Source: an uncultured Candidatus Saccharibacteria bacterium (GTDB taxonomy: Bacteria; Patescibacteriota; Minisyncoccia; Phycocordibacterales; UBA9973). Taken from it: a DNA stretch of 64,000 nucleotides. The position numbers and the translations under genes were made by a program. The stretch spans positions 91,388 through 155,387 of the forward strand of contig CAZYBS010000001.1 of the NCBI GenBank assembly GCA_964645245.1. The letters are read 5' to 3'. This document shows, one piece after another, positions 1-64,000 of this stretch; position 1 is the stretch's first letter, and the number at the start of each line of letters is the position of its first letter. The notes under the pieces were generated by a model, which was not told the origin of the DNA, searched no databases, and saw nothing but the letters and a program-made list of their open reading frames with translations.

Positions 1-603
1 AGCAAAAAGTCCGCCAGCAAGCGCGCAAAATGCGGAAGTAATTACAAAAACAATAAGCTTATAGTAGCGTGTATTATACCCGAAGATTTGGATAGTCTTG
101 TCGTCTTCTCGGATAGCTTGCAACACTCGGCCAAAGGAACTTTTCGCAACGAAGTGTAGTAATAAATAAGAGAATCCAAAGAATAAAATTGCTAAGATCA
201 AAAAAAGTGAGTGTGTGTTGAAAGCGAAACCAAAAAGAATCGGAGGCCCGATACCTGGAATGCCGAGTGGACCGCGAGTTAGCATCTCAAGATTTTGTGC
301 CAAGCTGTAAACGATCATGGTAAAGCTGAGAGTAGCCAAAACAAAATAATCGCCAGAAAGCTTTGAAAAAACAAAACCGAGAAAATATCCCAGAGCCATA
401 GATAAAATCATGCCAACAAGTACAGCAAGAAAAAAGTTGAAATGAAACATGGTCATCAATACAGCCACAGTATAAGCTCCGATTCCCATAAAAGCTCCGC
501 CGGCAACAGAAATAAGACCGGTATATCCAGAAAGTAAATTCAAGGCAAGTCCGGCTATGCCGAAGATGGAAGAAAGTATTAAGATGTGGAGCAAGTATTC
601 CAT
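1..603 (-). CDS. Branched-chain amino acid ABC transporter permease (LivM-like), partial; runs off the left edge of the window
   Basis: Reverse-complement translation from the ATG at 603-601 gives MEYLLHILILSSIFGIAGLALNLLSGYTGLISVAGGAFMGIGAYTVAVL..., the G-rich TM pattern typical of the LivH/LivM permease family. It lies directly upstream of the LivH-like permease in the same operon orientation. Confidence 0.5.
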   Translation of the reverse strand, partial: MEYLLHILILSSIFGIAGLALNLLSGYTGLISVAGGAFMGIGAYTVAVLMTMFHFNFFLAVLVGMILSMALGYFLGFVFSKLSGDYFVLATLSFTMIVYSLAQNLEMLTRGPLGIPGIGPPILFGFAFNTHSLFLILAILFFGFSYLLLHFVAKSSFGRVLQAIREDDKTIQIFGYNTRYYKLIVFVITSAFCALAGGLFA

Positions 604-606
604 ATT

Positions 607-1476
607 TTATTGAAGTCGATAAAATAATCCTTTAGGCCGGATGAGAAGAATGAAAATTAAAACCAAAAAAGCGGTTGGGTCGCGCCATTCAGTTGAAAAT
701 AGAAAAACCGCTGCATTTTCAGCCACCGCCAGGATAAGCCCTCCTAAAATGCCACCTTTGATGTTTCCGATCCCTCCGACAATAGAGGCAATTACTGCCT
801 TCAAGAGAAAAGCCATTCCCATAATAGGTAAAAGTCCGGTGTCGTAGCCGAAAAGAATACCGGAGAGTCCTGCAATTAAGGCACTAACTGCGACAGTTTT
901 CATAATAATTTTCCTGGCCGGAACGCCAGTGATTTCTGCCACTTCCGTATCATCATCAATGGCCCGTAGGGCACGACCGTATTGGCTGTGATAAAGTACA
1001 ATAAGCAGAACTACACTAACTGTTATTGCCGTGAAAATAGTAAGAACATTCACTAGAGTTATATGTCCTCCGAGAATGGTAAAAATTCTTGCCGGGCCGT
1101 CTGATAAAGACTGATATTGACTGGTAAAGAATATTGATATAATTGCAGTTCCGGCAGTGTAAATACCAAGAGAGGCTATTAGTGGAACTAAATTTGATAC
1201 GTTCTTTTTTTTCTGGAAACGACTGTAAATAAAAACATCGAGTATGAGCGCCATAAGCATTGTAATCCCCAGGGCAAGGAGTAGAGCAAGTAAAAAAGAA
1301 AAATCAAATTCCCGTTTAAATAAAAACATCAGATACCCGCCGAGAGTAATAAGAACCCCATAAGATATATCAAAAAACTTTCTCGTTTTGTAGAGTAAAT
1401 TAAAACCAAGCGACAGGAGAACATAGCCTCCCGCTGCGAGGACTGTATTAAGGATGATCTGGACAAATATGGACAT
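607..1476 (-). CDS. Branched-chain amino acid ABC transporter permease (LivH-like)
   Basis: 289-aa polytopic membrane protein. LivH-family sequence character (…LLSLGFNLLYK…GGYLMF…). Adjacent to the substrate-binding protein and the second permease. Confidence 0.75.
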   Translation of the reverse strand: MSIFVQIILNTVLAAGGYVLLSLGFNLLYKTRKFFDISYGVLITLGGYLMFLFKREFDFSFLLALLLALGITMLMALILDVFIYSRFQKKKNVSNLVPLIASLGIYTAGTAIISIFFTSQYQSLSDGPARIFTILGGHITLVNVLTIFTAITVSVVLLIVLYHSQYGRALRAIDDDTEVAEITGVPARKIIMKTVAVSALIAGLSGILFGYDTGLLPIMGMAFLLKAVIASIVGGIGNIKGGILGGLILAVAENAAVFLFSTEWRDPTAFLVLIFILLIRPKGLFYRLQ

Positions 1477-1479
1477 CCT

Positions 1480-2628
1480 CTACTTAGTATACAACATCAC
1501 TGCTCCATTTTTGATGACCTTCGGAACATGTCCGCCAGCCACATCCCCATTACTTCCAATAGTAACTTTGCCTGAAGCACCATCCCAATCTTTTAAGGTT
1601 CGAATCCATTTGGATAGCTTTTGACCATTATTCCCAACAGCTTTTATGCCTTCTGCAAGTATATAGACACTATCATATTCCGTCTGGCCATAGCTTTGGT
1701 AGGGCGTGTCTGCACTATATTTCGCTTTATATGCGTCTAATAAATGTTTGAAGGTTGGATTATTGGGATCAGTACTAAACTCTGCTCCTAGTGTATCTTC
1801 AAGTGCAACTTTATTATCCAACACAGTCTTAGCATCGCCAGTAACAGCGTCTGAAACAAGAAGCGGAACTTTCCACTTAAGCTCAGTCATTTGTTTCAGT
1901 ATGCGCATAGCTACTGCTGGAGTTTGCGTGTCAATAAAAAGAGCATCCGGATTTTGAGCTTTCAACTTTGTTAAAGAAGATCGAAAGTCGGTAGTGCTGG
2001 AAGGAAATTCTTCTTTGAGGGTCTTGCCGCCAAAAGCGGAGAAGTTTGCGTCAAAAGCTTTATAAATACCGAGCGGATAATCTAATTGCTCCTGCATGAA
2101 AGCCACGGTTTTCCAGCCTTTGTCGTTGTAAGAAACATCAGCGAGAACTTTTCCTTGAGTAGAATCGCTAGGATAGTTACGAACAAAGTATTGACTCTTC
2201 CCCGTTAAGTCTGGACTTGAAGAACCAGGTGAGAAAAGAAGCACCCGAGCAGCAGTAGCAATCGGTTCAGCCGCAAGTGATTCACTTGAGCAGAACCCGC
2301 CAATTATTACTTGCACTTTGTCTGCATTTACCAGTTTTTGAGCTGCGCTAGCCGCAGAAGGACCAGAACATTTCCCATCTTCAAAAATCATTTGAAGTGG
2401 TTTACTGTTCACTCCTCCTGCTTGATTAATTTCATCTGCTGCAAGCGCAATAACATTTTGTCCCGGTTCACCATATACAGCGGCATCACCAGTAAGCGGC
2501 AATATTACACCGATCTTAATAGTGCTAGCCTCTCCCCCCACTCCCTTTTTACCACTCATTGAAGATATTCCCCAAATAATAAGAATTGCAACCACTCCCC
2601 ACGCAATAACTTTTCCTGTTGTAGTCAT
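1480..2628 (-). CDS. ABC transporter substrate-binding protein, Leu/Ile/Val-binding family (LivK/LivJ-like)
   Basis: 382 aa with an N-terminal signal/TM. Type-I periplasmic binding fold motifs (IKIGVILPLTGDAAVYGEPGQNVIALAADEIN…). Sits first in the liv-like operon. Confidence 0.75.
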   Translation of the reverse strand: MTTTGKVIAWGVVAILIIWGISSMSGKKGVGGEASTIKIGVILPLTGDAAVYGEPGQNVIALAADEINQAGGVNSKPLQMIFEDGKCSGPSAASAAQKLVNADKVQVIIGGFCSSESLAAEPIATAARVLLFSPGSSSPDLTGKSQYFVRNYPSDSTQGKVLADVSYNDKGWKTVAFMQEQLDYPLGIYKAFDANFSAFGGKTLKEEFPSSTTDFRSSLTKLKAQNPDALFIDTQTPAVAMRILKQMTELKWKVPLLVSDAVTGDAKTVLDNKVALEDTLGAEFSTDPNNPTFKHLLDAYKAKYSADTPYQSYGQTEYDSVYILAEGIKAVGNNGQKLSKWIRTLKDWDGASGKVTIGSNGDVAGGHVPKVIKNGAVMLYTK

Positions 2629-2770
2629 AAAAATAATAAATTAAAATTAATAATATACTAAAAGTCTAGCAGAATTAATTTAATTGTCAAACTTTATAGT
2701 CAATAAAATGTTAATAACTCTTTGACTGAAGAGAGTCTTTTAAAAACATTAATTTTTTGTGGAAAAATAT

Positions 2771-2800
2771 TGACACAAATATACTAAATAATATATACTC
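2771..2800 (+). promoter_or_regulatory. Putative sigma70-type promoter (TTGACA-17/18-TATACT) for the TrmB-like gene; near-leaderless
   Basis: TTGACAcaaatatactaaataatataTACTcattctATG. Read directly from the sequence. Confidence 0.35.
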
Positions 2801-2805
2801 ATTCT

Positions 2806-3597
2806 ATGACTCGTATACAACAACAAGAGCATATAAATCTGGAACAATCTTTAATAGAGATAGGCCTTTCAAAGAAGGAGGCGGGAGTATATATTGCATT
2901 ACTTTTACTCGGCCATGGAACAGTCTCGCAAATCTCTCGCCGGGCCAATATCAATCGTACGACTGGCTACGATATTCTGGACTCCCTGTCCACCAAAGGA
3001 CTCGTCAGCATTTCCGGCAAGGAACCAAAACAGGAATACAGCGCCGAATCACCGGAAAATTTAAGCAAGTTTATTTCCGAAGATATAAAAAATAAAAACG
3101 AAGCATTAAAAAAAACGGAAGAGATTATTCCAGAATTGAAATCAATACATAATGTGAAAGACCGGCCAAAAGTATTTTTTTATGAAGGCCGGGAAGGATT
3201 GGAAAAAGTTTATGAAGATACGCTTACTTCAACTGAGACCATCCGGGCTTATGCAAATGTAGAGCATATGAATGCAGGACTGCCGGGATATTTCCCAGAA
3301 TATTTCAAGAGGCGAGCTTCCAAGGGAATTTTTATTCGCGGTATTGGTCCAAAAACAGAAGAAAATATTGAACTAGGGAAACGCAATGTTGAAGAAAAAC
3401 GTGAAATGGCTTTAGTCCCGAGAGATAAATACGACTTTGTTCCGGAAATAAATATTTATGATAATAAAGTTATGATTGCTTCCTGGCACGAACAACTCGG
3501 CATCATTATTGAAAGCACGGAAATAGCCGATGCGATGAAAGTAATATACGAACTCGCCTGGGCCGAAGCAAAGAGATTGGATAAAACTGAAAATTAG
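2806..3597 (+). CDS. TrmB-family transcriptional regulator (paralog 1 of 3)
   Basis: N-terminal winged HTH (LSKKEAGVYIALLLLGHGTVSQISRRANINRTTGYDILDSLSTKGLVS) plus a C-terminal TrmB-like domain. About 70% identical to the ORF at 15796..16584. Confidence 0.6.
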   Translation: MTRIQQQEHINLEQSLIEIGLSKKEAGVYIALLLLGHGTVSQISRRANINRTTGYDILDSLSTKGLVSISGKEPKQEYSAESPENLSKFISEDIKNKNEALKKTEEIIPELKSIHNVKDRPKVFFYEGREGLEKVYEDTLTSTETIRAYANVEHMNAGLPGYFPEYFKRRASKGIFIRGIGPKTEENIELGKRNVEEKREMALVPRDKYDFVPEINIYDNKVMIASWHEQLGIIIESTEIADAMKVIYELAWAEAKRLDKTEN

Positions 3598-4160
3598 TAT
3601 TTTCTAATCACCGCCTTTAGAACTGCGTTGATGTTAAGAGTATAAGTTGGATAGATTGGCTTATAATTTTTATTGGCGGGTTCCAGCCAGACTTTGGCGC
3701 CATTTTTGCGAAAGTATTTCATCGTGAATTCCCCGTCTACTTCGGCGATAACTATCTCGCCGTCTTTCGCCTGATTGGTCTTCTCCACCAAGACCATGTC
3801 GCCCTTTTCTATATGTGCGTCTATCATAGAGTCCCCGTCCACTTCCAGCATATAAGTTAACGCTTTGTTTTTAACAAGTAAATCGTCAAGGTTCACGGTG
3901 TCCGCCAATTCTTCTTCCACTGTGGCTGGGAATCCCGCGGTGACAAGCCCGAGCATCGGAACTTCTCCGAAAATCTTGCTTGGGACGAGTCTGCCCAAAT
4001 GATCTTTCACCACCAATCCGGCCTCCATCAATTTCTCCACCACTCTAAACACGGCGTTCTTGGATTTGAAGCCGAAAAGTTTCGTCATTTCCGAGTAGGT
4101 GGGCATTCTTTTATTTTGCGAGTAGAAAGATTCTAATTTTATTTGGTGTAGATTACGCAT
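3594..4160 (-). CDS. lexA: LexA repressor (S24 peptidase, SOS regulator)
   Basis: N-terminal wHTH and a C-terminal S24 domain with the GDSM catalytic Ser motif and a conserved Lys (…EVDGDSMIDAHIEKGDMVLVE…GEIVIAEVDGEFTMKYF). Confidence 0.85.
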   Translation of the reverse strand: MRNLHQIKLESFYSQNKRMPTYSEMTKLFGFKSKNAVFRVVEKLMEAGLVVKDHLGRLVPSKIFGEVPMLGLVTAGFPATVEEELADTVNLDDLLVKNKALTYMLEVDGDSMIDAHIEKGDMVLVEKTNQAKDGEIVIAEVDGEFTMKYFRKNGAKVWLEPANKNYKPIYPTYTLNINAVLKAVIRKY

Positions 4161-4359
4161 AGATGTTCTTGCGGAAGAATAAGTGAATCATTCTTTGCGC
4201 AAGACTTCGTCTGGTATGATAGCGAACTTTCTGCAAGAGTAATTTATGATCTCTGGCTTCCTTAAAATACGCTTCCCCTTGGAGAATTTTCAAATCAATT
4301 TTCTTGTTGATTTTCTGTATTTCCCTTTCTAACATTTTTAAATATTGTGTTTGTAACAT
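4153..4359 (-). CDS. Small hypothetical protein translationally coupled to lexA (its stop overlaps the lexA start)
   Basis: 68-aa ORF whose TAA overlaps lexA codons 2-3. No recognisable ribosome-binding site, so this is uncertain. Confidence 0.25.
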   Translation of the reverse strand: MLQTQYLKMLEREIQKINKKIDLKILQGEAYFKEARDHKLLLQKVRYHTRRSLAQRMIHLFFRKNIYA

Positions 4360-4380
4360 AAATAATAAATTTAGTAATAA

Positions 4381-4436
4381 TACCCCCTCCTATTTCTCCT
4401 CCCCCTATATAGGGGGAGGCTGGGTAGGGGTAAGGA
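4381..4436. repeat. GC-rich palindromic repeat element, family A, intergenic copy
   Basis: TACCCCCTCC…CTCCTCCCCCTATATAGGGGGAGGC…GGGGTA. Nested inverted repeats. Same family as the in-frame copy inside ksgA at 32338-32397. Confidence 0.7.
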
Positions 4437-4456
4437 ACGACCTGCAGTTAGTATAA

Positions 4457-4472
4457 GTGAACGAGCGTTCAC
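4457..4472. promoter_or_regulatory. LexA operator (Cheo-box type, GAAC-N4-GTTC) between divergent lexA and a GC-rich small ORF
   Basis: gtGAACgagcGTTCac is a perfect palindrome matching the GAAC-N4-GTTC SOS-box consensus of Gram-positive and many other phyla. It lies ~85 bp upstream of the ORF at 4555 and ~100 bp upstream of the small ORF that precedes lexA. Confidence 0.5.
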
Positions 4473-4554
4473 TTGTCAATATGGGGCTGTGGATAACCCA
4501 AAATGATTAAAAATAGATATTAAGCTATAGTTTTGTTGGAGAGGAGAACACGCA

Positions 4555-4851
4555 ATGCTCAAACCACTTCCAGGTATTGTCATCGGCGTCTTGCTGGTGC
4601 TCGTATTCTATGGCGTAAATATCTGGTCGGCCTCTCAGGCCGATTATCGGCACGAGATTGCCACCGCAGAAATCCTGCTTAGGGGCGATCAAGTATCGCC
4701 CACTGAGTACGAAGAATTTTCCAAAATCGGGTGTTTCTTGAACACCAAGTCCCGCTACTTCTACAAGCGCGTAACTGAGCAGGGACTCAAGAGAGAGGAA
4801 GTGGAAAGGCTCTGTGCGAGCGTGCAGGTCAGGGCATTCGTCGTGAATTGA
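4555..4851 (+). CDS. Small GC-rich membrane protein (N-terminal TM helix), putatively SOS-regulated; hypothetical
   Basis: 98 aa. GGAGAGGAG ribosome-binding site 7 nt upstream. TM helix GIVIGVLLVLVFYGVNIW. Local GC ~52% against a ~38% background. Followed by a hairpin and T-run at 4858-4940. An ORF on the opposite strand overlaps it, which is typical of GC-rich DNA. Confidence 0.4.
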   Translation: MLKPLPGIVIGVLLVLVFYGVNIWSASQADYRHEIATAEILLRGDQVSPTEYEEFSKIGCFLNTKSRYFYKRVTEQGLKREEVERLCASVQVRAFVVN

Positions 4852-4857
4852 GTTCAT

Positions 4858-4940
4858 GTGCGGGGCGACAGCGGTTTGGATAAAATCAGTCTCGACGGGA
4901 AAAGCGCTTGACGCTGCCCCGCCGAGACTTTTCCTTTTCT
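4858..4940 (+). terminator. Hairpin (gcggggcgacagcg…cgctgccccgc) followed by a T-rich tract
   Basis: Inverted repeat of ~11 bp with a large loop, then ttttccttttct. Candidate terminator of the 4555 transcription unit. Confidence 0.3.
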
Positions 4941-5008
4941 GACTTAATACCATAATAACCACGGCCGTTGCTATTATGATATTATATAAAATTTCCAGCT
5001 AGGCAAGC

Positions 5009-6565
5009 CTAACTATTCACTTTCGGCCGATACTGTATCGCCTCCAGGATATGATTCGCTTGCACATCGGGAGAACTTTCCAAGTCGGCGATGGTACGGG
5101 CGATTTTGATGACGCGGTGATAGGCGCGGGCGGAGAGTCCAAGACGCTCGGCGCTGTCATCCAGCAAATCCCTGACTTCTTTAGTAAGTTTAACCATGCT
5201 TCCCAAGTCTTTGACATTCATTTCACTATTGGTGGCTATATCTCTATTTAATTTTTGAAATCGGCTTTTCTGAATTTCTCGCGCTTTTTGCACACGCACT
5301 TTTATTTTTTCGCTCTCCTCCCCGTCCCGCTTACTTCCCTCTGCGCCCAGCTTTTTATAATCCACATTGCCGACCGAGACCCAGAGGTCAATGCGGTCTA
5401 TTATTGGTCCGGATAACTTTCTTTTATACCTGTCCAAGTCGGACGGCTTGCAGATACATTGTTTCTTTTTGCTTCCGGCATTTCCGCAGGGGCAAGGATT
5501 CATCGCCGCAATTAAAATAAAATTAGACGGGAAAATTGCCGAGCCTTTGGCGCGGGAAATTGAAACAATATTATCTTCCAATGGCTGCCGCAGCGACTCT
5601 ATCACTCTTTTTTCAAATTCCGGAAATTCATCCAGAAATAAAACCCCTCGGTGCGCCAGCGTCACTTCCCCCGGTTTTGGATATGTTCCCCCGCCGACAA
5701 TAGAGACATAAGACGAAGTGTGATGCGGAGCGCGGAACGGAGGGAAACACACCAGCTCGCCCCTGGCACTTCCGGCCACCGAATGAATACCGGTTATTTC
5801 CAAGACTTCGTCAGCACTTAAATCAGGCAATAAACCCGAGAACACTCGAGCCAGCATCGTCTTGCCGGTGCCGGGCGGACCATACATGGCAATGTTGTGT
5901 CCGCCCGCCGCGGCAATTTCCAGCCCGCGCTTGGCGCCTTCTTGCCCGCGAATGTCGGAAAAATCCCCGCCTTTCATTTCTCTCTTGTAACTTATTTTAG
6001 TCTTCGGCTGAGCAGGGATTTTCTTTTTTTTATTTTCCAAGTTTTTCTTTTCATTAATATGTTCTATAACTTCTTGTAAATTGCCAGCGCCGAAAATTTT
6101 TAGACCCTCTACTAATGCCGCTTCAACTGCATTTTCTTTGGGCAAATATATTTCCTCATATCCGCGCCTTTTGGCTTCTTCCGCCAGTGGCAGCGCCCCC
6201 CGGATACTGCGCAGTATGCCATCCAGCCCCAGTTCGCCTAGAAAAATCCTTTTCTCCGAATTAAATTTAATATCACCGCTAGCAGAAAGATAGGCAATAG
6301 CAATCGCCAAATCAAAAAACGGCCCTTCTTTTTTTAAGTCAGCCGGTGAAAGTGAGACGGTTATTTTTTGATTTTTGGCTTTCGGAGATTTAAAACCGGA
6401 ATTTTTTACGGCGCCGCTGACTCGGTCTTTTGATTCATCCACCGCTTTATCCGGCAGACCCACCACACTAAAAGCATGAAGTCCTTTTGATAAATCCACC
6501 TCAATTGTCACAATGACTCCTTTTAACAAATTTACTTGGGCTGAATAGACTTTGGCAAAAGACAT
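5009..6565 (-). CDS. comM: YifB/ComM-family Mg-chelatase-like AAA+ ATPase
   Basis: N-terminal Lon-like domain, Walker A GPPGTGKTMLA, and a C-terminal Mg-chelatase domain. 518 aa. Confidence 0.85.
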   Translation of the reverse strand: MSFAKVYSAQVNLLKGVIVTIEVDLSKGLHAFSVVGLPDKAVDESKDRVSGAVKNSGFKSPKAKNQKITVSLSPADLKKEGPFFDLAIAIAYLSASGDIKFNSEKRIFLGELGLDGILRSIRGALPLAEEAKRRGYEEIYLPKENAVEAALVEGLKIFGAGNLQEVIEHINEKKNLENKKKKIPAQPKTKISYKREMKGGDFSDIRGQEGAKRGLEIAAAGGHNIAMYGPPGTGKTMLARVFSGLLPDLSADEVLEITGIHSVAGSARGELVCFPPFRAPHHTSSYVSIVGGGTYPKPGEVTLAHRGVLFLDEFPEFEKRVIESLRQPLEDNIVSISRAKGSAIFPSNFILIAAMNPCPCGNAGSKKKQCICKPSDLDRYKRKLSGPIIDRIDLWVSVGNVDYKKLGAEGSKRDGEESEKIKVRVQKAREIQKSRFQKLNRDIATNSEMNVKDLGSMVKLTKEVRDLLDDSAERLGLSARAYHRVIKIARTIADLESSPDVQANHILEAIQYRPKVNS

Positions 6566-6572
6566 GGTGATT

Positions 6573-6935
6573 TTAATTCTCTAAATGCTTTTTGCAGGTT
6601 CGAGCGGCCGGATTGGCTTCCAGGCGCGTCATTTCAATATCTTTTTTACAGACCTCGCACTTGCCGAAAGATTCCCTATTTAATCCCTTCAGCGCTTTCA
6701 AAATGTTATTTAATCTGGGCTCCAGGGTTTTAATCATCGAACTCCTCGCCTCAAAGTCCTCAAACCGGTCGGCCATATCATTCTGGTCCGACTGTGGAAA
6801 ATTTAGCTCTTCGGGCGTCGCCTCCCACTCGTCTGTCTCAACATTCAGTTTGCCCATATCTCGCAATTCCTCTAAAAGTATGTCGCGTTCTTTTTCTAAT
6901 TTATCTTTAATTTTTTGCTTATCTAACATGAACAC
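6573..6935 (-). CDS. DksA/TraR-family C4 zinc-finger protein
   Basis: C-terminal CEVCKKDIEMTRLEANPAARTCKKH is the CxxC…CxxC DksA/TraR signature, after a coiled-coil N-terminus. Confidence 0.65.
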   Translation of the reverse strand: MFMLDKQKIKDKLEKERDILLEELRDMGKLNVETDEWEATPEELNFPQSDQNDMADRFEDFEARSSMIKTLEPRLNNILKALKGLNRESFGKCEVCKKDIEMTRLEANPAARTCKKHLEN

Positions 6936-6970
6936 ATGATAGCATGCTGTATTTTCATAGCAAGTTTATA

Positions 6971-7813
6971 TCACTTTTTAATTTGGCTGGAAGCCAGGCG
7001 GAGCATTATTTCATGCGTGGCATTTTCAGTCTGGGTGATAATGACCGAAGTATCATCCGCAAAAATATACATCATCACTGTCTTACCATCTTTGTCATAA
7101 AGAATACGCGCATTTTTGTTTTGCACAATATTGTCCTCAAAATTTTTAGTCAGAAGATATTTCGTTTCCGGAGAAATATTAAATCCAAAGAAATCATGCA
7201 AATCAAGAAACATTTTGTTTTCCCAAGCGCGCCAAGAATCGAAAACATCAGCTAGGGAACGCACTTTAAGCAGCATAAAAAAGTCATTGGTATCATTATT
7301 GACAACACCAAGTAAAAAATTATCATTCACAAAATTATCTGGCGGAAAATCTGCCTTTATAAGTTCCATAAATCTTCTGAGCCTTATTATTCTTTTATCG
7401 AAAGTGAGATAAATTCCTTCCACTCCTCCGTTTTTAACTTGCGTTGTATTAACTTCATTTAGAATAGTTTGAACTATTTCGTTTTTACTAAAACCTTTCA
7501 CTTCAAAAAAGGCACTTTGGTCGTTAAAAATAATAGGTACGAATTGTTTTTCCGGCTCAACCGTGTAAATCTCATTTCTGAAAAAGAAAAACAGCAAAAT
7601 GGCAAAAGCGGTCAAAGTTAAGGTTAAACTTGTAAACATGAAAAGTTTGTTCTTTTTTGACTCCGGAGAGTATTGCTCTTTCTCTATTTCATGTTCTTCC
7701 TCCCCGTGAATTATTTTTTTTATTAGTCCTCCCTTGTCATCTTCAATTACCTTGGCCATATCTTCGGCATAGGTTTGCACAATCTTATTTTGCGTTCTGT
7801 TATCTTGCTGCAT
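6971..7813 (-). CDS. Hypothetical single-pass membrane protein
   Basis: One TM (LFMFTSLTLTLTAFAILLFFFF). I chose the start at MQQDN, which ends 2 nt from the pnp stop. The longer listed ORF would overlap pnp by ~100 nt. Confidence 0.45.
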   Translation of the reverse strand: MQQDNRTQNKIVQTYAEDMAKVIEDDKGGLIKKIIHGEEEHEIEKEQYSPESKKNKLFMFTSLTLTLTAFAILLFFFFRNEIYTVEPEKQFVPIIFNDQSAFFEVKGFSKNEIVQTILNEVNTTQVKNGGVEGIYLTFDKRIIRLRRFMELIKADFPPDNFVNDNFLLGVVNNDTNDFFMLLKVRSLADVFDSWRAWENKMFLDLHDFFGFNISPETKYLLTKNFEDNIVQNKNARILYDKDGKTVMMYIFADDTSVIITQTENATHEIMLRLASSQIKK

Positions 7814-7814
7814 A

Positions 7815-10031
7815 CTATTTATTTCCGCCAAAGGCGGATCCGCCTCGGGCGGAGAAAAAATCTTTATCGGCTTCCTTGATAGACAAACTGATTCTCCCCA
7901 TCTCCCTATCAACTTTTATAACCTTCACCGGAACAATCATACCTTCTTTTATTATATCGCTAACTCGTTCCACGCGAAATGGCGCCAATTCAGAGATATG
8001 CACCATCCCATCGGTAGAAGAATTAAGCCTAACAAATGCCCCAAATTCGGCAACTTTCACGACTTCGCCTTTGAGCACATCCCCCACTGCATATTCGTGC
8101 GTTATTTCTTCCACGATAACCTTGGCAGCCTCGGCTGAACCATCTTTGCCTGTAAGATAGACTGTTCCATCATCTTCAATGGTAATTTCCGCCCCAGTCC
8201 TTTCTTTAATTTCTTTAATGGTCTTGCCCCCGCTACCAATTACCATGCCAATCTGGTCCGGCTTAATTTTAATAATCAAAATCTTCGGAGCATTTGGAGA
8301 AATATTTTTACGTGGAGCTGGAATTTCTTTTTCAATTCTATCTATTATAGCCACTAGCGCTTTTTTTGCTTGCCTCATCGCCTCGCCCAATATTTTTATC
8401 GGCACTCCTTCCACTTTCACATCGAGTTGTATAGCAGTGACCCCTTCTCGTGTGCCGGCAATTTTAAAATCCATGTCGCCATGATGATCTTCCGGCCCTT
8501 GGATATCCGTTAAGATCTTATATCTTAACGGCGCTGAACTACGCGAACTAGACGCTGACTGACGCTGAATTTTGTCTGCGTTTTTCTGCGTGAAGTCTAC
8601 GGCGGTCTGCGGCGCTAGCATAAGCCCCATCGCGATGCCGGCGACCGGCGCCTTGATTGGTACCCCGCCGTCCATCAGGGCAAGGGTAGAAGCGCAAATT
8701 GAAGCCTGAGAAGTAGAACCATTCGAAGCCATAGATTCAGAGACGACGCGTATCGTATATGGGAACTCTGCAACAGTTGGTAAAACCATTGCCAGTGCTT
8801 TTTCAGCCAGGGCGCCATGACCGACTTCCCGACGATTAGTAAATCCCGCTCTGCCCACTTCCCCTCCCGAATAAGGTGGAAAGTTATAGTGATGCATAAA
8901 TCTTTTTTCAACTTTTAATTGCATGCCGTCAATTAAGTGCCTGTCTTCCGGACCGCCCAGTGTCAGTACGGAGAGAACGTGTGTTCCCCCGCGGTAAAAA
9001 ATTCCAGAACCATGCAAGACGGAAGATATCCCCCCAGCCTGAGCATAAAGGTCGCGAAGTTTATCCATTCCCCTGCCATCGGCGCGTTTGTTTTCTTTTA
9101 TAGCTTTGTCATGCAATATATTATTTTCTGTATCATCAAATAAATTATCCTCTAAAACGAAATCTTCCCGGTCAGGAAATTTTTCTTTTACAAAATTATT
9201 CCAGGTGGTGTGCAGTGCATCTATTTTTCCTTTGCCTGCGCCGGAGAAAATAGCCTCCTCCATCTTGGGCAGAATATTTTCATTAAATAATGCCACCGAT
9301 TCCGGAGAGATTTGCTCTTTTTCTATGACTCTTTTTTTCTTGCCTATTTCGGCAACTACTTTCTTCTGGAAATTTTCTAGTTTGGTAATTTCCTCGCTAG
9401 CTCGCCTGAGAGCCTCTTCCAATTCTTCTTCTTTAGTCTGATGGGCCGCTGCTTCAATCATATTGATATTCCCACCTTTACCACAAACTGTTAAATCAAA
9501 TTTGTATTCCGAGTTCTCGTCACATAGCTTTGATGAGACATTGATTTTCAGGTTATTGTTATCATATTTGCCTATTTTTACAGCGCCAATCGGCCCATTC
9601 CAGGGAATATCGGAAACAAGAAGGGCAAGCGAGGCCGCATTCACGGCCAGTATCGTAGGGTCATTGTCGTCAACGGAAATAACTGTCACGATTACTTGCA
9701 CCGCATGGCGAATGGATTGGTTAAAAAGCGGACGGAGCGTCCGGTCAATAACCCGGCTAGCCAATATTGCATCCTCGGACGGCTTGCCTTCTCTGCGGGT
9801 AAAGCGAGAACCCAAAATTTTCCCGGCTGCATAGAATTTCTCCACATAGTCAACCGTCAAATTAAAAAAGTCTAAACCTTCTCGGCTATCTTTAGACATA
9901 CAAACAGTCGCCAGAACGACACTCTCGCCGTACTTCAACATTACTGAACCATGAGCTTGTTCGGCCAAATCCGTAAAAATAGCAGTCAAAGTTTTTCCAC
10001 CAATTTCCACCGAGTATTCTTTTTTTTGCAT
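7815..10031 (-). CDS. pnp: Polynucleotide phosphorylase (PNPase) carrying lineage-specific insertions
   Basis: Two RNase PH-like core domains, a KH domain (GGKTIKEIKERTGAEITIEDDG) and an S1 domain (GDVLKGEVVKVAEFGAFVRL). 738 aa. A ~30-aa insert sits in the second core domain. Confidence 0.9.
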   Translation of the reverse strand: MQKKEYSVEIGGKTLTAIFTDLAEQAHGSVMLKYGESVVLATVCMSKDSREGLDFFNLTVDYVEKFYAAGKILGSRFTRREGKPSEDAILASRVIDRTLRPLFNQSIRHAVQVIVTVISVDDNDPTILAVNAASLALLVSDIPWNGPIGAVKIGKYDNNNLKINVSSKLCDENSEYKFDLTVCGKGGNINMIEAAAHQTKEEELEEALRRASEEITKLENFQKKVVAEIGKKKRVIEKEQISPESVALFNENILPKMEEAIFSGAGKGKIDALHTTWNNFVKEKFPDREDFVLEDNLFDDTENNILHDKAIKENKRADGRGMDKLRDLYAQAGGISSVLHGSGIFYRGGTHVLSVLTLGGPEDRHLIDGMQLKVEKRFMHHYNFPPYSGGEVGRAGFTNRREVGHGALAEKALAMVLPTVAEFPYTIRVVSESMASNGSTSQASICASTLALMDGGVPIKAPVAGIAMGLMLAPQTAVDFTQKNADKIQRQSASSSRSSAPLRYKILTDIQGPEDHHGDMDFKIAGTREGVTAIQLDVKVEGVPIKILGEAMRQAKKALVAIIDRIEKEIPAPRKNISPNAPKILIIKIKPDQIGMVIGSGGKTIKEIKERTGAEITIEDDGTVYLTGKDGSAEAAKVIVEEITHEYAVGDVLKGEVVKVAEFGAFVRLNSSTDGMVHISELAPFRVERVSDIIKEGMIVPVKVIKVDREMGRISLSIKEADKDFFSARGGSAFGGNK

Positions 10032-10211
10032 ATTGCGACCCCGCTTAGCGGGGTAAAGTTCGTATCCAGACTACAGTGTTGTTTCAACCAACTTAACAAT
10101 AAGCTGAAACACTACTTTGTGTCTAGACGCGAACCGGATTAACTAGTAAACCTGTCTGCCCTTTGGCGGATTCTTTTTATACTACCATTTTTAGACCAAA
10201 AAGCAAGAAAC

Positions 10212-10724
10212 TTATCTCACTCCAATCAAATATTTTCTGGGATTTTTAGATAAGTCCACAAAATCATCCGCGGCTTCGCGCAGTTTGCCGGATGTCGATT
10301 GGCCGAATGATACGACTTCCACCTGAATACCGGAGTGAATTTTCAGATATTCCACCAACGGCACGAAGTCTCCATCGCCAGAAACCAAAATCACCGCATC
10401 CAATTTAGGCGCCATGGTTATGGCATCAACGGCAATTCCAACGTCCCAATCAGCCTTTTTCATTCCTCCGGCGAAAACTTGCAAATCTTTTGTCTTGGTT
10501 TCAATGCCTAGCTTGGTCAATGCCTCAAAAAAATTCTTTTCATCGCCGGCTTCGGTGGTAATAACATAAGCCACTGCCCGAACCAATCTCCGACCGGCAA
10601 CCGCGTCTTTTAAAACCGCGCCGAAATTTACTCGCGCCTTATATAAATTGCGAGCCGAGTGGTATAAATTTTGAGTATCAATAAAAACTCCAACTCTCTG
10701 TTCCTTATGTTTAATAACGGTCAT
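10212..10724 (-). CDS. NYN-domain (LabA/DUF88-like) predicted ribonuclease
   Basis: VGVFIDTQNLYHSARNL… and …VILVSGDGDFVPLVEYLKIHSGIQVEVVSF match the NYN/LabA motif arrangement. It is inserted between rpsO and pnp. Confidence 0.7.
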   Translation of the reverse strand: MTVIKHKEQRVGVFIDTQNLYHSARNLYKARVNFGAVLKDAVAGRRLVRAVAYVITTEAGDEKNFFEALTKLGIETKTKDLQVFAGGMKKADWDVGIAVDAITMAPKLDAVILVSGDGDFVPLVEYLKIHSGIQVEVVSFGQSTSGKLREAADDFVDLSKNPRKYLIGVR

Positions 10725-10740
10725 TGTATATAAAAATTAT

Positions 10741-11004
10741 TTATGCGAGCTCCATTTTCTTCATTAGAGCGTTGTAGCGAGGTTTGCTTGTTCTTTCTAA
10801 ATATTTCAAATGAGTGCGTCGGTCTGCCACCATCTTGATCAGCCCCCGGCGAGAATGATTGTCTTTTTTATGCTTTTTTAAATGCTTGGCTAACTCGTCA
10901 ATAGCGGCAGATATGACCGCCACCTGTACCTCCGGAGAGCCTGTATCTTTATCATGCATCTGATTTTTCTTTATAATCGCTTGCTTTTTCTTGGTTGCTA
11001 ACAT
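10741..11004 (-). CDS. rpsO: 30S ribosomal protein S15
   Basis: 87 aa with the conserved S15 segment HKKDNHSRRGLIKMVADRRTHLKYL. Confidence 0.9.
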   Translation of the reverse strand: MLATKKKQAIIKKNQMHDKDTGSPEVQVAVISAAIDELAKHLKKHKKDNHSRRGLIKMVADRRTHLKYLERTSKPRYNALMKKMELA

Positions 11005-11043
11005 GCCTGTTATATTAGCATAAAAGGCTTAAAAATGCAATTC

Positions 11044-11090
11044 ACCTCACCCTTGCCCTCTCCTTGCCAAGGAGAGGGTTGGGAGAGGTC
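11044..11090. repeat. GC-rich palindromic repeat element, family B, intergenic copy
   Basis: ACCTCACCCTTGCCCTCTCCTTGCCAAGGAGAGGGTTGGGAGAGGT. Same family as the in-frame copies inside jag (46932) and polA (59471). Confidence 0.7.
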
Positions 11091-11120
11091 ATGTCGCACA
11101 ATATTTGGTACAATTAAAGC

Positions 11121-12071
11121 ATGACATCCCTCAAGCAACTAAAAACTCAATTTTTGGAATATATAGAGATAGAAAAAGGCCGTTCGCTTAATACAGTAGA
11201 GAATTATGATCGTTACCTTGCTCGCTTTTTAAATTTTACAAAAAATGACAACCCTGTAAATATTACTGACACTATGGTGCGTGAATTCCGTTTGTGGCTC
11301 AACCGTCAGACTACCGGCAACAATAGAGCCACTGGGGAGACTTTATCCAAGAAAACTCAAAACTATTACTTAATAGCGTTGCGGGCATTTCTGAAGTATC
11401 TGGCCCGAGAAAATGTTAAGTCTATGCCGGCCGAACGTATAGAGTTGGCGAAAGTTGAAGAAAGGTCTCTTGACTTAATAACCGGCGTGGAATTGAAGAG
11501 GCTTCTGGGGTCACCCAAGGGCAATGACTTAAAAGACCTGCGAGACAAAGCCATCTTGGAACTTTTATTCTCTACCGGGTTGCGTGTTTCAGAATTATGT
11601 TCCCTAACTTCTGACATTGATTTAAGCTCGGAAGAATTATCTGTTCGCGGCAAGGGTGGAAAAGTACGCGTGGTTTTTATATCTTCTGATGCAAAAAATG
11701 CTGTAAAAAATTATTTAGCAGCCCGTAGAGACATGAGCGATGCTCTTTTTGTTCAAACCCCCTCTAACTCCCCCTTATCAGGGGGAGAGGGTTCCCCCCG
11801 CCCTGCGAAGGGAGGGGTTGGAGAGGGTCTGACTCGACGTTCTATAGAAAGAATAGTCAAACAACATGCGATAAAAGCGGGCATTTCGAAAAAAGTAAGT
11901 CCTCATACGTTGCGCCATATGTTTGCGACTGATTTGCTTGGCAACGGCGCTGACTTGCGTTCAGTGCAATCCTTGTTAGGCCATTCTAGTATCACCGCCA
12001 CGCAAATATACACCCACGTCACCGACAAACACTTACGCGATATCCATAAAAAATACCATAATAGAAAATAG
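11121..12071 (+). CDS. Tyrosine recombinase XerC/XerD-like, with an in-frame GC-rich repeat insertion
   Basis: Phage-integrase SAM-like N-domain. Catalytic core contains …GLRVSEL…, …HTLRHMFAT… and …LGHSSITATQIYTHV. The insert PLSGGEGSPRPAKGGVGEG is encoded by repeat DNA at 11758-11830. Confidence 0.85.
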   Translation: MTSLKQLKTQFLEYIEIEKGRSLNTVENYDRYLARFLNFTKNDNPVNITDTMVREFRLWLNRQTTGNNRATGETLSKKTQNYYLIALRAFLKYLARENVKSMPAERIELAKVEERSLDLITGVELKRLLGSPKGNDLKDLRDKAILELLFSTGLRVSELCSLTSDIDLSSEELSVRGKGGKVRVVFISSDAKNAVKNYLAARRDMSDALFVQTPSNSPLSGGEGSPRPAKGGVGEGLTRRSIERIVKQHAIKAGISKKVSPHTLRHMFATDLLGNGADLRSVQSLLGHSSITATQIYTHVTDKHLRDIHKKYHNRK

Positions 12072-12178
12072 TTTTATTCATGAAACATAGTTGCAAAATC
12101 TAATTTGCGTGGTAGGCTTCAAGTTGAGTCACGCTCTTTAGTGGCTCATTAGCAACTCAGTAGCGAAAGGAGTCGCGA

Positions 12179-12376
12179 ATGCGAGCTGCACATATTGCCA
12201 AAAGAAAGTCGCTGAAGAAAGGGGCTGCGAACCGTCTCGGAGTGTCGCTCGATGCGCTGGGGTGGGTTGATGGCCAGCTCATCTTCCTCGCCAGCAACAC
12301 GACAGTGGACGGGATCCCCGTGGTCCCGAAACCCCCCAAACCGACGACGAGTCACAAGCACGGTCGGCACTTCTAA
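12179..12376 (+). CDS. GC-rich small ORF (65 aa), hypothetical; coding status uncertain
   Basis: AAAGGAG ribosome-binding site 7 nt upstream. ~58% GC island. An ORF on the opposite strand overlaps it. Flanked by hairpins at 12125-12152 and 12408-12436. Confidence 0.25.
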   Translation: MRAAHIAKRKSLKKGAANRLGVSLDALGWVDGQLIFLASNTTVDGIPVVPKPPKPTTSHKHGRHF

Positions 12377-12474
12377 TTTAATTGGGCATCGCTGACCGAA
12401 AAACATCACTCCCCTGCCGGGTATCTCGGCGGGGGATCTCACTTTATAGAAACATCTTATGCTACAATTCTTTC

Positions 12475-13257
12475 ATGCGTATTATCAGCTGGAATACAAA
12501 TGGCTTGCGGGCGACGGTGAAACAGGGATTTTTCGCTCCCTTATTTGCGGGCAGACCGGATATTTTATGCTTGCAGGAAACCAAAGCGGAGCCGGAGCAG
12601 TTACCGGAAGAAGTGCGAAATGTGCCCGGGTATTATTCTTATTTTTCGCATCCGAAAGTTAAAAAAGGCTATAGCGGAGTGGCTATTTATTCCAAAGAAA
12701 AATCCAAAGAAGTTTTCTATGGGATGGGCACCCTCCTCGGCGGGCAAGTAAAAAAATTAGACGACGAGGGCAGATTAATCGGCGTCAAGTATAAAGACTT
12801 TACACTTATTAACGTGTATTTCCCAAACGGCGGCCAAGGTCCGCATAGATTGAAATACAAACTGGAATTTTATGAGGCATTTTTGAAATTTATCCTGAAA
12901 TTGCGAAAGGCCGGCGAAAATGTGATTTTCTGCGGGGACGTAAACACCGCCCATACGGAAATAGACCTGGCCCGCCCGAAAGAAAATATTGAAAACACTG
13001 GATTTTTGCCGATTGAACGCGCTTGGATAGATAAAGTGGTGAAAAATAATTTTATAGATGTCTGGAGATATTTTTATCCAAATAAAATTGACGCATATAC
13101 CTATTGGGATATGAAAACTTTTGCCAGGGACAGAAATGTCGGCTGGCGAATGGATTATTTTTTTGCAGACATAAAAATTCTCTCTAAGATCAAAAACACC
13201 GGTACAATCCAGAACTATATGGGTTCGGACCATTGCCCAATTTGGCTGGAAATATAA
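12475..13257 (+). CDS. xth: Exodeoxyribonuclease III (Xth/ExoA family AP endonuclease)
   Basis: MRIISWNTNGLRA…LCLQETK… and …GSDHCPIWLEI are hallmark EEP-fold exonuclease III motifs. The start is taken at the internal Met; the longer listed ORF begins inside a GC-rich hairpin. Confidence 0.85.
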   Translation: MRIISWNTNGLRATVKQGFFAPLFAGRPDILCLQETKAEPEQLPEEVRNVPGYYSYFSHPKVKKGYSGVAIYSKEKSKEVFYGMGTLLGGQVKKLDDEGRLIGVKYKDFTLINVYFPNGGQGPHRLKYKLEFYEAFLKFILKLRKAGENVIFCGDVNTAHTEIDLARPKENIENTGFLPIERAWIDKVVKNNFIDVWRYFYPNKIDAYTYWDMKTFARDRNVGWRMDYFFADIKILSKIKNTGTIQNYMGSDHCPIWLEI

Positions 13258-13339
13258 AATAATTCCTTAATATATCATATATGATGGGTTTAAAAAATAC
13301 TCTGCTACGATATATCGTAGTATAAGGAAAAGTAAATAA

Positions 13340-13380
13340 AAAAAGCCAGCGCTCCCTTCCGGTGTTGCTGGCTTTTCATT
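13340..13380 (-). terminator. Rho-independent terminator (aaagccagc…gctggcttt followed by T7) downstream of the minus-strand small ORF; probably bidirectional for xth
   Basis: Minus-strand reading: AAAGCCAGCaacaccggaagggagcGCTGGCTTTTTTTATTT. Confidence 0.55.
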
Positions 13381-13404
13381 GAGAGGTTGATCAGGACTCT
13401 CAGC

Positions 13405-13656
13405 CTAGGGGTGTGGGATCCAAATCATAGGAGCAGGCAGGGCTTCTTGCGAAGTCTGCCCTTTAACCGCACCGGTAACCGCGAACGCAAACGCCCAGAA
13501 TTCATCTACGAGAGTATCGAGCATTACATATGCTCCGAGTCCCTCAGACAAAGCTCTGACGTGCTGTTCAACGACGCGCTCCAATGCTTCTCTTTTCTCT
13601 GGCGGCAAGTCGGCCAACCAGATGGGCCGCGAACGGAGATCGATTAGTCTGTTCAT
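13405..13656 (-). CDS. GC-rich small protein (83 aa), hypothetical; a LexA box lies ~25 bp upstream
   Basis: AAGAGGAAAA ribosome-binding site. Helical, protein-like sequence (…EKREALERVVEQHVRALSEGLGAYVMLDTLVDEFWAF…). ~55% GC. Has its own terminator. Confidence 0.4.
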   Translation of the reverse strand: MNRLIDLRSRPIWLADLPPEKREALERVVEQHVRALSEGLGAYVMLDTLVDEFWAFAFAVTGAVKGQTSQEALPAPMIWIPHP

Positions 13657-13681
13657 GGTTTTCCTCTTGACTGTTGTAAAG

Positions 13682-13695
13682 GAACCGTTGTTCTG
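13682..13695. promoter_or_regulatory. Second Cheo-type LexA box (GAAC-N4-GTTC)
   Basis: gGAACcgttGTTCtg. It lies between the GC-rich ORF on the minus strand and the divergent TrmB-like gene. Confidence 0.4.
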
Positions 13696-13780
13696 TCGCG
13701 TTATTGCAACAGAATCTTACCCGATTACAATTTATCACTATTTGACAATGATTGATATAGTGTCGTATACTTACGACAAC

Positions 13781-14572
13781 ATGATAGAAAACATCTTAAA
13801 ATCACTTAGTTTCGACGAGGACGAAGTAAAGACATATCTTTACCTTTTAGAACGCGGACCTTTGACTGCTGGCGCTTTGGCAAAAAGTTTAGGCGTCCCT
13901 CGTTCCTCGATATATGGATTTCTAAAACGGCTCGCAGGCGATAACTTGGTGGTGGAGTCTCAAAAAAGCGGGATAAAAATATTTTCCGCTGAATTGCCAG
14001 AAAAAATAAATTTGTTGTTCAGTCAGAAAATGGAAATTTTACAGAAAGCACAAGACGACTACATAAAAATATTACCCGAACTGAAAAGTAAGAAGGGTGA
14101 AAAATATCAAACTCCAAAATTTCAAGTATTTGAGGGTGCGGAAGAATTAAAAAACGCCCTCAAAGACATGCTTTTATATCGTGACATAAAAACTCAAGCC
14201 TACTGGCCACAAAAAAAGATGGTGGAAATTTTGGGTGGAGAATTTTTCCGTTACCATAACCAGGAACGCATCAAAAATAACATTTCAGTACATGCAATTT
14301 GGCCACAACATCAAAAAGTGGAAGTTAAGAACCATCCGTATTTCGGCAGCGGCAAAGAATTTCTGCGTGAAATTCGTATCACTCCCCCAGGTATCGATTT
14401 TCATATGGGTTATTGGATTTATGGCAATAAAATTGTTTTTATTTCATCAACTCAAGAAAGTTTCGGCTTTATAGTACAAAGCCAAGAAATGGCGCAGATG
14501 TTAAAAACACAATTTGAAATCTTGTGGCAAATATCCAGGCCACTTCTAGATAAATCAAGAAAGTTTAACTAA
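13781..14572 (+). CDS. TrmB-family transcriptional regulator (paralog 2; start uncertain, alternatives at 13622 and 13748)
   Basis: wHTH segment SFDEDEVKTYLYLLERGPLTAGALAKSLGVPRSSIYGFLKRLAGDNLVV matches the N-domain of the other two TrmB-like ORFs. Confidence 0.5.
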   Translation: MIENILKSLSFDEDEVKTYLYLLERGPLTAGALAKSLGVPRSSIYGFLKRLAGDNLVVESQKSGIKIFSAELPEKINLLFSQKMEILQKAQDDYIKILPELKSKKGEKYQTPKFQVFEGAEELKNALKDMLLYRDIKTQAYWPQKKMVEILGGEFFRYHNQERIKNNISVHAIWPQHQKVEVKNHPYFGSGKEFLREIRITPPGIDFHMGYWIYGNKIVFISSTQESFGFIVQSQEMAQMLKTQFEILWQISRPLLDKSRKFN

Positions 14573-14642
14573 TTCCGGCTTCACTTTCCCGCCGGACCAC
14601 TGCCCGGTTTGGATTGAATTATAATTATGTTATAATCTAGCT

Positions 14643-14897
14643 ATGGTTAAAAAGGCGACAATAAAAACTAAATACGGCCCCTTTCATTGTGTCTTTGAAC
14701 CCGAAAAGGATATGGGCGGGTACACAGCCGAGGCTCGCGATGTGCAAGGCGCAGTTTCTTGGGGTAAAAACTTAAATGAGGCAAAAAAAATGATTGCGGA
14801 AGCAATCGAAGGGATAATTGAAGCTGAAGCTGTTTACCAAGCACAAAAATCCGGCTTGGTGCGTATAATAAACAAAAAACTTCCTCACTTTGCATGA
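14643..14897 (+). CDS. hicB: HicB-family antitoxin (UPF0150)
   Basis: YGPFHCVFEPEKDMGGYTAEARDVQGAVSWGKNLNEAKKMIAEAIEGIIEA matches the HicB/UPF0150 fold pattern. Its stop overlaps the hicA start as ATGA. Confidence 0.65.
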   Translation: MVKKATIKTKYGPFHCVFEPEKDMGGYTAEARDVQGAVSWGKNLNEAKKMIAEAIEGIIEAEAVYQAQKSGLVRIINKKLPHFA

Positions 14898-15115
14898 GTA
14901 TTCTGCCTATTCTAGTCGCTCGCGTAGTCATGACGAAGCTAATCAGGGCTGGTTTTCGGTATGTTGGCACGAAAGGCAGCCACTACATCTTCAAAAATTT
15001 TATAAATGGGCGACGCACTTCTGTGCCCTATCACAGTAAAACAATAGGCCGCGGATTGCTAAGCAAGATCATCAAGCAAGCCGGACTTACGGTCAAACAG
15101 TTTCTGGATCTTTAG
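14894..15115 (+). CDS. hicA: HicA mRNA-interferase toxin
   Basis: …LIRAGFRYVGTKGSHYIFKN…TSVPYHSKTIGRGLLSKIIKQAGL… is the YcfA/HicA signature, including KGSH and P-H. Confidence 0.7.
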   Translation: MSILPILVARVVMTKLIRAGFRYVGTKGSHYIFKNFINGRRTSVPYHSKTIGRGLLSKIIKQAGLTVKQFLDL

Positions 15116-15136
15116 ATTGTGTGTTATATTACTGTT

Positions 15137-15799
15137 ATGTCTCACACACGCCTAGACCAGCTTTCGGACGGAATTTTTGCCATCGTGATGACGATTCTGG
15201 TTTTTGAAATTAAAGTGCCGGTCATTTGGGGACCGGTAGACAACTTAGGGCTCTGGTTTGAAATTAAAAAATTGCTTCCACCTTTTTTGAGCTACGTCTT
15301 ATCTTTCACCCTGCTCTTCACCTATTGGCGGGCACACCATTTTTTCGTTTCTATCTACGCGAAAAATGTGGACAGCATGCTCACGAATATCAATGCACTC
15401 TTTTTTATGCTTGTTTCTTTGGTGCCTTTTTCCGCCAGTGTTTTGGGTCAATTTCCGGAAAATGAATTATCTATTATCATCTTCGGCGCGCATATAATTT
15501 TAATCGGCCTTACTCTATACTGGATGCGCAGATATGTGCTTTACTCAGAACACATCAAAAATCCGGAAATCAGCAAAAGAGAAATTCGCGGCAGCACCAT
15601 CCGCACTTTAGTGCCCGTATTTTTCGCCCTCATCGCCATCCCCTTATCTTTTTGGAATATAAAAATTTCCCTGACCCTATTTACCTTGGCGGTAATTTTC
15701 AATCTCTTCTCTTATAGCAGCCGCCTTTTTGAAAATATAATGAAAGCAATCCATCACGCCCTTTTTGGCGCCGACACCAAAGGCCACTTTGCGGATTAA
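15137..15799 (+). CDS. DUF1211/TMEM175-family membrane protein (putative K+ channel-like)
   Basis: N-terminal signature RLDQLSDGIFAIVMTILVFEI, followed by ~6 TM segments. Confidence 0.6.
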   Translation: MSHTRLDQLSDGIFAIVMTILVFEIKVPVIWGPVDNLGLWFEIKKLLPPFLSYVLSFTLLFTYWRAHHFFVSIYAKNVDSMLTNINALFFMLVSLVPFSASVLGQFPENELSIIIFGAHIILIGLTLYWMRRYVLYSEHIKNPEISKREIRGSTIRTLVPVFFALIAIPLSFWNIKISLTLFTLAVIFNLFSYSSRLFENIMKAIHHALFGADTKGHFAD

Positions 15800-16584
15800 A
15801 AAGCTTTTTTTAACTCCTGACTTAACCGTTTTGCTTCAGGCCAGGCAAGTTCAAAAGCTTTTTTCATAGCATCGGCGATTTCCCGGCTTTCTATGATAAT
15901 TCCTAATTTTTCCTTCCAGGAAGCGATCATCACTTTATTGTCATAAATATTTATCTCCGGAGAAAAATAATATTTGTCAGCCGGGACCAGGGCTGACTCG
16001 CGAGCTTCTTTATTATCTTCTTTGGCGCGTTCAAATCCCGCTTCGTTAGTGGGGAAAATTGCCCTGATAGAAATCCCCTTATTAGTCCGGCGCTTATAAT
16101 AAAGGGGGAAGTAATGCGGCAGAGCTTCATGCATCTCGCTCACATTAGCATAGGCTCTGATGGTTTCATGAGACGAAAGCGTATCCTCATAAACTTTTTC
16201 CAAGCCCTCTTTCCCTTCGTAGAATAAAACCTTCGGTCTGTCTGCCACATTGTGCATTGATTTTAATTCGGGAATTATTTTTCTCGCTTCTTTTATAAAT
16301 GCCTGGTCATTTTCAACTTTCTGCAAGAGCATTTTCTCAATTTGGTCGGGAGACTCTGCCACATATTCCTGCTTGGGCTCTTTGCCGGAAACCCTGACCA
16401 GCCCTTTCACTTCGAGCGAATCCAAGATGTGATATCCAGTCGGGCGATTAATCCCCGCTTTGCGGGAAATAACCGTAACCGTGCCTTTTCCTAAAGAAAG
16501 CAGTGCTAAATATACCAAAACTTCTTTCTCGGAAAATCCGATATGTTCTAAAGTTTTTTTAAAATCCAAATTTTCATTTCTCAT
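15796..16584 (-). CDS. TrmB-family transcriptional regulator (paralog 3)
   Basis: Aligns along its whole length with the ORF at 2806..3597 (…GKEPKQEY.AESP…IPELKSMHNV.DRPKV.FYEGKEGLEKVYEDTL…EINIYDNKVMIASW…). Confidence 0.6.
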   Translation of the reverse strand: MRNENLDFKKTLEHIGFSEKEVLVYLALLSLGKGTVTVISRKAGINRPTGYHILDSLEVKGLVRVSGKEPKQEYVAESPDQIEKMLLQKVENDQAFIKEARKIIPELKSMHNVADRPKVLFYEGKEGLEKVYEDTLSSHETIRAYANVSEMHEALPHYFPLYYKRRTNKGISIRAIFPTNEAGFERAKEDNKEARESALVPADKYYFSPEINIYDNKVMIASWKEKLGIIIESREIADAMKKAFELAWPEAKRLSQELKKAF

Positions 16585-16792
16585 ATTATAAGTATATTAC
16601 AAAAGCTATAAATTTGTCAATAGCGACGAACAAAATTAGTGTTAATTACTTTTAACCTTGTAAAAAGGCTAGTTTCCTGCACTTTTTTGTTCGTAATGCT
16701 TGACATTATGTTTCTAATATGCTATGCTTGTCTCAGATATTAGAACTGTCCTTCGTAAACCTTTTTGCGCTTAATTGCGCGGGAGAAAGACC

Positions 16793-17215
16793 ATGAAACA
16801 AGAAGTTATTTTTGTCACAGCCCCCACGAGCAACCCGAATGAGGAGGCTGGTTCCCGTCAGGTCATCAATGCCTGCAATGAACTTGAGGTGGAGCTTCTG
16901 ACACGAGCCATTGAGGAGCACACACCAACGTTCAAGAGTAACAATGTGCTGGCCCTCATCACCAAGAAGGTCATTCACACCGTTCGCCATGAGTGTCCAT
17001 GTTGTTATCCCGTTCTAACGGCTCTAGTTGAAGTGACTTGTATTAATCTTCACTGGACCGAAGATCAGAGAACAGTTTCGGGACTATACAAGGTCAGTAT
17101 TGGACCCGAGGCGATGGGTGGTGGTCCCACAAAGATTACTGTGACAAAGCTCGCTGTCACAGAAACGGTGATCTTTGAAGAGGCCATCGCCGGGCATCCT
17201 CTCCGTAGAAGATAG
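16793..17215 (+). CDS. GC-rich hypothetical protein (141 aa), divergent from the TrmB paralog
   Basis: GGGAGAAAG ribosome-binding site. ~50% GC island. Contains CPCC. Followed by hairpins at 17255-17285 (gaggcgag…ctcgcctc). Confidence 0.4.
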   Translation: MKQEVIFVTAPTSNPNEEAGSRQVINACNELEVELLTRAIEEHTPTFKSNNVLALITKKVIHTVRHECPCCYPVLTALVEVTCINLHWTEDQRTVSGLYKVSIGPEAMGGGPTKITVTKLAVTETVIFEEAIAGHPLRRR

Positions 17216-17368
17216 AGGATAAAACGTAAGTCCGCGCGTCAGCCGGACACATCGAGGCGAGCTTATTTCATAACTCGCCTCAACTGTAGCAAAGTATTTG
17301 CTTTGCCTGATGAGCTCAAAAGAGCGAAACGGATTATTAGTGATATAATTAATTTAATATATTCATAC

Positions 17369-17394
17369 CAGATAGCGCCTAAGGCGCTATCTGG
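17369..17394. promoter_or_regulatory. Perfect 12-3-12 palindrome CCAGATAGCGCCtaaGGCGCTATCTGG overlapping the ribosome-binding site of the Cys-rich ORF
   Basis: Read directly from the sequence. A related palindrome occurs at 43169-43224. Confidence 0.5.
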
Positions 17395-17402
17395 AGAAAG
17401 TT

Positions 17403-19121
17403 ATGCAAAAGAACTGCAAAAATTGTAAAAAAGATTTTGAAATAGACAAGGAGGATTTGGATTTTTACGAGAAAATGAAAGCGCTGGCGCCAAATTATTG
17501 CCCGCCCTGCCGAATGGCGCGCCGGCTTTGCTTTCGCAACGAAAGGACTTTGTATAAAAGAACTTGCAGTAAAAGTGGAAAGCAAGTAATTTCTATCTAT
17601 CCGGAAAACACTCCCTTCCCCGTCTACGACCAGCATGTTTGGTGGGGCGATGAATGGGATGCGATAGATTACGGACAGGATTATAAACCCAATCGCTCAT
17701 TTTTTGAACAATTTTTAGAACTAAAAAATAAAGTTCCAAGAATTTCGCTTCTTAATATAAACTCAGTAAATAGCGAATATTGCAACAACGTTGAGGACCA
17801 TAAAAATTGCTATTTAGTCTTTGCCGCCCAATTAAATGAAGACTGCATGTACGGGCGATTGATGTACAGGAATAAATTTGCCGTTGATTCCGATTTTATC
17901 CAGGATTCCGAGCTTTGCTATGAATGCATAGACTCTCGCAAATGCCACAAATGCCTATACTCGGAAAATTGCGAAGCCTGCATTGACCTCCTGTTTTGCT
18001 TTGATATGCGCGACTGCCAGAATTGCATATTTTCCACCAATTTGAGGCATAAAAAATATCATATTTTTAACCAGCCAGTCTCTAAAGAAGAATATGAGCA
18101 AAAGAAAAAAGAAATTTTCTCTTCTTATGCAAAATTGGAGGAGGCCGAAAAAGAATTTGAGGACTTGAAAAAGCTTGGGCTGGTGAAATTTTCCCACCAG
18201 GTAAAATGCAAAAATGCTACCGGCGATTATATGTACAATTGCCACGACGTGGTACGAGGCTTTGACACAGAAGATGCGAAAAATTGCAAATATGTTGCCG
18301 ATGCCGAAGGCCCAATTGATTCCTATGACCTGAACAATACTTACTATAAACCAGAACTGTGTTTAGACTCAATGGGCATGCTACAAACGTATAATGTTAA
18401 ACACTGCGCATATACTCTATACTCAAGCAACTCGGAATATTGCGACAGTTTGAATAATTCCGACAGCTGTTTCGGCTGTGTCGGATTGAAAAAGAAAAAG
18501 TATTGTATTTTGAATAAGCAATATAGCAAAGAAGAGTATGAAAAACTAAAGGAGCAGATTATAGAAAGCATGAAGAAAGAGGGTGTGTATGGAGATTTTT
18601 CACCACCTTCACTTTCTCCTTTCGGTTACAACGAAACCTTAGCAATGGAATATTTTCCGATGAGTGAAAAAGAAGCCAAGGAAAAGAATTTTAATTGGCA
18701 AAAAGAAACAAGCGGCACATACGGCAAGGAAACTATTAAAGAAGAAAATATGCCGCAAACTATCGAAGAGGTTACGGAAGACCCGCCTGACGGACGGGCA
18801 GGCATTTTAAATCAAGTATTGGTCTGCAAAGACTGCAAAAAGAATTTCCGCATCACCAAGTCCGAATTTGATTTTTATAAGAGGATGAATATCCCCCTCC
18901 CCCATAAAGATTTCGAGTGCCGGCATCAGGACCGAATGAAAAAGCGCAATCCCCGCCAGCTTTGGCGCCGCGCTTGTATGTGTGGTTCGGCAGGCTCACC
19001 ACAGGCGACTGCAAATCACGGCCATGAAGGTAAATGCTTGAATGAATTCGAAACCTCCTATTCTCCTGACCGCCCGGAGACAGTCTATTGCGAAACCTGC
19101 TACCAGCAGGAAGTTTCTTAA
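17403..19121 (+). CDS. Cys-rich multi-zinc-ribbon protein, hypothetical
   Basis: 572 aa. N-terminal CKNCKK…CPPC and C-terminal CKDCKK…C.H ribbons. More than 12 internal CxxC / C-x-C pairs at ~11-17-aa spacing. No family recognised. Confidence 0.55.
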   Translation: MQKNCKNCKKDFEIDKEDLDFYEKMKALAPNYCPPCRMARRLCFRNERTLYKRTCSKSGKQVISIYPENTPFPVYDQHVWWGDEWDAIDYGQDYKPNRSFFEQFLELKNKVPRISLLNINSVNSEYCNNVEDHKNCYLVFAAQLNEDCMYGRLMYRNKFAVDSDFIQDSELCYECIDSRKCHKCLYSENCEACIDLLFCFDMRDCQNCIFSTNLRHKKYHIFNQPVSKEEYEQKKKEIFSSYAKLEEAEKEFEDLKKLGLVKFSHQVKCKNATGDYMYNCHDVVRGFDTEDAKNCKYVADAEGPIDSYDLNNTYYKPELCLDSMGMLQTYNVKHCAYTLYSSNSEYCDSLNNSDSCFGCVGLKKKKYCILNKQYSKEEYEKLKEQIIESMKKEGVYGDFSPPSLSPFGYNETLAMEYFPMSEKEAKEKNFNWQKETSGTYGKETIKEENMPQTIEEVTEDPPDGRAGILNQVLVCKDCKKNFRITKSEFDFYKRMNIPLPHKDFECRHQDRMKKRNPRQLWRRACMCGSAGSPQATANHGHEGKCLNEFETSYSPDRPETVYCETCYQQEVS

Positions 19122-19234
19122 AGTTTTTAAAATGAAACTTTTGAAGGGGTTTCGAGGCTGGCGAGCCGAGAACTTCAGGATTTTTTAAGCTTCAAAAAAT
19201 CCGTACCGGAAAAAGTTTGTATTTTAAAAACTTA

Positions 19235-20932
19235 TTATTTCCTCACTCCATGCTTAACGTGCAGCTTTTCTATCTCCTCTTCTTCTAGTTCTTCCTTTTT
19301 CTCTTTTCCGCGTTCGCCCAGAGCTCGGAGCTCGGCATCACCAAGCATATTTAGAGATTTAGCCAGTTCGGAGAGGTGTTCCACGGTATTTTTCTCCGGC
19401 GCATCCAACACTTCTTCTAAGAGCGCGTGCAGAATCCAGCCCATTCTGGGTCCCGGCGCAATTTTCAATTCTTTCATCATAAATTCCCCGTTAATTTTCA
19501 GCTGACCGACAGAAATCGGGTCACGCAGCGCTTCTTCTATCATCGCAAAATATTTCCGCAGGCGATAGGGCGCTTCTTTTTTCTTCATGCCAACCCTATC
19601 ACACTCACGCACGCTCATTAGGAGCCAAATATTTTCTACACCTACTTTGGTAATAATTCTGCGCACCGCGGAAAGCGTTATTAATTCCGTATCGGAAAAA
19701 AACATATGATTGCGCACAAGCTTGGATACTAATTCAATTTCCTTTCTGGGAAATTTTAATCTTTCCATTATTTTTTTCGCCATTCGCGCGCCGATAACTT
19801 CATGGCCGTAAAAAGTATATTTCTTTTTAGTAGCTCCGCCAGTAAACAATTTATCAGGTCCTCGGAAAAAATCCCCAGACCGTGCTAAATTGTTCACCGG
19901 CTTCGCTACTTGGGCGGAGTTTGGGTGCTTTTGTGAAGGACCGACGTTGCGAAGCAGGAGATCCTGAGCAGAAGCACCAGACGATGCCAGTCTTCGTGTT
20001 CTGGGCTTCCCAATATCGTGCATCAGCGCGGCCAGTCTGATTTCAAGCGGCCAATTTTTATCTGCGGCATGCTGTACTGCGTGAAGTAAATGGTCCCAGA
20101 CATCATAAATATGTTCACCCAACTGCTTGCAACCTATCCCCTCCTCCAGTTCCGGAATAATATTTTTCAACAGTCCAAATTTTTGTAGCATTACAATTCC
20201 CATGGCAGGATTTGGCGACATAATTATTTTTACCAATTCATCACGAATCCTTTCGGCGGATATTTCTTCTATTAAGCTTGAATTCTTTAAAATATTCTCC
20301 GAAGTTTCATATGACACAGAAAAATTAAGTTGGCAAGCGAAGCGTACAGCCCGTATCATTCTCAAAGCATCTTCTTCAAAACGATCATTCGGAACCCCTA
20401 CCGCTCTTAAAGTTTTATTTTCAATGTCCTTTAGACCTCCATATAAATCTACCAAGTGTCCGTTAGGATGTCCTTTATGAATGCTGAATGCCATGGCATT
20501 TACAGTGAAATCACGTCTTTTAAGGTCATCTTCTAACTTATCACTGAATTTAACCTCATCCGGATGCCTAAAATCACCATATTTTGCTTCAATCCTGTAA
20601 GGAGTGACCTCAACAACAAAATTGGGTTCTAGGTTAGAGGTTCTAGGTTCTAGTGTTTCTTGTGAAACATTATTCTGTGACATTTCACGTGGAACTATGA
20701 CCCCTACAGTACCAAAAGCATTCTCGTAGACCGTCTTTTCGAAAAGACTAATAATTTGTTCTGGTTTAGCATTTGTTGTAACATCCCAATCTTTGGGTTC
20801 TATCCCCATCAAAAGATCACGAACACAGCCGCCAACTAGATAGGCTTCAAAACCGGCTTTCTCGAGTATATCCGTTACATGTGAAACCTCTTTGGGTATT
20901 TTTGGTATTAAATTTTTAGTATTTGGTTCCAC
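19235..20932 (-). CDS. cca: CCA-adding enzyme / tRNA nucleotidyltransferase with HD domain, carrying repeat-encoded inserts
   Basis: Pol-beta-type head (LVGGCVRDLLMG…DWDV) and an HD domain (LAALMHDIGKP). In-frame CTAGAACC-type and GACGTTGCGAAGCAGGAGATCCTGAG repeat copies. Confidence 0.8.
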   Translation of the reverse strand: MEPNTKNLIPKIPKEVSHVTDILEKAGFEAYLVGGCVRDLLMGIEPKDWDVTTNAKPEQIISLFEKTVYENAFGTVGVIVPREMSQNNVSQETLEPRTSNLEPNFVVEVTPYRIEAKYGDFRHPDEVKFSDKLEDDLKRRDFTVNAMAFSIHKGHPNGHLVDLYGGLKDIENKTLRAVGVPNDRFEEDALRMIRAVRFACQLNFSVSYETSENILKNSSLIEEISAERIRDELVKIIMSPNPAMGIVMLQKFGLLKNIIPELEEGIGCKQLGEHIYDVWDHLLHAVQHAADKNWPLEIRLAALMHDIGKPRTRRLASSGASAQDLLLRNVGPSQKHPNSAQVAKPVNNLARSGDFFRGPDKLFTGGATKKKYTFYGHEVIGARMAKKIMERLKFPRKEIELVSKLVRNHMFFSDTELITLSAVRRIITKVGVENIWLLMSVRECDRVGMKKKEAPYRLRKYFAMIEEALRDPISVGQLKINGEFMMKELKIAPGPRMGWILHALLEEVLDAPEKNTVEHLSELAKSLNMLGDAELRALGERGKEKKEELEEEEIEKLHVKHGVRK

Positions 20933-20934
20933 TT

Positions 20935-21447
20935 TTATTTTGTGCGCCCGGCAGGAATCGAACCCACATCACTCGTTCCGAAGACGAGCACTCTATCCGT
21001 TGAGCTACGGGCGCTTTTATTTTTAAACCAATTAAATACTTGTGCTGTTTTTCTTCTATGACAATTAGCACATCGAACTTCACACTTGTCAATTTCCTTC
21101 TGAATTTTATCAATAGGAAAGTGTGCCCTAGCTAATTGAGAAACTGCCTTCAATTTTGGAACTATTCCCTTATGATCAAATTCCAAAACTGTAACATCTG
21201 ATTCACCACAGTCAACACAAGGGTTTTTTAATAAATGCTGACACAAAAACACATTTACCTTGTCACGTAAGGTTTTATTACGTTTTCTGGCTTTCAATAA
21301 ATAATATTGACGATTACTATTATAATGGTTTCTAATTAATAAGCGAGTACACTCTTTGCATTGTCGATGTCTTAACCCTGTAGCTTTTATTTTAAAGCTA
21401 AATTCACTGAGCGATTTTTCCTTTTTACACTTAGAACATTTTTTCAT
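20935..21447 (-). CDS. HNH endonuclease with an N-terminal zinc ribbon; the ORF reads through tRNA-Arg on the same strand
   Basis: CVDCGESDVTVLEFDHKGIVPKLKAVSQLARAHFPIDKIQKEIDKCEVRCANCHRRKT is a canonical HNH (ββα-Me) motif. The last ~25 codons are encoded by the tRNA gene. Confidence 0.55.
   Translation of the reverse strand: MKKCSKCKKEKSLSEFSFKIKATGLRHRQCKECTRLLIRNHYNSNRQYYLLKARKRNKTLRDKVNVFLCQHLLKNPCVDCGESDVTVLEFDHKGIVPKLKAVSQLARAHFPIDKIQKEIDKCEVRCANCHRRKTAQVFNWFKNKSARSSTDRVLVFGTSDVGSIPAGRTK
20942..21013 (-). tRNA. tRNA-Arg (anticodon UCG), no encoded CCA
   Basis: Manually folded: acceptor GCGCCCG/CGGGCGC, anticodon stem CTCGT/ACGAG, loop CTTCGGA, T-loop TTCGATT. Confidence 0.7.
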
Positions 21448-21547
21448 TACGGATACATTTTATCACATATAGTTTCGGAAAACAAGAAAATTCCGAAGAT
21501 GTTTATTGCATAAATAATGTGGAAATAATATAATAGGTCAGCTTATC

Positions 21548-21618
21548 GCGGTCATAGTTTAGTGGCAGAACACGATCTTGCCAAGATTGAGGCGCGGTTT
21601 CGATTACCGCTGGCCGCA
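21548..21618 (+). tRNA. tRNA-Gly (anticodon GCC), no encoded CCA
   Basis: Acceptor GCGGTCA/TGGCCGC (one G·U pair), anticodon stem CGATC/GATTG, loop TTGCCAA, T-arm GCGGT-TTCGATT-ACCGC. Confidence 0.75.
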
Positions 21619-21855
21619 CAAAAGTAATGTCCATTATCAAAAATGCTAATCCCTATAAATTAAGGATATTATAGCTAAAAATGTGGATAACTATGTTGGT
21701 AATGTTTATAAAGGACATTAAGATAACTTGTCTTTTACAACTTTTTTATATAAAATATGTTGATAAATAAGGATATATTAATAAAAGACATAAAATTAAG
21801 TATAAAGTTTCACATGAAACATATTTGATTATGTTATTCGTGAAACACACCAAAT

Positions 21856-22266
21856 ATGCCTAAAGTATTTACATCAGAGAAACAAAAAATAGGAGAAATT
21901 GGTGAAAATATAGCCGTAAAGTTTCTCGTGAAACAGGGCTTTTCAATATTAGATCGAAATTATACTAAAAAATGGGGTGAAATAGACATTATAGCTGAAA
22001 AAGATAATAAATTATATTTCATTGAAGTTAAGTCTGTATCAAGGTTGAACCTTGACGACGTTTCACAAGAAACGTTGGACCAATACAATCCGGAAGATAA
22101 TATGCACCCCTGGAAATTAAAAAGGCTCTCAAGGACAATTCAAACTTATCTCTTATCTAGGAATGTCCCTGAAGAAAAAGAATGGCAATTTGACCTTTTG
22201 ATTGTCTTTTTGAGTCTAAAGGACAAAAATGCCAAAATCAAAGTAGTCAAGGATATAATTTTGTGA
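21856..22266 (+). CDS. yraN: YraN-family (UPF0102) predicted endonuclease
   Basis: GEIGENIAVKFLVKQGFSILDRNYTKKWGEIDIIAEKDNKLYFIEVKSV matches the UPF0102 core. Confidence 0.65.
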   Translation: MPKVFTSEKQKIGEIGENIAVKFLVKQGFSILDRNYTKKWGEIDIIAEKDNKLYFIEVKSVSRLNLDDVSQETLDQYNPEDNMHPWKLKRLSRTIQTYLLSRNVPEEKEWQFDLLIVFLSLKDKNAKIKVVKDIIL

Positions 22267-22315
22267 CCCATTCGACAGGCTCAGGGTCATGGTGAATAAA
22301 ATTGAACCATGATAT
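22263..22315. repeat. Repeated hairpin element (gacccattc…GGGTCATGGTGA-loop-GAACCATGA), copy 1
   Basis: Nearly identical to 32137-32190. 8-bp stem TCATGGT/ACCATGA with a 12-nt loop. Confidence 0.55.
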
Positions 22316-22332
22316 ACTCCAAAATATTTTGA

Positions 22333-22403
22333 CGGGCCGTAGTATACCGGTAGTACAAGTGCTTTGGGAGCATTTAGACTGGGTTCAATTCCCAGCGGCC
22401 CGA
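22333..22403 (+). tRNA. tRNA-Pro (anticodon GGG) with a C1:G72 pair, no encoded CCA
   Basis: Acceptor CGGGCCG/CGGCCCG, U8, anticodon stem GTGCT/AGCAT, loop TTGGGAG, T-arm CTGGG-TTCAATT-CCCAG. Confidence 0.7.
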
Positions 22404-22417
22404 ACGTTATTTGATTT

Positions 22418-22488
22418 GCGGGATTAGTTTAGTGGTAAAACGTCAGTTTTCCAAACTGAGGTTGGGAGTTCGATTCTCCCATCCCGCA
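22418..22488 (+). tRNA. tRNA-Gly (anticodon UCC), no encoded CCA
   Basis: Acceptor GCGGGAT/ATCCCGC, anticodon stem TCAGT/ACTGA, loop TTTCCAA, T-arm GGGAG-TTCGATT-CTCCC. Confidence 0.8.
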
Positions 22489-22545
22489 CAAATTTTTATT
22501 TGACTAAAATCTTCAGAGTTGTAGTATTTAACTGGAGGCACACCA

Positions 22546-22665
22546 TGTCACAGCAATTGACCGATGAGGAACAGATGGCGCGATCGGGTCCCATTGTGGG
22601 ACTTGTGATCCTCGTCGGTATCGGGCTGCTTCTCTGGGGCGCTTGGGTCGCATGGACCCGCTGAT
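22546..22665 (+). CDS. GC-rich micro-ORF (39 aa) encoding a single-TM peptide, hypothetical
   Basis: GGAGG ribosome-binding site 7 nt upstream. MSQQLTDEEQMARSGPIVGLVILVGIGLLLWGAWVAWTR. Followed by hairpin gggcggg…ccccgccc and a T-run at 22672-22730. Too short to appear in the ORF track. Confidence 0.3.
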
Positions 22666-22750
22666 GTGGCGAAGAAAGAACGAGGGCGGGAAGTCGAAAA
22701 ATATCTCGACACACCCCGCCCTCAAGCTTTTTAAAATCAAAAAATAATTT

Positions 22751-23500
22751 ATGATCACAACATACATTTATGCTCTCATAAGCGTCATAATAGTTAGCTT
22801 AGTGTCATTGGTTGGAGTTTTTGCGCTTTCTTTAAAAGAAGAAATTTTAAGAAAATATATTTTCATTTTTATCAGTTTAGCTGTTGGCGCGCTTTTGGGA
22901 GACGCTTTCATTCATCTCATTCCCAAGGCTTTAGAAAATTCCCCGAACATTAGCCTAACTAGCACGCTTATTATCACTGGCATTCTGATTTTTTTTATTT
23001 TGGAAAAATTTCTGCACTGGCACCATCACGGAGAGGATAAGGAAGAAACACATATTCATCCAGTCGGGAAATTAGTGCTCTTTTCGGATGGCGTGCACAA
23101 CTTTATTGACGGCATGATCATCGGAGCAAGTTTTATTCTAAGCATCCCGATAGGCATCGCCACGACTATAGCCGTAATCCTGCATGAAATCCCTCAAGAA
23201 ATAGGGGACTTTGCGGTGCTCCTGCATTCCGGTTATTCAAAAACGCGCGCATTATGGCTAAACTTTCTTTCGGCGCTCCTCGCAGTTTTGGGACTTTTTG
23301 TTCTTTCTATCTTAAATCAAACAGAACGAGTTGTAACTCTATATTTTCTGCCAATCGCCGCTGGAGGATTTATTTATATTGCATTGGCTGACTTAATACC
23401 TGAACTGCATAAGACAAAGGAAATAAAATATTCCGTCTTGCAACTCCTGGCAGTCATAATTGGAGTCTTGGCAATGTTTGCTTTGACTTTACTTGAATAA
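22751..23500 (+). CDS. ZIP-family divalent metal transporter (ZupT-like)
   Basis: His-rich loop (HWHHHGEDKEETHIHP) and HEIPQEIGDFAVL, the ZIP signature. Confidence 0.8.
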   Translation: MITTYIYALISVIIVSLVSLVGVFALSLKEEILRKYIFIFISLAVGALLGDAFIHLIPKALENSPNISLTSTLIITGILIFFILEKFLHWHHHGEDKEETHIHPVGKLVLFSDGVHNFIDGMIIGASFILSIPIGIATTIAVILHEIPQEIGDFAVLLHSGYSKTRALWLNFLSALLAVLGLFVLSILNQTERVVTLYFLPIAAGGFIYIALADLIPELHKTKEIKYSVLQLLAVIIGVLAMFALTLLE

Positions 23501-23560
23501 TCAGGTTCTGGTTTCCAGTTTCGAGGTTCTAGTCACTGGCACCTAGTTACTAGCAACTGA

Positions 23561-24709
23561 TTAGTTGGCCCAAGACCAGCTAGCACCTGGATTTCTGGCA
23601 TTGAAAACTTCAAAGTGAAGATGCGGGCCGGTGGAGCGCCCCGTAGAACCGACATAACCAATTACCTCGCCTCGAGATACTTCCGCGCCGGTGCGTGTGC
23701 CAAGTTTGGACATATGCGCATAAAGAGTTTTTGTGCCATTAGGATGTTGGATGATGGCTATATTCCCATAACCTCCGCTCCAACCAGCCTTGGCGATAAG
23801 CACCGTACCGGGTGCTGATGCGTAAATTAAAGTACCTTTGGGCGCACCGATATCTATCCCTCGATGCCCTGGACCATGAAGGCCTTGAGTCTTGCGTCCG
23901 GTCGGCACCGGATTAATAAAATACCCAATAATATCTTGTATCGGATTATTTTCATAATATTTCTTGTCTCTGGCCAGAGCCGATGCTAAGTTCGGCGCGG
24001 GTTTATCGCCCCCTTCATCGGCCATTTCACCGCCCGGAACCATGAGTTTGTCACCAATTGCAAGTTTAGCGTCCGGTGTAAGGCCATTATAAAAAGCGAT
24101 GTCATTTATATCTACTTTATAAAGTTTGGCAATGCTCTTGATTGTTTGCCCCTTGGTAACAGTGTGTTCAAGGCCGGAAATAGGCAAAATGAAAAGCACG
24201 TCGCCCTCTATCAGCTTATCACTCTTTTTCATATCATTGGCTGCCAGAATAGTGTTTACCGAAACTCCGAACATATTAGCGATGGCGGATAGGGAATCTC
24301 CTTTTCTGACCACGTAAACACTTGTCTCTCCGGAAGAAGAGTCTAGGGTGTCTTTCCCGTCTGAAATTCCCATTGGACCGGTTGCCGGAAGCATAGCATT
24401 ATCAGAAATGATATTTATATTCGCATTTTCATTAATAATATCGTCTTTCTTATTGTCTTTTTTATCATTTTTAGCTTGAAAGACTGAAGCAGAGGAAACG
24501 TTAGCCTGAAGAAGCGACATGGTTTGTGAGTTTTGCTGTATGTTTTTATTGGACTGAATTTCTTCAGTGACTTCTGCATGGGCTTGGTCGCCTAAAATTG
24601 AGGAGAAAAATCCCGCTTTCGCTTGTAGGGGCATAGACAACAAAAAAACCGCCCCAAATAACAGGGAAAAGGCCGGAGCAGAACTGTATATTTTAGGTAA
24701 AGTTCTCAT
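23561..24709 (-). CDS. Secreted M23-family metallopeptidase with two LysM domains
   Basis: LysM repeats (YVVRKGDSLSAIANMFGVSVNTILAAND… and HTVTKGQTIKSIAKLYKVDINDIAFYNG…). M23 motifs HRGIDIGAP and GSTGRSTGPHLHFEV. Confidence 0.8.
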   Translation of the reverse strand: MRTLPKIYSSAPAFSLLFGAVFLLSMPLQAKAGFFSSILGDQAHAEVTEEIQSNKNIQQNSQTMSLLQANVSSASVFQAKNDKKDNKKDDIINENANINIISDNAMLPATGPMGISDGKDTLDSSSGETSVYVVRKGDSLSAIANMFGVSVNTILAANDMKKSDKLIEGDVLFILPISGLEHTVTKGQTIKSIAKLYKVDINDIAFYNGLTPDAKLAIGDKLMVPGGEMADEGGDKPAPNLASALARDKKYYENNPIQDIIGYFINPVPTGRKTQGLHGPGHRGIDIGAPKGTLIYASAPGTVLIAKAGWSGGYGNIAIIQHPNGTKTLYAHMSKLGTRTGAEVSRGEVIGYVGSTGRSTGPHLHFEVFNARNPGASWSWAN

Positions 24710-24931
24710 GATATACCATCGCCTCTGATTTCAACCATTTTCTATCGCAACTGCTCTCAAAAGGTACTTCCATAGGGTAGCCTAAAACAGGCCAAAAGTC
24801 AATCGTGGTGGGGAAAACTATTTTGATGATATTTCGTCAAAAATTTGACAAAACAAGTGAGAAAGCGTATAATTGGAGTACTTTTGAATAAAAATTAGTA
24901 TAAAAAGTTAAAGAATATATAATACAAATAT

Positions 24932-26275
24932 ATGTCGTTAGATGATTTAAGTAAATTAGTAACTCCAAAACCAGTAGTTGAGAATACTGCGGATAGAGCT
25001 GCAACCGCGGCAGGAAGTTTTGAGGAAAGGAAAGCGGATATTGAGAGAAGAAAAAAAGGGGAGATACTTAACTTACCAAAAGTAAAAAGATACATAGGAT
25101 TTCTTGCGCAGATGCTGGCGTCAGTAAAAAAAGAGGAGGAAAAAGATGAGATTATAAGGAATCTAAAGGAGATTAGCGATGCACCAGAGGGATTCTTTAA
25201 AAAATTAGTGGGCCTGGTAAAAGAGGAGGAAAAATCAGAAGCTCAAAAGATAGTCACTGAAATAGGGGTAATCAATGCAAAATATGATGCTGAATTGTCC
25301 CGAGAAGCGACCGTGGGGAAAATTGGCATTGGCAGTAGAATTTTACAAGAGGGGAAAACTTATGTAGTAAAAGAACTGCCTAGCGCAGACAATAATGGGG
25401 AGTATGTGGTGGAAGATGAAGAGGGGGGAATTTATAGATCCAAACAAGAAGACGTAAGAGAAGCATTTGAAAGCGGAAAAGCGGTTCTGTTGGGAATAGA
25501 CAAGGCAGAACCTCTAGGGCCCGCAGAAGAAGTGGATACAAAAACCAAACTAAAAGCAGCACTGGAAAGAGAAGAGGCAGAACTTAGGCGAGCTTCCGAA
25601 GAGGCGGAGAGATATATAATGATGCACATAGAAACCTTAAAAAGAGAAGGCGCGGGCATGATTGGCTCCATTGAATTGAATGTGAGAGCGCAAGATTTTT
25701 TCAAAGGTATTAGCCACGAATATCTATCTTCTCCGCTGGGACGAGAGCTTAAAGGCAAAATCTATGATTTAGAAAGGCAATACAGAGAAGCGCTCAAAGA
25801 ATCGGAGGAAAGGCCTGACGCTTCAATAACAGTGGAAGGCAAAGAAGTATCTATGTATAGAGCAATGATGGATTCCGCCCGCAAAGCTTTTAATGGCAGG
25901 GATGGCAACATAATTAATTTGCAAACCGGAGAATTTAGTCTTAAATTCACTGAAGATTGGCGCAAAAGATATACTGGCCCAAAGTTGGGTACATTTATAA
26001 GCAGAATTATAAAAAGAGCTGAGAAAGATTTCATAGCTGAAATCTTTGCTAGTAGAATTGAAACTCCAAAAATCCCTACGGCCAAGGCTGAAGAATGGAC
26101 AGAAGCCGACGAAAAAGCATTGGCGGAAATTGAGAGAAGGCTCGCGCAAATAGATGAGATTGAGAGAAAGAGGAAAGAAGAATTAGAAAAAATAGAAAGA
26201 GCACTCTATAGGGAAGTTATTTCTGGGCAAATCAACGCCAAATATGACGCAATGCTTGCAGAATTAGAAAAATAA
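24932..26275 (+). CDS. Hypothetical coiled-coil protein rich in E and K
   Basis: 447 aa, highly charged, no recognisable domain. Confidence 0.45.
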   Translation: MSLDDLSKLVTPKPVVENTADRAATAAGSFEERKADIERRKKGEILNLPKVKRYIGFLAQMLASVKKEEEKDEIIRNLKEISDAPEGFFKKLVGLVKEEEKSEAQKIVTEIGVINAKYDAELSREATVGKIGIGSRILQEGKTYVVKELPSADNNGEYVVEDEEGGIYRSKQEDVREAFESGKAVLLGIDKAEPLGPAEEVDTKTKLKAALEREEAELRRASEEAERYIMMHIETLKREGAGMIGSIELNVRAQDFFKGISHEYLSSPLGRELKGKIYDLERQYREALKESEERPDASITVEGKEVSMYRAMMDSARKAFNGRDGNIINLQTGEFSLKFTEDWRKRYTGPKLGTFISRIIKRAEKDFIAEIFASRIETPKIPTAKAEEWTEADEKALAEIERRLAQIDEIERKRKEELEKIERALYREVISGQINAKYDAMLAELEK

Positions 26276-26280
26276 ATTTT

Positions 26281-27516
26281 ATGGACCAGCCACCTGAAAC
26301 AATAACAGAAAGATTAAAAAGGGAACGAGAAAAGCTCCTGGCAAAACGTGCTCGGGCTAAAAAGCCTACAACGGGAGAAAATGCCGCACCGGAAATAAAA
26401 ACCCCGGCGCAAAGAATCCTTTCCCAAGAAGAAATTGACGCGCTGTTGTTCTCGGCGATTAAGAAAACCCCGCTTGCGGCGGAAACACCGAAAGTAGTAA
26501 AAACAGTAGAGCCCATGAGACCTTTGGAAACCAGACCTCCGGCCGAGGTTATGCCCACAGGTGAAACTTCTGAAGCTGACGCAAGATACGAAGAGGCCAA
26601 GAGGCTTGTGGGGGCAGATCCAATATCGGTTTCTTTTCTGCAGCGGAACTTCAGAATAGGATTTAGCGAGGCAGCAAGATTGAAAGACAGGCTGGAAGAT
26701 GAAAGAGCGGGACATGTTCCCCCGCCAGTTGCCCCAGTAGAACCAGCGCCAACTTTCAAAATACCGCCAGAGTGGACAAAACCGACAATGCCTCCGGGTG
26801 AGGCAACGCCTCCGCTTGAATCAAATCCAGACTTGCGAGGAAGCTTTTATTTTATTGAAAACTCACAAAGGCGTCAGGCAGAAATACTGGAAGGACGAAA
26901 TCCATATGGGCTTGTGTTTAGAGGGTTAGAGGCTGATGTCAGGCGAGAGATAGAAGGCCTGTCTTCGGTGGTTTCCTTGCCAAAAGACAGAGAACTCTTG
27001 AATTTATTAAGGGGAAGTCAAGACAGGCTTTCCAGGGCAGCAGAATTAACGATACCGGCGGAAACACTCGCGCCTGCGCCTTCTAGGCCTCCGGTAGAAA
27101 GAATGGAAGACAAAAAAGCGCAAGCGATAGCCAGGCTGAGAGAGACAATAGGAAGAAACGAGGAAATAATAGCAAGTGCACATAGAGAGTTAAGAGAGAT
27201 TGAAGTAAGGCTCGATCGAAAACGTAAAAATGAGGTAGAAATAGAAATTGGAAAACTGGAAGAGAAACAAAAAAGGATTGGCAGATTCGTTGGAAAGGGA
27301 AAGGGTGAAGTCTGGTGGAAGAGGGGTTTAAATATAATAATATTGGAAGGGCTAGTTTTTGGAACCCTAGGAGGATATCTCGTTTATGTTGTGGTAAAAG
27401 ATAGGAGGATTACAAAAAGATTAAAAGAACTGGATCGGGAAGAAATTATTTTAAGGAAAAAAATTTTAGAGGCGGAAAGATTAGAAAGGGAAAGACTAAA
27501 TGAAGAAAATTATTAA
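26281..27516 (+). CDS. Hypothetical membrane-anchored protein with an FtsK-gamma-like winged helix
   Basis: GADPISVSFLQRNFRIGFSEAARLKDRLEDE resembles the FtsK gamma-domain consensus (…QRRFRIGYNRAARIIEQME…). Coiled coil, then a C-terminal TM (LNIIILEGLVFGTLGGYLVYVVV). Confidence 0.45.
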   Translation: MDQPPETITERLKREREKLLAKRARAKKPTTGENAAPEIKTPAQRILSQEEIDALLFSAIKKTPLAAETPKVVKTVEPMRPLETRPPAEVMPTGETSEADARYEEAKRLVGADPISVSFLQRNFRIGFSEAARLKDRLEDERAGHVPPPVAPVEPAPTFKIPPEWTKPTMPPGEATPPLESNPDLRGSFYFIENSQRRQAEILEGRNPYGLVFRGLEADVRREIEGLSSVVSLPKDRELLNLLRGSQDRLSRAAELTIPAETLAPAPSRPPVERMEDKKAQAIARLRETIGRNEEIIASAHRELREIEVRLDRKRKNEVEIEIGKLEEKQKRIGRFVGKGKGEVWWKRGLNIIILEGLVFGTLGGYLVYVVVKDRRITKRLKELDREEIILRKKILEAERLERERLNEENY

Positions 27517-27563
27517 ATAACATACCCGCCGACGCTTAAAGCTAAGGCGAGCCAAGTAAAAAT

Positions 27564-28766
27564 ATGTCAGAAATAGAAGATGCATTAAGAAGAGCACAAG
27601 GAAGGAAAGAAAAACCTGCTCCCAAAACAAGGGACGAGCAAAGAGCCGAAGAGCTTAGACGAATTGTTGGAGAAGCGGCAAAAAGCAACAGAGAAGCAAT
27701 GGCAGCTTTGGAAAGAGCCGAAAGGGGCGAGGATATAGATTTCACTCCAGGAGGAAGGGGGACAAGAAGTCAAGGCGATCGGGCAAGGGAAAACGATTTA
27801 AGGAGGCAGATATCTGCTTCATATGAAGATCGGGGGCCTGGGACCGTTGCGAGATTAAAAACGCCGTCTCCCCTTGAACCCCCAGAACCCTTAACTCCTC
27901 CGGGTCGAGAACTAAGTTTAAAAGAAAGAGCGGAGGAAAATGGGTACGTTGTTTTGGATGAACAAGATATCAGAAGAGCAATTATGATAGATTGGGAGTT
28001 TGTTTTAAGAAAGGAAAAATTAAGCTTTGGTAAACCGATAGAAATAACAGCAGACTATGACGAAGATGATGGTTATTTGTTAAATATAGATATACACATC
28101 AAAAAGAAAAGAGGAATTTTGCCTGCTTCCAATTTGTACATTAGGGTACCCGTTAGTAACGTATATTCACGTTTGTTTTTCAAACAACCGTTATTCACTG
28201 GAAATAGGAGGTTAATGCTCACACATGGTAGCATATTAGGTTCAAAAATAGGTACATTGGATTCAACCCTTAATAAGTGTATGGAAGTAAAATGCGGTAA
28301 AAAAATGGAACGTATAATGATGGGGGGTAAAATGATTATCGGTGAACCCTCTTCTTATTTAGATTCAGATGTTCCAGCAGATTTATATACCCCAGTGGAA
28401 AGAAGAGATGATTTAACAGGAGCAGATGATACCCGGCATTCGATTAGAAAATTCCTATTCCTAAGGAAAATACCGGAAGCACTGGAGAAGCCGGAGGAGC
28501 AGGCCTCATGGTTGCAGCAAGAAATTGCGGAATTGCGTAGAGAAAATGAAAGAATGATGCAAAAAAAAGAACTTCCTGAAATTTCAAGTGGGTTCTGGGA
28601 CTTCGTTGAAAGCATCCCAAGACGCACTGTAAGAATCCCAAGCCGTGTCTTTAACTCCTTTAAAAGAAAAATAATGAGAAACTGGAATAATGGAAAAATT
28701 GTTAAACTAAGTAAAAAATTAGAAGGAAATAAAAGTAAAATAGAAAGAGAAAGCAGAAGGAGATGA
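27564..28766 (+). CDS. Hypothetical charged/coiled-coil protein
   Basis: 400 aa, no recognised domain. Confidence 0.45.
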   Translation: MSEIEDALRRAQGRKEKPAPKTRDEQRAEELRRIVGEAAKSNREAMAALERAERGEDIDFTPGGRGTRSQGDRARENDLRRQISASYEDRGPGTVARLKTPSPLEPPEPLTPPGRELSLKERAEENGYVVLDEQDIRRAIMIDWEFVLRKEKLSFGKPIEITADYDEDDGYLLNIDIHIKKKRGILPASNLYIRVPVSNVYSRLFFKQPLFTGNRRLMLTHGSILGSKIGTLDSTLNKCMEVKCGKKMERIMMGGKMIIGEPSSYLDSDVPADLYTPVERRDDLTGADDTRHSIRKFLFLRKIPEALEKPEEQASWLQQEIAELRRENERMMQKKELPEISSGFWDFVESIPRRTVRIPSRVFNSFKRKIMRNWNNGKIVKLSKKLEGNKSKIERESRRR

Positions 28767-28787
28767 TTGTTATGTTATATTAGATAA

Positions 28788-31700
28788 GTGATTAAGAATG
28801 CGCAACATCTAAGAGGACTAAATAAACGGCAAAGAGAAGCGGCGAGTCATATGAAGGGTCCGCTGCTTATCGTTGCGGGAGCGGGAGCAGGAAAAACTAA
28901 AACAATAACGCATAGAATTGTAAATTTAATAAAGGAAGGAGTGCCTCCGGAGCGTATTTTGGCTGTCACTTTTACCAATAAAGCAGCCGAGGAGATGCGG
29001 GGGCGGATTAGCTCTGCAATAAAAGATAACTTCGTCGGTAATCCTTTTTCAGAGGTCCTCGGTTCTCCGGGTCCCTATCCCGGCCAGACCATCCGAAAAA
29101 GCATTACCGACTCCGTGCCTTTCGTCAGCACTTTTCACTCTTTGGGAGTTTTTATAATCAAAGAAAATGCAAAAATCTTGAAGCTGACTCGGTATTTTAG
29201 CATTTTGGACGAAGATGATTCAAAAACTCTCATCAAAGAAATTATCAAAGAGTTGGGCCACGATCCAAAAGAACATTCGCCCGGTAAAATAAGGGTGATA
29301 ATAAGCATTGAAAAAGGAAAATTTGTTACTCTGGAAAATTACAGGCAAAATATCCGGGGCTCTTTTCAGGAACTGGTAGCCAATGTATGGAAAATTTATG
29401 AAGAGAGAAAGGCAAAAGAGAATTCACTGGACTTTGATGACCTGCTTTTAAAGGCGACCAAACTATTAAAGGAAAATGAGCAGATTAGAAAAATTTATCA
29501 AGAAAGGTGGGAATATATCCATATTGACGAATATCAGGACACCAACGAAGTGCAATATTTAATGTCCAAACTTCTGTCTGAAAACAATAACAACATAGCT
29601 GTTGTAGGCGACACAGACCAATGTCTTATTAAAGGCACAAAAATAACAATGGCCGATAGCACTTTTAAACCCATTGAAAATATAAAAAGGGGCGACCTTG
29701 TGCTGTCAAATTATGGAAGCGGAGATTTTAGACCAGCTAAAGTTATTGGGAGAAAAAATCTAAAATTCAAGGGAAATTTAATCAAAATTAAAACAGAGAA
29801 AGGGAAAATTATTACCAGCACCCCCGATCATATTCACTTTGCCGGATATCGCCTTGGGCTAACTCCACAGATATATCTGAACTACTTAATGTATAAAAAA
29901 AATGCGGGTTGGCGCATAGGCACCACATCAATACATACAAAAGGGCAAAAGAAACCCGTAGTAGGATTTATACAAAGGTCCAACCAAGAACACGCCGATG
30001 CCACATGGGTCATCGCTACCCACAAAACACAAAGAGAGGCCCGCATAAAGGAATATCAGTTATCGCTGAGATATCAAATACCAACTTTGCCATTTGTACC
30101 TCGTAGGGGTTTTAGCATTAATGGTTACGTGCATGACAATACTGCCTTGAAAGAAATTTTTTCTTCTTTTAATACTGAAAATTCTGCTTTAAAACTACTC
30201 TCTGGGCTTGGTCTTTCACGAGACCATCCACATCATCAGCCTCAGGCTCGAAATGCGAACAGAAGAAATATAAATATTACTTTGTGCGCAGACAGGCGCG
30301 GCAAAAATCCAATGCATCTTATTTCAACATTTGGTAATGACGATATTGGTAGGAAAAAACTGGAGTCCTTTGGCTTTTCTGTCCGTCCAGCGAAAAAAAA
30401 CACAAAGAATTGGCGATTTGAGACAGTTCGAGCTGACTATGGAGAGGCTTACTTATTGGCTACAAAAATAGCTTCGGTCTTTTCCGAAACCAATCTTATA
30501 TTGAGTGCTCGACTTGGTGGTATGAAAACCAATTCTCGTGACGGCAACTCACTTCCACACCTGCCAGCCAGCTCTATTATGCCCGGCATGGCTCTTTTTG
30601 TTCAGGGCGGTTACGATATTGTTTCAAAAGTTTCACAGATCCCAACATCTAAAATAAAAGTGTTTGATCTTGATATAGAAAAAACCCATAATTTTATGGC
30701 AAATGATATAGTAACTCATAATTGTATTTACTCCTGGCGCGGAGCGAATTTAAAAAATATTTTGAGCTTTGAAAAAGATTATCCGAATGCGAAAATAATC
30801 CTCTTGGAGGAAAATTATAGGTCAACAAAAAATATTCTGGAAGCGGCCAACGTTATAATCAAAAAAAATAAATACCGGCCAGAAAAAAATTTATTCACAA
30901 AAAATAAAAGTGGCGAGAGAATTGGCCTCTATGAAGCGCTCAATGAAAATGACGAAGCGGACTTCGTGGCGACAAAAATTTTAGAAATAATGGACGGCTC
31001 CGTCTCTTCAAATTTTTTCTCGCTACGTACCGCCAAGCGTAATTCCTCACTCGAAAAAATTGAAGAAGACTTCGCTTTAGAAATTCAAAAAGGGGTTGGT
31101 AGTGATTTTTTGAATGGTGACGTTGCGAAGCAGGATATCCTGAGAAAAAATACTACCAACCCCTTTTTGTCAGAAATCGCAATCCTTTACCGGGCGAACT
31201 TTCAGTCGCGCGCGCTGGAGGAAGCAATGTTAAGATATAATATCCCATATCAAGTCTTGGGTGTTAAATTTTTTGAAAGAAAAGAAATTAAAGATACCCT
31301 GGCCTATCTGCGCGCCGCATTAAATAGAGACAGCCTCTCGGATATAAAAAGAATAATAAATTTCCCGGCGCGGGGCATCGGCAAGGCTACGCTGGCTAAA
31401 ATTTTTGCCACCGCCAGGGCGGGGCAAGCAAATGATATGGAAAATCTGCCGATAAAAATGAAAATTAAGATCAATAATTTCTACAAAATTCTGGAAGAAA
31501 TAAAAATAAAAATCGCGGAAGAAAAAGCGAGCGCGGTGATAAAATTCGTAGTCAAACATTCCGGCATCGAGAGAGAATTGGGGGAAGGCGGGGAAGAGGA
31601 GATGGAGAGACTGGCAAACATTAAAGAACTTGCGACCCTCGCCTTAAAATACGACAATCTGGCAAACGCAAAAGATAATATAAGCGGTATTGAAAGGCTT

Positions 31701-32138
31701 TTAGAGGATGCGGCGCTGGCATCAGACCAGGATTCGTTGATGATAAGTGAGGGCGTTGCCTCCGAGAAAAAGAAAAATAACGGGGTAAAATTGATGACCG
31801 TGCACGCCTCAAAAGGACTTGAGTTTAAATATGTTTTTGTCGTCGGACTGGAAGACGGACTATTCCCCGCCCGCAACGCCTCGCGTAGCGAGGCGGGCGG
31901 GCCCAATAAAAGAGACGAGGAGACAAAAAATAAAGAGGACTCCGAAGAAGAACGCAGGCTTTTTTATGTGGCAGTCACGCGCGCCAAAGAAAAATTATTT
32001 TTATCGTTCGCGAATTTCCGCACCATCTTCGGAGCCCTTCAAATAAACGCTCCATCGGAATTTATTTCCGATATTCCAGGAAACCTATTAGACCCCGTCG
32101 CTCACGAGCGACGGGGAGAAAAAATTATCTACATATGA
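28788..32138 (+). CDS. UvrD/PcrA-family superfamily-1 DNA helicase interrupted by an intein
   Basis: Walker A AGAGAGKTKTI, motif Ia TFTNKAAEEM, motif II IHIDEYQDTN, and …VGDTDQ[intein]CIYSWRGA (motif III). Later motifs follow. Confidence 0.85.
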   Translation: MIKNAQHLRGLNKRQREAASHMKGPLLIVAGAGAGKTKTITHRIVNLIKEGVPPERILAVTFTNKAAEEMRGRISSAIKDNFVGNPFSEVLGSPGPYPGQTIRKSITDSVPFVSTFHSLGVFIIKENAKILKLTRYFSILDEDDSKTLIKEIIKELGHDPKEHSPGKIRVIISIEKGKFVTLENYRQNIRGSFQELVANVWKIYEERKAKENSLDFDDLLLKATKLLKENEQIRKIYQERWEYIHIDEYQDTNEVQYLMSKLLSENNNNIAVVGDTDQCLIKGTKITMADSTFKPIENIKRGDLVLSNYGSGDFRPAKVIGRKNLKFKGNLIKIKTEKGKIITSTPDHIHFAGYRLGLTPQIYLNYLMYKKNAGWRIGTTSIHTKGQKKPVVGFIQRSNQEHADATWVIATHKTQREARIKEYQLSLRYQIPTLPFVPRRGFSINGYVHDNTALKEIFSSFNTENSALKLLSGLGLSRDHPHHQPQARNANRRNINITLCADRRGKNPMHLISTFGNDDIGRKKLESFGFSVRPAKKNTKNWRFETVRADYGEAYLLATKIASVFSETNLILSARLGGMKTNSRDGNSLPHLPASSIMPGMALFVQGGYDIVSKVSQIPTSKIKVFDLDIEKTHNFMANDIVTHNCIYSWRGANLKNILSFEKDYPNAKIILLEENYRSTKNILEAANVIIKKNKYRPEKNLFTKNKSGERIGLYEALNENDEADFVATKILEIMDGSVSSNFFSLRTAKRNSSLEKIEEDFALEIQKGVGSDFLNGDVAKQDILRKNTTNPFLSEIAILYRANFQSRALEEAMLRYNIPYQVLGVKFFERKEIKDTLAYLRAALNRDSLSDIKRIINFPARGIGKATLAKIFATARAGQANDMENLPIKMKIKINNFYKILEEIKIKIAEEKASAVIKFVVKHSGIERELGEGGEEEMERLANIKELATLALKYDNLANAKDNISGIERLLEDAALASDQDSLMISEGVASEKKKNNGVKLMTVHASKGLEFKYVFVVGLEDGLFPARNASRSEAGGPNKRDEETKNKEDSEEERRLFYVAVTRAKEKLFLSFANFRTIFGALQINAPSEFISDIPGNLLDPVAHERRGEKIIYI
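29622..30722 (+). mobile_element. Intein (~367 aa) inserted in helicase motif III of uvrD/pcrA
   Basis: Block A CLIKGTKITMADS, block B TPDHIHF, block F VFDLDIEKTHNFMAN, block G DIVTHN, followed by extein Cys+1 (CIYSWRGA). The central ~200 aa lacks a clear LAGLIDADG/HNH motif. Confidence 0.8.
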
Positions 32139-32190
32139 CCCATTCAAAAAATTCAGGGTCATGGTGATAGAATAGAACCATGACACACAA
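32137..32190. repeat. Repeated hairpin element (gacccattc…GGGTCATGGTGA-loop-GAACCATGAC), copy 2; its 3' arm contains the ksgA start codon
   Basis: Nearly identical to 22263-22315. Confidence 0.55.
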
Positions 32191-33091
32191 AGCAAAAAGA
32201 TCACTTGGACAAAATTTTTTGAAATCAGAAATAGCGCTCCGGAAGATTATTGAAGCGGGAGAGGTGAAAAAAGATGACGTAATTCTTGAAATTGGTCCGG
32301 GGAAGGGAGCACTGACAGAAAAATTACTAGAGCGTATTTACCCCCACCCGGCCTCCCCCTATGTAGGGGGAGGTGCCAAAGGCGGAGGGGGTATGGTCAT
32401 AGCCGTAGAAAAAGACCGCGAGCTTTTTGAGTTTTTGAAAGTTAAATTTGAAAAGGAAATAAATATACGTTCTCTTATACTAGTACATGATAACATACTA
32501 AATTTCAATACTAGAACCTATAACCTAGAACCTAGAACCTATAAAGTGATTGCCAACATCCCCTACAACATTACCGGCGCAATTTTAAAAAAATTCCTGA
32601 CAGAAGAAAATCAGCCTGAAAGCATGGTATTGATGGTTCAAAACGAGGTGGCCAAAAGAATTACCACCCCAAACCCCTCCTCAACAAGGAGGGGAGGGAA
32701 AGAAAGCATATTGTCTATTTCGGTGAAAGCGTACGGGGAGCCGAAAATGATAATGAAGGTGGAAAAGCGATATTTTTCGCCCCAGCCGAAAGTGGACTCG
32801 GCTGTAATTACCATAAAAAACATTTCCCGAAAAATATTTGAAACCCCACCCCAACCCTCCCCAAAGGAGAGGGAAGAATCCAAATCCTCCCCCTTGGGGG
32901 GAGGTCGGGAGGGGGTAAACGAGGATAAATTTTGGAAAATAGTAAAAGCAGGCTTTGCGCACAAGCGAAAAAAACTCTCCAGCAACCTAAAAGGCATTCT
33001 TGCCTGTCAAGGGGCGCCCTTGACACTGGTTAAAGACAAAAGGGCAGAGGATTTAGCGCTTGCAGACTGGATTGCGCTTGCGAAAATGTGA
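32180..33091 (+). CDS. rsmA: 16S rRNA (adenine1518/1519-N6)-dimethyltransferase RsmA/KsgA with four in-frame repeat insertions
   Basis: QNFL…, …LEIGPGKGALT… and …IANIPYNIT… are KsgA motifs. Inserts: IYPHPASPYVGGGAKGGGGM, TRTYNLEPRTY, PNPSSTRRGGKES and PQPSPKEREESKSSPLGGGREGVN. Confidence 0.85.
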   Translation: MTHKAKRSLGQNFLKSEIALRKIIEAGEVKKDDVILEIGPGKGALTEKLLERIYPHPASPYVGGGAKGGGGMVIAVEKDRELFEFLKVKFEKEINIRSLILVHDNILNFNTRTYNLEPRTYKVIANIPYNITGAILKKFLTEENQPESMVLMVQNEVAKRITTPNPSSTRRGGKESILSISVKAYGEPKMIMKVEKRYFSPQPKVDSAVITIKNISRKIFETPPQPSPKEREESKSSPLGGGREGVNEDKFWKIVKAGFAHKRKKLSSNLKGILACQGAPLTLVKDKRAEDLALADWIALAKM

Positions 33092-33160
33092 TATAATTAA
33101 GCCATAATTAAATTAGATTGGTTAAAACACAAAAGAACGCTTTGGATTGCTTTTGCAGTT

Positions 33161-34063
33161 GTGTTCATTATTTTGCTTTTTTTCTCAAAAAACAAGTCAA
33201 TATTTAAAAATCCCCTCGACTTTGCTCGGGGCAAGCAAGAAAATAAACTAGAACAAGAAGGACTAACTTATGGCAACGAAATACTTGGTAATTTAGTAAA
33301 TAAAGACACCGATTTGGACGGAGTCCTGGATTGGGAAGAGTCCTTATGGGGAACGAATCCAAATAAAAAAGATACGAACGGTGACGGAGTTGGAGATGAT
33401 GTTGAAATAGAAAATTTAAAGCTCGCCCGACTGGACGACACCAGTCGTTCGGGCGGGAAGCTAACAGAGCAAGATAATGAAAACTTGACGGAAACAGATA
33501 AATTTTCCAGAGAATTTTTTGCAACCATTGCCACACTCAACCAGAGTGGGCAAATGGACCAAGCTACGGTAGATAAATTGAGCAGCTCGTTAGCGGAGCA
33601 TATACAAAATTCCCCTCCAAGAAAAGTGTTCTTACTTTCTGATGTGAAAATAATAAAAGACGACAGTGTCCAAGCTGTAAAAAATTACAACAACAATTTA
33701 AATAAAATTCATGATAAATATCAAACAGAGCGTACTGTTATTGATGTACTACAAGAATTCATAGCTGATGAAAATAATATTAACGCAGGTGTGTTATTGG
33801 AACTTGATCCAATAGTAGAACAAACACAAAATGTAATAAACGAACTGGTAAAAATGAGTGTGCCTCAATCCCTCTCGGTACTCCACTTAGATATGATAAA
33901 TGCCATGGAAAGATTAGTGGAAAATATCAGCGACATAAAGCTTTACGATACTGACGTCATCGTATCTTTAAGCGCCATCAGCCAGTATGACCAAAACACG
34001 ACCACACTGCAGTCAGCTATAAACAGTCTTGCGGGCGCAATAGGTAAAAAATTGAACAATTAA
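33161..34063 (+). CDS. Hypothetical membrane-anchored/secreted protein with Asp-rich calcium-binding-like repeats
   Basis: The listed ORF starts at GTG. An upstream in-frame signal-anchor (KHKRTLWIAFAVVFIILLFF) suggests the true start is earlier. DTDLDGVLDW…DTNGDGVGDD are TSP3/dockerin-like repeats. Confidence 0.45.
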   Translation: MFIILLFFSKNKSIFKNPLDFARGKQENKLEQEGLTYGNEILGNLVNKDTDLDGVLDWEESLWGTNPNKKDTNGDGVGDDVEIENLKLARLDDTSRSGGKLTEQDNENLTETDKFSREFFATIATLNQSGQMDQATVDKLSSSLAEHIQNSPPRKVFLLSDVKIIKDDSVQAVKNYNNNLNKIHDKYQTERTVIDVLQEFIADENNINAGVLLELDPIVEQTQNVINELVKMSVPQSLSVLHLDMINAMERLVENISDIKLYDTDVIVSLSAISQYDQNTTTLQSAINSLAGAIGKKLNN

Positions 34064-34081
34064 AAAGAAAATTGTATAATA

Positions 34082-36601
34082 ATGGGTAAAATGACAGCAA
34101 AAAATATCACAATAAAATTTATCTCTGTCTTGCTGATTATTTCTATAATAATGCCGGCTGTTTTATTTTCCAGACCCCAAAAAGCGGACGCCCAGTTCTC
34201 TGGCTGGGTTTCAGACTTTTTTGCCCCTTTTACAGCGGGAAGTACCGGAGTAAGCGCGGGGGTCAATACGACAGAAACAGCTTTTTCAATTAAAAATTTT
34301 GCAAAAGACATCGCCCAGCAGGTACTTATGGCTATTGCCAGGAGATCCCTGCAGGAAATAACTAAAAGCACTGTAAACTGGATAAATACCGGCAGGTGGG
34401 GTAACCCGCTTTTCTTAGAAAATCCAAATTCCTTCTTTAGGGATATAGCTAAATATGAAGTCAGAACCTTTGTGGACATGATCGGTTATGACCCGCTCCG
34501 ATATCCTTTTGGTAGAAATATTGCTTTAAGTACGATAGATACTTTTAAAAGAAAATTTGAAGATAATGCGCAATACAGCTTGAGTAAGGTTATCAATGAC
34601 CCTATTTTACTGCGGGATTACCGAAATAATTTTAATGTGGGAGGATGGAACGGTTTTCTGATAAATACCCAATACCCGCAAAATAATTATATAGGATTTC
34701 AGATGCTGGCGACCGAAGAACTGGCTAGAAGAACAACAGGACTAGCTCAAAATAAAGCGGAGGAAATAAATAAAAAACTACAGCAGGGAATGGGTTTCTT
34801 GTCTCCACAAATTTGCCGTTCTAATCCTAATTATCCCCCAGCCACAAATCCATACAATCCTCCAGTATTTAAAGAAACACCATGGGCTCCGCCGCCAGTG
34901 TCCGACCTTTCTTATGCTGTTGATGCAAATGGAAACTTCATATATGACGCAAATGGAAACCCTGTACCGGACCAATCACGAAGCAGGTATGATTTATATA
35001 AATCTAATTGGGAACGAACAAACCAAATCAACAGAGAGAATTTTAACAAAAAATATGATTGCCCGGAGGGTTTGATAAATACTACTCCCGGCGGCGTAGT
35101 GGCAAACCAAATAACAACTGCGATGAGTTCAGTAGTCCGCAATAAAGAATTGGCGGCAGCTATGGGTAATAGCATTTCGGCTATTTTGGATACTCTATTA
35201 AGTAAGTTTATGGGTGACGGACTAAGTGCTTTAACAAGCAAGGTGAACCCGAAACCGCCTGCGGATGACTGGAGTTATCTGGGCAATACTTTAGGCAGCC
35301 CAAGTAATAATTTTGGTAATGATTGGAGTGTCGGTCCGGATGAAGTAATTGTGCTATCTGACTTTAAGACAGCAATAGATGATGGAATAAATAATACTGA
35401 AACAGAACTTCAATTAATGGGTGATCTAACGCAATTACTCAGTGAAATTTGGCCGGAAGCGCGAAAACTTGATATATGCATACCTGGTCCGAATATAGGC
35501 TGGCAAGACAGAACAACGGAAGAGATGACTAGAAATAGCAAAGGACTTCAAGGAGAAGCAAATAAAGATAGCGGGGAAAAATCAGTTCAAGCCGGCTTGG
35601 TTCTCAAAGAATTAAAATTCGCCGTAAATTTATTTAAGGATTGGATAAATAATAAAATGATAACCGAGCTTCCAAATTCAGTCATTTATATGGACGCAGT
35701 GGATGAAATCCACGATTTGGCCCAACAATCAGACGAGTTGACCGACAAAAAACGAGCTAAAACTCAAGCGCTGGCAAGGTTAAAAGCTATAGAGACAGCT
35801 CTGAATAATACGGAAAGGTTTTCAACTCAACCAGCTCCAGGTTCTACTGGAGAAATAATTTTGATATCGTTAAAAAAACAATATAATGCCACCAGGAATG
35901 CGGTCTCAAACAGTTTTACCATAGGAGACACACAAAACGAGCTAGCTATCGCGAAAGGTAAAAAGGCCAATCTGGAAAAGCTGGTAACAGAATGCGTGGC
36001 AGAGAGAAAAGCCAAGGGCTGGACAAACCCAGGCTGGACAAGCCAAGACAGACAAATAAACCAAGTTCTGTTTCAGAACAGCACATATCTTGACAAAGGC
36101 ACAGAACAAAATATATTCTGCGATTTCCCAATTCAGGAAGGATATGACCATGAATCTTTTAGACACGCCAATGATAACGAAAATCAAAGAAAAACTCTCA
36201 AAGAAAGAGAAGCAGGCATGGGTCCACGAACTATTTATCAAACAGTACCATATGTAAATGCAAAAGATGTATTGAAGTGGAAAGGAAAGCTTGGATTATT
36301 TAGCCACTCTGCCAACATGCAGCTAAGTTGCAACATTATATACAAAGCCAATGTTCTGGACTATAAAGGCAACTTGCCTGGAACAACTAATATAGTAGAT
36401 CCTTATCAGGAACTGCCGGATGATACGGGCGGGGGAGATGGGGATGGCGGGGGTGGAGGCGGCGGAGATGGAGGTAAAACGCCAAATCCGCACCATGCAA
36501 ATCCTCCGGGAGTTTGCGCGAGTGATGAAGAGGTTGCCGCATTCCTAGAAAACAATCCCGGAGATGAGGAGAGATTACCCACATCTTTCCCATGCAATTA
36601 A
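34082..36601 (+). CDS. Large secreted/cell-surface hypothetical protein (839 aa) with a C-terminal Gly/Asp-rich tail
   Basis: N-terminal signal anchor. No known domain. The tail is GGGDGDGGGGGGGDGGKTPNP. First gene of the T4SS-like block. Confidence 0.5.
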   Translation: MGKMTAKNITIKFISVLLIISIIMPAVLFSRPQKADAQFSGWVSDFFAPFTAGSTGVSAGVNTTETAFSIKNFAKDIAQQVLMAIARRSLQEITKSTVNWINTGRWGNPLFLENPNSFFRDIAKYEVRTFVDMIGYDPLRYPFGRNIALSTIDTFKRKFEDNAQYSLSKVINDPILLRDYRNNFNVGGWNGFLINTQYPQNNYIGFQMLATEELARRTTGLAQNKAEEINKKLQQGMGFLSPQICRSNPNYPPATNPYNPPVFKETPWAPPPVSDLSYAVDANGNFIYDANGNPVPDQSRSRYDLYKSNWERTNQINRENFNKKYDCPEGLINTTPGGVVANQITTAMSSVVRNKELAAAMGNSISAILDTLLSKFMGDGLSALTSKVNPKPPADDWSYLGNTLGSPSNNFGNDWSVGPDEVIVLSDFKTAIDDGINNTETELQLMGDLTQLLSEIWPEARKLDICIPGPNIGWQDRTTEEMTRNSKGLQGEANKDSGEKSVQAGLVLKELKFAVNLFKDWINNKMITELPNSVIYMDAVDEIHDLAQQSDELTDKKRAKTQALARLKAIETALNNTERFSTQPAPGSTGEIILISLKKQYNATRNAVSNSFTIGDTQNELAIAKGKKANLEKLVTECVAERKAKGWTNPGWTSQDRQINQVLFQNSTYLDKGTEQNIFCDFPIQEGYDHESFRHANDNENQRKTLKEREAGMGPRTIYQTVPYVNAKDVLKWKGKLGLFSHSANMQLSCNIIYKANVLDYKGNLPGTTNIVDPYQELPDDTGGGDGDGGGGGGGDGGKTPNPHHANPPGVCASDEEVAAFLENNPGDEERLPTSFPCN

Positions 36602-39051
36602 ATATAGAAATGAAAAAGAAAGCTAAAAAAATAATTCCGTACTGCTTGATACTGATCGCGATATTCGCATTGGTTGGACTTTTTAACCCGGCGGGGGAGG
36701 CGCAGGCGCAGACACCGCCGCCAATAACCACAACTGGATGCTATAACGTAAACAATCAGATTCAGGGTACTCCCCCACTTAATCAAAGTCAATGTTTAGC
36801 GCTTGGAAGTTCGGTACGTTGGGTAGTGGTAGCAGGTACCCCGACTCCGGCATCACCTCGAGCGGCAGGGGAGGATTCAGAGCTTACAAAGAATATACCG
36901 GGCTGTGCGGTTATTACCGGTGATTTTGACGATTGTATAGTAAAAATTTCATACTATCTTTTTTATTCTCTTCCATCCTTTTTACTGGGCATAGTAGCAA
37001 GTATTTTTAATGTTGTACTGTCTATTTCATTAAGCAGCTCTCTTTACACTAAATCTCCCTTTATCCCTGAAGCATGGGCGGTTGTCCGAGATCTTTCCAA
37101 TATTTTTTTCATACTTATCCTGCTTTATATAGGAATAAAAATAATTTTAGGACTTGGCGGGTCTGAGGTCAAAAAGATGATAGCTCAAATTATAATCATG
37201 GCACTTTTAATCAACTTTTCTATGTTTTTCACAAAGATAGTTATTGATGCTTCCAATATCTTAGCATTGATTTTTTATAATAAAATTGATACTGAAGTGA
37301 AGATAACAACGGGCTCAACCAACATGACAACCACAGGGAGAGATTATCTGCCAATTACCAACCCGGCAATAACTGGTAACGTGGAAAAAGATATTGCGGG
37401 TGGATTGGCCTCCGCCTTCAAACCTGGTGAAATGCTAACTCCAACTTTCTTTGAAAAAGCCGCGACGAGAACTATAAGGGCACCGAGCTTGTCAGGTGCC
37501 GCCGCTTATACACTCGGCGGAGCGCTTGCAGGAAGTTTCATACCAGTCGTTGGCACGGCAATAGGAGCGGGGGTTGGAATTGCAGGCTATGCGGCTAGTA
37601 CTATTTTTGGTTTATGGACAAGTGAACCGGTGCCAAACTCTCTATTGTTTGGAATAATTGTTACAAGCGGAGCAATTATGTTTTTCGCGATTTATGCATT
37701 TTTTATATCAGGTATGAGCTTCATAGGCAGATTGATTGAACTTTGGATATTGATTATCGCTTCCCCTTTCGCTTTTATGTCTTCAACTGTACCATTACTA
37801 AGCGGTATACCTCACGTCGGCTGGAAAGAATGGTTAAAACGCCTTTTACAAGTTTCTTTTATGGCGCCAATTTTTATGTTCTTTTTATATTTGATATTTA
37901 AATTGGTATCAATAGATGTATTTGGAGATATTGCAGCTAGAGGCTTCGCAGACCAGGGTACCTTTGAGGCTATAGCACTGCTTTCTATAAAAGCTATAAT
38001 AATTTTAATACTTCTTCTAAAAGCAACTTCTTTTGCTAAAAAGTGGTCAGGCCAATTAGGGGAGATGATGATGAAAGGCGTGGCAATAGCAGGAGGAATT
38101 GCCGGTGGATTGGCAATAGGTGGAACAGCATCTGTGTTACAAGCAAGTGTGGGTAAGTATAGTGACCGGTTTGCCGAATCCACAACAGCAAAAAGATGGA
38201 TAAGAGAAGGCAGATTTGGTGCTGATACCTTACAGAAAATGACCAGCTATCTGGGAGGTGCAAGCTTTGATGCAAGAAAGGGAGTGGCTGGTGCAGCTTT
38301 AGGCGCTGTGTCTTCAGTGACTGGATTAGATCTCGGAGCAAAATCCCAATTATTATTAAAGAAGGATGGCGGATACAGGGAAGATAGGAAGAAGGCTGTA
38401 GAAAAGAGAATGCAGAGAGCACAAGAGCTTGAAGTTGGAGAAGACGAGGAGCTTACACGAAACTTACATGAACTAGAAGAACAGAAACAGGGGTTGCTTA
38501 GAGACGTTTCACATGATATTGAACAACTTGATAACAGAATTAAGACTTGGAGGGATAGGTCAAGAGATAGAGCTGAAAGAGTCAGGGTACTAAATGGCGA
38601 CCCTAATGCAACTCAAGCAGAAAGGGGTGCAGCGGCGGTAGAGGCAAGAGAAGCAGTTGATAATCTGAGAGAACTAAATACACATAGGAGGGCAATTAAA
38701 GACGGAGAGAATTTCACTCCGACAGCTGTTTCAGCCATAAACCTAGCAGACGTAGGAGTAGTGCAAGCTTACAGTACAAGGGCTAGGGTAGGTGGAGTAG
38801 CTACAGGAGCTTCAATAAATCAGTTGGAAGACACTTTTATCCCCCAGGTTCAGCATGAAATAGAAAGAGAAAACAGAGACAGAAAATGGGCTTACGCTAA
38901 CTACACCGAGATGGGAGGCGGAGGAATCAGAAACTTTTTCAGAGCAATAGGATTACAGCGAGCAGGAGACAACGAAGAATCTCGCAGAGAAGCCGCTCAT
39001 AAAATAATAATGGAGGCAAAGGTAGAGGATAAAGGAGGAGAGCATAGTTAA
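36592..39051 (+). CDS. VirB6/TrbL-like polytopic membrane protein with a long C-terminal coiled-coil extension
   Basis: Signal peptide, then ≥6 TM helices (…IFFILILLYIGIKIILGLGG…IIIMALLINFSMFFTKIVID…). Placement in the cluster with VirB4 and the PrgI-like protein. Confidence 0.5.
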   Translation: MQLNIEMKKKAKKIIPYCLILIAIFALVGLFNPAGEAQAQTPPPITTTGCYNVNNQIQGTPPLNQSQCLALGSSVRWVVVAGTPTPASPRAAGEDSELTKNIPGCAVITGDFDDCIVKISYYLFYSLPSFLLGIVASIFNVVLSISLSSSLYTKSPFIPEAWAVVRDLSNIFFILILLYIGIKIILGLGGSEVKKMIAQIIIMALLINFSMFFTKIVIDASNILALIFYNKIDTEVKITTGSTNMTTTGRDYLPITNPAITGNVEKDIAGGLASAFKPGEMLTPTFFEKAATRTIRAPSLSGAAAYTLGGALAGSFIPVVGTAIGAGVGIAGYAASTIFGLWTSEPVPNSLLFGIIVTSGAIMFFAIYAFFISGMSFIGRLIELWILIIASPFAFMSSTVPLLSGIPHVGWKEWLKRLLQVSFMAPIFMFFLYLIFKLVSIDVFGDIAARGFADQGTFEAIALLSIKAIIILILLLKATSFAKKWSGQLGEMMMKGVAIAGGIAGGLAIGGTASVLQASVGKYSDRFAESTTAKRWIREGRFGADTLQKMTSYLGGASFDARKGVAGAALGAVSSVTGLDLGAKSQLLLKKDGGYREDRKKAVEKRMQRAQELEVGEDEELTRNLHELEEQKQGLLRDVSHDIEQLDNRIKTWRDRSRDRAERVRVLNGDPNATQAERGAAAVEAREAVDNLRELNTHRRAIKDGENFTPTAVSAINLADVGVVQAYSTRARVGGVATGASINQLEDTFIPQVQHEIERENRDRKWAYANYTEMGGGGIRNFFRAIGLQRAGDNEESRREAAHKIIMEAKVEDKGGEHS

Positions 39052-39064
39052 AAAATAAAAAATC

Positions 39065-39568
39065 ATGACTGAAAAATTAAAACAAACAATTAAAGAGGAG
39101 GTGATGAAGTTGCCGAAAGAATTGCAGGAGGCTATCAACGCTTTTGATTGGGTGAAAGTTACAGAAGAACTGGGAGAAAAATATAAACTTTCAGAAAGCG
39201 AACTGAATGATTTTCAAGTAGAAACCTTGTTGGTTTTAGTAGGATTCACGGATCTGAATTTTTATGCAACTGCCATTGAAAATCGGGTTGGCATTACTAA
39301 AGATGACGCAAAAAAAATGGCTGACGAAGCCTTAGAAAAAATATTTACCCCAATAGCGGACAAAATTACCGAAAAAATTAAAGAAAAAACAAAAAACAAA
39401 AACCCGAGCCCGGAACAGACGCTTAATTTCATTCTTTCTGGCGGAGACTACTCGGCTTTTATGGAACAAAGAGAAAATCAAGCACAAGAAGCTGCGCCAA
39501 CTAATAAGCCTATAAATCCTCCATCTCTGGCCGACATAAAAGCTAAGTTATTAATAGACAATAAATAA
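39065..39568 (+). CDS. Small acidic hypothetical protein (tandem paralog A)
   Basis: Shares an N-terminal helical motif with the ORF at 39570 (…DW…LE.E.LL..GL…ELENRM…). Confidence 0.4.
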   Translation: MTEKLKQTIKEEVMKLPKELQEAINAFDWVKVTEELGEKYKLSESELNDFQVETLLVLVGFTDLNFYATAIENRVGITKDDAKKMADEALEKIFTPIADKITEKIKEKTKNKNPSPEQTLNFILSGGDYSAFMEQRENQAQEAAPTNKPINPPSLADIKAKLLIDNK

Positions 39569-39569
39569 A

Positions 39570-40217
39570 ATGCAAACACCAATAGATTTACTGCAAATAA
39601 AGATTGAAAAAGCCAGAGCAGCCTTGCCGGCCGAAACTCTCAATGCCATTGCCGCTGTTGATTGGAAGGCAGCCATTCTGGGGATGAGAGCTAAAAAAGG
39701 ATATACCTTTGAGCAATTGGGGGATTTAGAGCTGGAAACAGAATTATTGCTCTGCGGCCTTTTAGCTCCCGGTGGTTATCCGAAGGAATTGGAAAACAGA
39801 ATGAAAATCTCCAGAGCTCAAGCAAATGAATTGGTAAATGAAATGAATGACTTAGTTTTTAAAAAGATAAGAGAAGAATTAATCAAGAATACTGAAAGAA
39901 AAAAAATATTCGCAAATAAGATGACCCCCCCGCTCCGACCTGAGTCGAAGCACTCCCCCTTAGCAGGGGGAGAGGATAAAGCCTCCCTTGATAAGGGGAG
40001 GTTGGAGGGGTTTGGGGAGAAAAAGGAATCATTACCAATACCGGGGAAACTAGAACTTGAAACAGCCCATCCAATATTAGCGCAAAAATTATCCGGTTCT
40101 TTTCAAATTCCGATGGTAAAAACCGATCACTCCTTGAAAAATCTCCAGCCCTCTTCCACCCAGAACGGAACAATCCCAAAAAAGCCGGTCGATCCTTATA
40201 GGGAAATACCGGAATAA
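39570..40217 (+). CDS. Small hypothetical protein (tandem paralog B) with an in-frame GC-rich repeat insertion
   Basis: Paralogous N-terminus. The segment PPLRPESKHSPLAGGEDKASLDKGRLEGFGEKK is encoded by repeat DNA at 39935-40020. Confidence 0.4.
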   Translation: MQTPIDLLQIKIEKARAALPAETLNAIAAVDWKAAILGMRAKKGYTFEQLGDLELETELLLCGLLAPGGYPKELENRMKISRAQANELVNEMNDLVFKKIREELIKNTERKKIFANKMTPPLRPESKHSPLAGGEDKASLDKGRLEGFGEKKESLPIPGKLELETAHPILAQKLSGSFQIPMVKTDHSLKNLQPSSTQNGTIPKKPVDPYREIPE

Positions 40218-40221
40218 AATT

Positions 40222-40656
40222 ATGCAATTCAAAGTCCCACAATTTTTAGACATAGAAGACAAGATTTTTGGCCCATTTACTTTCAGGGAATTTGTTTATT
40301 TGGCCGGCGGGGCAGGTTTATGTTTTGTACTTTATAAAATACTAGGGCTTTATTTGGGCGCTATCCCAATTTTAGCCGCAGCGGGACTGGCGCTGGCGCT
40401 TACTTTCTACCGGCCAAATAATAAGCCTTTTATAAATATGATTGAGGCGGGATTCAACTATTTTGTAAAAGATAAACTTTATATCTGGAAAAGACGTAAG
40501 GCTAAAATGAGCAGTGACAGACAATTAGAAACTTCGGATGGAGATAGAAAGAGAGAAAACTTGGAGAACGAGGTCCGGCTGGGCGGAAATAAGTTGCGAG
40601 ACCTGGCTTGGAGTTTGGATGTGCTAGACTCAAATAAACACCAAAATGAGTTATAA
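40222..40656 (+). CDS. PrgI-like (VirB3-like) conjugation-system membrane protein
   Basis: MQFKVPQFLDIEDKIFGPFTFREFVYLAGGAGLCF… matches the PrgI-family N-terminus. Two TM helices. Confidence 0.45.
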   Translation: MQFKVPQFLDIEDKIFGPFTFREFVYLAGGAGLCFVLYKILGLYLGAIPILAAAGLALALTFYRPNNKPFINMIEAGFNYFVKDKLYIWKRRKAKMSSDRQLETSDGDRKRENLENEVRLGGNKLRDLAWSLDVLDSNKHQNEL

Positions 40657-40680
40657 AGTTTATAAAGTAAAAACAAAAAG

Positions 40681-41319
40681 ATGGCCCTAAACGCAAAAGC
40701 AACTCAAGAATTTGTACCAATCAAGGAGGTCCGCGACGGAATAATTATGTTGAAAGACGGCGGATTGCGGGCAATTGTGCTGGCCAATTCAGTCAACCTA
40801 TCCTTAAAATCAGACGACGAACAGAAAGCAACAATCCTTCAATTCCAGAGTTTTCTTAACACTTTGGACTTTGCTGTCCAAATATCGGTGCAATCAAGAA
40901 GACTGGATATCCGGCCTTACCTTTTACTTTTGGAAGAAAGAATAAAAGTGCAAAACGAGCCCTTGCTTAAGTTGCAAACAAAAGAATACGTAGAGTTCGT
41001 TAGAAATTTCACTGAGTCGGTGAGTATAATGACCAAAAGCTTTTTTGTTGTGGTTCCTTATACGCATACTGTTCTAAAATCAGATTCCGGAACATTTAAA
41101 CGCCTATTTGGAATAAGAAGTAAAGAAGAAGTAAAAATAGCCAAGCAAGAAGACTTTGAAGAAAAGAGGTCCCAACTGGAAGAAAGAGTGGGGGTAATAC
41201 AGCAAGGACTTGGCCGTTGCGGTATAAAATCAGCCCAATTAGGCACGGAAGAGATTGTGGAGGTATTTTATAAAGTTTTTAATCCCGGGGAAGTGGAAGG
41301 GAAAATTAAGCTGGAATAA
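40681..41319 (+). CDS. VirB4-like N-terminal domain, encoded as a separate ORF 5 nt upstream of the VirB4 ATPase body in another frame
   Basis: …VPIKEVRDGIIMLKDGGLRAIVLANSVNLSLKSDDEQKATILQFQSFLNTLDFAVQISVQSRRLDIRPYL resembles the extreme N-terminus of VirB4/TrbE proteins. Combined length 212+626 = 838 aa, about full VirB4 size. Confidence 0.45.
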   Translation: MALNAKATQEFVPIKEVRDGIIMLKDGGLRAIVLANSVNLSLKSDDEQKATILQFQSFLNTLDFAVQISVQSRRLDIRPYLLLLEERIKVQNEPLLKLQTKEYVEFVRNFTESVSIMTKSFFVVVPYTHTVLKSDSGTFKRLFGIRSKEEVKIAKQEDFEEKRSQLEERVGVIQQGLGRCGIKSAQLGTEEIVEVFYKVFNPGEVEGKIKLE

Positions 41320-41324
41320 AAATT

Positions 41325-43205
41325 ATGTCTATTTTTGACACATTATTTAGAAAAAAGAAAATGGGGGGTGAAGTTCACCCCGCCGATGGCGGGGCAAGTG
41401 CCTCAATTTTAGCGGTATTGCCAGAACAAATCTACGAATCAGCCAGTCTGGAACTGCAAGATGTCATCGCGCCCTCGGCGCTTAAAATTGAATCAAAATC
41501 CATAAACCTGGGCGATAAAATCGCGCGCACTTTTTTCATAATATCTTATCCGAGATTTTTGACCGACAATTGGTTTTCCCCAATAATCAACTTGGATAAA
41601 GTTTTTGATATTTCAATTTTTATCCACCCGATAGATACATCCTTAATGCTGCGGCAATTTCAGAAAAAAGTCGCTGAAGTGCAAAGCCAAATAAGCGTAC
41701 GCGAGAGCAAGGGGATGGTGCGCGACCCGATGCTCGATACCGCTTACCAAGACCTGGAAGGACTCCGCGACAATTTAATCCAGGCGCAGGAAAAAATGTT
41801 TGATGTCGGTATTTATATCACAATTTATGCCAACAATGACTTGGAACTTTTCAAACTTGAAAATGAAATAAAGTCAATGCTGGAGTCAAAATTAATATAC
41901 ATTAAACCGGCGCTTTTTCAGCAAGAAGACGGTTTTAAGAGCGTTATACCGATAAATACCGATTTACTAAATATCCACCAAAAATTAAATTCTGAACCGC
42001 TTTCCAGCGTTTTCCCTTTCATTTCTTTTGACTTAACTTCTGATAAAGGCGTACTCTACGGCGTCAACCGGCATAATTCCAGTTTGGTAATTTTTGACAG
42101 ATTTTCTCTGGAGAATTATAACTCGGTAACTTTTGCTAAAGCCGGCGCAGGTAAATCATATGCCACGAAACTGGAAGTTTTAAGGTCTTTGATGTTTGAT
42201 ATTGATGTCATTATAATAGACCCGGAACGGGAATATGAATTTTTGGCGGAAGCTGTGGGCGGACGATATTTCAGCATTTCCCTTTCCTCGGACCACCACA
42301 TGAACCCTTTTGATTTGCCAATGCCACGCGAAGACGAAACAGCCGAAGATGTCTTGCGTTCAAATATTATTAACCTCGTTGGACTTTTCCGATTAATGCT
42401 GGGAGGGCTTACGCCGGAAGAAGATTCAATGGTGGACCGCGCCATTTCCGAGACTTATGCCATCAAAGACATTACTCCAGAATCAGATTTTTCAAACATT
42501 GAACCTCCACTTCTTTCCGACTTTGAAATGGTGCTTTCGGGAATGGAAGGAAGCGATTCGGTCGTGCAGAGATTGGCGAAATACACCAAAGGTTCTTGGG
42601 CGACATTTTTAAACAGGCCTTCCAATGTGGACATTAATAAAAAGTTTGTGGTATTTTCCATCCGCGATATGGAAGACGAATTAAAGCCAGTCGCAATGTA
42701 TATCATTATGCATTATATCTGGAATGCAATACGCAAAAATTTGAAAAAGCGCTTATTGGTTGTGGATGAAGCTTGGTGGATGATGAAATCCGAAGATACT
42801 GCATCTTTTCTCTATTCTATCGCCAAGCGAGGCAGAAAATATTATCTGGGCCTTTCCACTATCACTCAAGATGCGGCTGACTTTTTGAATTCCCCCTACG
42901 GCGTACCGATAATCACCAACTCTTCCATCCAGCTTCTCCTAAAACAATCCCCCACCACTATTGATATCCTGCAAAAAACTTTTAATCTTACCGACGAAGA
43001 AAAATATCTTCTTTTAGAATCCAGTGTGGGTGAGGGCATCTTCTTCGCAGGATTAAAGCATGTCGCCATAAAAGTCATTGCTTCTTATACCGAAGACCAG
43101 ATTATCACCTCCGATCCTTCACAAATACTATCAAACAGAAAAGCCAAAGAAGAGCAGGAGGCAGAGCAAATACGGACACCAGATAGAGCTTTAGGCGCTA
43201 TCTAG
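41325..43205 (+). CDS. VirB4/TrbE/CagE-family type IV secretion ATPase (body)
   Basis: CagE_TrbE_VirB-like region (…LGDKIARTFFIISYPRFLTDNWFSPII…). Walker A FAKAGAGKSYATK, Walker B LLVVDEAWWMM. Confidence 0.8.
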   Translation: MSIFDTLFRKKKMGGEVHPADGGASASILAVLPEQIYESASLELQDVIAPSALKIESKSINLGDKIARTFFIISYPRFLTDNWFSPIINLDKVFDISIFIHPIDTSLMLRQFQKKVAEVQSQISVRESKGMVRDPMLDTAYQDLEGLRDNLIQAQEKMFDVGIYITIYANNDLELFKLENEIKSMLESKLIYIKPALFQQEDGFKSVIPINTDLLNIHQKLNSEPLSSVFPFISFDLTSDKGVLYGVNRHNSSLVIFDRFSLENYNSVTFAKAGAGKSYATKLEVLRSLMFDIDVIIIDPEREYEFLAEAVGGRYFSISLSSDHHMNPFDLPMPREDETAEDVLRSNIINLVGLFRLMLGGLTPEEDSMVDRAISETYAIKDITPESDFSNIEPPLLSDFEMVLSGMEGSDSVVQRLAKYTKGSWATFLNRPSNVDINKKFVVFSIRDMEDELKPVAMYIIMHYIWNAIRKNLKKRLLVVDEAWWMMKSEDTASFLYSIAKRGRKYYLGLSTITQDAADFLNSPYGVPIITNSSIQLLLKQSPTTIDILQKTFNLTDEEKYLLLESSVGEGIFFAGLKHVAIKVIASYTEDQIITSDPSQILSNRKAKEEQEAEQIRTPDRALGAI

Positions 43206-43224
43206 CGCCTAAAGCTCTATCTGG
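43169..43224. promoter_or_regulatory. Long palindrome CCAGATAGAGCTTTAGGCGCTATCTAGCGCCTAAAGCTCTATCTGG at the virB4 stop
   Basis: Shares CCAGATAG…GCGCTATCTGG arms with the palindrome at 17369-17394. Candidate terminator or operator. Confidence 0.5.
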
Positions 43225-43260
43225 ATAGTCAATTATCATATTTGGTTATATAATTGGGTT

Positions 43261-44229
43261 ATGAAATTAAAATTTTCATTATTAATTGCAGTACTCATGC
43301 TGTCTGGAACAGTAGCAAATGCCGCTTCATCCAGCAGTATCTTGGTTAACATCGTACCTGAAAGTCCAGCTCCGTATGAAGACATAGCTATTAGCTTGAA
43401 CAGTTATGCCAATAACCTAGACAGCGTTTTAATAACATGGTCTCTGGATGGTAAAAGTGTTCTATCTGGAATTGGGAAAAAATCGTTCTCCTTAAAAGCT
43501 CCGGCTGCCGGCTCTGAGACTATCGTCACCACTGTCATATCTTTGCCAGCTGGTAATATAGAAACAAGGATGATAATAAGGCCATCTGTCATGATACTAC
43601 TTTGGCAAGCAAATGATTCTTATGTTCCGCCATTTTATAAAGGCAAAGCCCTACCGACAGCCGACAGTGAGATAAAAATAATAGCTATGCCCGAAATAAG
43701 AATAACTTCTGGATTAGCTGATTCAAAAAATATGACTTACGCTTGGAAAAAAGATTATACCAACGACCAAGGGGCTTCGGGTTATGGCAAAAACTTTTTT
43801 CTTTACACCAATGATTATCTAGAAGATTCCAACAATATATCGGTGGTAGCATCAACGGTAGACCAGAAATATTCAAGTCAAGCAAGCATAACTATAGGAA
43901 CAAAAGAACCAAAAATATTATTTTACAAAAATGATAATAGTATCGGAACAATTTGGGAAAAAATACTTACTAATCCGCATAAAATACAAGGTGATGAGAC
44001 AGTCGTAGCAATACCTTATTTTATTTCACCGAAAGAAATACAAAATCCGAGGTTAGTATGGAACTGGTTCATTAATGATAATATAGTAAATATATTAGGT
44101 TTTAAAAAGAATTTTATGCCGCTTAAAGTGCAAGAGGGAACTTCTGGAACATCTAAATTAAAATTAGAAATTGAAAACAAGGATAAAATTTTTCAGACAG
44201 CCAGTAAAGAAATTAATATAGAATTTTAA
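43261..44229 (+). CDS. Secreted hypothetical protein (signal peptide, beta-rich)
   Basis: MKLKFSLLIAVLMLSGTVANA signal peptide. No known domain. Confidence 0.45.
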   Translation: MKLKFSLLIAVLMLSGTVANAASSSSILVNIVPESPAPYEDIAISLNSYANNLDSVLITWSLDGKSVLSGIGKKSFSLKAPAAGSETIVTTVISLPAGNIETRMIIRPSVMILLWQANDSYVPPFYKGKALPTADSEIKIIAMPEIRITSGLADSKNMTYAWKKDYTNDQGASGYGKNFFLYTNDYLEDSNNISVVASTVDQKYSSQASITIGTKEPKILFYKNDNSIGTIWEKILTNPHKIQGDETVVAIPYFISPKEIQNPRLVWNWFINDNIVNILGFKKNFMPLKVQEGTSGTSKLKLEIENKDKIFQTASKEINIEF

Positions 44230-44230
44230 A

Positions 44231-45277
44231 ATGAAAAAAATATTAATTTATATTTTAATACTCATTATACTGGTCGGAGTAAGCCTGCCAATCTATGCGC
44301 AAACACAAACGCCCTGCCAGACGGATTATGTCCGAGTAGGTGGTAGGTGTGTTCCTGCAAGCAGTTATATTCTTTTAGCTCCACTGCCTTGCGCAGAAGG
44401 TACTCCTGGATGCATTGACGGAAAATTGAAGACTTTTAATCCCGAGCAAAAAGATAGTGCCGGAAAAAGTACTGCTCTAGGCACATATTTAAACCTTATG
44501 ATAAAAATAATTATCGGTCTGGCGGCGGTTTTGTCTGTGATAATGATTGTTGTGGGCGGGCTGGAGTATATGACCAGCGAACTGATATCCAGCAAAGAAG
44601 AAGGTAAAAAAAGAATTCTAGGCGCGATTTTTGGGCTTCTTTTGGCCCTAGGCGCTTATGCGCTTTTAAATACAATAAACCCCGACCTGCTTAGTACCGA
44701 TATAAAAATAGATCAGGCAACGATTACGGTAACGTTAGATGAAGCAAATTTTGCAAAAACAGAACAAACTGTAGCTACTGCCGGAACAAGATATGCACTA
44801 AGTGGAGCTCCAAGTCCTGGCGTTTCCGATTTTATAAGAAATCGTCTTAGCCAAGGACAACCATTAAGAACTATTGTTGTAGACACTAGTACACGCAGAG
44901 CATACTTTTATGTTGGTCCAGCCGGAAACTGGAATACATTTGTAGCTGTTCCGGTAAATCTTGGATTGAATGGCATAGCGGAAATAGGACAAGCACAAGC
45001 AGGTGATGGCAAAACTCCAAAAGGAACCACAACTTTAGGTTCAGTTGCACTAGCAAGCAACGGAAATGCTGTTACCGTTGCAGGGGGGAGATATAATGTT
45101 GGTGCTGCTTTTGTTAATGTAGGTGCAACAATAAATGGGACAGATAGAGGAATTGGTTTTCATGGATCAGCTAACAATGCCCTAGGAACAACTAACGGTT
45201 GTATTAGAATGACTAATGATGATTTAGCCGCTTTAACGCCATACATGAGAGCAGGGGTAACGGTACTTATAAAATAA
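44231..45277 (+). CDS. Fusion protein: VirB2/TrbC-pilin-like hydrophobic hairpin plus a C-terminal L,D-transpeptidase (YkuD) catalytic domain
   Basis: Signal peptide. Middle segment LNLMIKIIIGLAAVLSVIMIVVGGLEYM…ILGAIFGLLLALGAYALL is pilin-like (two TM helices). C-terminal …GFHGSANNALGTTNGCIRMTNDDLAALTPYMRAGVTVLI is the YkuD His/Cys motif. Confidence 0.55.
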   Translation: MKKILIYILILIILVGVSLPIYAQTQTPCQTDYVRVGGRCVPASSYILLAPLPCAEGTPGCIDGKLKTFNPEQKDSAGKSTALGTYLNLMIKIIIGLAAVLSVIMIVVGGLEYMTSELISSKEEGKKRILGAIFGLLLALGAYALLNTINPDLLSTDIKIDQATITVTLDEANFAKTEQTVATAGTRYALSGAPSPGVSDFIRNRLSQGQPLRTIVVDTSTRRAYFYVGPAGNWNTFVAVPVNLGLNGIAEIGQAQAGDGKTPKGTTTLGSVALASNGNAVTVAGGRYNVGAAFVNVGATINGTDRGIGFHGSANNALGTTNGCIRMTNDDLAALTPYMRAGVTVLIK

Positions 45278-45278
45278 G

Positions 45279-46667
45279 ATGTCAAGAAGAAATCTTATAC
45301 TTTTAATAATAATCTTGGTTGCCGTGGTAATTACGGTTTTTGGATTTTTATATTTACGCCAAGGAAAAATTGTGCCGGGAGAAGAAGGTCCAGGCACCAA
45401 TTTTATTTCACGATTCAACCCATTTGGAAGTAAAACGACTCCTCCAGTTGTGGCGCCTCCAATTGACGTTTCAGGATACCAGCCCGATTCTGGAGAAGAA
45501 ACACCAAAACTGAAACTAATGAAAGTTTCCAGTATGCCTATAGCAGGGTTTGCGGTGTTTATAAAAGAAAGATTAAAAGAGGTGCCGATAGCTCCCCTCC
45601 TTGTGGAGGAGGGGGTTGGGGGTGGTGATAGTTCTACAACACCACCTCGCCCTTCGGGCACTCCTCCTCGGAAAGGAGGAGAGAAAGCCAAGCCTACCCC
45701 ACCACTGACTGAATTTGTGCCAGCTTTAAGATATGCAGAGCGAGCGACGGGAAATATCTATCAAACTTTCACGGATAAAATAGAAGAAAGAAAATTCTCA
45801 GGAACGACAATACCCAAAGTATATGAGGCATATTTTGGCAATCGCGCAGAGTCTGTAATTATGCGATATTTAAAAGCTGATGACAAAACCATCGAAACTT
45901 TTGTCGGTACTCTTCCGAAAGAATACTTGGGGGGAGACACAACAAAAAACAATGAAATAAAGGGGTCTTTTTTACCCAATAATATTAAAGATATAAGTCT
46001 TTCGCCGGATGCTTCAAAAATATTCTACTTGTTTAGCAGTGGAGTTAATTTGGGAAACAATATAGTAGGTACAACTGCGAGCTTGTTGGATAATAAAAAA
46101 GTTCAAGTTTTTGATTCCCCTTTCACCGAATGGCTATCATTTTGGCCAACTAGTAAAATGATTACCCTTTCCACTAAACCTTCCAGTAATGTCCCCGGAT
46201 ATATGTACATGCTCGACCTGGATAAGAAAAATCTAACTAAAATTTTAGGCGATATAAATGGACTCACTACTCTGACAAGCCCTAACGGGAAATTAGTTCT
46301 TTACGGTGACAACAGTTTATCACTGTATATCTATCATACCGATAACAGAAATTCTGATTTATTGGGGGTAAAGACTTTGCCTGAAAAATGCGTTTGGGGT
46401 AAAGTAAGTGATGTTATTTATTGTGCTGTGCCAAAATTAATTGACCTAGGCGCATATCCGGATACCTGGTATCAAGGAGAAGTATCTTTTAGTGATCAGT
46501 TTTGGAAAATAGACATCAAAAGCGGAAATGCAACTTTAATAATGGACCCAGTTACAGTTACCGCCGAAGAAATTGACGGTATTAAACTCGATCTAGACGA
46601 AAGTGAAAATTACTTATTTTTTGTAAATAAAAAAGATTCTTTTCTCTGGAAGTTGGATTTGAAATAA
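45279..46667 (+). CDS. Membrane-anchored hypothetical protein with a beta-propeller-like C-terminal region and an in-frame repeat insertion
   Basis: N-terminal TM. Repeat-encoded LLVEEGVGGGDSSTTPPRPSGTPPRKGGEKAKP. The C-terminal half resembles a TolB-like propeller. Confidence 0.45.
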   Translation: MSRRNLILLIIILVAVVITVFGFLYLRQGKIVPGEEGPGTNFISRFNPFGSKTTPPVVAPPIDVSGYQPDSGEETPKLKLMKVSSMPIAGFAVFIKERLKEVPIAPLLVEEGVGGGDSSTTPPRPSGTPPRKGGEKAKPTPPLTEFVPALRYAERATGNIYQTFTDKIEERKFSGTTIPKVYEAYFGNRAESVIMRYLKADDKTIETFVGTLPKEYLGGDTTKNNEIKGSFLPNNIKDISLSPDASKIFYLFSSGVNLGNNIVGTTASLLDNKKVQVFDSPFTEWLSFWPTSKMITLSTKPSSNVPGYMYMLDLDKKNLTKILGDINGLTTLTSPNGKLVLYGDNSLSLYIYHTDNRNSDLLGVKTLPEKCVWGKVSDVIYCAVPKLIDLGAYPDTWYQGEVSFSDQFWKIDIKSGNATLIMDPVTVTAEEIDGIKLDLDESENYLFFVNKKDSFLWKLDLK

Positions 46668-46676
46668 AAAGTTTAT

Positions 46677-47183
46677 TTACAAATTTCCTATATACTTGAT
46701 AACCACCCGGCGAGAGGGCCCAAAACCGACCGATTCAGTTTTTAGGTCGGTCGCATCAGATAAAAATTCATGCACAATTCTGCGTTCAAAAGCTGACATT
46801 GGGTCAACTTCTATGCTTGACTTGAAATATCTGGCTCGTTCAGACATCATATGAGCTACTGTGCGAATGTTCTCCACGCGCTTCTTTTGGAAACCATTGA
46901 TATCAATCAGGATAGATTTCTCTAATTCTGACCTCACCCCTTCGCCCCTCTCCTTATTAAGGAGAGGGGTTGGGGAGAGGTTCTTTTCAATTATTCTACG
47001 AACCAGATGATTTAATGCATAAAGTGCCTCACCGTCATGTCCAATAAAAAAATGCGGTTCATTTACTTCAACTGAAAACCAAGTATTATGCGGGCTATCT
47101 TCAATAACGGTAATTTGGGTCGTTTTTATAGTGGTTTTTTCAATCAGCTCTTTTATTAAATTTTGCATTTCATCCTTATTCAT
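46677..47183 (-). CDS. jag: Jag/KhpB-like RNA-binding protein (KH + R3H) with an in-frame repeat insertion
   Basis: R3H motif …ERRIVHEFLSDATDLKTESVGFGPSRRVVI. The insert NLSPTPLLNKERGEGVRSE is encoded by a family-B repeat. Confidence 0.7.
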   Translation of the reverse strand: MNKDEMQNLIKELIEKTTIKTTQITVIEDSPHNTWFSVEVNEPHFFIGHDGEALYALNHLVRRIIEKNLSPTPLLNKERGEGVRSELEKSILIDINGFQKKRVENIRTVAHMMSERARYFKSSIEVDPMSAFERRIVHEFLSDATDLKTESVGFGPSRRVVIKYIGNL

Positions 47184-47188
47184 AAATA

Positions 47189-47920
47189 TTATTTTCCCCT
47201 TTCGACATAAATCTGCTGACCTATCGCAAAAATATTATTTGTAATCCAATATAACGCAACTGCCCCGGAAAGAGAAACACCCAGAAAATCAGTATAAAGA
47301 ATGACAAAAATAAAAACTGGGAAAATATATTTCATCTGCATGTGCATGCTTTTGGCAAAACTTTCTGAAAAGGAAGGAGCCGAGCCGGCAGTAGCCGGAG
47401 AAATATTCGGTTGGGGCATAAAATATACTTGAAAGTATTGGGATACACCGGCTAAAATTGCTAAAATAAAACTTTTCTTGCTTATATCAAGAACTCCCAA
47501 GAAAATCATATTTATATTTTCTGGGACATGGATAAAAGAATAAAGCAGCTCGCTTTGAAAATTTATTCCCTTAAAAAAAACAAAATATAATGCAAAAATA
47601 ATGGGAATCTGAATTAAAACCAAAAGACATCCGGAAAACGGATTGGTTTTGTGTTTTTTATAAAGTTCGAAAGTAAGTCTGGCTTGTTCTTCTTTGCCCG
47701 CTCCGTTCGCCTTTATTTTATTGAGCTCCGGAGCGAGCATATTCATAGCAGCCTGACTCTCAATGGATTTTTGGGCAAGAGGAAAGAGTATGATTTTAAC
47801 CAGAATGGTAAGAATAATAACCGCAATTCCCATATCTCCACCGGGGACAATTGAAACCAAAAAAGCCAATGCATTCAGTAATGGCTGATATAAAACAGTG
47901 TTCCAGATATTTAAGAGCAT
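47189..47920 (-). CDS. yidC: Membrane protein insertase YidC/Oxa1 (short form)
   Basis: …LVKIILFPLAQKSIESQAAMNMLAPELNKIK… is the conserved YidC TM2/TM3 region. Sits in the jag-yidC-yidD-rnpA-rpmH synteny. Confidence 0.85.
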   Translation of the reverse strand: MLLNIWNTVLYQPLLNALAFLVSIVPGGDMGIAVIILTILVKIILFPLAQKSIESQAAMNMLAPELNKIKANGAGKEEQARLTFELYKKHKTNPFSGCLLVLIQIPIIFALYFVFFKGINFQSELLYSFIHVPENINMIFLGVLDISKKSFILAILAGVSQYFQVYFMPQPNISPATAGSAPSFSESFAKSMHMQMKYIFPVFIFVILYTDFLGVSLSGAVALYWITNNIFAIGQQIYVERGK

Positions 47921-47954
47921 TATCTAATCTTATATTAAAATGGGAGATTGTCCA

Positions 47955-48170
47955 CTATTTCACGGGATCAAAATGATTCTTCTGCCACGGATGACAGCGA
48001 AGAATACGAAATATGGAAAGGCAGGAACCTTTGATAATCCCGTATTTATTTATTGCAACTTTCCCATATTCCGAGCAAGTAGGATAAAAAACGCAACTTC
48101 GCTTTCTCAAAACAGAAATATTTCTTTGGTAAAAATTAATTAATTTTATCAAGTATATTTTTAATTTCAT
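47955..48170 (-). CDS. yidD: Membrane protein insertion efficiency factor YidD
   Basis: CVFYPTCSEYGKVAINKYGIIKGSCLSIFRILRCHPWQKNHFDPV is the YidD signature. Confidence 0.7.
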   Translation of the reverse strand: MKLKIYLIKLINFYQRNISVLRKRSCVFYPTCSEYGKVAINKYGIIKGSCLSIFRILRCHPWQKNHFDPVK

Positions 48171-48462
48171 TTTCAATTATTAAAATATCAGCTTGGTACT
48201 TTTTAAAAACAAAAACACCTAAAAGTCTGGTAGGGAATTTATTAATATATTTTTTTAAGACAGCATACCCATGTCGTCTTAATAAATTTCGATTTACTGC
48301 CTTTTTTGAAACAGTTTTGGGTACAATAAAGGAAATACGCGGAATACTGGAGTTATTATTTAATATGAACTTAAAAGTTAAATTTGGAGAAGTAAGAAAT
48401 TTCCCATCCTTAAAAATAAAATCTATGTCTTTTTTACTGGCCCTGTTTTTTTTAGCTAGCAT
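48136..48462 (-). CDS. rnpA: RNase P protein component
   Basis: …KKAVNRNLLRRHGYAVLK… is the RNR-like basic motif. Located immediately downstream of rpmH. Confidence 0.8.
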   Translation of the reverse strand: MLAKKNRASKKDIDFIFKDGKFLTSPNLTFKFILNNNSSIPRISFIVPKTVSKKAVNRNLLRRHGYAVLKKYINKFPTRLLGVFVFKKYQADILIIENEIKNILDKIN

Positions 48463-48486
48463 AACTTGTCCCGCTATAGGCGTGGA

Positions 48487-48621
48487 TTAAACAGACAGCT
48501 TCTTCCTACCTTTTCTTCTTCTTCTCAAAAGCACTTTTTGACCAGCTTTGACCCTGGACCTAATTAAAAACCCGTGGGTTCTGGCTCTTTTTCTCTTTTT
48601 AGGCTGGTATGTTTGTGACAT
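48487..48621 (-). CDS. rpmH: 50S ribosomal protein L34
   Basis: Manual translation: [44 protein letters not shown] (45 aa). Not in the ORF track because it is shorter than 60 aa. Confidence 0.8.
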
Positions 48622-48724
48622 ATCCCCATTCTATAGTATTATCCACAGTTTATCAACATAGTTAATAAGTTTTTATGGATTTTTATAGGTTTTATTTATT
48701 AGGTAAATAGTATAGTATGGAACG
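48622..48724. promoter_or_regulatory. Putative oriC / dnaA promoter region with DnaA boxes
   Basis: Perfect DnaA box TTATCCACA at 48631-48639 and TTATCAACA at 48642-48650. AT-rich spacer between rpmH and dnaA. An additional TTATCCACT sits at 50147-50155 in the dnaA-dnaN spacer. Confidence 0.5.
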
Positions 48725-50074
48725 ATGAATACAAAACAGCTTTGGGAAAATTGTCTGATTGAAATTGAAGCAGGGATGTCCAAAGCGAATTTTAGCACTT
48801 GGTTTAAAAATACATCTATTATAAAAGAAGATACGGGTACCATTTATATTGGCGTGCCAAATGAATTTGTTCGTGATTGGCTTATGAATAAATACCATAA
48901 ACTCATCACCAGGACTATCGCCAACGCCTATGAAAATATGCGGGCGGTAGAATACATTATTGCCAAAATGGAAGTAGTTAAGCAAGAATTGGCTACAACC
49001 CCGGAGAATGTAGGTTATATAAATAAAGAACTACCTCTGAAAGATCTTTACATAAATCCGGAAGATAACTTAAACCCGCGCTATCATTTTAATTCTTTCA
49101 TCGTGGGATCTTTCAATGAACTTGCCTATGCTGCATCTCAAGCAATAATAGATAGTCCGGGTACGAAATATAATCCATTTTTCGTCTATGGGGGCACCGG
49201 CCTCGGCAAAACTCATCTGATCCAAGCTGTGGGAAATTCAATAAAAGAGAAGTACCCAAATAAAAAGGTGCACTATATGACTTTAGAGAAGTTTGCTACC
49301 GACTTTATAAATTCATTGCAGAGCAACAAGGCAAATTCCTTCAAAGAAAAATACCGTAAGTATGATCTTTTAATTATAGATGACATTCAATTTATAGGTA
49401 AAATGGAAAAAATCCAGGAAGAACTTTTCCACACATTTAACACCTTTCATGAAAATAATAAGCAAATCATTTTTTCTTCTGATAAACACCCTAATTATAT
49501 TCCTGAATTAGCGGACCGTTTAAAGTCTCGTTTTGCTGCTGGAATGATAGTGGATATCTCCCCGCCGGAGTATGAGCCCCGTCTGGCAATTTTAAAAGTA
49601 AAATCACAAGAACTTGATATCAATCTAGATCAAGAAGTATTGGAATACATTGCCGGGGCGATAGACGGTAATATTCGAGAACTTGAAGGAAGTTTAAATA
49701 CCATCGTCTGCCAATATCGCTTGAAAAATAGACCTCTTTCACTGCCAGAGGTAAAAAACCTGCTCAAAAATAACATGAAGCCTAAAAAAAATATGGCTAT
49801 AAAAGATGTTGTGAAAATAGTGAGTGAATATTATAAATTGGAAGAGGCATCGGTTTATGAAAAAACCAGAAAGAAAGAGATAGTCCGAGCAAGGCAGGTG
49901 GTTATGTATTTACTCCGAGAAGATTTTAATGTATCATACCCTTTAATTGGGCAAAAATTGGGTGGGAAGGACCACACAACGGTAATACATTCATATCTAA
50001 AAATTAAGGCGGATCTAAAAAACGATCCACAATTGTCACAAGAATTAGAACAAATAAGAATTACATTTAAATGA
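48725..50074 (+). CDS. dnaA: Chromosomal replication initiator DnaA
   Basis: AAA+ Walker A GGTGLGKTHLIQAV and a C-terminal DNA-binding domain. 449 aa. Confidence 0.9.
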   Translation: MNTKQLWENCLIEIEAGMSKANFSTWFKNTSIIKEDTGTIYIGVPNEFVRDWLMNKYHKLITRTIANAYENMRAVEYIIAKMEVVKQELATTPENVGYINKELPLKDLYINPEDNLNPRYHFNSFIVGSFNELAYAASQAIIDSPGTKYNPFFVYGGTGLGKTHLIQAVGNSIKEKYPNKKVHYMTLEKFATDFINSLQSNKANSFKEKYRKYDLLIIDDIQFIGKMEKIQEELFHTFNTFHENNKQIIFSSDKHPNYIPELADRLKSRFAAGMIVDISPPEYEPRLAILKVKSQELDINLDQEVLEYIAGAIDGNIRELEGSLNTIVCQYRLKNRPLSLPEVKNLLKNNMKPKKNMAIKDVVKIVSEYYKLEEASVYEKTRKKEIVRARQVVMYLLREDFNVSYPLIGQKLGGKDHTTVIHSYLKIKADLKNDPQLSQELEQIRITFK

Positions 50075-50212
50075 TTATTGGCAAGTTGTTAGACAATAAT
50101 TAAAAACAGTGAAACATATTAAACAACACCAAATAAGATTAAACGTATTTATCCACTTATCAACACCATTAATAGTATTAGTAAGTTAAATAAATAAAGA
50201 TATAAACATAAT

Positions 50213-51310
50213 ATGAAACTAGAGTGTAGTGTTGAAAATGTTAAAAATAAAATTTCCCAAGTAGAAAGAATTACCGGTAAAAACCTAACCTTGCCTGTTT
50301 TAAACTCAATTCTCTTAATTGCATCCGGAAAATCTTTAAAACTTAGAGCTACAAATTTAAGTCTTGGTATTGAAGTTGAGATTCCCGCGAAAATAGAAAA
50401 AGAGGGAATACTGGCTGTTTCCGGGTTGGTGTTAAGCGGTATTTTTTCTAATATTTTTCAAAATGAAAATGTTTACCTTGAGGGTCTTGATGGAAATTTA
50501 TTGATCCAAACAAAAAAAAGTAAAATAAAATTAAAAGGCCAGCCACACGATGATTTTCCGACCATACCAAAAGTTACCGGAACAAATTTTGAAATAGAAT
50601 CAAAAAAATTAACGGATGGCATAAAAGCGGTTTATTATAGTTCTTCCGTATCGGACATAAAGCCTGAAATTTCAAGTGTTTTCATGTATACCAATGAAGA
50701 TAATTTGGTATTTGTTTCTACTGATTCTTTTAGATTGGCTGAGAAAAAAATTAAAATAAAAGGACTTGGAGAAATTCCTGGAATTCTCATTCCATTTAAA
50801 AATGTTTCAGAAATATTAAGAGTTTTTGGGGAATTTGTTGGTATTATAAAAGTGTGTTTCAATAAAAATCAAATTTCTTTTTCATCTGACGATGTTTATC
50901 TAACTTCACGGGTAATTGACGGAGTTTTTCCCGACTATCGCCAAATCATCCCCAAAAACTCTTCAACCAATGCTATCGTGCTGAAGCAAGATTTATTAAA
51001 TGCGCTGAAGCTTTCCAATATTTTTTCCGATAAATTCAACCAAGTGAATTTAGCAATTAAGCCCCAAGAGAAGATTTTTGAACTCTCCTCCGCTAACAAC
51101 GAAGTCGGAGAAAATAAAACATATTTGGATGCCGCTCTAAATGGAGAAAATATTGAGCTTGGTTTTAATTATAAATATTTTTTAGATTGTTTTCAATCAA
51201 TTACCACTGATAGCCTGTCCATAAAACTCTCCGGAGCCACCAGCCCGATCACAATCTCCCCAGTGGGAGATACCTCATTTATTTATCTTATAATGCCGAT
51301 GAATAGGTAA
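50213..51310 (+). CDS. dnaN: DNA polymerase III beta sliding clamp
   Basis: 365 aa, three-domain clamp pattern, immediately downstream of dnaA. Confidence 0.9.
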   Translation: MKLECSVENVKNKISQVERITGKNLTLPVLNSILLIASGKSLKLRATNLSLGIEVEIPAKIEKEGILAVSGLVLSGIFSNIFQNENVYLEGLDGNLLIQTKKSKIKLKGQPHDDFPTIPKVTGTNFEIESKKLTDGIKAVYYSSSVSDIKPEISSVFMYTNEDNLVFVSTDSFRLAEKKIKIKGLGEIPGILIPFKNVSEILRVFGEFVGIIKVCFNKNQISFSSDDVYLTSRVIDGVFPDYRQIIPKNSSTNAIVLKQDLLNALKLSNIFSDKFNQVNLAIKPQEKIFELSSANNEVGENKTYLDAALNGENIELGFNYKYFLDCFQSITTDSLSIKLSGATSPITISPVGDTSFIYLIMPMNR

Positions 51311-53827
51311 TTACTGCTGCACTTTAAATATTGAAGTTGCTTCATTACTGTTGTAAACACTATCGTAGGCGATTATTTTGATTTCATTCTCCATTTGCAA
51401 GTTTTCTAATTCCCCGGGGATAAAAGAAAAAGCAGAAGTGAGACTGGAGGTTCCCAAATAGGTATCGTTTACAAAAATGTCTATTTTAGCCAGCGGATAA
51501 GGGCCAGAGCTCAAAATTTTTAAATTTATTTTTTGACCAGGCAGGTAAGTTGTTTTTACATTTGGTTCAATAATTGAGATAATTGGTTTGGCTGAGTCGG
51601 TGTGTACGTCGTCCAGCATACTTGGCTTTTCGTTCAAAGTTATTATTCCGTATTTTCCTTTATTTTGCATCCACCAGTTTTGTACTGGTATTTCCCAATG
51701 GCTAAATTGTGGATCGTCGCTCGGGTTTAAAGGCGGTGCCCCTAAAATATCATTTTTATTTATCCAATAAAGAATTGAGTGCACATTGGTTATTACTTTT
51801 TCCTGCAGGGTCTCCTTGGGGGTGTTGGAATTTGCCAATTTACGGGAGATTTTATCTATAAAAAAGTTTTCATTTCCTTGCCAAAATCCTCGAAGGGCTG
51901 GTTTTACCGTCTTCGGGTCGATATCCAAGTTTGGCTTTTCAAATTTTTCATCGGGTAGAGTTTTTAAAACCTCATTCATAAATTTATTCCAAATCGGTCC
52001 CGCCACGGCCACCCCGCCTTTCTTCATTGGTCGATTGTCATTGTTGCCCGCCCAAACACCGGCAACAATCGATGGGGTATAACCGATAGTCCAGGCATCT
52101 TTATTATTATTTGTTGTCCCGGTTTTCACTGCCACGTCTTTCCCGGGTATAAAAAGAGCTGAATGTATTCCGAAAGTCGGGCTACGAGCCTTTTCATCAG
52201 ATAAAATATCTGAAACAGTTAAGGCGGTATTTTTAGGTAAAACTTCCTGTGCATTTGGCGTAAATTCTTCCAGGATTTTCCCGCTTAAATCTTCAACTTT
52301 CAAAATTCCAGTATATGGATTTCTAATACCATCATTGGCAAAAACTCCATAGGCCGATGTCATATCCAGAAGCGACACTTCTCCGCCTCCAATAACCAGG
52401 GTCAGTCCGTATCGGCCAATATCGGAGAGAGTGCTAATCCCCAGATCTTCGGCTGTTTTTAGTGAATCGGAAGTCCCGGCTAAGTAAAAAAGTTTTACCG
52501 CTACCAGGTTGATTGACTGCGCTAAAGCATCTCTTAAAGAAATTGGCCCACGGAATTTTTCGTCATAGTTGTCAGGCATATAACAATCTTTTTGATTGTG
52601 TCCAGGCAGAGCTTTGCCTTGCGCGTTGCAGGTTGTCTGGAATTCTGTCGGCAAGTCAAAGAGCATGGTGTCGGGGGTAAAGCCTTTATTGAAAGCGGTG
52701 GCGTAAATGAAGGGCTTGAAAGATGAGCCCGGCTGCCGATTGGCGGTGGCTATATTATAGTTGCCGTCTATGCTTTTATCAAAGTAGTCCCTAGAGCCTA
52801 CCATTGTTAAAATCTGCCCAGTTTTAGGGTCTATCGCCACCAGGCCGGCATTTTCCCCATTCCAATCTTTTTCATTTTTCAATGCACCTTCTTTTACAAT
52901 TTGCTCTGCTTTTTCTTGTAAATCATAATTTAATGTGCTGATAACTTTCAATCCGCCTTTTTCTACCATTTCACTTCCATGTTTCTCTTCCAGATAATCT
53001 TTAATGAAAAAAACAAAGTGCGGCGCCTTAATCCCCATCGTCGCCGGTGGAATAAAAATTACAATTTCCTTTTTTGCTTTGTCGTATTCTTCTTTAGAAA
53101 TGAAATTTAGCTCGGACATCCTGGAAAGCACTAAATTTTTTCTAGCTTCCAATTTGTCTTTATTTTTGCCATAGGGCGACAATAAGGTTGGAGATTGCGG
53201 GATTGATGCCAAATAGGCTGCCTCCGCCAGGGTCAAAGAGCTTGCTTCTTTATTAAAATAAGTTTTACTGGCTTCTTCTATTCCATAAACATTTCCACCG
53301 TAGGGAGCTTCATTTAAGTAATATTCCAGGATTTTTTCTTTCGGGATGGAGTTGTCTATTTTAATTGCCAAGACCCATTCTTTTATTTTCCGGGCATAAG
53401 TTTTTTTCTGTGTTAAAAGAGTATTTTTTACTAACTGTTGGGTTATGGTTGAACCGCCTTGAGTACGGCCGGTGCCAAAAATATTGGACAAGACAGCGCG
53501 AACAATAGAAGTAATTCTTATTCCACGATGATTATAAAATTCAGAATCCTCAATGGCCACGGTAGCGTTTTTGATATTTACCCCCATATTTTCAAAAGTT
53601 ATGTCAGTTCTTTTTGTATCTTTATGTATATCATAAAGTAGAATCTCTCCCGTGCGGTCATATATTTTTGTAGAATTTTCTATTTTTCTGTCTTCAAAAG
53701 AATGAAAATCCGGAATTTTCAAAGAAGAAAGCCAGACGATTATTATTCCGGTTATCAAAATAACAATGCCGGCAGAAAGTAATATCACATTTTTCCAGAA
53801 ATTTTTATTTCTAGGTCTCTTTTGCAT
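51311..53827 (-). CDS. Bifunctional class A penicillin-binding protein (GT51 transglycosylase + transpeptidase)
   Basis: GT51 motifs (…EDSEFYNHRGI… and …GGSTITQQLVKN…). Transpeptidase motifs SGSSFKPF and KTGTT. C-terminal extension. Confidence 0.85.
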   Translation of the reverse strand: MQKRPRNKNFWKNVILLSAGIVILITGIIIVWLSSLKIPDFHSFEDRKIENSTKIYDRTGEILLYDIHKDTKRTDITFENMGVNIKNATVAIEDSEFYNHRGIRITSIVRAVLSNIFGTGRTQGGSTITQQLVKNTLLTQKKTYARKIKEWVLAIKIDNSIPKEKILEYYLNEAPYGGNVYGIEEASKTYFNKEASSLTLAEAAYLASIPQSPTLLSPYGKNKDKLEARKNLVLSRMSELNFISKEEYDKAKKEIVIFIPPATMGIKAPHFVFFIKDYLEEKHGSEMVEKGGLKVISTLNYDLQEKAEQIVKEGALKNEKDWNGENAGLVAIDPKTGQILTMVGSRDYFDKSIDGNYNIATANRQPGSSFKPFIYATAFNKGFTPDTMLFDLPTEFQTTCNAQGKALPGHNQKDCYMPDNYDEKFRGPISLRDALAQSINLVAVKLFYLAGTSDSLKTAEDLGISTLSDIGRYGLTLVIGGGEVSLLDMTSAYGVFANDGIRNPYTGILKVEDLSGKILEEFTPNAQEVLPKNTALTVSDILSDEKARSPTFGIHSALFIPGKDVAVKTGTTNNNKDAWTIGYTPSIVAGVWAGNNDNRPMKKGGVAVAGPIWNKFMNEVLKTLPDEKFEKPNLDIDPKTVKPALRGFWQGNENFFIDKISRKLANSNTPKETLQEKVITNVHSILYWINKNDILGAPPLNPSDDPQFSHWEIPVQNWWMQNKGKYGIITLNEKPSMLDDVHTDSAKPIISIIEPNVKTTYLPGQKINLKILSSGPYPLAKIDIFVNDTYLGTSSLTSAFSFIPGELENLQMENEIKIIAYDSVYNSNEATSIFKVQQ

Positions 53828-53865
53828 TATTCTAATTATAACAGGGATTATGTTATAATCCGAGT

Positions 53866-55050
53866 ATGAAAGTGATTATAGATGAGGACAAAATTATTGG
53901 ATTACTCAACCGAGGGGTTGATAAGATTTACCCTTCTTGTGAAAAGTTAGAACAGGTTTTGCGTTCTGGGAAAAAACTCCGGCTCTACCAAGGCTTTGAT
54001 CCGACCGGGGATAAACTTCATATTGGCCATATGGTTGGCTTGCGAAAACATAGGCAATGGCAAGACCTGGGCCATGAAGTCATTTTTCTTGTGGGTGATG
54101 GTACTGGCCAAGCGGGGGATCCAACTGGCAGAAAAAAATCGAGAGAAAAATTTTTTACCCGGGAAGAATTGCGCGCTAATGCTAAAAATTATCTTACCCA
54201 AGCAAAAAAAATAGTCCGCTTTGACGGGCCAAATCCTGTTAAGATAATGTACAATGCAGATTGGCTAAATAAATTAACCCTTATTGATATTTTAAATATC
54301 GCAGGACACTTCTCTGTTCAACAGCTGATTGAACGGGATATGTTTCAGGAACGTCTCAAGGCGGGTGATTCCATAAATCTCCGCGAATTTTTATATCCTC
54401 TCCTTCAAGGTTATGATTCTGTTGCCATGGACGTAGATTTAGAATTGGGAGGCTCTGACCAGACTTTTAACATGCTGGCCGGACGGATGCTTATGCGCGC
54501 CATGAAGGGCAAAGAAAAATTTGTGATGACGACACCCCTGCTTTCTGACTCCAAAGGTGTCAAGATCGGTAAAAGCGAAGGTAATGTGATTGGGCTAACC
54601 GATGAACCAAATGATCTATTCGGTAAGATTATGTCTTTGGGAGATGATGCTATTATCCCCATGTTTACGCTCTTAACAGACGTGCCATTAGATGAAATAA
54701 ATTCTTTTAATATAAAAAAGAACCCTATGGAGTTAAAGAAAAGGGTAGCTCATATTCTAGTCACAACACTTCATTCCAAGAAAGAGGCAGAAAAAGCGGA
54801 AGAATTTTTTTCTAAGACTTTTCAGAAGGGTGAAATACCGGAAGAGGTTGAGGAAATAAAAGGAGGAGAAAAACCACTTGATATATTTGTTGTAAATGGT
54901 ATTGCTTCATCAACTTCTGCAGCTAGACGTCTTTTTGACGCTGGGGCTGTTACTGATATGACAGACGGTAGAAAACTAACATCAAAAGATGAACTCAAAA
55001 CTGGTCACGTTTACAAAATCGGCAAACATCGCTTCATAAAAATAAAATAA
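53866..55050 (+). CDS. tyrS: Tyrosyl-tRNA synthetase
   Basis: Class I HIGH motif (KLHIGHMVGL) and a KMSKS-like motif (KIGKSEGN). GFDPTGD… N-terminus typical of TyrRS. Confidence 0.75.
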   Translation: MKVIIDEDKIIGLLNRGVDKIYPSCEKLEQVLRSGKKLRLYQGFDPTGDKLHIGHMVGLRKHRQWQDLGHEVIFLVGDGTGQAGDPTGRKKSREKFFTREELRANAKNYLTQAKKIVRFDGPNPVKIMYNADWLNKLTLIDILNIAGHFSVQQLIERDMFQERLKAGDSINLREFLYPLLQGYDSVAMDVDLELGGSDQTFNMLAGRMLMRAMKGKEKFVMTTPLLSDSKGVKIGKSEGNVIGLTDEPNDLFGKIMSLGDDAIIPMFTLLTDVPLDEINSFNIKKNPMELKKRVAHILVTTLHSKKEAEKAEEFFSKTFQKGEIPEEVEEIKGGEKPLDIFVVNGIASSTSAARRLFDAGAVTDMTDGRKLTSKDELKTGHVYKIGKHRFIKIK

Positions 55051-55053
55051 AAT

Positions 55054-55086
55054 ACACAGGGGTCTCCTGTGTGTTTTATTTTTTAT
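55054..55086 (+). terminator. Rho-independent terminator downstream of tyrS
   Basis: ACACAGGggtctCCTGTGT followed by TTTTATTTTTT. Confidence 0.7.
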
Positions 55087-55218
55087 CTATCTTTATCTGG
55101 GTCTTCTTCATCTAAACCAAAATCAGTCATTTCTTCCGGCATCTCTAATGGTTCATCGTCATCAGCGCCACTTATTCTAAAACCATCCTCCATGTCCACG
55201 TCCTCATCATAACTCATA
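55081..55218 (-). CDS. Micro-ORF (46 aa) encoding a highly acidic peptide, hypothetical
   Basis: Manual translation MSYDEDVDMEDGFRISGADDDEPLEMPEEMTDFGLDEEDPDKDR. Downstream of ruvC on the same strand. No strong ribosome-binding site. Confidence 0.2.
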
Positions 55219-55306
55219 TAATTTAAAAATTAGTTTAATAACTTTTATTTTGTACCAAAATATGAGAAACTTGGCAATAGCAAGAAGCCTTAAGGTGTGG
55301 ATAAGT

Positions 55307-55786
55307 CTATTGCCTTTTATGCGCAAAGGCGGTCAAAGCTATAGCGATAGCATCCAGTTCGTCATCGGAGGTCTTGGATTTATCAGTTTTTACCAGTATT
55401 TTAAGCATTTTCATCACTTGTGTTTTATCCGCCCTACCATAACCGGTCGTGGCTATTTTTATTTGAAGGGGAGTCGCTTCAAAAATTTTGAGTCCTGCTT
55501 GCACAGCTTCGTAAACCACGACTCCCCGCGCTTCGGCTACGCGCATGACAGTTTTTTGGTTGGTATTTAAAAATAAAGTCTCAATCGCCAATACTTCCGG
55601 CTTGTATTTTTTTATTATTCTTTTCACCTCTGCGCCGATTAAAGCTAATCTTTCCGAAAATTCTAATTTTACCGAAGTCTTAAAGCATTCGGAAAAAACC
55701 ACAATTTCTTTCTTGCTGTTTTTGTCTTTTTCTAAAATTGCAATCCCCAACCTCTCAAACCCCGGGTCTATTCCTAAAATGCGCAT
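55307..55786 (-). CDS. ruvC: Holliday junction resolvase RuvC
   Basis: MRILGIDPGFERLGIAILE… and the acidic catalytic residues of the RNase H-like fold. 159 aa. Confidence 0.85.
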   Translation of the reverse strand: MRILGIDPGFERLGIAILEKDKNSKKEIVVFSECFKTSVKLEFSERLALIGAEVKRIIKKYKPEVLAIETLFLNTNQKTVMRVAEARGVVVYEAVQAGLKIFEATPLQIKIATTGYGRADKTQVMKMLKILVKTDKSKTSDDELDAIAIALTAFAHKRQ

Positions 55787-55949
55787 AATATGCAGTTTAA
55801 CATTTTTTATTGACTGAGGAGTTGAAGGAGGTGAACGGCTTATGGGCGCGAGGCACTTCTTGAGGAGTACCCTTCAGGGGGAGGCGGATGAGTTCATCTC
55901 CTCCTTATGGAGGAGGAGTGCCGAAGGCGAGGTGGTGATTAAATAGTTA

Positions 55950-55988
55950 CCACCCCCAACCCCCTCCTCAATAAGGAGGGGAGGACTA
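55950..55988. repeat. GC-rich palindromic repeat element, family C, abutting the ruvB stop codon
   Basis: CCACCCCCAACCCCCTCCTCAATAAGGAGGGGAGGAC. Same family as 32667-32700 in ksgA and, in reverse orientation, 45588-45636. Confidence 0.65.
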
Positions 55989-57050
55989 CATCAACTTATT
56001 CTGCCTTCCCGTAACATCAAAATCCAAGTGTTCATATGCTTTCTTAGTAGCCACACGGCCCCGGGCGGTGCGCTCAAGCAGTCCGAGTTGAATTAAATAT
56101 GGTTCTATCACTTCTTCCACCGTGGCTTCTTCTTCAGACATTGCTGCGCCGATGGTTTTGAGTCCGACCGGCCCGCCGTTGAATTTCTCAATCAATATTT
56201 CCAAAAATTTTCTGTCAGAAGAATTCAAACCAATATCATCAACCGCCAGCATGTTGAGAGCATCTTTGACTACTTTATAATCCAAATTTTTTTTACTTGC
56301 CCCGCCCTGGCGTGGGTTGACTTGGGCAAAGTCGCGACAGCGTTTCAAAAAATAATTTGCTGTGCGGGGAGTGGACCGGCTTCTCTTGGCAATTTCTTCT
56401 AAAGCATCTCTGTCAAATGTAATTTTTAAAAGTTTACTTGACCTTTTTATAATTTCGGCAATTTCTTCATTTGAATAAAATTCCAATCTGAAAACTCCGC
56501 CGGAAAATCGCGACCGCAGAGGGGAGGAAATAAGGGCTACTCGAGTGGTCGCCGCTATCAGGGTAAAAGGCGGGAGGTCTAATTGAATAGTGCGGGCGGA
56601 TGGTCCTTTGCCGATGATGATGTCTAAAACCCCGGACTCCATAGCCGGATAAAGTATTTCTTCAACCATTTTATTAAGCCGGTGGATTTCATCTATGAAA
56701 AGAATATCACCGGAAGAAAGATTGGTTAGGATAGAAGCCAAATCACCCACTTTTTCAATCGCCGGTCCGGAAGTTATTTTCATTTGCCGGCCGGTTTCTT
56801 TGGCTATTAAGTGTGCCAGGGTGGTTTTGCCTAATCCCGGAGGTCCGTAAAAGAGAATATGTTCAGGAATATGTCCGCGTTCCTCTGCAGCTCCCAAAAG
56901 GATTTTAACGTTGTCTTTTATGTGTTTTTGGCCAACATATTCATCCCAGCGGGTAGGGCGCAGGGTTTTGTCCAGCAAGGAGTCTTCAGTTTTGCTTGCC
57001 CCGCCGTGGCGTGGGTCTTTGTTTTTAGGGGTTGACATTGCAGTTGACAT
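55986..57050 (-). CDS. ruvB: Holliday junction branch-migration ATPase RuvB, with two in-frame copies of a short GC-rich repeat
   Basis: Walker A GPPGLGKTTLA, sensor motifs, and a C-terminal winged helix. The peptides PRHGGASK and PRQGGASK are encoded by TTGCCCCGCCNTGGCGTGGGT at 56996-57018 and 56298-56320. Confidence 0.9.
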   Translation of the reverse strand: MSTAMSTPKNKDPRHGGASKTEDSLLDKTLRPTRWDEYVGQKHIKDNVKILLGAAEERGHIPEHILFYGPPGLGKTTLAHLIAKETGRQMKITSGPAIEKVGDLASILTNLSSGDILFIDEIHRLNKMVEEILYPAMESGVLDIIIGKGPSARTIQLDLPPFTLIAATTRVALISSPLRSRFSGGVFRLEFYSNEEIAEIIKRSSKLLKITFDRDALEEIAKRSRSTPRTANYFLKRCRDFAQVNPRQGGASKKNLDYKVVKDALNMLAVDDIGLNSSDRKFLEILIEKFNGGPVGLKTIGAAMSEEEATVEEVIEPYLIQLGLLERTARGRVATKKAYEHLDFDVTGRQNKLM

Positions 57051-57189
57051 TAATTGTATAATATGCTATATTGCTTGCACGGTACCTTTATCAACAGGGT
57101 ATCAACATAGCTATCAACATTATAGCACTTGTGTGCTTTTGCATATAGTAAAATTACATTAGAGAGATGATGTTAAACCCCGCCAAGGA

Positions 57190-57345
57190 CGGGGTAAAAA
57201 GGCATTAATCTCTAAGCAATCAGCCATCGGTTATATGAATTTGCATAGGACGTTCTGGTAAGATTTATCTTTTCTGGGGCTATCCTATAAAAATTCGTTA
57301 CTCTCGGGGCCCAGCCCTGAAAGGATTGTTTAGAGATTAATGCTT
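57190..57345. ncRNA. Candidate structured RNA element (unclassified) between ruvB and pilB
   Basis: 14-bp long-range complement GCATTAATCTCTAA (57201-57214) / TTAGAGATTAATGC (57329-57342) encloses ~110 nt with internal GC helices (ggggc…gcccc). An adjacent hairpin CCCCGCCaaggaCGGGG lies at 57179-57195. Strand and class undetermined. Confidence 0.2.
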
Positions 57346-57347
57346 TT

Positions 57348-59048
57348 TTATTCTTCGTTTAGGTCCACTACGCTTTGCACTTCTTCCAGCGAGGTAATTC
57401 CTTTTAAGATTTTTACCATGCCGTCTTGGCGCATAGAAAGTATTCCTTGCTGGCTGGCCACTTTTTTAATTTCACGCTCGCTTGGATTTTCCGGCATTAT
57501 TTTTTCTATCGCCTCGTCGGTTTTAATCGCCTCAAAGACGCCTATGCGTCCACTGTAACCGATTGAATTGCATTTCTCACAGCCTACCGGAGAGAAAATT
57601 TTAAAAGGTGCACCGGGCTTTAGGTTGTATTTTGAAAAATCTTTACCTTCTTCCTTCATGCTATCCAAAACTAATTTTATAGTTTTAGCTTCTTTGGGAA
57701 TAGGGGTATTTTCTTTTTTGCAAAGCTTGCAGAGCCTGCGTACCAAACGCTGAGCCATGGAAAGAGATAAAGCTGAAACCATAATCTTTGGATTTACTCC
57801 AAGGTCAATCAGACGGGGGATAACACCAGCGGCATTGTTGGTGTGCAGGGTAGAGAAAACCATGTGACCAGTCAGCGATGATTGCACCGCAATTTCGGCC
57901 GTTTCGCCGTCGCGGATTTCTCCGACCATTATTACATCCGGATCTTGGCGCAAGGCCGAACGCAATCCTTCCGGGAAAGTATACTTCCTTTTCAAGCTTA
58001 TTTGCGTTTGAGTTATACCGGGAAGGTGGTATTCCACCGGGTCTTCAATTGTGATTATGTTTATTTCCGGGGAATATATTTTTCGTAAAAATGCGTAGAG
58101 GGTTGTTGTTTTTCCAGACCCGGTCGGACCGGTGACCAGAATTAAGCCATTTGGTTTTGCAATTTCATTTTTAACAATTTCAAAAAGGTAAGACTCAATT
58201 CCCAATTCTTCAAGGTCCACCTGGATGGATTTTGGGTCCAAGATGCGCATCACGATTGATTCACCGTAAGAGCCGGGAATAAGCGAAGAACGGATACTTA
58301 TTTCTTCCGGCCCTTCCATAATATTAAAACGCCCGTCTTGCGCTATCTTGGAAGTTAGCTTCATGCCGGAGAGGAGCTTGATGCGTGAATTGAGCAAGTT
58401 ATATATATCAAGCCCAAAGAAATTTATGTCTTGCAGCACACCATCCAGCCGCAGCCGCAGCCGTCCTCGGTCTTTTTCCGGCTCGATGTGTATGTCCGAA
58501 GCTTTGATGGCGATTGCTCCGGCCAGGATTATTTCCAGCAGATGAGAAATTTTGTGAATTTTATTTCCTTCCAGCGCTTCAATTACCAGCTTTTCAATAT
58601 CTTGAATGTGTTGTATGTTTTTTGCAATCTCTCTCAAAACTTCCCCAGAGATGTCCAGACCGCCGATTTTTGAGCTTTCGGCCATGGAAATTTCTTTATA
58701 TCTGTCCCAGACTTTATTTAGACTGGCGTTGGAGGCCATATAAAAGGCAGGCACTAAATTCTTTCTTTCCATTGCATCTTTAAGACTTTCTATCAACTCC
58801 GGAGTCGGAGAACGCACCGCTATGAAAATGTTTTTTCCAAAAAGTTTAAAAGGTGCGACCTTCATTTCAATGGCCTCTTTCTCCGATATTGCCCTGAGCG
58901 CTTCATTGTCTATGCCCAGGCGATACAGGTCAATATAAGGGAGGCCGTATTTGGACTCCGCTAACGTCGCCACCAGCTGCTCTTCTTCTTGTTTATGCAA
59001 GTCCTCCAGCTGCTTATTTTGTTTTTCTTCGTCAAAATTCGCCATCAT
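57348..59048 (-). CDS. GspE/PilB-family type II secretion / type IV pilus assembly ATPase
   Basis: N-terminal GSPII_E_N-like domain. Walker A LILVTGPTGSGKTTTL, Asp box, Walker B …VIMVGEIRD, His box. Confidence 0.85.
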   Translation of the reverse strand: MMANFDEEKQNKQLEDLHKQEEEQLVATLAESKYGLPYIDLYRLGIDNEALRAISEKEAIEMKVAPFKLFGKNIFIAVRSPTPELIESLKDAMERKNLVPAFYMASNASLNKVWDRYKEISMAESSKIGGLDISGEVLREIAKNIQHIQDIEKLVIEALEGNKIHKISHLLEIILAGAIAIKASDIHIEPEKDRGRLRLRLDGVLQDINFFGLDIYNLLNSRIKLLSGMKLTSKIAQDGRFNIMEGPEEISIRSSLIPGSYGESIVMRILDPKSIQVDLEELGIESYLFEIVKNEIAKPNGLILVTGPTGSGKTTTLYAFLRKIYSPEINIITIEDPVEYHLPGITQTQISLKRKYTFPEGLRSALRQDPDVIMVGEIRDGETAEIAVQSSLTGHMVFSTLHTNNAAGVIPRLIDLGVNPKIMVSALSLSMAQRLVRRLCKLCKKENTPIPKEAKTIKLVLDSMKEEGKDFSKYNLKPGAPFKIFSPVGCEKCNSIGYSGRIGVFEAIKTDEAIEKIMPENPSEREIKKVASQQGILSMRQDGMVKILKGITSLEEVQSVVDLNEE

Positions 59049-59082
59049 GAAGAATTATAGCGTAAGTGGTATAATTTACATA

Positions 59083-61491
59083 ATGCTCAAAGAAAATGAT
59101 AAGAATAGTAAAACTTTAGTATTATTGGATGCCCATGCCATCATCCATCGCGCTTATCATGCGTTGCCGGAATTTTTATCATCCCAAGGCGAGCCCACCG
59201 GGGCATTATACGGCCTCTGCAGTATGTTGATGAAAATAGTTGCCGACTTAAAACCGGATTATGTTGTAGCCTGTTATGACTTGCCGCAGAAAACATTTAG
59301 GCATGAAGCATATGATAACTACAAAGCCGGTAGAGCCAAAACAGACGATGGCCTAATTTTACAACTAAAAAATTCTCGTTCCATATTTGAAGCCTTCAAT
59401 ATTCCTATGTACGACAGCCCGGGTTTTGAAGCGGATGATGTATTGGGAACGATAGTTGAGAAAATGAAGAACCTCACCCTTCACCCTCTCCTTAATAAGG
59501 AGAGGGTTGGGGAGAGGTTGAACATAATTATTGCCTCCGGTGATATGGACACGATGCAATTGGTGGATGATAAAAAAGTGCAAGTCTATACCCTTAAAAA
59601 AGGCATCAATGAAACTGTTTTATATGATGAAGATGCGGTCGTCGCACGGTTTGGATTTAAGCCGGAACTTTTACCGGATTATAAGGGTTTGCGCGGCGAT
59701 CCGTCAGACAATATTGTTGGCATTAAAGGCATCGGGGAAAAGACAGCCACGACTTTAATCACGACTTTTGGCACGATTGAGGAAATTTACAGAAAAATAA
59801 AAAAGAGTCCAGAAATCTTCTCTAAAGCCAAGATTAGTCCCAGGATTATAGAATTAATTAAAAATAATGAAGAAGAGGCCCTATTTTCAAAAACCCTGGC
59901 CAAGATTAGGACCGACGCGCCGATAGATTTCACCTTACCCCAAAAAACTTTTTGGGAGAATGTAGATTTAAAAAAGATAGAACAAGTTTTTGCCCTATTT
60001 GAATTTCGGAGTTTGTTTACGCGCTTGAAAAGTTTTTTTAGAAATAATCACTTCGAAAATTCTCTAAACTCGCCAGCTGTAAATAATATAGATCAAAAGC
60101 AATTACAGGAAGCAGGCATTGCTCTCTGGCTTATTAATTCTGATATAGCCAATCCAAATTTAGAAGATATTTTATTGTTTGCGAAAACTGATTCTTTCCA
60201 AATTGCTTATGAATATATTTTCAAAACATTAAAAGATAAAAATCTGGATAAAGTGTACGAAGAAATAGAAAAACCGATAATACATACGGTAAAAGAGATG
60301 GAAGATTACGGAATTTTGATAGATAAGAAATACTTTGAAAATTTAGGATATGAATATCATAAAGAATTGGATAAACTTACCGCCAGAATATATAAAATGG
60401 CGGGAGTAGAGTTTAATATAAATTCTCCAAAGCAACTAGGGGAAGTGCTTTTTGGCAAAATGGGGATGAAATCGAGCAGGAAGAGGGGCGAGCGTTTCTC
60501 TACTAAGGTTTCCGTCTTAGAAGAACTGGAAGAAGAAAATCCGATTATCAAAGAAATATTAGCTTATCGGGAATTGCAAAAACTGCTTTCCACCTATATT
60601 GACGTAATTCCCAAAATGGTTGGAAAAGATGGCCGACTGCATGCAAAATTTTTACAAAATGGCGCGACCACGGGAAGATTTTCTTCGCAAGATCCTAATT
60701 TACAAAACTTACCAATTAAGACAGAACTGGGGAAGAGAATCCGAGGGGGATTTATCGCGCCAAAGGGTTGTAAACTTTGCGCTTTTGATTATAGTCAGAT
60801 TGAACTACGAGTCGCGGCTATGCTCTCGGGGGACAAAAAAATGACAGCAATATTCCGTGAGCGAAAAGACATTCACTCGGGTGTAGCATCTTTTGTTTTT
60901 GGCGTGCCGATAGAAAAAGTGGATAGTGAGATGCGTCGCAAGGCAAAGGTGATAAATTTCGGCATCCTTTATGGTATGGGAATTTCGGCTTTACGGAAGA
61001 ACCTCGGAGGTAGCCGCCAAGAGGCGCAGAAGTTTTACGATAATTATTTCAATCAATTTTCCGGTGTACGGGATTATTTGGAAAAAGTGAAAGCTTTTGC
61101 TCTTAAAAATTCTTACACCGAAACTTTATTCGGTCGGCGCCGGAATTTCCCGAATATAAACTCTAGGATTCCATTTTTGAAAAATATGGCGCAGCGCACC
61201 GCTACTAATGCGCCGATTCAGGGTACAGCCACGGCGGATATTATTAAGCTGGCCATCAGGTGTGTAGAAGAAGATTTGAAAAGCGCAAGGCTATTAAATA
61301 GGGTTCATCTAGTGCTGCAAATACACGACGAGCTGGTTTATGAGATAGAAGATAGTATTTTACAAAAAGCTGATAAAATAATAAAAAATGCCATGCAGGG
61401 CGTACTTTCCAGGTCTTATTTACATTATCAGACCGAGATTCCGCTGGAAGTGCATTCCAGTTCGGGGGATAACTTCGGAGAGATTAAATAG
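59083..61491 (+). CDS. polA: DNA polymerase I (5'-3' exonuclease + polymerase domains) with an in-frame family-B repeat insertion
   Basis: 5' nuclease N-terminus (LVLLDAHAIIHRAYHALP…). Pol A motifs (…RRKAKVINFGILYGM… and …LQIHDELVYE…). The insert LTLHPLLNKERVGERL is encoded at 59471-59520. An alternative start at 59047 would overlap the pilB start head-to-head. Confidence 0.85.
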   Translation: MLKENDKNSKTLVLLDAHAIIHRAYHALPEFLSSQGEPTGALYGLCSMLMKIVADLKPDYVVACYDLPQKTFRHEAYDNYKAGRAKTDDGLILQLKNSRSIFEAFNIPMYDSPGFEADDVLGTIVEKMKNLTLHPLLNKERVGERLNIIIASGDMDTMQLVDDKKVQVYTLKKGINETVLYDEDAVVARFGFKPELLPDYKGLRGDPSDNIVGIKGIGEKTATTLITTFGTIEEIYRKIKKSPEIFSKAKISPRIIELIKNNEEEALFSKTLAKIRTDAPIDFTLPQKTFWENVDLKKIEQVFALFEFRSLFTRLKSFFRNNHFENSLNSPAVNNIDQKQLQEAGIALWLINSDIANPNLEDILLFAKTDSFQIAYEYIFKTLKDKNLDKVYEEIEKPIIHTVKEMEDYGILIDKKYFENLGYEYHKELDKLTARIYKMAGVEFNINSPKQLGEVLFGKMGMKSSRKRGERFSTKVSVLEELEEENPIIKEILAYRELQKLLSTYIDVIPKMVGKDGRLHAKFLQNGATTGRFSSQDPNLQNLPIKTELGKRIRGGFIAPKGCKLCAFDYSQIELRVAAMLSGDKKMTAIFRERKDIHSGVASFVFGVPIEKVDSEMRRKAKVINFGILYGMGISALRKNLGGSRQEAQKFYDNYFNQFSGVRDYLEKVKAFALKNSYTETLFGRRRNFPNINSRIPFLKNMAQRTATNAPIQGTATADIIKLAIRCVEEDLKSARLLNRVHLVLQIHDELVYEIEDSILQKADKIIKNAMQGVLSRSYLHYQTEIPLEVHSSSGDNFGEIK

Positions 61492-61497
61492 TGGGTT

Positions 61498-61980
61498 TTG
61501 TGCTACAATAAGAAAATGGAGACAGAAAATAAATATAAGCATAGTGTACATAAAGTTTTGGCACATTCTTATTCGACCTATTTTGTCTTGTTTTTAATTG
61601 GAGTTTTTCTCGATATGCTTTTTCAGTTTAAGATTTTTACCGATTCTATCATGATGCCGGTCGGTTTCTTTTTTGTAGTGTTGGCTTCTATCATAATACT
61701 CTGGGCGCAGAAGACCGGGCATGATTTTAGAAAAATAAAGGAGAAAAAGATAGAACATTTTTACCGAGGGCCGTACTGTTATACCCGCAGTCCGACGCAT
61801 TGGGGCCTTTTTTTCCTGATGCTGGGATTTGGAATTATAGCCAATGCTTTTTTTGTAGTTTTATTTACACTTATTTCTTTCATTATCACAAAATTTGTCT
61901 TTCTGAATAAACAGGAGAGAATCCTGGCGGAGAAATATGGCACTGCTTATATAGAATACAAAAAGTCAGTTAAGTTTTAA
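61498..61980 (+). CDS. ICMT/PEMT-family membrane methyltransferase
   Basis: …HFYRGPYCYTRSPTHWGLFFLMLG… matches the isoprenylcysteine carboxyl / phospholipid methyltransferase family motif. 4-5 TM segments. Confidence 0.55.
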   Translation: MCYNKKMETENKYKHSVHKVLAHSYSTYFVLFLIGVFLDMLFQFKIFTDSIMMPVGFFFVVLASIIILWAQKTGHDFRKIKEKKIEHFYRGPYCYTRSPTHWGLFFLMLGFGIIANAFFVVLFTLISFIITKFVFLNKQERILAEKYGTAYIEYKKSVKF

Positions 61981-61983
61981 TTT

Positions 61984-62646
61984 ATGATATATCTTTTTAG
62001 CGGTGATGATTCTAATAATAAGCTTAGAGCTTATCAGCAGTTTTCTAAATCTATACCAAAAAGTACTGAAATTTTTTTTGTTAATCGCAATGATTTTAAT
62101 AAAATGCAAATTGAGAGCTTATATTCCGGTTCGGGCCTTTTTTTCGCAGAATCGGCTGTGATATTTTCAAATATTTTTGAATATGAAGAAACACGAGATT
62201 TTATTTTAGAAAAATTGGAGTTGATGAGTAAATCTGCCAACTCTTTTATCTTTTTAGAAGGGAAATTAAACAAGCCGATACTAGATGCTTTTAAGAGGGT
62301 TCGTGCCGAGCTCAATACCTTTCTATTACCCAAAGAAAAAAAGGAAAAATTTGACAATTTTTTAGTAGCCAATGCATTTAGTCAAAAAAATAAATTAAAT
62401 CTTTGGATTTATTTTCGCCAGGCGATAGACAAAGGAGTCGGAATGGAAGAGCTTATTGGCGTCCTTTTTTGGAAAATTAAAGATATGCTGCTAAAGAGAG
62501 ATTTCCGTAAATTCTCCGAAGCCGAGCTTAAAAATTCTGCCTCTCGTCTTTCTTACCTCTTACCACAAACTCGCAAAAAAGGCCTGGATGCCGAATCAGC
62601 CTTTGAGCAGTTTTTACTGGAAGCTTTTAAATATCTTGATTTTTAG
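61984..62646 (+). CDS. Hypothetical protein; possible short DNA polymerase III delta (HolA)-like
   Basis: N-terminus IYLFSGDDSNNKLRAYQQF resembles the HolA start (vYLlyGeD.yL…). Weak call. Confidence 0.3.
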   Translation: MIYLFSGDDSNNKLRAYQQFSKSIPKSTEIFFVNRNDFNKMQIESLYSGSGLFFAESAVIFSNIFEYEETRDFILEKLELMSKSANSFIFLEGKLNKPILDAFKRVRAELNTFLLPKEKKEKFDNFLVANAFSQKNKLNLWIYFRQAIDKGVGMEELIGVLFWKIKDMLLKRDFRKFSEAELKNSASRLSYLLPQTRKKGLDAESAFEQFLLEAFKYLDF

Positions 62647-62691
62647 CCTTATTTCATATATATTTCATATATATTCAAGCAATTTTTTCAT

Positions 62692-62762
62692 GCCCCCATA
62701 GCTCAGTGGTAGAGCAGTTGCCTTTTAAGCAATTGACTTAGGTTCGATTCCTAGTGGGGGCA
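62692..62762 (+). tRNA. tRNA-Lys (anticodon UUU), no encoded CCA
   Basis: Acceptor GCCCCCA/TGGGGGC, D-arm TAGCTCAGTGGTAGAGCA, anticodon stem GTTGC/GCAAT, loop CTTTTAA, T-loop TTCGATT. Confidence 0.85.
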
Positions 62763-62763
62763 C

Positions 62764-63399
62764 ATGGACAAAATTACTGAGTTGAACAAATTAGAGCTTG
62801 AAATGACGGAAGACAAAAGCTTGCCGCTTTTAGAGTCCAACCTGGTATTTGGGGAAGGTAATTCCAATTGCCAGGTGATTTTTATCGGGGAGGCACCAGG
62901 TTTTAATGAAGACCGTGAGGGACGGCCATTTGTCGGGCGAGCTGGCCAGCTTCTGCGAAAATTCATTAGAGATCTGGGGTGGCAGGAGAGAGACGTTTAT
63001 ATCACCAATATCTTGAAGCGTCGCCCGCCGGAGAACCGTGATCCAAATCCGGAGGAAATTGAGAGTTACAAACCGTATCTGGCGCGACAGATAGATATTA
63101 TCAATCCGAAAATCATCGTGCCGCTCGGCCGGTTTGCGATGAATTATTTTTTGCCCGCGGCCAAGATTACCCGGGACCAGGGCAAACTATTTAGCACTGG
63201 AAAGTATTTTATTTTACCGATGCTCCATCCGGCCGCGGCTCTGCGCGGCAATGAGGCAATGAAAATGTTTGAAGAAAGTTTCCAAAAACTGCCGGCGGCG
63301 CTTGATAAAGTTAATAAAGGAGAATTTGAGGAGGTAAAGCAAGTTGAATATAGTCAAAAACAAAAAAAATTTGAAGATGTGCAGAAAAAACTTTTTTAA
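62764..63399 (+). CDS. Uracil-DNA glycosylase, family 4-like
   Basis: …VFGEGNSNCQVIFIGEAPGFNEDREGRPFVGRAGQLL… is the UDG family 4 motif A/B. The start lies 2 nt after the tRNA; an alternative Met is at 62803. Confidence 0.7.
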   Translation: MDKITELNKLELEMTEDKSLPLLESNLVFGEGNSNCQVIFIGEAPGFNEDREGRPFVGRAGQLLRKFIRDLGWQERDVYITNILKRRPPENRDPNPEEIESYKPYLARQIDIINPKIIVPLGRFAMNYFLPAAKITRDQGKLFSTGKYFILPMLHPAAALRGNEAMKMFEESFQKLPAALDKVNKGEFEEVKQVEYSQKQKKFEDVQKKLF

Positions 63400-63416
63400 T
63401 AATCTAAAATATAATA

Positions 63417-63944
63417 ATGCGCCAGGAAAATGTTTTAATACTGCATAATATTCGCAGTGTGGAGAATGTCGGAGCGATGTTTCGCACCGCGGATGCGGCT
63501 GGGATCAATAAAATTTATTTGACTGGCTACACGCCAACACCGCTTGATAGGTTTGGCAGGAAAAGGCGTGATATGGCGAAGTCGGCATTAGGCGCGGAAG
63601 AATTTGTGCCTTGGGAGCAAAAGAAAAATATCTTTTCATTACTTACGAAGCTGAAAAATGAAAACTATTTAATTATTGGCATAGAACAAGCTAAAAATTC
63701 TACTGACTATAAAAAAGTGTCCGCCCGAGGCGGACCAGCCTTTGGCTGGAAGAAAAAAGCCTTCATCGTCGGCGCTGAAGTAACAGGAATTCCTAAAAGT
63801 ATTCTAAAAAAATGCGACATAATTGCCGAGATTCCAATGCGCGGCAAACTTGCCCGAAATCGTCTTCCTGACGACGTCGGGAAAGAATCGTTAAACGTCT
63901 CCGTGGCGCTGGGGATTGTGCTGTTTAGAGTGCTTAATTTGTAA
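63417..63944 (+). CDS. SpoU/TrmH-family RNA 2'-O-methyltransferase
   Basis: SPOUT motifs (…NVGAMFRTADAAGI… and …IVGAEVTGIPKSILKKCDIIAEIPM… and …SLNVSVALGIVLF). Confidence 0.75.
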   Translation: MRQENVLILHNIRSVENVGAMFRTADAAGINKIYLTGYTPTPLDRFGRKRRDMAKSALGAEEFVPWEQKKNIFSLLTKLKNENYLIIGIEQAKNSTDYKKVSARGGPAFGWKKKAFIVGAEVTGIPKSILKKCDIIAEIPMRGKLARNRLPDDVGKESLNVSVALGIVLFRVLNL

Positions 63945-63961
63945 AATTACTATAAATAGTT

Positions 63962-64000
63962 ATGAAAAAAATTGCCATTGTCTTGTCAGAAGGAGGAATG
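63962..64000 (+). CDS. Start of an ORF truncated by the window edge (MKKIAIVLSEGGM…)
   Basis: ATG at 63962 after a short spacer. Only 13 codons are visible. Confidence 0.2.
   Translation, partial: MKKIAIVLSEGGM

Follow-up and report, generated by a model that had tools for sequence, protein, structure and literature searches.

Why should short stretches of near-identical DNA stand in frame within unrelated housekeeping genes? The question is raised by the window analysed here (the whole stretch of DNA under study, 64,000 nucleotides), in which the first-pass annotation had noted three repeat types, here families (a), (b) and (c), and read them as an active population of insertion elements targeting coding DNA. 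The three types are real, lie where they had been placed and far exceed chance according to shuffles, self-BLAST and Tandem Repeats Finder, and the host genes are as originally named, encoding Cca, PcrA/UvrD, KsgA/RsmA and RuvB. The repeats measure 21 to about 55 bases and lie in frame in unrelated housekeeping genes, in a genome with a coding density of 91%. That they are dispersed, in-frame DNA elements is retained below; their activity and their targeting of coding DNA are not.

Family (a) consists of tandem arrays, present in cca and ksgA as reported, whose unit is the heptamer CTAGAAC and not an 8-mer or 10-mer. In cca (20625-20654, minus strand) the coding strand reads CTAGAAC CTAGAAC CTCTAAC CTAGAAC C and encodes LEPRTSNLEP (period 7 at 20625-20653, 4.1 copies by Tandem Repeats Finder). 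The array is a gain of 21 nt (7 amino acids) over L005 and P0008, whose sequence at this point is ETLEY. In ksgA (32510-32546, plus strand), A CTAGAAC CTATAAC CTAGAAC CTAGAAC CTATAAA encodes TRTYNLEPRTYK (period 7 at 32511-32541, 4.4 copies, 91% matches by the same program); the same site holds orthologous period-7 arrays with genome-specific units in L007, L010, L081 and L083, period-15 versions in L017 and L011, and no array in L008 and L019. The cca and ksgA arrays are 95% identical over 22 nt and 90% over 30 nt, and CTAGAACCTAGAAC, with up to two mismatches, gave 8 matches against 0.31 expected from shuffles. The intergenic copy, earlier confined to 23500-23530, extends over 23500-23556 (minus strand) as a degenerate (CTAGNNN)n period-7 array of eight heptamers, which separates the 3′ ends of two convergent genes, one for a ZIP transporter and one for a LysM/M23 peptidase. 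Aligned by hand, it shares 76% identity with the ksgA array; similar arrays stand at gene 3′ ends in L017, L083, L093, L105, L109 and L130. Besides these intergenic arrays, cca and ksgA, the family was found in a ComF-like gene. It carries TAG in every frame, and the single in-frame TAG has been replaced by a codon that differs from host to host: TAT in ksgA, TCT in cca, TTA in the cca of L081 and TTT in the ComF-like gene (L094). The native form appears to be the intergenic array at gene 3′ ends, usually placed just past stop codons, and the coding copies would be 21-nt modules of three heptamers with their one in-frame TAG mutated.

For family (b), the 26-mers at 19943-19968 in cca and 31119-31144 in uvrD do agree except at one position (no match in 100 shuffles; self-BLAST E-value of 1e-4), and they are only the core of a longer element. 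In cca this element (19924-19978, minus strand) lies in a loop of the HD domain, encodes GASAQDLLLRNVGPSQKH and has hairpin arms at 19924-19940 and 19962-19978; in uvrD (31104-31153, plus strand) it is oppositely oriented relative to the host gene and encodes DFLNGDVAKQDILRKN, the two orientations being recognizable by the readings AQDLLLRNV in cca and DVAKQDIL in uvrD. Beyond the window, homologous elements occupy the cca loop of P0031, P0061, P0069 (the same as L133) and L132, and the (b)-bearing loop is absent in P0030, P0034, P0035 and P0058. The uvrD copy is 44/50 identical to a second element in the cca of L132. In a six-copy alignment (A1), mean identity was 75% and 81.5% of the cells in the terminal arms were paired, against 37-55% when the arms were slid, with compensatory changes at three pairs. 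Family (b) is an element of about 50-55 nt with inverted ends of about 10 nt and a central CAGGAT/ATCCTG palindrome; it stacks beside other palindromes or nests in them, and the resulting composites range in length from 84 to about 160 nt. A separate palindromic element adjoins it in the cca loop (19829-19920, minus strand; 37-nt arms, 73% complementary) and encodes AKPVNNLARSGDFFRGPDKLFTGGA; homologues occur in P0018, P0041 and P0053, and its reverse reading, NNLSGPRFSGS.., in P0010, P0020 and P0060. The fold z-score of the whole cca insert is -3.1. In uvrD, (b) is enclosed in an 84-nt composite palindrome (31086-31169, plus strand; inverted repeat I12), of which the outer arms are 25 nt long and 92% complementary (31086-31110 and 31145-31169), not 15 bp as first described, and the DNA fold is -23.5 kcal/mol (z = -7.3). 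A further hairpin module in the same loop (31002-31070, plus strand; 18-nt arms, 78% complementary) encodes SSNFFSLRTAKRNSS, which the peptide SSNFSSLRTAEQLSS of P0025 Cca resembles, and the loop measures 213 nt in the window versus 57 nt in L081.

Family (c) is a 21-nt GC hairpin, CCCACGCCANGGCGGGGCAAG, composed of a GC stem of 7 bp in which one A is bulged, a loop of 3-4 nt and an unpaired CAAG tail. Both copies reported in ruvB were found, one in the AAA-lid loop (about 56296-56317, minus strand; CCCACGCCAGGGCGGGGCAAG, encoding PRQGGAS) and one in the N-terminal tail (about 56995-57016, minus strand; CCCACGCCACGGCGGGGCAAG, encoding PRHGGAS). They differ by one mismatch, with no match in shuffles, and encode the duplicated peptide noticed before. 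They are not all: a third copy in uvrD (31407-31429, plus strand) has the same DNA sense in another frame (ATARAGQ), and a variant with a perfect 7-bp stem, CCCCGCC GAT GGCGGGG CAAG (41378-41398, plus strand; inverted repeat I18), encodes HPADGGAS near the N-terminus of a TraG-like P-loop ATPase. The uvrD copy is an exact 21-nt insertion compared with the empty sites of 12 relatives, and L017 has a different GC-rich palindrome at this site. The AAA-lid site in ruvB, exactly 21 nt longer than the empty site of L087 (QVN/RRDLD), is also empty in L085 and is filled in L086, and the presence of the copy is patchy over 120 RuvB homologues. The N-terminal copy has the same DNA in L085 and L087 save the loop base, both loci having been fetched by protein id alone. 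Among relatives, the ruvB copies occur intact, decayed or not at all.

Since (b) occurs in opposite orientations, (c) is read in two frames and the in-frame TAG of (a) is altered host by host, each family is, as judged from the sequences, a DNA-level element and not a common protein motif; the same DNA in different frames or orientations therefore yields different peptides. Copies identical at the DNA level are dispersed over genes and genomes, as had been proposed, with presence and absence at orthologous sites. The inserts are located in loops: those in Cca lie where the AF2 model has a pLDDT below 50 (residues 83-102, which hold the array, and 310-366), and those in RuvB and KsgA in loops that are indel-prone relative to solved structures (PDB 6blb for the RuvB AAA-lid).

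The wider distribution of (c) bears on activity and targeting. Its pattern was found at 44 metagenomic loci, corresponding to 36 distinct contexts and about 20 host genes, which include those for a DEAD-box helicase, FolD, PyrF, TopA, LysS, EF-Ts, IF-2 and RsmH and the leader of FtsZ; in 3 of the 36 it stands at the very C-terminus. Four copies stand in the 64-kb window and three in 8 kb of L085, whereas about 215 kb of sequence from other relatives has none, and such patchy density, together with the intact, decayed and absent versions, is typical of selfish repeats. Ten of the 36 contexts (~28%) are non-coding or in a 5′ leader, compared with ~9% non-coding sequence in the window, and coding DNA is therefore not targeted but tolerated; with the apparently intergenic native form of (a), this excess makes the coding copies look like survivors tolerated by selection in disordered loops. 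Nor does the population look active, because most copies in the window (the cca and ksgA arrays, the cca (b) element and both ruvB copies of (c)) are old, being common to relatives at 75-89% protein identity; among the relatives compared, only the uvrD copies of (b) (nine relatives, loop) and (c) (12 relatives, site) are unique to this lineage.

We therefore favor, with a probability of roughly 0.6, the reading that the three families are short DNA repeats of the REP/RPE class, spread in Nomurabacteria-type Patescibacteria and surviving for the most part at positions where they do no harm. Their behavior resembles that of selfish palindromic repeats already known inside genes elsewhere, and so they are a new case of a known phenomenon with a few odd features. 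Copying would be carried out by a trans-acting enzyme specific for single-strand hairpins, and the insertions would afterwards be filtered by selection on frame, orientation and position, leaving those that keep the frame, bring no stop codon and fall in a disordered surface loop or a terminal tail of a housekeeping protein. Because (a) is not palindromic, its origin may differ from that of (b) and (c). The candidate copier is a RAYT-like Y1 transposase common in the clade. The family is abundant in Nomurabacteria, and Y1 transposases with a REP-associated tyrosine transposase as best match are encoded on four to five (c)-bearing contigs; this excess (4 in about 0.33 Mb versus 0 in about 0.3 Mb of comparable loci) falls short of significance. 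In L118 and L131, which appear to be one locus, the gene has a palindrome on each side; these palindromes belong to none of the families (a), (b) and (c).

An unlikely account dispenses with a dedicated element: short-patch ectopic repair, by microhomology-mediated template switching or gene conversion, would copy 20-50 nt between loci, while fold-back synthesis would grow the palindromes and replication slippage the heptamer arrays. The empty cca site of L005 already holds CTAGAA (ACACTAGAATAT), so microhomology is available for copying 21 nt from a CTAGAAC array, and the ksgA arrays evolve in concert in place, the unit being CTAGAAC, CTAAAGC or CTAGCGC according to the genome. The outer palindrome arms of the uvrD loop in L005, L006, L011 and L013 include conserved host codons, so that the right arm resembles the left host flank copied in inverted form. 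Flanking target-site duplications, raised earlier as a check, were not evident at the (c) sites in uvrD and ruvB compared with relatives, and limited searches of the 64-kb window found no transposase of any kind, both of which suit repair and count against the favored reading. However, repeated chance template switches would not be expected to place an identical 21-nt (c), sharp at its ends, at some 20 or more unrelated sites across many genomes, the density is patchy and lineage-specific, and the terminal inverted arms of (b) are kept by compensatory changes across subfamilies.

Every coding copy of (c) is sense-oriented although all six frames are open, and a purely neutral mobile-DNA model therefore needs an added selection step. 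Selection on DNA or RNA could also be the whole explanation, which we regard as rather improbable: (c) could be an mRNA hairpin for stability, processing or ribosome pausing, and the (CTAGNNN)n arrays at gene ends could stop translation in all six frames or serve as binding arrays for proteins. In the window the orientation of (c) follows the gene and not the DNA strand, its stem is invariant while the loop base varies, and the arrays are found no more than about 50 nt from stop codons, with TAG in all six frames. Synonymous sites are more conserved in the cca array and the ruvB copies than in the host genes, which could mean function rather than selfishness: the array DNA is 91-97% identical (30/33 in L081, 32/33 in L083) versus 73-77% gene-wide (77% and 73%, respectively), and orthologous RuvB copies agree at every four-fold degenerate site (loci retrieved by protein only). 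On the other hand, the close relatives that lack (c) over about 215 kb do so also at the orthologous uvrD and ruvB sites, decayed copies are common, host genes and positions share no functional theme save tolerance of insertions, there is no Rfam match, and (c) is not an intrinsic terminator, the A-run following the hairpin on the sense strand. Convergent selection for the same flexible linker peptides, or an assembly or binning artefact, can scarcely be credited: the peptides do resemble loop linkers in being polar or rich in Gly, Ser and Pro, and the source is a metagenome-assembled genome, but the frame and orientation differences at the same DNA already contradict convergence, the reading frames are intact across all junctions, and orthologous copies in independent JGI, ENA, NCBI and Logan assemblies from other samples rule out chimeras.

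The closest known elements to these repeats are intragenic REPs and Rickettsia RPEs. Intragenic REPs have been described, many in DNA-repair genes including that for UvrD (Di Nocera et al. 2013, PMC3733652), and they resemble the present repeats in their size (20-40 nt), imperfect GC-rich stem-loop and unpaired 4-nt end, in lying in frame in ORFs, at N- or C-termini (sometimes supplying the last residues) and beside stop codons, in the frequency of DNA-repair hosts such as the UvrD helicase, and in abundance that is patchy between related genomes. As in the REP/RAYT system, palindrome-flanked Y1 (RAYT-like) genes are present in the host clade. In contrast to REPs, (c) has an unpaired end that reads CAAG (on the opposite strand, CTTG) and carries neither GTAG nor CGTC, the tags by which the known REP superfamilies are defined; copies are singletons instead of head-to-head dimers, mostly intragenic in this sample instead of extragenic, and completely biased to the sense strand when coding. 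No RAYT gene flanked by (c) was seen here, and Patescibacteria are not named among the host phyla in the parts of that survey consulted.

In-frame RPEs have likewise been described (PMC10969869 and PMC3733652, with Ogata et al. 2000 as cited there). They too are palindromic repeats that have entered many housekeeping genes of unrelated kinds without breaking the frame, and the protein fold accommodates the additional loops that they encode. They are found in coding and non-coding DNA, have no clear transposon-type terminal repeats or target duplications, and are inherited vertically as old copies with patchy loss. The likeness noted here is one of features; RPE-1-type elements are about 100-150 bp, whereas the units here are 21 nt and about 50-55 nt and larger inserts are composites, and the present host belongs to another phylum and is not known as an obligate intracellular bacterium.

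Family (b) resembles bacterial MITEs that fuse in frame with host genes, such as the QMITEs of Coxiella (PMC5896051; reviewed in PMC10969869), in its terminal inverted arms, a body of non-coding size, insertion in either orientation and the addition of peptide segments to hosts. MITEs, however, are 70-300 bp long with 15-30-bp terminal inverted repeats and target-site duplications, whereas (b) is shorter, with arms of about 10 nt, no duplication detected and no known parent insertion sequence. Family (a) resembles slippage-generated micro- and minisatellites, with head-to-tail heptamers, copy number changing in three-unit (21-nt) steps and units homogenised within each ksgA array; unlike coding satellites, a 22-nt module, CTAGAACC-N6-CTAGAACC, recurs in three genes that are unrelated to one another and, in several genomes, in the intergenic arrays that follow genes, and local slippage alone is therefore insufficient.

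Three families of short repeats were found within protein-coding genes of the window. The first-pass annotation had quoted their sequences, and all of these were recovered where it had placed them; its hosts Cca (19235-20932, minus strand), PcrA/UvrD (28788-32138, plus strand), KsgA/RsmA (32180-33091) and RuvB (55986-57050, minus strand) were likewise borne out by Pfam and NCBIfam. Family (a) consists of tandem arrays in cca (20625-20654) and ksgA (32510-32546), reported as period 7 by Tandem Repeats Finder (20625-20653 and 32511-32541). The repeat unit is the heptamer CTAGAAC, not the unit previously proposed, and the intergenic copy is present as claimed, with an extent that had to be redrawn to eight units over 23500-23556. 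The cca and ksgA arrays are 95% identical over 22 nt and 90% over 30 nt, and a 14-nt probe of two units gave 8 matches versus 0.31 expected. Family (b) is an element with inverted ends whose core, a 26-mer shared by cca (19943-19968) and uvrD (31119-31144), differs at one base, was absent from all shuffles and had an E-value of 1e-4 in self-BLAST. Family (c) is a 21-nt GC hairpin. Its two ruvB copies (56296-56316 and 56995-57015), which differ by a single base, had both been noted; the tally was incomplete, since uvrD holds a third copy at 31407-31429 and the gene for a TraG-like ATPase a fourth, variant one at 41378-41398.

The identity of the copies lies in the DNA. In family (b) the 26-mer is on one DNA strand in both genes, and since cca is read from the minus and uvrD from the plus strand, the peptides differ (AQDLLLRNV versus DVAKQDIL). 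Family (c) is translated as PR[HQ]GGAS in ruvB, and the uvrD frame, offset by one base, yields ATARAGQ. A pure (CTAGAAC)3 array has TAG in each frame, and in the coding copies of (a) exactly the in-frame TAG is altered, to another codon in each host: TAT in ksgA, TCT in cca, TTA in the cca gene of L081 and TTT in a ComF-like gene of L094 (L numbers denote DNA loci of relatives or metagenomes). Judged from these differing frames, orientations and TAG replacements, a shared protein motif is ruled out as the source of all three families, and the variety of codons that replace the in-frame TAG speaks for separate adaptation of the copies to each host.

Proteins of 'Parcubacteria group bacterium Gr01-1014_24' match Cca and RuvB with 100% identity, and the next-nearest genomes belong to Candidatus Nomurabacteria/Paceibacterota, with protein identities of 75-79% for Cca and 84-90% for RuvB. 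Because the relatives keep the gene order cca ... uvrD-ksgA, orthologous sites can be compared at the DNA level. Family (c), CCCACGCC-AN-GGCGGGG, folds into a GC stem of 7 bp from which one A bulges. Its uvrD copy is an exact 21-nt insertion compared with 12 relatives (ACCGCCAGGGCGGGGCAAGCA between TTTGCC and AATGAT), and L017 has another GC-rich palindrome at this site instead. The internal ruvB copy is present in L086 and absent from L085 and L087 (QVN/RRDLD in L087); at the N-terminal copy, L085 and L087 carry the same DNA save for the loop base. Among 120 RuvB homologues, intact, decayed and absent forms of both sites are distributed patchily. Target-site duplications, for which the first-pass annotation had proposed a search, were not clear at (c) in uvrD and ruvB, where filled sites gain exactly 21 nt over empty ones and no unambiguous direct repeat was seen.

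A metagenome scan with CGCCANGGCGGGGCAAGYAAA found 44 loci representing 36 distinct contexts, which differ from one another mostly at the loop base and in where the A bulges. Their consensus, aaaGA-CCCACGCCANGGCGGGGCAAGY-aaa, has a variable loop base, a bulged A of shifting position and an unpaired CAAG tail. Contigs bearing (c) include Hain-H41 and Hain-H43 from Hainich groundwater metagenomes. The hosts recognised by NCBIfam are DEAD-box RNA helicase, FolD, PyrF, TopA, LysS, EF-Ts, IF-2, RsmH (at its C-terminus) and FtsZ (in its leader); RpoC, SMC and M1 aminopeptidase were assigned by inspection only. The copies are gene-internal in 23 contexts, at C-terminal residues in 3, in 5′ leaders in 3 and in short or no ORFs in 7, and since 91% of the window is coding, non-coding positions are over-represented, not under-represented. 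Coding copies are all in sense orientation; 20 share one frame and 6 a second, although all six frames of the element are open. Antisense copies are confined to non-coding DNA. The density is 4 per 64 kb in the window, where 4/4 copies are singletons and 4/4 lie within ORFs, and 3 per 8 kb in L085; no copy was found in the approximately 215 kb of other relatives scanned. Resemblance to a stray CRISPR repeat was rejected, as the copies are singletons within ORFs and form no arrays. An intrinsic terminator was rejected because A's follow the hairpin on the mRNA strand and the T-run precedes it on the other strand, and a DNA-uptake sequence because the copies are clean 21-nt insertions, not derived by substitution, and are missing from close relatives.

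Family (b) was followed in the loop of the Cca HD domain, between HDIGKP and YTFYGHE, where homologues of about 75% identity have between about 8 and about 70 extra residues. The window has two hairpin modules here, the first (19924-19978) containing the 26-mer and the second at 19829-19920. The first is homologous to 'SPDASAQDFLLRNVNHSQKH' in the Cca proteins P0031, P0061 and P0069 of relatives, and Cca of P0005 has the reverse reading 'FSNGDVAKQDIPEKK', which matches the reading in the window uvrD. At the DNA level, the uvrD element (31104-31153) is identical at 44/50 positions to the second element of the L132 cca gene. Six copies from 3 genomes and 2 genes, in both orientations, aligned with a mean identity of 75%. 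RNAalifold returned only a 4-bp central hairpin from this alignment, and the terminal arms of about 10 nt were tested explicitly; they pair in 81.5% of cells versus 37-55% when slid, with three compensatory pairs. The invariant CGTC of (b) is internal, neither a terminal tag nor adjoining a stem, and so (b) was rejected as a CGTC-REP. With Rfam, gathering thresholds yielded 5 tRNAs only, and no element had a match at E-values ≤1.

In uvrD, (b) is nested in a further inverted repeat, sized earlier at 15 bp and found here to have 25-nt arms with 92% identity, giving an 84-nt palindrome with a fold z of -7.3. The adjoining hairpin (31002-31070) encodes a peptide that recurs in P0025 Cca. The window's uvrD loop measures 213 nt and that of L081 57 nt; each relative holds a distinct nested palindrome there, the outer arms of which often span conserved host codons. 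In L005, L006, L011 and L013 the outer arms in the loop (DEADFVA to LYRANFQSR) include host D(G/N) codons, so the right arm resembles the left host flank copied in inverted orientation, a pattern which hints at fold-back extension of palindromes. Other in-frame families occur among relatives; one, encoding ERTLGRSDGDGQRKFSAENFRGESEN, is found in KsgA (L015 12235-12312; L013 5884-5955), UvrD (L007 11135-11212; L081 4854-4907) and Cca (P0008, P0012, P0037, P0046 and P0057) of different genomes and is absent from the window.

Family (a) did not enter ksgA recently. At the site of the window array, L007, L010, L081 and L083 have period-7 arrays of equal length with genome-specific units (CTAAAGC, CTAGCGC and CTAGAAC), which points to concerted change in place; among relatives generally ksgA has a period-7, a period-15 or no array. 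In cca, at least 13 relatives share the module LEPRTSNLEPN and others lack it, the difference being a 21-nt indel, and the array DNA of L081 and L083 is 91-97% identical to that of the window versus 73-77% over the whole gene. A CTAGAACC-N6-CTAGAACC module is common to cca, ksgA and the ComF-like gene, and 6 other loci have arrays related to (a) at the ends of genes. Perfect (CTAGNNN) arrays of at least 3 units number 6 in 1.79 Mb of loci versus about 0.1 after shuffling; all 6 are no more than about 50 nt from a stop codon or gene junction, and so is the window array. No match to a known family was found for (a). A lone CTAGAAC was rejected as a dispersed binding motif, there being no enrichment outside arrays: 7 of the 9 occurrences over both strands of the window are inside the three arrays, the expectation being about 4.5 per strand. 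The tetranucleotide CTAG is scarce as well (91 observed versus 231 expected). Separately, L083 (2684-2720) and L017 (reverse-complement coordinate 9812) have a second ksgA period-7 array, in the GTTCTAG orientation, before VLAVEKD, translated as LLGSSDQ or LLASRCQ; the window has a 51-nt GC-rich palindrome there. Immediately 5′ of the cca heptamer array, at 20655-20700, are GTGAAACA/TGTTTCAC modules translated as V[SI][RHQ]ET, which are iterated 1-3 times, varying by genome, in the head-domain loop of most Cca homologues.

Alignment to solved structures of RuvB (6blb) and KsgA (6ifs) places the inserts in indel-prone loops. In the AlphaFold2 model of Cca (mean pLDDT 70), residues 83-102 and 310-366 are predicted as coil with pLDDT <50, and these segments, which lie between confident core elements, hold (a) and (b). 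Further low-confidence segments are present elsewhere in the model, which is therefore supportive, not decisive, for the loop placement.

The closest known elements are REPs and RPEs. According to PMC3733652, REPs are imperfect palindromes, 20-40 bp long, in which about 7-9 bp of stem enclose a loop of 3-5 nt and a terminal tetranucleotide (a GTAG or CGTC tag) is left unpaired; they are present in many copies per genome, mostly intergenic and often as inverted dimers. In-frame intragenic REPs are described there too, many in repair genes including UvrD and others in genes of RNA handling, some REPs supply stop codons, and RAYT genes are bordered by REPs or by unrelated inverted repeats. Family (c) is similarly a short imperfect palindrome, with a 7-bp stem, and lies in frame in ruvB (two copies), uvrD and topA and in the genes for DEAD-box helicase, IF-2, EF-Ts, lysS and rsmH. 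It differs in that its unpaired end is CAAG (CTTG on the other strand), not GTAG or CGTC, and in that the RAYT-like genes found, unlike REPtrons, have no (c) flanks. Among the copies sampled here, the 4 of the window are singletons and 23/36 metagenome contexts are gene-internal. The same source equates Rickettsia RPE-4 and RPE-6 with CGTC REPs (PMC3733652), and in-frame RPE insertions are summarised in a MITE review (PMC10969869). Family (b) resembles RPEs in being in frame in variable loops of the cca HD domain and uvrD, compatible with the fold, although RPE units are about 100-150 bp compared with about 50-55 nt for (b) and 21 nt for (c), RPE-1 to RPE-10 being compared by description. Slippage could generate (a), which is head-to-tail and varies in copy number among orthologues, as in the 21-nt cca indel; however, slippage repeats would be local and independent at each locus, whereas the CTAGAACC-based module recurs in three unrelated hosts. 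MITEs have arms of 15-30 bp and lengths of 70-300 bp compared with arms of about 10 nt and a body of about 50-55 nt in (b), and a target-site duplication is expected of them, of which no unambiguous case was seen at (c) in uvrD or ruvB; the loops that contain (b) are hypervariable.

Families (c) and (b) behave like REP/RPE elements, and the best classification for them is a new family of that kind in a new phylum. The proposal of active miniature elements that target coding DNA holds in part, as regards DNA-level insertion elements within coding DNA, and overstates both their recency and the targeting. The intragenic REP/RPE phenomenon is extended in this way to a phylum for which the literature searched has no such description; elements of this kind are not reported there in CPR/Patescibacteria, a silence that does not prove their absence. 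In the tiny, gene-dense genomes of Patescibacteria, many core proteins contain unexplained extra segments. At least some of these are copies of a few short repeats (in ruvB, uvrD, topA, IF-2, EF-Ts, cca and ksgA), which account for length variation and low-confidence loops in the host proteins. Such segments should not be taken for lineage-specific functional domains, and the repeats can serve as markers for tracking strains and lineages.

A candidate enzyme is suggested by Y1 transposases similar to RAYTs. Queries for E. coli RAYT and IS200 TnpA gave one weak match: tblastn with the RAYT query led to a 221-aa ORF on L113 (4148-4810), which matches PF01797 (Y1_Tnp) at 1.2e-9 and, as its best NCBIfam model, REP-associated tyrosine transposase NF047646 at 8.4e-12, below the curated cutoff. 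Homologues are on L100, L118/L131 and L097, and all of these loci had been retrieved by the (c) pattern alone. The genes lie at 2017-2750 in L131, 1442-2175 in L118, 4126-4810 in L113 and 225-1079 in L100. Identical perfect palindromes of 27-29 nt (AAGTGGTCAACCTG|CAGGTTGACCACTT) flank the gene on both sides in L118 and L131, an arrangement resembling that of a REPtron or TIRtron. Nomurabacteria have many members of this family, one of which NCBI calls REP-associated tyrosine transposase. Since the flanking palindromes differ from (c), no RAYT-like gene was found in the 64-kb window and the excess of such genes near (c) is statistically unconvincing, we infer this enzyme for (c) as a putative one. 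If RAYT-like enzymes do move (c), few mobile units able to traverse protein-coding genes would be as small as its 21 nt.

Simple neutral spread leaves unexplained the sense-only orientation of (c), the synonymous-site conservation observed for (c) and the cca array, and the position at stop codons. These features are compatible with a further reading, to which we give about one chance in eight, that (c) and the CTAG-heptamer arrays form a coding-compatible signal system of Patescibacteria, beyond tolerated selfish DNA. Family (c) would then be a sense-strand-specific hairpin of mRNA or single-stranded DNA in essential genes, identical across species, and might be kept up by a transcription-coupled Y1-transposase mechanism or by functional selection at the RNA level; at gene ends, the (CTAGNNN)n arrays would serve as modules for six-frame stops or for binding.

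Several other features of the window were recorded. The uvrD/pcrA gene contains a 367-aa intein at 29622-30722 (CLIKGT...VTHN/C; Pfam Intein_splicing, TIGR01443), which is absent from close CPR relatives, whose matches are 2.0-2.1 kb. A 49-nt direct repeat (22264-22312 and 32136-32183; 84% identical) with the hairpin TGACCC...GGGTCA overlaps the stop codons of UPF0102 and uvrD, the uvrD copy reaching the ksgA start, and looks like a shared gene-junction module. A palindrome family, CCAGATAGCGCCTAAGGCGCTATCTGG, is also located at gene boundaries (17368-17394 and 43179-43224), the latter copy being a 46-nt near-perfect palindrome. The inverted segments 3127-3572 and 16275-15830, with 77-80% nucleotide identity, indicate a paralogous gene pair, predicted as the ORFs 2806-3597 (plus) and 15796-16584 (minus). 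A 170-aa ORF at 20935-21447 (minus) overlaps a tRNA gene at 20943-21014 (minus) and is probably not a gene. Four tRNA genes are clustered between cca and a ZIP transporter gene (20943-22488).

What the first reader, a model, noticed from the sequence alone, without database searches (positions are those of the whole stretch)
33161..46667. Compact T4SS/conjugation-like envelope machine with atypical components (VirB6-like giant, PrgI-like, split VirB4, pilin-LDT fusion)
Nine co-directional genes are packed with 0-60-nt gaps.
- The block begins with two large secreted proteins (300 and 839 aa), the latter with a Gly/Asp tail.
- An 819-aa VirB6/TrbL-like polytopic membrane protein with a ~350-aa coiled-coil tail.
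- Two tandem paralogous small proteins.
- A PrgI/VirB3-like protein.
- VirB4 in two pieces.
- A secreted beta-rich protein.
- A pilin-like protein fused to an L,D-transpeptidase domain.
- A TolB-like membrane-anchored protein.

There is no VirD4 coupling protein, no relaxase, no VirB8/9/10/11 homolog and no integrase nearby. So this is not a standard conjugative element.

In a reduced genome that also has a PilB ATPase (57348-59048), such a machine may serve DNA uptake, host attachment or effector delivery. The component set here is partly undescribed, notably the LDT fusion and the FtsK-gamma-like neighbour.
Basis: partly seen in the sequence, partly recalled or inferred. Interest (0 to 1): 0.6.

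Follow-up and report, generated by a model that had tools for sequence, protein, structure and literature searches.

The report
Patescibacteria chromosomal type IV secretion system
This is the origin-proximal, non-conjugative type IV secretion system already described for ultra-small Patescibacteria (CPR), here in a Nomurabacteria-like genome; the one feature I found no description of is that its pilin carries a cell-wall enzyme whose class changes from species to species.

Summary
Window 33161-46667 has 11 (not 9) co-directional ORFs with gaps of -10 to +55 nt.

- **Components with family matches:** PrgI/VirB3, a TrsD-like VirB4 N-domain protein, a VirB4 ATPase, and a VirB2-like pilin fused to a YkuD L,D-transpeptidase.
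- **VirB6-like protein:** supported only weakly, by fold (top PDB matches are TrwI/VirB6).
- **"TolB-like" protein:** a membrane-anchored beta-propeller; no specific TolB relationship shown.
- **Location:** between ksgA and jag-yidC-yidD-rnpA-rpmH / dnaA-dnaN. The window holds no relaxase or coupling protein.
- **Conservation:** the same gene order recurs across the species-level Paceibacteria genomes retrieved wherever the flank allows. VirB4 is more conserved than DnaA in all 52 scorable genomes.

The addition is the pilin gene. At this fixed position the pilin module is conserved, but its C-terminal domain is swapped among NlpC/P60, VanY/M15, YkuD, SLT, amidase and unknown domains. The distribution shows no phylogenetic signal. 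I found no paper describing this.

The function (own-wall remodelling versus host-wall attack) is inferred, not shown.

The parts
33161..34063 (+). p300: probably a single-pass membrane-anchored protein with Asp-rich, thrombospondin-type-3-like calcium-binding repeats (DTDLDGVLDWEE..., aa ~48-85) and a helical C-terminal part. The true start is probably upstream (ATA 33104 or ATT 33107).
   Evidence: ORF. Partial match to the CglD repeat region, NF033765, E=3e-7. The profile hits the Ca-binding region of a biofilm surface protein, 7c7r, E=8e-4. Ortholog N-termini carry a TM helix. Start-codon problem. Present at the same position in 27 of the 52 fully scored loci; flanks limit detection.
34082..36601 (+). 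p839: large exported protein (N-terminal hydrophobic signal, aa 4-33) with conserved Cys pairs and a Gly/Asp-rich tail. Function unknown.
   Evidence: No Pfam, NCBIfam, PHROG or PDB match. Of 34 orthologs, 4 carry T2SS-T3SS_pil_N and 1 carries DUF4141. Syntenic but fast-evolving: median 36% identity over 44% of its length.
36592..39051 (+). p819: 'extended VirB6'-like polytopic membrane protein. It has a signal/TM segment at aa 10-37, a Cys-rich ectodomain, about 8 hydrophobic helices (aa ~123-515, 36958-38136), and a ~300-aa charged helical tail (38137-39048).
   Evidence: Hydropathy. No Pfam hit in any of 55 orthologs and no PDB sequence hit. AF2 model of aa 90-560: pLDDT 83.6, pTM 0.77. Foldseek PDB ranks 1-4 are R388 T4SS entries; the three stalk-complex chains among them (ranks 1 and 3, and five more of the top 23) are TrwI/VirB6 (best E=0.087, prob 0.91, TM 0.34). 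Exact GenBank match G01um101424_118.
39065..39568 (+). p167: small soluble acidic protein, paralog of p215. Function unknown.
   Evidence: The two genes give overlapping tblastn hits in related loci.
39570..40217 (+). p215: paralog of p167 with a Pro/Ser-rich tail.
   Evidence: BLASTP 26% identity over 124 aa, E=1e-3.
40222..40656 (+). PrgI/VirB3-family membrane protein (two adjacent hydrophobic helices, aa 24-63).
   Evidence: PF12666, E=4.4e-8, 34 bits against a cut-off of 27. Hydropathy. Median 58% identity in relatives.
40681..41319 (+). TrsD-like protein: the VirB4 N-terminal domain encoded as a separate polypeptide.
   Evidence: NF041427 TrsD, E=2.5e-6, over 8-200 of the protein and 15-199/201 of the model. 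Also matches the N-terminal positions of the VirB4 models NF045975, NF045971 and TIGR00929. A separate complete ORF in 75 loci, median 214 aa. Median 72% identity.
41325..43205 (+). VirB4 ATPase of the monoderm CD1110/MPF_FATA type, lacking its N-terminal domain. Walker A is AGAGKS and Walker B is LLVVDEAW.
   Evidence: NF045971, E=2e-108, above cut-off. PF19044, E=4e-25. PDB 4ag5, E=5e-39 and TrwK, E=1e-5. 74-93% identical in 80 species-level genomes. GenBank TSC77979.1 is annotated VirB4-like.
43261..44229 (+). p322: exported protein made of three homologous ~100-aa beta-rich (Ig-like) repeats.
   Evidence: Signal-like N-terminus. Repeat homology: cross-HMM E from 4e-10 to 1e-4 and hhalign probability 87-96%. 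Weak Ig_3, PKD_3 and BiPBP_C hits in some orthologs. No PDB sequence hit.
44231..45277 (+). VirB2-like pilin fused to an L,D-transpeptidase. It has a signal peptide (~aa 1-23), a short Cys-rich segment, a pilin module (aa 45-169, 44363-44737: two TM helices joined by a Lys/Arg-rich loop, ending ...LNTINPDLL), then a YkuD domain (aa 213-347, 44867-45271) with the FHGS...NGCIRM active-site motif.
   Evidence: Pfam YkuD 47.7 bits (cut-off 23.4), TrbC E=4e-5, T4SS_pilin E=7e-5. Pilin-module HMM E=4e-45, and it is the only such module in the window. LDT match to 4lzh, with the His and Cys motif positions aligned. GenBank gene call identical, TSC77977.1.
45279..46667 (+). p462: N-terminal TM helix (aa 3-26), a disordered Pro/Gly-rich linker, and a beta-propeller ectodomain (aa ~80-460).
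   Evidence: AF2 pLDDT 84.7. Foldseek best matches are propellers: RACK1/WD40, oligogalacturonate lyase, DPP4, E from 5e-11. The profile reaches TolB only at E=0.13. Some homologs carry PG_binding_1. Median 44% identity with full coverage in 52 loci.

Best explanation
**What it is.** This block is the chromosomal type IV secretion system characteristic of Patescibacteria (CPR), here in a Nomurabacteria/Paceibacteria genome (Parcubacteria group bacterium Gr01-1014_24). It descends from the monoderm (MPF_FATA) conjugation machinery but is fixed in the chromosome next to the replication-origin gene set. The locus lacks a relaxase and a coupling protein.

**Shown.**
- A VirB4 ATPase, with its N-terminal domain split off as a TrsD-like protein.
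- A PrgI/VirB3 membrane partner.
- A VirB2-like pilin.
- A large polytopic protein whose best, though weak, structural match is VirB6.
- Four further exported or membrane-anchored proteins and two small soluble paralogs, all conserved in order across related genomes.

**Inferred mechanism.**
- VirB4/TrsD hexamers docked on PrgI and the VirB6-like platform extract the pilin module from the membrane. They then present or polymerise it at the cell surface, as in other VirB2-containing T4SSs.
- The pilin has a cleaved signal peptide and a positively charged loop between its two helices. Its C-terminal domain should therefore face outward.
- In this lineage that domain is a peptidoglycan-active enzyme, here an L,D-transpeptidase with an intact active-site motif. 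The machine thus carries its own wall-remodelling activity, the job done by separate VirB1/PrgK-type enzymes elsewhere, positioned at the assembly site.
- The beta-propeller, Ig-repeat, Ca-binding and large secreted proteins would form or decorate the wall-spanning part.

**Most likely biological role.** The interaction of the epibiont with its host cell (attachment, or transfer of protein or other material), as shown genetically for the homologous system of Southlakia epibionticum. Plasmid conjugation is unlikely.
For: **Family matches.**
- VirB4, PrgI, TrsD, pilin and YkuD.
- VirB6-like fold.

**Genomic context.** ksgA lies upstream. jag, yidC, yidD, rnpA, rpmH, dnaA and dnaN lie downstream. 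GC content matches the flanks. Among the window's large ORFs (all of at least 250 aa, plus several shorter), none is a relaxase, T4CP or phage/ICE-type integrase.

**Conservation.**
- The order UvrD-KsgA-p300-p839-p819-(p167/p215)-PrgI-TrsD-VirB4-p322-pilinX-p462-Jag-YidC-DnaA-DnaN recurs in related genomes wherever the flank allows.
- Median identity: VirB4 84%, DnaA 79%, DnaN 69%. VirB4 exceeds DnaA in 52 of 52 loci.

**Published description of the same system.**
- PMC12102498.
- Its Table S3 lists KKS04572.1, the representative of the 90%-identity cluster that holds this VirB4.
- PMC10633639: the homologous system in Southlakia is essential by Tn-seq.
- The review PMC12857230.

**Outward orientation and pilin-specific conservation.** The module is strongly conserved (GGIxYMTSE...GK..I..A..GL.LALGAY.ILNTINP.LL), far beyond what a plain TM anchor needs.

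**Peptidoglycan enzymes on the pilin.** Found in at least 33 of 73 syntenic orthologs and about 60 of 140 database relatives.
Against: - VirB6 membership is not established. No Pfam TrbL/VirB6 hit in any of 55 orthologs. The fold match is weak: E=0.087, TM 0.23-0.34.
- No VirB8-like component was identified.
- The pilin Pfam scores of the window copy are just below the gathering cut-offs.
- Nothing here shows that a pilus is built, that the fused enzyme is active, or what is transported.
- An L,D-transpeptidase is not a lytic enzyme, so a simple hole-cutting VirB1 role does not fit this allele.
- A coupling protein or relaxase could lie elsewhere in the genome. A related genome has T4CP hits far from virB4.
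Confidence: 0.85

Rival explanations
1. The fused peptidoglycan enzymes are host-directed weapons or tools. The pilin module carries them out of the epibiont on a T4SS pilus or surface structure. The enzyme then opens or rewires the host cell wall at the contact site. Frequent domain swapping would track different host wall chemistries or host resistance.
For: - The enzyme class is distributed as if at random over the species tree. With 51 taxa and 21 head types, at least 39 changes are needed, against 39.9 +/- 1.5 for shuffled labels. The ATPase next door is meanwhile more conserved than DnaA.
- The classes found are NlpC/P60, M15/VanY, YkuD, SLT and amidase. From my own knowledge, these are also used as antibacterial T6SS and Xanthomonas T4SS effectors, including the LDT-like Tlde1.
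- Many orthologs add variable N-terminal TIG/Ig/CBM-type domains on the same outward-facing side.
- In Southlakia, the lysozyme and peptidase genes next to virB4 are essential for growth on the host.
Against: - No variable immunity-like gene follows the enzyme. p462 starts within a few nucleotides.
- The enzyme is tethered to the producer's own membrane.
- Gram-positive T4SSs need their own wall hydrolases of the same classes.
- No host is known for this organism.
Confidence: 0.3
2. The block is an integrated conjugative element, or its remnant, that still moves DNA between cells.
For: VirB4, TrsD, PrgI and the pilin are conjugation-derived parts. The best NCBIfam models are from ICE and conjugative systems. 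A few Patescibacteria do carry relaxases.
Against: - No relaxase, T4CP or element-type integrase among the large ORFs scanned across the 64 kb window.
- Housekeeping flanks and the same position next to oriC in the related genomes retrieved.
- No compositional break.
- The published survey finds relaxases near virB4 in only 15 genomes.
Confidence: 0.03
3. The machine imports DNA or nucleotides (a ComB- or Ced-like uptake T4SS) to feed an organism that cannot make its own nucleotides.
For: - A weak partial match of VirB4 to CedB, NF041017, E=5e-8.
- The reduced genome has PilB.
- In the ABY1 class, T4SS genes co-localise with competence genes.
Against: In Southlakia, comEC deletion abolishes competence without affecting viability, while the T4SS is essential. 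Its essential role there is therefore not DNA uptake through ComEC. There are no DNA-binding or competence genes in the block.
Confidence: 0.08

Closest known systems
Patescibacteria T4SS (Southlakia epibionticum SEML1_0005-0019; the 'Patescibacteria clade' of VirB4 in Quinonero-Coronel et al. 2025)
   Same: - VirB4 + TrsD-like + PrgI + large VirB6-like protein with a hydrophilic tail + PF18895-type pilins.
- Exported Ig-like protein and cell-wall enzymes just downstream of virB4.
- No relaxase or T4CP in the cluster.
- Chromosomal position near dnaA/dnaN/ksgA/rnpA/rpmH.

   Different: - Southlakia has six separate small pilin genes and separate lysozyme and peptidase genes. Here a single pilin gene is fused to the enzyme.
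- Here no NTF2/VirB8-like protein was found.
- p300, p839, p462 and the p167/p215 pair were not matched to described components.

Monoderm conjugative T4SSs of the MPF_FATA class (pGO1 trs, pCF10 prg, CTn2/CD1110)
   Same: - The VirB4 best model is the CD1110 family.
- The TrsD + TrsE-type split of VirB4 is as in pGO1.
- PrgI is the VirB3 equivalent.
- No outer-membrane core proteins.

   Different: - Those systems have a relaxase, a coupling protein and surface adhesins, and they lack VirB2 pilins.
- They sit on plasmids or ICEs.

VirB1/PrgK/TraG-type T4SS-associated peptidoglycan hydrolases
   Same: Membrane-anchored, extracytoplasmic SLT, NlpC/P60-CHAP and metallopeptidase domains encoded inside the T4SS operon (enzyme classes).
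   Different: - Here the anchor is a conserved VirB2-like pilin module rather than a simple TM helix.
- The catalytic class changes between closely related species.
- One allele, this window's, is a transpeptidase rather than a hydrolase.

Extended VirB6 proteins (e.g. Rickettsiales VirB6 paralogs)
   Same: A polytopic core of five or more helices plus a large C-terminal hydrophilic domain.
   Different: No sequence-level relationship is detectable. The fold support is weak.
Polymorphic toxin / effector systems with swappable C-terminal domains, and the LDT-like T6SS effector Tlde1 (recalled from my own knowledge, not tested here)
   Same: A conserved N-terminal delivery module with a rapidly exchanged C-terminal enzymatic domain. 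The cell-wall-targeting enzyme classes include YkuD-like.
   Different: - No adjacent immunity gene.
- The delivery module is a T4SS pilin.
- No toxicity has been shown.

Membership tests
Type IV secretion system, Patescibacteria/MPF_FATA-derived | VirB4-family ATPase | tested here: met
   NF045971, E=2e-108, above the curated cut-off. PF19044, E=4e-25. PDB 4ag5, E=5e-39. Walker A and B motifs are in the sequence.
Type IV secretion system, Patescibacteria/MPF_FATA-derived | VirB3/PrgI membrane partner next to VirB4 | tested here: met
   PF12666, 34 bits against a cut-off of 27. Two hydrophobic helices.
Type IV secretion system, Patescibacteria/MPF_FATA-derived | TrsD (separate VirB4 N-terminal domain protein) adjacent to virB4 | tested here: met
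   Full-length alignment to NF041427, E=2.5e-6 (below the curated cut-off). Also matches the N-terminal positions of three VirB4 models. VirB4 itself starts at model position 183. The separate ORF is conserved in 75 loci.
Type IV secretion system, Patescibacteria/MPF_FATA-derived | VirB6-type polytopic platform protein | tested here: inconclusive
Type IV secretion system, Patescibacteria/MPF_FATA-derived | VirB2-like (PF18895/PF04956) pilin near virB4 | tested here: met
   The window copy scores E=4e-5 and 7e-5, just under the gathering scores. 62 of 73 syntenic orthologs and 125 of 140 relatives hit PF18895 at E<=1e-3 (best E=2e-14). Architecture is signal peptide plus two helices.
Type IV secretion system, Patescibacteria/MPF_FATA-derived | VirB8-like (NTF2-fold) component | not tested
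   No sequence hit in any cluster protein. The published survey also rarely finds VirB8 outside class ABY1.
Type IV secretion system, Patescibacteria/MPF_FATA-derived | Chromosomal, oriC-proximal location (dnaA, dnaN, ksgA, rnpA, rpmH nearby), without a relaxase | tested here: met
   compared with the description.
Conjugative element (ICE/plasmid T4SS) | Relaxase and type IV coupling protein associated with the T4SS | tested here: not met
   None was found among the window's large ORFs scanned with Pfam, which covered all ORFs of at least 250 aa plus several shorter ones. The rest of the genome could not be searched.
Conjugative element (ICE/plasmid T4SS) | Element boundaries: integrase, variable insertion site, compositional break | tested here: not met
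   The only recombinase is a Xer-type one at 11121-12071. The position is the same in the related genomes retrieved. GC is 0.40-0.42, like the flanks.
YkuD L,D-transpeptidase | YkuD domain with a catalytic His and a Cys in the (S/T)xGC(I/V)R motif | tested here: met
   PF03734, 47.7 bits against a cut-off of 23.4. FHGS...TNGCIRM aligns to HGT...SHGCVRL of 4lzh. Enzyme activity was not tested.
TolB | TolB-specific N-terminal alpha/beta domain plus six-bladed propeller, with sequence relationship to TolB | tested here: not met
   The propeller fold is confirmed (pLDDT 84.7). The best structural matches are RACK1/WD40, oligogalacturonate lyase and DPP4. The N-terminus is a TM helix plus a disordered linker. 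The profile reaches TolB only at E=0.13.

The most novel reading that the evidence does not exclude
In Paceibacteria, the T4SS pilin is a modular carrier. A conserved VirB2-like module, recognised by a very conserved VirB4/VirB6-like machine, exports a cassette-like cell-wall enzyme that changes quickly between species. The classes seen are NlpC/P60, M15/VanY, YkuD, SLT, amidase and new Cys-rich domains. The enzyme would act on the host bacterium's wall at the contact site. That would be a pilus- or pilin-borne polymorphic effector system and a candidate determinant of host range in CPR epibionts. What is observed is the fusion and the turnover. The host-directed role is not excluded and not shown.
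Probability: 0.3. Interest if true: 0.75.

Novelty: new member of a known kind. Interest (0 to 1): 0.4.

Why it matters
[quoted passage not shown] What it transports is unknown.
- **What this locus adds.** It shows the Paceibacteria version in full: an 11-gene block conserved in order across the related genomes examined. Its ATPase evolves more slowly than DnaA. Several envelope proteins in the block have no known relatives.
- **The practical lead.** The single pilin gene at a fixed position carries a peptidoglycan enzyme whose class changes between close relatives. This gives a concrete biochemical handle: express the heads and test them on sacculi. It also gives a testable hypothesis linking the machine to cell-wall remodelling at the epibiont-host interface. 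Most of these organisms are uncultivated.
- **The bound.** If the heads only serve assembly through the producer's own wall, the finding is an ordinary lineage-specific fusion of two known T4SS functions.

Tried and rejected
**Searches that returned nothing or were unavailable**
- A profile search with the pilin module in the 5.8-billion-protein collection returned only short proteins (263 aa or less). It was useless for surveying fusions. The exhaustive representative search plus Pfam replaced it.
- PDB sequence and profile searches gave only chance-level hits for p819, p839, p300, p322, p462 and the unknown Cys-rich head.
- PHROGs gave nothing for the cluster.
- The promoter/terminator scan was near shuffle expectation and says nothing about operon structure.
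- Rfam found only tRNAs.
- The look-up of encoding contigs did not find the VirB4 gene by exact match, although the protein is in the collection.
- The stored supplement of PMC12102498 is truncated. I could not confirm that this exact genome was in their table; only its 90%-cluster representative is there.

**Ideas considered and rejected**
- *Recent pseudogene split of VirB4.* Rejected because the split is conserved.
- *ICE.* Rejected; see the rival explanations.
- *The FtsK-gamma protein as a coupling-protein substitute.* Rejected. It has no P-loop domain and is separated from the block by UvrD and KsgA.


Full report
**1. What is in the sequence**

Window 33161-46667 holds eleven ORFs on the + strand, with gaps of -10 to +55 nt.

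GC content is 0.40-0.42, the same as the flanks.

Upstream lie a UvrD-type helicase with an intein (28788-32138) and KsgA (32180-33091).

Downstream, convergent with the block, are jag, yidC, yidD, rnpA and rpmH. Then come dnaA (48725) and dnaN (50213).

Pfam scans covered every ORF of at least 250 aa in the window and several shorter ones. The rest of the window is housekeeping: PNPase, CCA-adding enzyme, PBP1, RuvB, PolA, PilB, a Xer-type recombinase and an aminoacyl-tRNA synthetase. No relaxase, coupling protein or element-type integrase was found.

The sequence is from the MAG 'Parcubacteria group bacterium Gr01-1014_24'. There are exact protein matches to G01um101424_110, _111, _114 and _118, and to TSC77979.1.

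**2. Component by component**

- **40222-40656: PrgI/VirB3.** PF12666, above the Pfam cut-off.
- **41325-43205: VirB4 of the monoderm CD1110 type.**
  - NF045971, E=2e-108, above cut-off.
  - PDB 4ag5, E=5e-39.
  - It aligns only from model position 183 onward.
- **40681-41319: the missing VirB4 N-terminal domain.**
  - It matches TrsD over its full length and the first 120-170 positions of three VirB4 models.
  - The split is ancient. The TrsD-like protein is a separate complete ORF, median 214 aa, in 75 related loci.
  - The same split is known from pGO1 TrsD/TrsE, and TrsD is the most abundant T4SS component reported in Patescibacteria.
- **44231-45277: pilin fused to an L,D-transpeptidase.**
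  - Signal peptide, then a VirB2/TrbC-type two-helix pilin module, then a YkuD domain.
  - The His and Cys motif positions align to the solved L,D-transpeptidase 4lzh.
- **36592-39051: the 819-aa polytopic protein.**
  - It has about eight hydrophobic helices and a ~300-aa charged tail.
  - Neither it nor any of 55 orthologs hits Pfam TrbL/VirB6 or any PDB sequence.
  - A confident AlphaFold model of aa 90-560 (pLDDT 83.6) has R388 T4SS chains as its top four PDB matches. Seven of the top 23 are TrwI/VirB6 stalk-complex chains.
  - The scores are weak: E=0.087, TM 0.23-0.37.
  - I call it VirB6-like with moderate confidence. This is about the level of evidence used for the Southlakia protein SEML1_0013, TM 0.50 to a TrbL/VirB6 model.
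- **45279-46667: a TM helix, a disordered linker and a beta-propeller.**
  - Model pLDDT 84.7.
  - The best matches are generic propellers, not TolB. The TolB sequence signal is E=0.13.
  - Some homologs carry a peptidoglycan-binding domain.
- **43261-44229: an exported protein of three homologous ~100-aa repeats**, with weak Ig/PKD-type hits in orthologs.
- **33161-34063: Asp-rich calcium-binding repeats.**
  - Supported.
  - Orthologs have an N-terminal TM helix. In the window that helix lies in frame upstream of the called GTG but without a canonical start codon.
- **34082-36601: a large exported protein with no informative relatives**.
- **39065-39568 and 39570-40217: soluble paralogs**.

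**3. Conservation**

A scan of one genome per species found at least 556 confirmed relatives of this VirB4. The best 80 are 74-93% identical and come from Nomurabacteria, Paceibacteria, Kaiserbacteria, Wolfebacteria and related MAGs.

Wherever the flank suffices, the gene order is the same: UvrD, KsgA, p300, p839, p819, (p167/p215), PrgI, TrsD, VirB4, p322, pilin-X, p462, Jag(-), YidC(-), DnaA, DnaN.

Median identity to the window proteins in 52 fully scorable loci:

| Protein | Median identity |
|---|---|
| VirB4 | 84% |
| DnaA | 79% |
| TrsD | 72% |
| DnaN | 69% |
| YidC | 62% |
| PrgI | 58% |
| p462 | 44% |
| p322 | 35% |
| p819 | 32% |

VirB4 exceeds DnaA in 52 of 52 loci. One caveat applies: the loci were selected by VirB4 similarity.

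This is a core chromosomal machine under strong constraint. It is not a mobile element.

**4. Comparison with the literature**

The system is published.

- Wang et al. 2023 (PMC10633639) found an essential T4SS with an unusual pilin array, and no coupling protein or relaxase, in Southlakia epibionticum.
- Quinonero-Coronel et al. 2025 (PMC12102498) surveyed Patescibacteria. They described a monophyletic VirB4 clade related to MPF_FATA, with TrsD, PrgI/VirB3, VirB6 and VirB2-like pilins near virB4.
- The same paper reports relaxases in only 109 cases, and proximity to dnaA, dnaN, ksgA, rnpA and rpmH in Paceibacteria and other classes.
- Their Table S3 lists KKS04572.1, the representative of the 90%-identity cluster that contains this window's VirB4.
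- A 2025 review places these systems in the T4SS superfamily. It notes extended VirB6 proteins.

**5. What I did not find described: the pilin carries a swappable cell-wall enzyme**

*The pattern at the syntenic position*
- In 73 related loci, the ORF between p322 and p462 always contains the pilin module, detected with an HMM built from the module.
- The module is strongly conserved, down to motifs such as YxLLAPLP and GGIxYMTSE...LNTINPxLL.
- The rest of the protein is not conserved.
- 68 of 73 have a C-terminal extension of at least 80 aa.

*Head families*

The extensions fall into at least ten unrelated sequence families plus singletons. Labels below come from Pfam scans of representatives.

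| C-terminal head | Loci |
|---|---|
| NlpC/P60 | 12 |
| Unknown Cys-rich domain with invariant Glu, His and Asp residues | 12 |
| VanY | 8 |
| YkuD (this window, L007, L017, L031, L036, L058) | 6 |
| Peptidase_M15_4 | 3 |
| SLT-type families | 3 + 2 + 2 |
| Two unlabelled families | 4 + 4 |
| Amidase_2 | 1 |

- 42 orthologs also have variable N-terminal extensions, some with TIG/Ig or CBM domains.

*Independent check*
- I searched 1.84 billion cluster representatives with the window's pilin module.
- It returned 15,016 relatives at E<=1e-3.
- Of the top 140, Pfam finds VanY in 19, NlpC/P60 in 16, YkuD in 9, SLT-type domains in 10, M15_4 in 4 and Amidase_5 in 3.

*Turnover*
- I built a neighbour-joining tree from VirB4 + TrsD + DnaA + DnaN + YidC.
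- The 21 head types in 51 taxa need at least 39 changes.
- Shuffled labels give 39.9 +/- 1.5, so head type carries no detectable phylogenetic signal at this sampling.
- Caveats: the tree is a simple NJ tree, and some 'types' may be remote homologs of one another.

*Other points*
- No variable small ORF follows the gene.
- The window contains only this one pilin module.

*Literature search*
- Full-text searches found no paper describing the fusion.
- The 2025 paper's main text mentions no transpeptidase, YkuD or NlpC.
- One row of its Table S3 lists a 'VirB2' hit, two genes after virB4, whose protein cluster has best Pfam PF00877. The fusion is therefore implicit in their data.

**6. Mechanism**

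*Shown*
- The parts list.
- Its conservation.
- The intact active-site motif of the transpeptidase.

*Inferred from what is established for VirB-type systems*
- VirB4 on VirB3 and VirB6 extracts VirB2 from the membrane.
- A signal peptide and a Lys/Arg-rich inter-helix loop put both ends of the pilin, and hence the enzyme, outside the membrane.

*Two readings of the enzyme's role*
1. It supplies the VirB1/PrgK-type wall remodelling that a monoderm T4SS needs. I give this about 0.45.
2. It acts on the host's wall. I give this about 0.3.

*How the evidence splits*
- The turnover, the extra binding-type domains and the non-lytic YkuD allele favour the second reading.
- The membrane tether, the lack of immunity genes and the precedent of operon-encoded hydrolases favour the first.
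- C-terminal processing of VirB2-family pilins is known for RP4 TrbC (my own knowledge). Release of the head on maturation is therefore also possible.

None of this can be decided from sequence.

**7. Verdict**

- The system is a further member of a published kind.
- The swappable enzyme on the pilin and the four unassigned conserved envelope proteins are the parts worth following up.

Noticed in passing
window 28788-32138 (+): The UvrD/PcrA-type helicase (1116 aa) has Hint/intein-splicing matches between its two helicase halves. It appears to be an intein-containing helicase immediately upstream of ksgA.
   Followed up: no
window ~20000-24000 versus 48725: GC skew changes sign, and cumulative skew reaches its minimum, at about 22-24 kb, next to a tRNA cluster. 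dnaA is about 25 kb away at 48725. The whole T4SS block lies between them on the + strand. The skew-defined origin and dnaA may not coincide.
   Followed up: no
window 24932-28766 (+): Three highly charged, purine-rich-coded proteins (447, 411 and 400 aa; AT skew up to 0.33) with no family matches. The exception is an FtsK-gamma winged helix at aa 98-141 of the middle one, which also has a C-terminal TM helix. UvrD and KsgA separate them from the T4SS block. The related loci were too short to test co-occurrence.
   Followed up: partly
window 33101-33163: The conserved N-terminal TM anchor of p300 is in frame upstream of the called GTG start, but no ATG, GTG or TTG precedes it. The TTG start of the ortholog in L005 is TGG here. 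ATA 33104 or ATT 33107 may serve as the start, or this copy lacks its anchor.
   Followed up: partly
window 45279-46667: GenBank annotates this gene as 431 aa (G01um101424_110), which drops the conserved N-terminal TM helix present in orthologs. Some homologs (509-528 aa) instead carry a PG_binding_1 domain at the N-terminus.
   Followed up: partly
window 41325-43205 versus 48725-51310, and loci L001-L080: VirB4 is more conserved than DnaA and DnaN in every one of 52 related genomes (median 84% against 79% and 69%). This is unusual for a secretion ATPase. The loci were chosen by VirB4 similarity, which may inflate the difference.
   Followed up: yes
L066:13882-15303; L008, L063, L067, L070: Some relatives have two pilin modules in one ORF (L066) or a second pilin gene near the first. 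The single fused pilin of this window is therefore not universal.
   Followed up: no
C-terminal domains of L012, L014, L022, L023, L027, L034, L038, L041, L042, L046, L064, L072 (alignment A12; L064 is in the family but was left out of the alignment): A ~150-aa Cys-rich head domain with no Pfam or PDB match. It has invariant Glu, His, His, Asp and H-x-H residues (first-sequence positions E102, H106, H115, D123, H171, H173), reminiscent of LAS-type zinc peptidases. This may be an undescribed peptidoglycan peptidase family.
   Followed up: partly
window 2806-3597, 13622-14572, 15796-16584: Three TrmB-family regulators lie within 14 kb of a very small genome's origin region.
   Followed up: no
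Table S3 of PMC12102498, genome GCA_000996985.1: A close relative (its VirB4 is in the same 90% cluster) has T4CP-type hits, plus extra VirB2 and PrgF hits, far from virB4. Absence of these from the window does not show absence from this genome.
   Followed up: no

Follow-up and report, generated by a model that had tools for sequence, protein, structure and literature searches.

The VirB2/TrbC pilins of T4SSs and the VirB2-like pilins of Patescibacteria share a simple layout, in which a signal peptide is followed by a two-helix hairpin with a short basic loop, and the VirB2-type pilins are encoded beside genes for VirB3-, VirB4- and VirB6-like proteins. The T4SS of Patescibacteria has already been described, with its VirB2-like pilins and its location near dnaA, and most Patescibacteria genomes with VirB2 are without VirB1 (PMC12102498). 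A pilin array and the T4SS were shown to be essential in a Saccharibacterium (PMC12857230). Here we describe a T4SS gene from a 64,000-nucleotide stretch of DNA (referred to below as the window), whose product has this layout and whose neighbours are of these kinds; its location near dnaA agrees with the one reported for the T4SS of Paceibacteria (PMC12102498). Known VirB2 pilins are, however, small and single-domain, whereas the pilin-like gene of the window bears an additional C-terminal part of ~180 aa, which we call the head. While Saccharibacteria have arrays of free-standing divergent pilins, here there is a single pilin-like gene, and it is the head that varies.

Membrane-tethered wall-active enzymes encoded inside T4SS operons are represented by VirB1, PrgK (pCF10), TraG (pIP501) and CD419, and the product of the window gene is like them in this respect. 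Its sister alleles also share domains with VirB1/PrgK-type proteins (SLT, NlpC/P60 and the CHAP-type Amidase_5), whereas the allele of the window does not: a YkuD fold in VirB1-type proteins was not reported in the literature searched. Two further differences are the anchor, which is a pilin-like hairpin here and a single transmembrane helix there, and the heads, which are polymorphic between near-identical strains.

This polymorphism is reminiscent of polymorphic toxins (CdiA-CT, Rhs), where a variable C-terminal domain likewise follows a conserved N-terminal part, the boundary between them is sharp and lies behind a conserved motif, close relatives have had their cassettes replaced and some genomes carry extra copies. 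Unlike in polymorphic toxins, no co-varying immunity gene is present beside the head, the carrier is a T4SS pilin-like protein and the identified heads are wall enzymes, not nucleases or pore-formers. An LDT-fold domain tied to a secretion system is known from Tlde1a, a secreted wall-damaging effector with L,D-carboxypeptidase and D-amino-acid exchange activity (PMC9638812), which alters peptidoglycan stems. Tlde1a is, unlike the window protein, a soluble cargo of the Salmonella T6SS that has a capping subdomain and is accompanied by an immunity protein, and it is not listed among the structural matches of the head that Foldseek returned from the PDB. The same catalytic fold and His/Cys motif are found in LdtA-C (ErfK/YbiS/YcfS), DpaA, Csd6, Pgp2 and Bd1075. 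The E. coli enzymes LdtA-C attach Lpp to peptidoglycan; these enzymes and the LDT-fold hydrolases are soluble periplasmic proteins or lipoproteins and have neither a pilin module nor a T4SS context. Finally, modular pilins of type IV pili with a grafted functional domain exist, e.g., in Streptococcus sanguinis, and there a pilin module presents a bulky functional C-terminal domain on a filament, a principle that the window protein would share; they belong, however, to an unrelated superfamily, and their grafted domains are adhesive, not exchangeable wall enzymes.

The pilin-like protein and its operon

The open reading frame (Table 1) has exactly the boundaries given in the earlier note, which was made from the letters of the window and had proposed a signal peptide, a pilin-like hydrophobic hairpin and a C-terminal YkuD domain encoded within a T4SS-like cluster. 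All three parts were recovered by inspection of the sequence, hydropathy, Pfam and AlphaFold2, the signal peptide as a prediction. The three hydrophobic segments found by a hydropathy scan are the core of the signal peptide (residues ~10-18), ~91-107 and ~136-141; the hydrophobic stretches quoted in the earlier note are residues 87-114 and 129-146, and its C-terminal string is 309-347. The signal peptide and its cleavage site are putative, and the AlphaFold2 model has a helix in this region (residues 2-16). The N-region that follows has its Cys at residues 29, 40, 54 and 61 and is modelled with short beta strands (residues 33-69); in an alignment of 120 homologs, conservation reaches at least 90% at Y46, L49 and P51. 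N150 and P151 of the INPDLL motif show no variation in alignments of 35 and 120 sequences, and residues 158-165 of the linker have pLDDT < 50 in the model.

Table 1. The pilin-YkuD gene, the parts of its product and neighbouring genes (positions in the window)
Feature	Position	Strand	Remarks
Open reading frame of the pilin-YkuD protein	44231..45277	+	ATG start, 348 aa
Sec signal peptide (predicted), residues 1-23, MKKILIYILILIILVGVSLPIYA	44231..44299	+	KK at the N-terminus, then hydrophobic core
Cys-rich extracytoplasmic N-region, residues 24-80	44300..44470	+	four Cys, conserved YxLLAPLP motif
VirB2/T4SS_pilin-like two-helix membrane hairpin, residues 81-149	44471..44677	+	sub-cutoff HMM matches, helices in the model
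INPDLL motif, end of the conserved module	44675..44692	+	N150 and P151 invariant in alignments
Flexible linker / cassette junction, residues 155-170	44693..44740	+	low pLDDT, collapse of identity
Head: small helical subdomain and YkuD (L,D-transpeptidase-fold) catalytic domain, residues 171-348	44741..45274	+	
Catalytic motif H311-G312 ... T-N-G-C324-I-R326	45161..45208	+	codon positions verified
Large secreted protein, 839 aa, first in the operon	34082..36601	+	N-terminal hydrophobic segment
Polytopic membrane protein, 819 aa, in the presumed VirB6/PrgH position	36592..39051	+	~8-10 hydrophobic segments
PrgI/VirB3-like protein	40222..40656	+	Pfam PrgI 34 bits, cutoff 27
TrsD/TraD-like protein, resembles VirB4 N-terminal region	40681..41319	+	sub-cutoff NCBIfam matches
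VirB4-type T4SS ATPase	41325..43205	+	Pfam P-loop_TraG 4.3e-25, AAA_10
Upstream partner gene, 322 aa, secreted	43261..44229	+	homolog directly upstream in 75/80 loci
Downstream partner gene, 462 aa, N-terminal TM	45279..46667	+	homolog directly downstream in 76/80 loci
PBP1a gene	51311-53827		

In the AlphaFold2 model, helices 82-115 and 119-148 form a hairpin (pLDDT ~80-89) with a short charged loop that is basic (SSKEEGKKR), which together with the predicted signal peptide makes up the layout of a VirB2 pilin; with its 348 residues and a folded head, the protein as a whole is not a small single-domain pilin. Residues 81-149 are matched by Pfam TrbC/VirB2 (PF04956; E 4.3e-5, 24.1 bits, just under the cutoff of 27.9), by Pfam T4SS_pilin (PF18895; E 7.2e-5, 23.2 bits, just under the cutoff of 26.6) and, also below cutoff, by NCBIfam NF045849, a pilin-like protein of mycoplasma ICE (E 5.9e-4). 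T4SS_pilin is found at E ≤ 1e-3 in 109 of 120 database homologs (best 5.5e-11) and in 73 of 80 genome loci (best 7.5e-11). The hairpin is best called pilin-like, an assignment that for the window protein rests on HMM matches under the cutoffs. No pilin was matched among PDB sequences by the single sequence or by a profile of 20 N-modules, the hairpins of two full-length models gave only noise and no pilin in Foldseek, and no plasmid-borne pilin was matched when the hairpin was searched by tblastn in 72,556 plasmids. A family-specific HMM run over six-frame ORFs of at least 40 aa, a search that a very divergent pilin would escape, found no second pilin gene in the window, and the T4SS operon leaves no space for a separate one.

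The gene is part of a tight chromosomal T4SS operon near dnaA, in which the spacing between genes is -10 to +55 bp; the genome is a Parcubacteria/Paceibacteria MAG. The T4SS context proposed in the earlier note is borne out by PrgI/VirB3-like, TrsD-like and VirB4-type genes in the same operon. The TrsD/TraD-like protein matches NCBIfam TrsD (2.5e-6) and the N-region of VirB4 (1.1e-8), both under cutoff, and its relatives are annotated as PF26593 (TraC-like). No Pfam or NCBIfam match was obtained for the 839-aa protein, whose position is filled by large unannotated proteins in relatives, for the 819-aa polytopic protein, which is syntenic in 46 of 80 loci (a count limited by the length of the flanks), or for the 322-aa upstream partner. 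VirB4 is located ~2.9 kb upstream of the pilin-like gene in 74/80 loci, and the cases where VirB4 or a partner gene is missing are mostly at contig ends. Downstream of the second partner gene the order is jag, yidC, dnaA. By Pfam and NCBIfam, the head is the sole recognisable wall enzyme in the operon.

The YkuD head

Pfam YkuD (PF03734) scores 47.7 bits over residues 213-347 (cutoff 23.4, E 3.3e-12), covering positions 2-146 of the 146 in the profile, and the domain is modelled at pLDDT > 90. It thus has the features by which a PF03734 domain is recognised, i.e., a profile match above cutoff, the catalytic motif and a beta-sandwich fold. A Foldseek search of the PDB returned 24 matches at E ≤ 1e-3, of which 23 have the L,D-transpeptidase fold and one (4xxt) is annotated as an amidase/peptidase. 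The best match is 1y7m (YkuD); LdtMt1/2, Bd1075, Pgp2, Csd6 and DpaA are the other top ones, and the structural neighbours of the head are in this way a mixture of genuine cross-linking LDTs with hydrolases (Bd1075, Pgp2, Csd6, DpaA).

H311, G312 and C324 do not vary among 35 orthologs, in which the conservation of R326 is at least 90%. Both catalytic residues, His and Cys, are retained in each of 59 YkuD-type heads, and 57 of these also keep Arg or Lys. In the window head, the residue before Gly-Cys is Asn, where His is frequent, and the distance from His to Cys is short (13 residues). Judged by its residues and its predicted fold, the head is probably a catalytically intact YkuD enzyme. The earlier note had read the protein as such an enzyme fused to a VirB2-like hairpin, and this reading has held: the fold found by Foldseek is that of YkuD and not a non-catalytic one, and loss of the catalytic Cys or His was not seen in orthologs. 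In JGI, relatives go by the name of 'lipoprotein-anchoring transpeptidase ErfK/SrfK'.

Diversity and exchange of the head

As to the phylogenetic distribution of the fusion, a point raised in the earlier note, relatives are encoded in more than 508 species-level genomes, all of them Patescibacteria, and a profile search with the N-module at E ≤ 1e-3 finds 14,343 cluster representatives. The same slot in >500 species genomes keeps the pilin module, while the head varies or is absent. The heads recognised by Pfam in 120 database homologs are YkuD (48), VanY (8), NlpC/P60 (7), M15_4 (5), SLT_2 (3), SLT_3 (3) and Amidase_5 (1); in 80 genome loci they are YkuD (11), VanY (10), NlpC/P60 (7), SLT_2 (4) and M15_4 (2), with SLT, Amidase_2, Amidase_5 and SLT_3 as further ones. 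VanY, M15_4, SLT_2, NlpC/P60 and one unassigned head all occupy the identical slot. Clustering of 200 proteins gave at least 12 multi-member head families, and in 186 of the 200 the module is followed by a head of at least 100 aa. There are also headless alleles of 156-220 aa, which are found in the same slot and are not accompanied by an inserted gene, and so the head is not obligatory for the T4SS machine. Several of the small heads look non-enzymatic.

The second-largest head class (unk1, 45 of the 200 proteins) had no match in Pfam at E ≤ 1, NCBIfam or PHROGs. Comparison with the VanY and M15_4 heads by hhalign was negative, as were a Foldseek search of its AlphaFold2 model against PDB and BFVD and a search of its profile against PDB sequences. 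Invariant His, Asp and His-x-His residues in its alignment suggest a possible metal site.

Pairs of proteins with 96-100% identical N-modules bear unrelated heads, although some of these pairs may be exaggerated by metagenome assemblies, which can be chimeric at conserved repeats. The junction between module and head is sharp, lying ~15-20 residues past the INP motif, and in the linker the identity between alleles with different heads collapses. In one pair of loci (L087 and L088), identity is 97.6% over 3,991 bp upstream and 100% starting at the base after the stop codon, so that the two differ solely in a head of 546 nt in one and 507 nt in the other. In another locus (L012), two genes are 100% identical across a 313-nt block and show no similarity beyond it, and some genomes hold two alleles with different heads. 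On the tree of N-modules, head type changes 114 times by the Fitch count (shuffled mean 126, minimum possible 23), which would make the two nearly uncorrelated, although the tree is short and poorly resolved and the count is inflated by this. Among the compared loci there is no very close relative of the window genome, the nearest VirB4 DNA being 81-83% identical, so that it is pairs of other genomes, rather than the window, that supply the evidence of recent exchange.

The 5' end of the downstream gene is 100% identical between YkuD and SLT-like alleles, which means that this gene does not co-vary with the head. No head-specific immunity-like neighbour gene was found in the 80 loci or in the comparison of L087 with L088, since the genes on either side are conserved irrespective of head type. 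Taken together, the alignments indicate that the head is a cassette whose exchange has been recent and has occurred repeatedly, and of which YkuD would be one allele. In a literature search, we found neither the pilin-YkuD fusion nor the polymorphism of the head described, and the exchangeability of the head is apparently a new result. Exchange of this kind is invisible from a single sequence.

Possible roles of the head

The reading that we prefer, to which we give a probability of about 0.6, is that the protein is a pilin-like T4SS carrier with an exchangeable peptidoglycan-active head, part of the oriC-proximal system of Paceibacteria (CPR). It builds on the observed architecture, catalytic residues, fold, synteny, head diversity and cassette junction. 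After Sec export, the hairpin would reside in the membrane with both ends outside and the basic loop in the cytoplasm, and the flexible linker would present the C-terminal globular head outside the membrane. The YkuD head of the window is expected to have as its target the L,D bond in the tetrapeptide stems of peptidoglycan, while in sister genomes the head is another wall enzyme or an unassigned domain, or is absent. Heads are probably exchanged through recombination in the region bounded by the pilin module and the downstream gene, both of which are conserved. Most likely, the head serves for local editing or opening of peptidoglycan at the place where a wall is crossed by the T4SS or its pilus, and it may be a functional counterpart of VirB1/PrgK-type enzymes. 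Since the orthologous slot is occupied by hydrolases, unassigned heads or none, the role shared by the family is probably a generic wall-active or wall-binding one and not cross-linking. That the pilin-like protein is incorporated into the T4SS or pilus is something that we infer, and the same applies to the type of reaction (hydrolysis or exchange versus cross-linking) and to the owner of the target wall; the fast turnover of heads favours the wall of a host or partner cell.

There are several points against the carrier reading. A head of ~180 aa on every subunit might hinder the packing of a pilus, and a membrane-retained protein with a short linker would reach only the producer's own wall. 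No immunity gene is present beside the pilin-head gene, and unk1 was not placed as a wall enzyme. A bolder version of the carrier reading, possible but tentative, is that of an 'armed' pilus or stalk, whose VirB2-like subunits carry exchangeable wall enzymes that cut or rewire host peptidoglycan at the contact site, the heads being swapped as host wall chemistry changes. If this is true, such proteins would constitute a new class of polymorphic effectors that are part of the pilin itself and do without immunity genes.

Alternatively, the protein could be a membrane-bound substitute for VirB1, PrgK or TraG that loosens the producer's own peptidoglycan for T4SS assembly; any wall-cutting domain would suffice for this, and heads would drift and be swapped neutrally. 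We consider this rather doubtful. Monoderm T4SSs need membrane-anchored wall hydrolases (PMC12102498), no other recognisable wall enzyme is encoded in the operon, and the PBP1a gene indicates that the organism makes peptidoglycan of its own; the short linker and the lack of an adjacent immunity gene would also fit this reading. Neutral swapping, however, poorly explains the change of cassettes between loci with 97.6-100% identical flanks and fails to explain the genomes with two different-head alleles; nor does the existence of headless alleles in the same slot and of heads that appear non-enzymatic agree with an obligatory role in assembly.

The earlier note had considered a different mechanism, undescribed before, in which a transpeptidase coupled to a pilin-like anchor cross-links peptidoglycan at the secretion site or attaches the structure to the wall. 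The fusion was indeed not found in the literature searched, whereas the cross-linking and attachment part is weakened by the presence of hydrolase heads in the orthologous slot. A true L,D-transpeptidase would form 3-3 cross-links at the secretion site or bind a T4SS or pilus component covalently to peptidoglycan. In favour of this, the head has an intact set of catalytic His, Cys and Arg, which is conserved, the best structural matches include the cross-linking enzymes YkuD and LdtMt1/2, and a VanY-type carboxypeptidase allele could in principle make tetrapeptide donors for LDTs. Yet the hydrolases Bd1075, Pgp2, Csd6 and DpaA match the structure equally well, no protein that might be its substrate co-varies with the YkuD allele, and the slot holds glycan- and peptide-cutting hydrolases or no head in other genomes. 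Neither hydrolase heads nor headless alleles can cross-link or anchor, and anchoring therefore cannot be what is conserved in the function of the head; for the window protein, we regard a role dedicated to cross-linking or to anchoring in the wall as improbable and as less likely than the carrier reading. That the protein is a housekeeping L,D-transpeptidase on a generic two-helix anchor, its likeness to pilins and its T4SS neighbourhood being coincidental, would fit the sub-cutoff HMM matches and the lack of a match to solved pilins, but is very improbable and was rejected, since three independent pilin-type models converge on residues 81-149, 109/120 homologs match T4SS_pilin (best 5.5e-11), the gene has a fixed place between VirB4 and the partner genes in ~75/80 genomes and the module persists where the YkuD head is replaced or lost.

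A wall enzyme built into a pilin-like gene would be a Paceibacteria type of solution and one answer to how genomes without VirB1 manage, and the enzyme part would be among the fastest-changing pieces of an otherwise rigid operon. The heads form a naturally occurring collection of compact wall enzymes, in which at least one head family had not been recognised, and head type may serve as a marker to be compared with host range in metagenomes. For the biology of ultra-small epibionts, these proteins are concrete candidates for cell-wall opening: the locus suggests an armed pilin used to open a cell wall, possibly that of the host.

Architecture and active site of the fusion protein

The earlier note proposed that a pilin-like hairpin is fused to a YkuD L,D-transpeptidase domain, and this observation holds: in the 348-aa product of the fusion gene, a signal-peptide-like N-terminus and a Cys-rich stretch are followed by two long hydrophobic helices, an INPxLL motif, a linker and a C-terminal domain. 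We refer to the conserved N-terminal half through INPxLL as the N-module and to the domain after the linker as the head. The Pfam YkuD profile matches residues 213-347 with 47.7 bits against a cutoff of 23.4 (E 3.3e-12), and of the 24 Foldseek matches of the head at E≤1e-3, headed by B. subtilis YkuD (1y7m), 23 have the L,D-transpeptidase fold and one, 4xxt, is annotated as an amidase/peptidase. Since everything testable about it agrees, the head belongs to the YkuD family. On residues 81-149, TrbC/VirB2 and T4SS_pilin (Pfam) score just under their cutoffs (24.1 against 27.9 and 23.2 against 26.6), and a mycoplasma ICE pilin-like protein (NCBIfam) is a third sub-cutoff match; membership in the pilin family, formally sub-cutoff for this protein, is probable when judged at the family level. 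The protein breaks the rule that pilins are small and single-domain, and by domain it does not belong to the VirB1 family.

Of 269 homologs retrieved by database search, the best-ranked ~50 share the pilin-YkuD architecture at 38-61% identity. H311, G312 and C324, as well as D259, T262, P263 and G265 upstream of the catalytic motif, are invariant in 35 aligned orthologs, and R326 is nearly so; in a wider set, His and Cys are kept in 59/59 YkuD-type heads and Arg or Lys in 57/59. The active site is intact and the enzyme, judged from these residues, looks active. A non-catalytic fold or loss of Cys and His in orthologs, which would have spoken against the proposed transpeptidase, were not found, since the head has the YkuD fold (Foldseek) and both residues are conserved.

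A conserved slot in a chromosomal T4SS operon

The fusion gene is the ninth of a ten-gene plus-strand operon (34082-46667) with spacing of -10 to +55 bp, directly followed by jag, yidC, dnaA, dnaN, a PBP1a gene and a class I tRNA synthetase gene. It encodes the chromosomal, MPF-FATA-related T4SS that a 2025 paper described near the replication origin in Patescibacteria (PMC12102498).

Features of the window, the fusion protein and loci of related genomes
Sequence	Feature	Position	Strand
Window	UvrD/PcrA-type helicase, 1116 aa	28788-32138	+
Window	Large secreted protein, 839 aa	34082-36601	+
Window	Polytopic membrane protein, VirB6 position		+
Window	Two small hydrophilic proteins	39065-39568, 39570-40217	+
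Window	PrgI/VirB3-like protein		+
Window	TrsD-like protein, 212 aa	40681-41319	+
Window	VirB4-type ATPase, 626 aa	41325-43205	+
Window	Upstream partner, secreted, 322 aa	43261-44229	+
Window	Fusion gene, 348 aa	44231-45277	+
Window	Downstream partner, membrane-anchored, 462 aa	45279-46667	+
Fusion protein	Signal-peptide-like N-terminus	1-23	
Fusion protein	Cys-rich stretch, four Cys and conserved YxLLAPLP motif	24-80	
Fusion protein	Two hydrophobic helices, short basic loop between	82-115, 119-148	
Fusion protein	Invariant INPxLL motif	after hairpin	
Fusion protein	Low-confidence linker, pLDDT <50	158-165	
Fusion protein	C-terminal domain, confident model, pLDDT >90		
L001, L004, L088	Proteins matching 23S_rRNA_IVP	5488-5847, 3573-3932, 3560-3928	
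L012	Two pilin genes	6545-7897, 9297-10331	
L043	Tandem pilin genes	41-1519, 1558-3285	
L062	Short allele; downstream partner, 528 aa	6719-7357; 7360-8946	

A genome scan confirmed at least 508 relatives; the best 80 loci of these come from Patescibacteria MAGs, except one 1.9-kb contig labelled Gammaproteobacteria. In these 80 loci, VirB4 lies ~2.9 kb upstream of the pilin gene in 74, and the upstream and downstream partners are as strictly syntenic (75 and 76), followed by jag (68), yidC (67) and dnaA (59); the gaps fall mostly at contig ends, and the L031 gene is an additional copy that lies outside the cluster. Neither partner gene of the window has a family match in Pfam or NCBIfam; both probably encode core components of this type of T4SS that have yet to be characterised.

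Several other features of the setting were noted. The VirB4 function looks split between the TrsD-like ORF, which resembles both TrsD/TraD and the N-terminal part of VirB4 models, and the ATPase that follows it, a layout kept in relatives, where it is annotated as PF26593 TraC-like. The adjacent hydrophilic proteins are weakly similar paralogs (26% identity, E 0.001); roughly where they lie, several relatives have instead a 119-122-aa protein matching 23S_rRNA_IVP, one of which also weakly matches bAvd, a four-helix-bundle family associated with diversity-generating retroelements. The large secreted protein, for which no family match was found, has a C-terminal Gly/Asp low-complexity run (GGGDGDGGGGGGGDGG) and then a Cys-containing tail. 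The helicase appears to carry an intein, its helicase domains being interrupted by weak Intein_splicing, Hint and Hom_end_hint matches.

Diversity and exchange of heads

Lower-ranked homologs align to the N-terminal half of the query only and carry other C-terminal domains.

Pfam census of pilin and head domains
Domain	Database homologs (of 120)	Species-genome loci (of 80)
T4SS_pilin	109	73
YkuD	48	11
VanY	8	10
NlpC/P60	7	7
Peptidase_M15_4	5	2
SLT_2	3	4
SLT_3	3	1
SLT		1
Amidase_2		1
Amidase_5	1	1

Clustering of the post-module regions of 200 relatives, 186 of which have heads of 100 aa or more, gave at least 12 multi-member head families, the biggest being YkuD (59), unk1 (45), VanY (18), SLT-like unk3 (17) and NlpC/P60 (14); a handful of small, Cys-rich heads appear non-enzymatic, and ~7% of alleles are short or lack a head. 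Genes with a VanY, M15_4, SLT_2, NlpC/P60 or unassigned head all lie between ~325-aa and ~450-aa partner genes, stand downstream of PrgI, TrsD-like and VirB4 genes and adjoin jag, yidC and dnaA. The head is exchangeable, and YkuD is one of its alleles. Searched exhaustively by itself, the 115-aa N-module matched 14,343 cluster representatives at E≤1e-3, 3,375 of them at E≤1e-10; 81 of 118 new top representatives have a tail of 100 aa or more.

The second most common family, unk1 (P0051, P0044, P0074 and others), occupies ~150-170 aa after the pilin module, is modeled at pLDDT >90 and has invariant His/His/Asp/Glu/His-Trp-His residues and several Cys. It has no match in Pfam, NCBIfam, PHROGs, PDB (sequence, Foldseek) or BFVD and may represent a wall-enzyme or metal-binding fold that has so far gone unrecognised.

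In L062, L020, L033, L044, L054 and L064, the slot is taken by alleles with a short tail or no head; the downstream partner of L062 is longer, and a segment of it resembles, by eye, a PG_binding_1-type peptidoglycan-binding repeat. All the loci whose VirB4 DNA is closest to that of the window (81-83% identity) carry short alleles.

When head type is mapped onto a neighbour-joining tree built from the N-modules, 114 parsimony changes are required against a shuffled mean of 126 and a minimum possible of 23, a figure that is only indicative, because this tree is short and poorly resolved. Pairwise cases are firmer evidence: N-modules are 100% identical between P0011 (YkuD) and P0102 (SLT-like) and 96% between P0002 (YkuD) and P0044 (unk1). 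Some genomes have two copies that differ in head but have almost the same pilin module, namely L012 (100%), L043 (96%) and L031 versus L037 (95%). In the aligned pairs, identity spans the signal peptide to INPxLL and collapses ~15-20 residues further on, within the disordered linker.

A recombination junction is visible at the DNA level between L087 (YkuD allele) and L088 (SLT-like allele), from different samples: identity is 97.6% across 3,991 bp up to codon ~164 of the pilin gene and 100% from the first base past the stop codon, so that the sole difference between the flanks is the head (546 versus 507 nt). A third, related genome has a VanY head in flanks 90-95% identical. The two L012 genes have a common 313-nt block, 100% identical, with no similarity beyond it; this points to gene conversion or a duplication in the very recent past, or possibly to an effect of assembly. 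The exchange pairs are metagenome assemblies, in which chimeric joins across conserved sequence are possible; this caveat notwithstanding, distinct heads demonstrably exist in one conserved flanking context, and by sequence comparison heads appear to be exchanged often and recently.

Possible function and relation to known systems

We consider that the fusion gene is explained by a carrier with a polymorphic wall-active head (probability about 0.6). Going by established T4SS knowledge, the hairpin would have its two ends outside, as in VirB2, and the head would therefore lie outside the membrane; the Cys-rich extracytoplasmic segments fit this placement. The trait shared by the identified heads would be action on peptidoglycan, at glycan strands, stem peptides or amide bonds. 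Most plausibly, the head edits or opens a wall where the T4SS operates, taking the VirB1/PrgK role whose absence surveys had noted. The YkuD allele would likely act on the L,D bond in tetrapeptide stems. Its fold is as compatible with hydrolysis or exchange as with cross-linking; the structural matches (Foldseek) include Csd6, Pgp2, Bd1075 and DpaA, and Tlde1a is a secreted LDT-fold effector that damages walls (PMC9638812). Fast head turnover, genomes with two alleles and the dispensability of the head favour a variable external wall, that of the host, over the wall of the producer; our preference for this target is modest and presupposes extrusion of the pilin.

It is less likely that the protein is a VirB1 substitute working on the producer's own wall, with heads drifting neutrally. 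The proposal of the earlier note that the YkuD head cross-links the wall or anchors the structure is improbable, and a housekeeping L,D-transpeptidase with a coincidental anchor is very improbable.

The fusion protein with its polymorphic head resembles a hybrid of a VirB2-like pilin, a T4SS wall hydrolase and a polymorphic-toxin-style cassette system; polymorphic toxin systems, however, are defined by an immunity gene, and the fusion gene is without one. VirB2-like pilins of Patescibacteria were found with PF04956 and PF18895, and VirB1 is absent from most genomes having VirB2 (PMC12102498); according to a 2025 review, their T4SSs are unique among monoderms in having such pilins, and in a Saccharibacterium the pilins are essential (PMC12857230). 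Fusions of a pilin to YkuD, VanY, NlpC/P60 or similar domains are mentioned neither in PMC12102498 nor in PMC12857230, and targeted literature searches found no other paper on a pilin-wall-enzyme fusion; the pilin-YkuD domain pair is already recorded in databases for relatives, which some sources call "L,D-transpeptidase family protein". The T4SS and its pilins are already known, and it is the fusion of pilin and enzyme, together with its cassette polymorphism, that appears undescribed.
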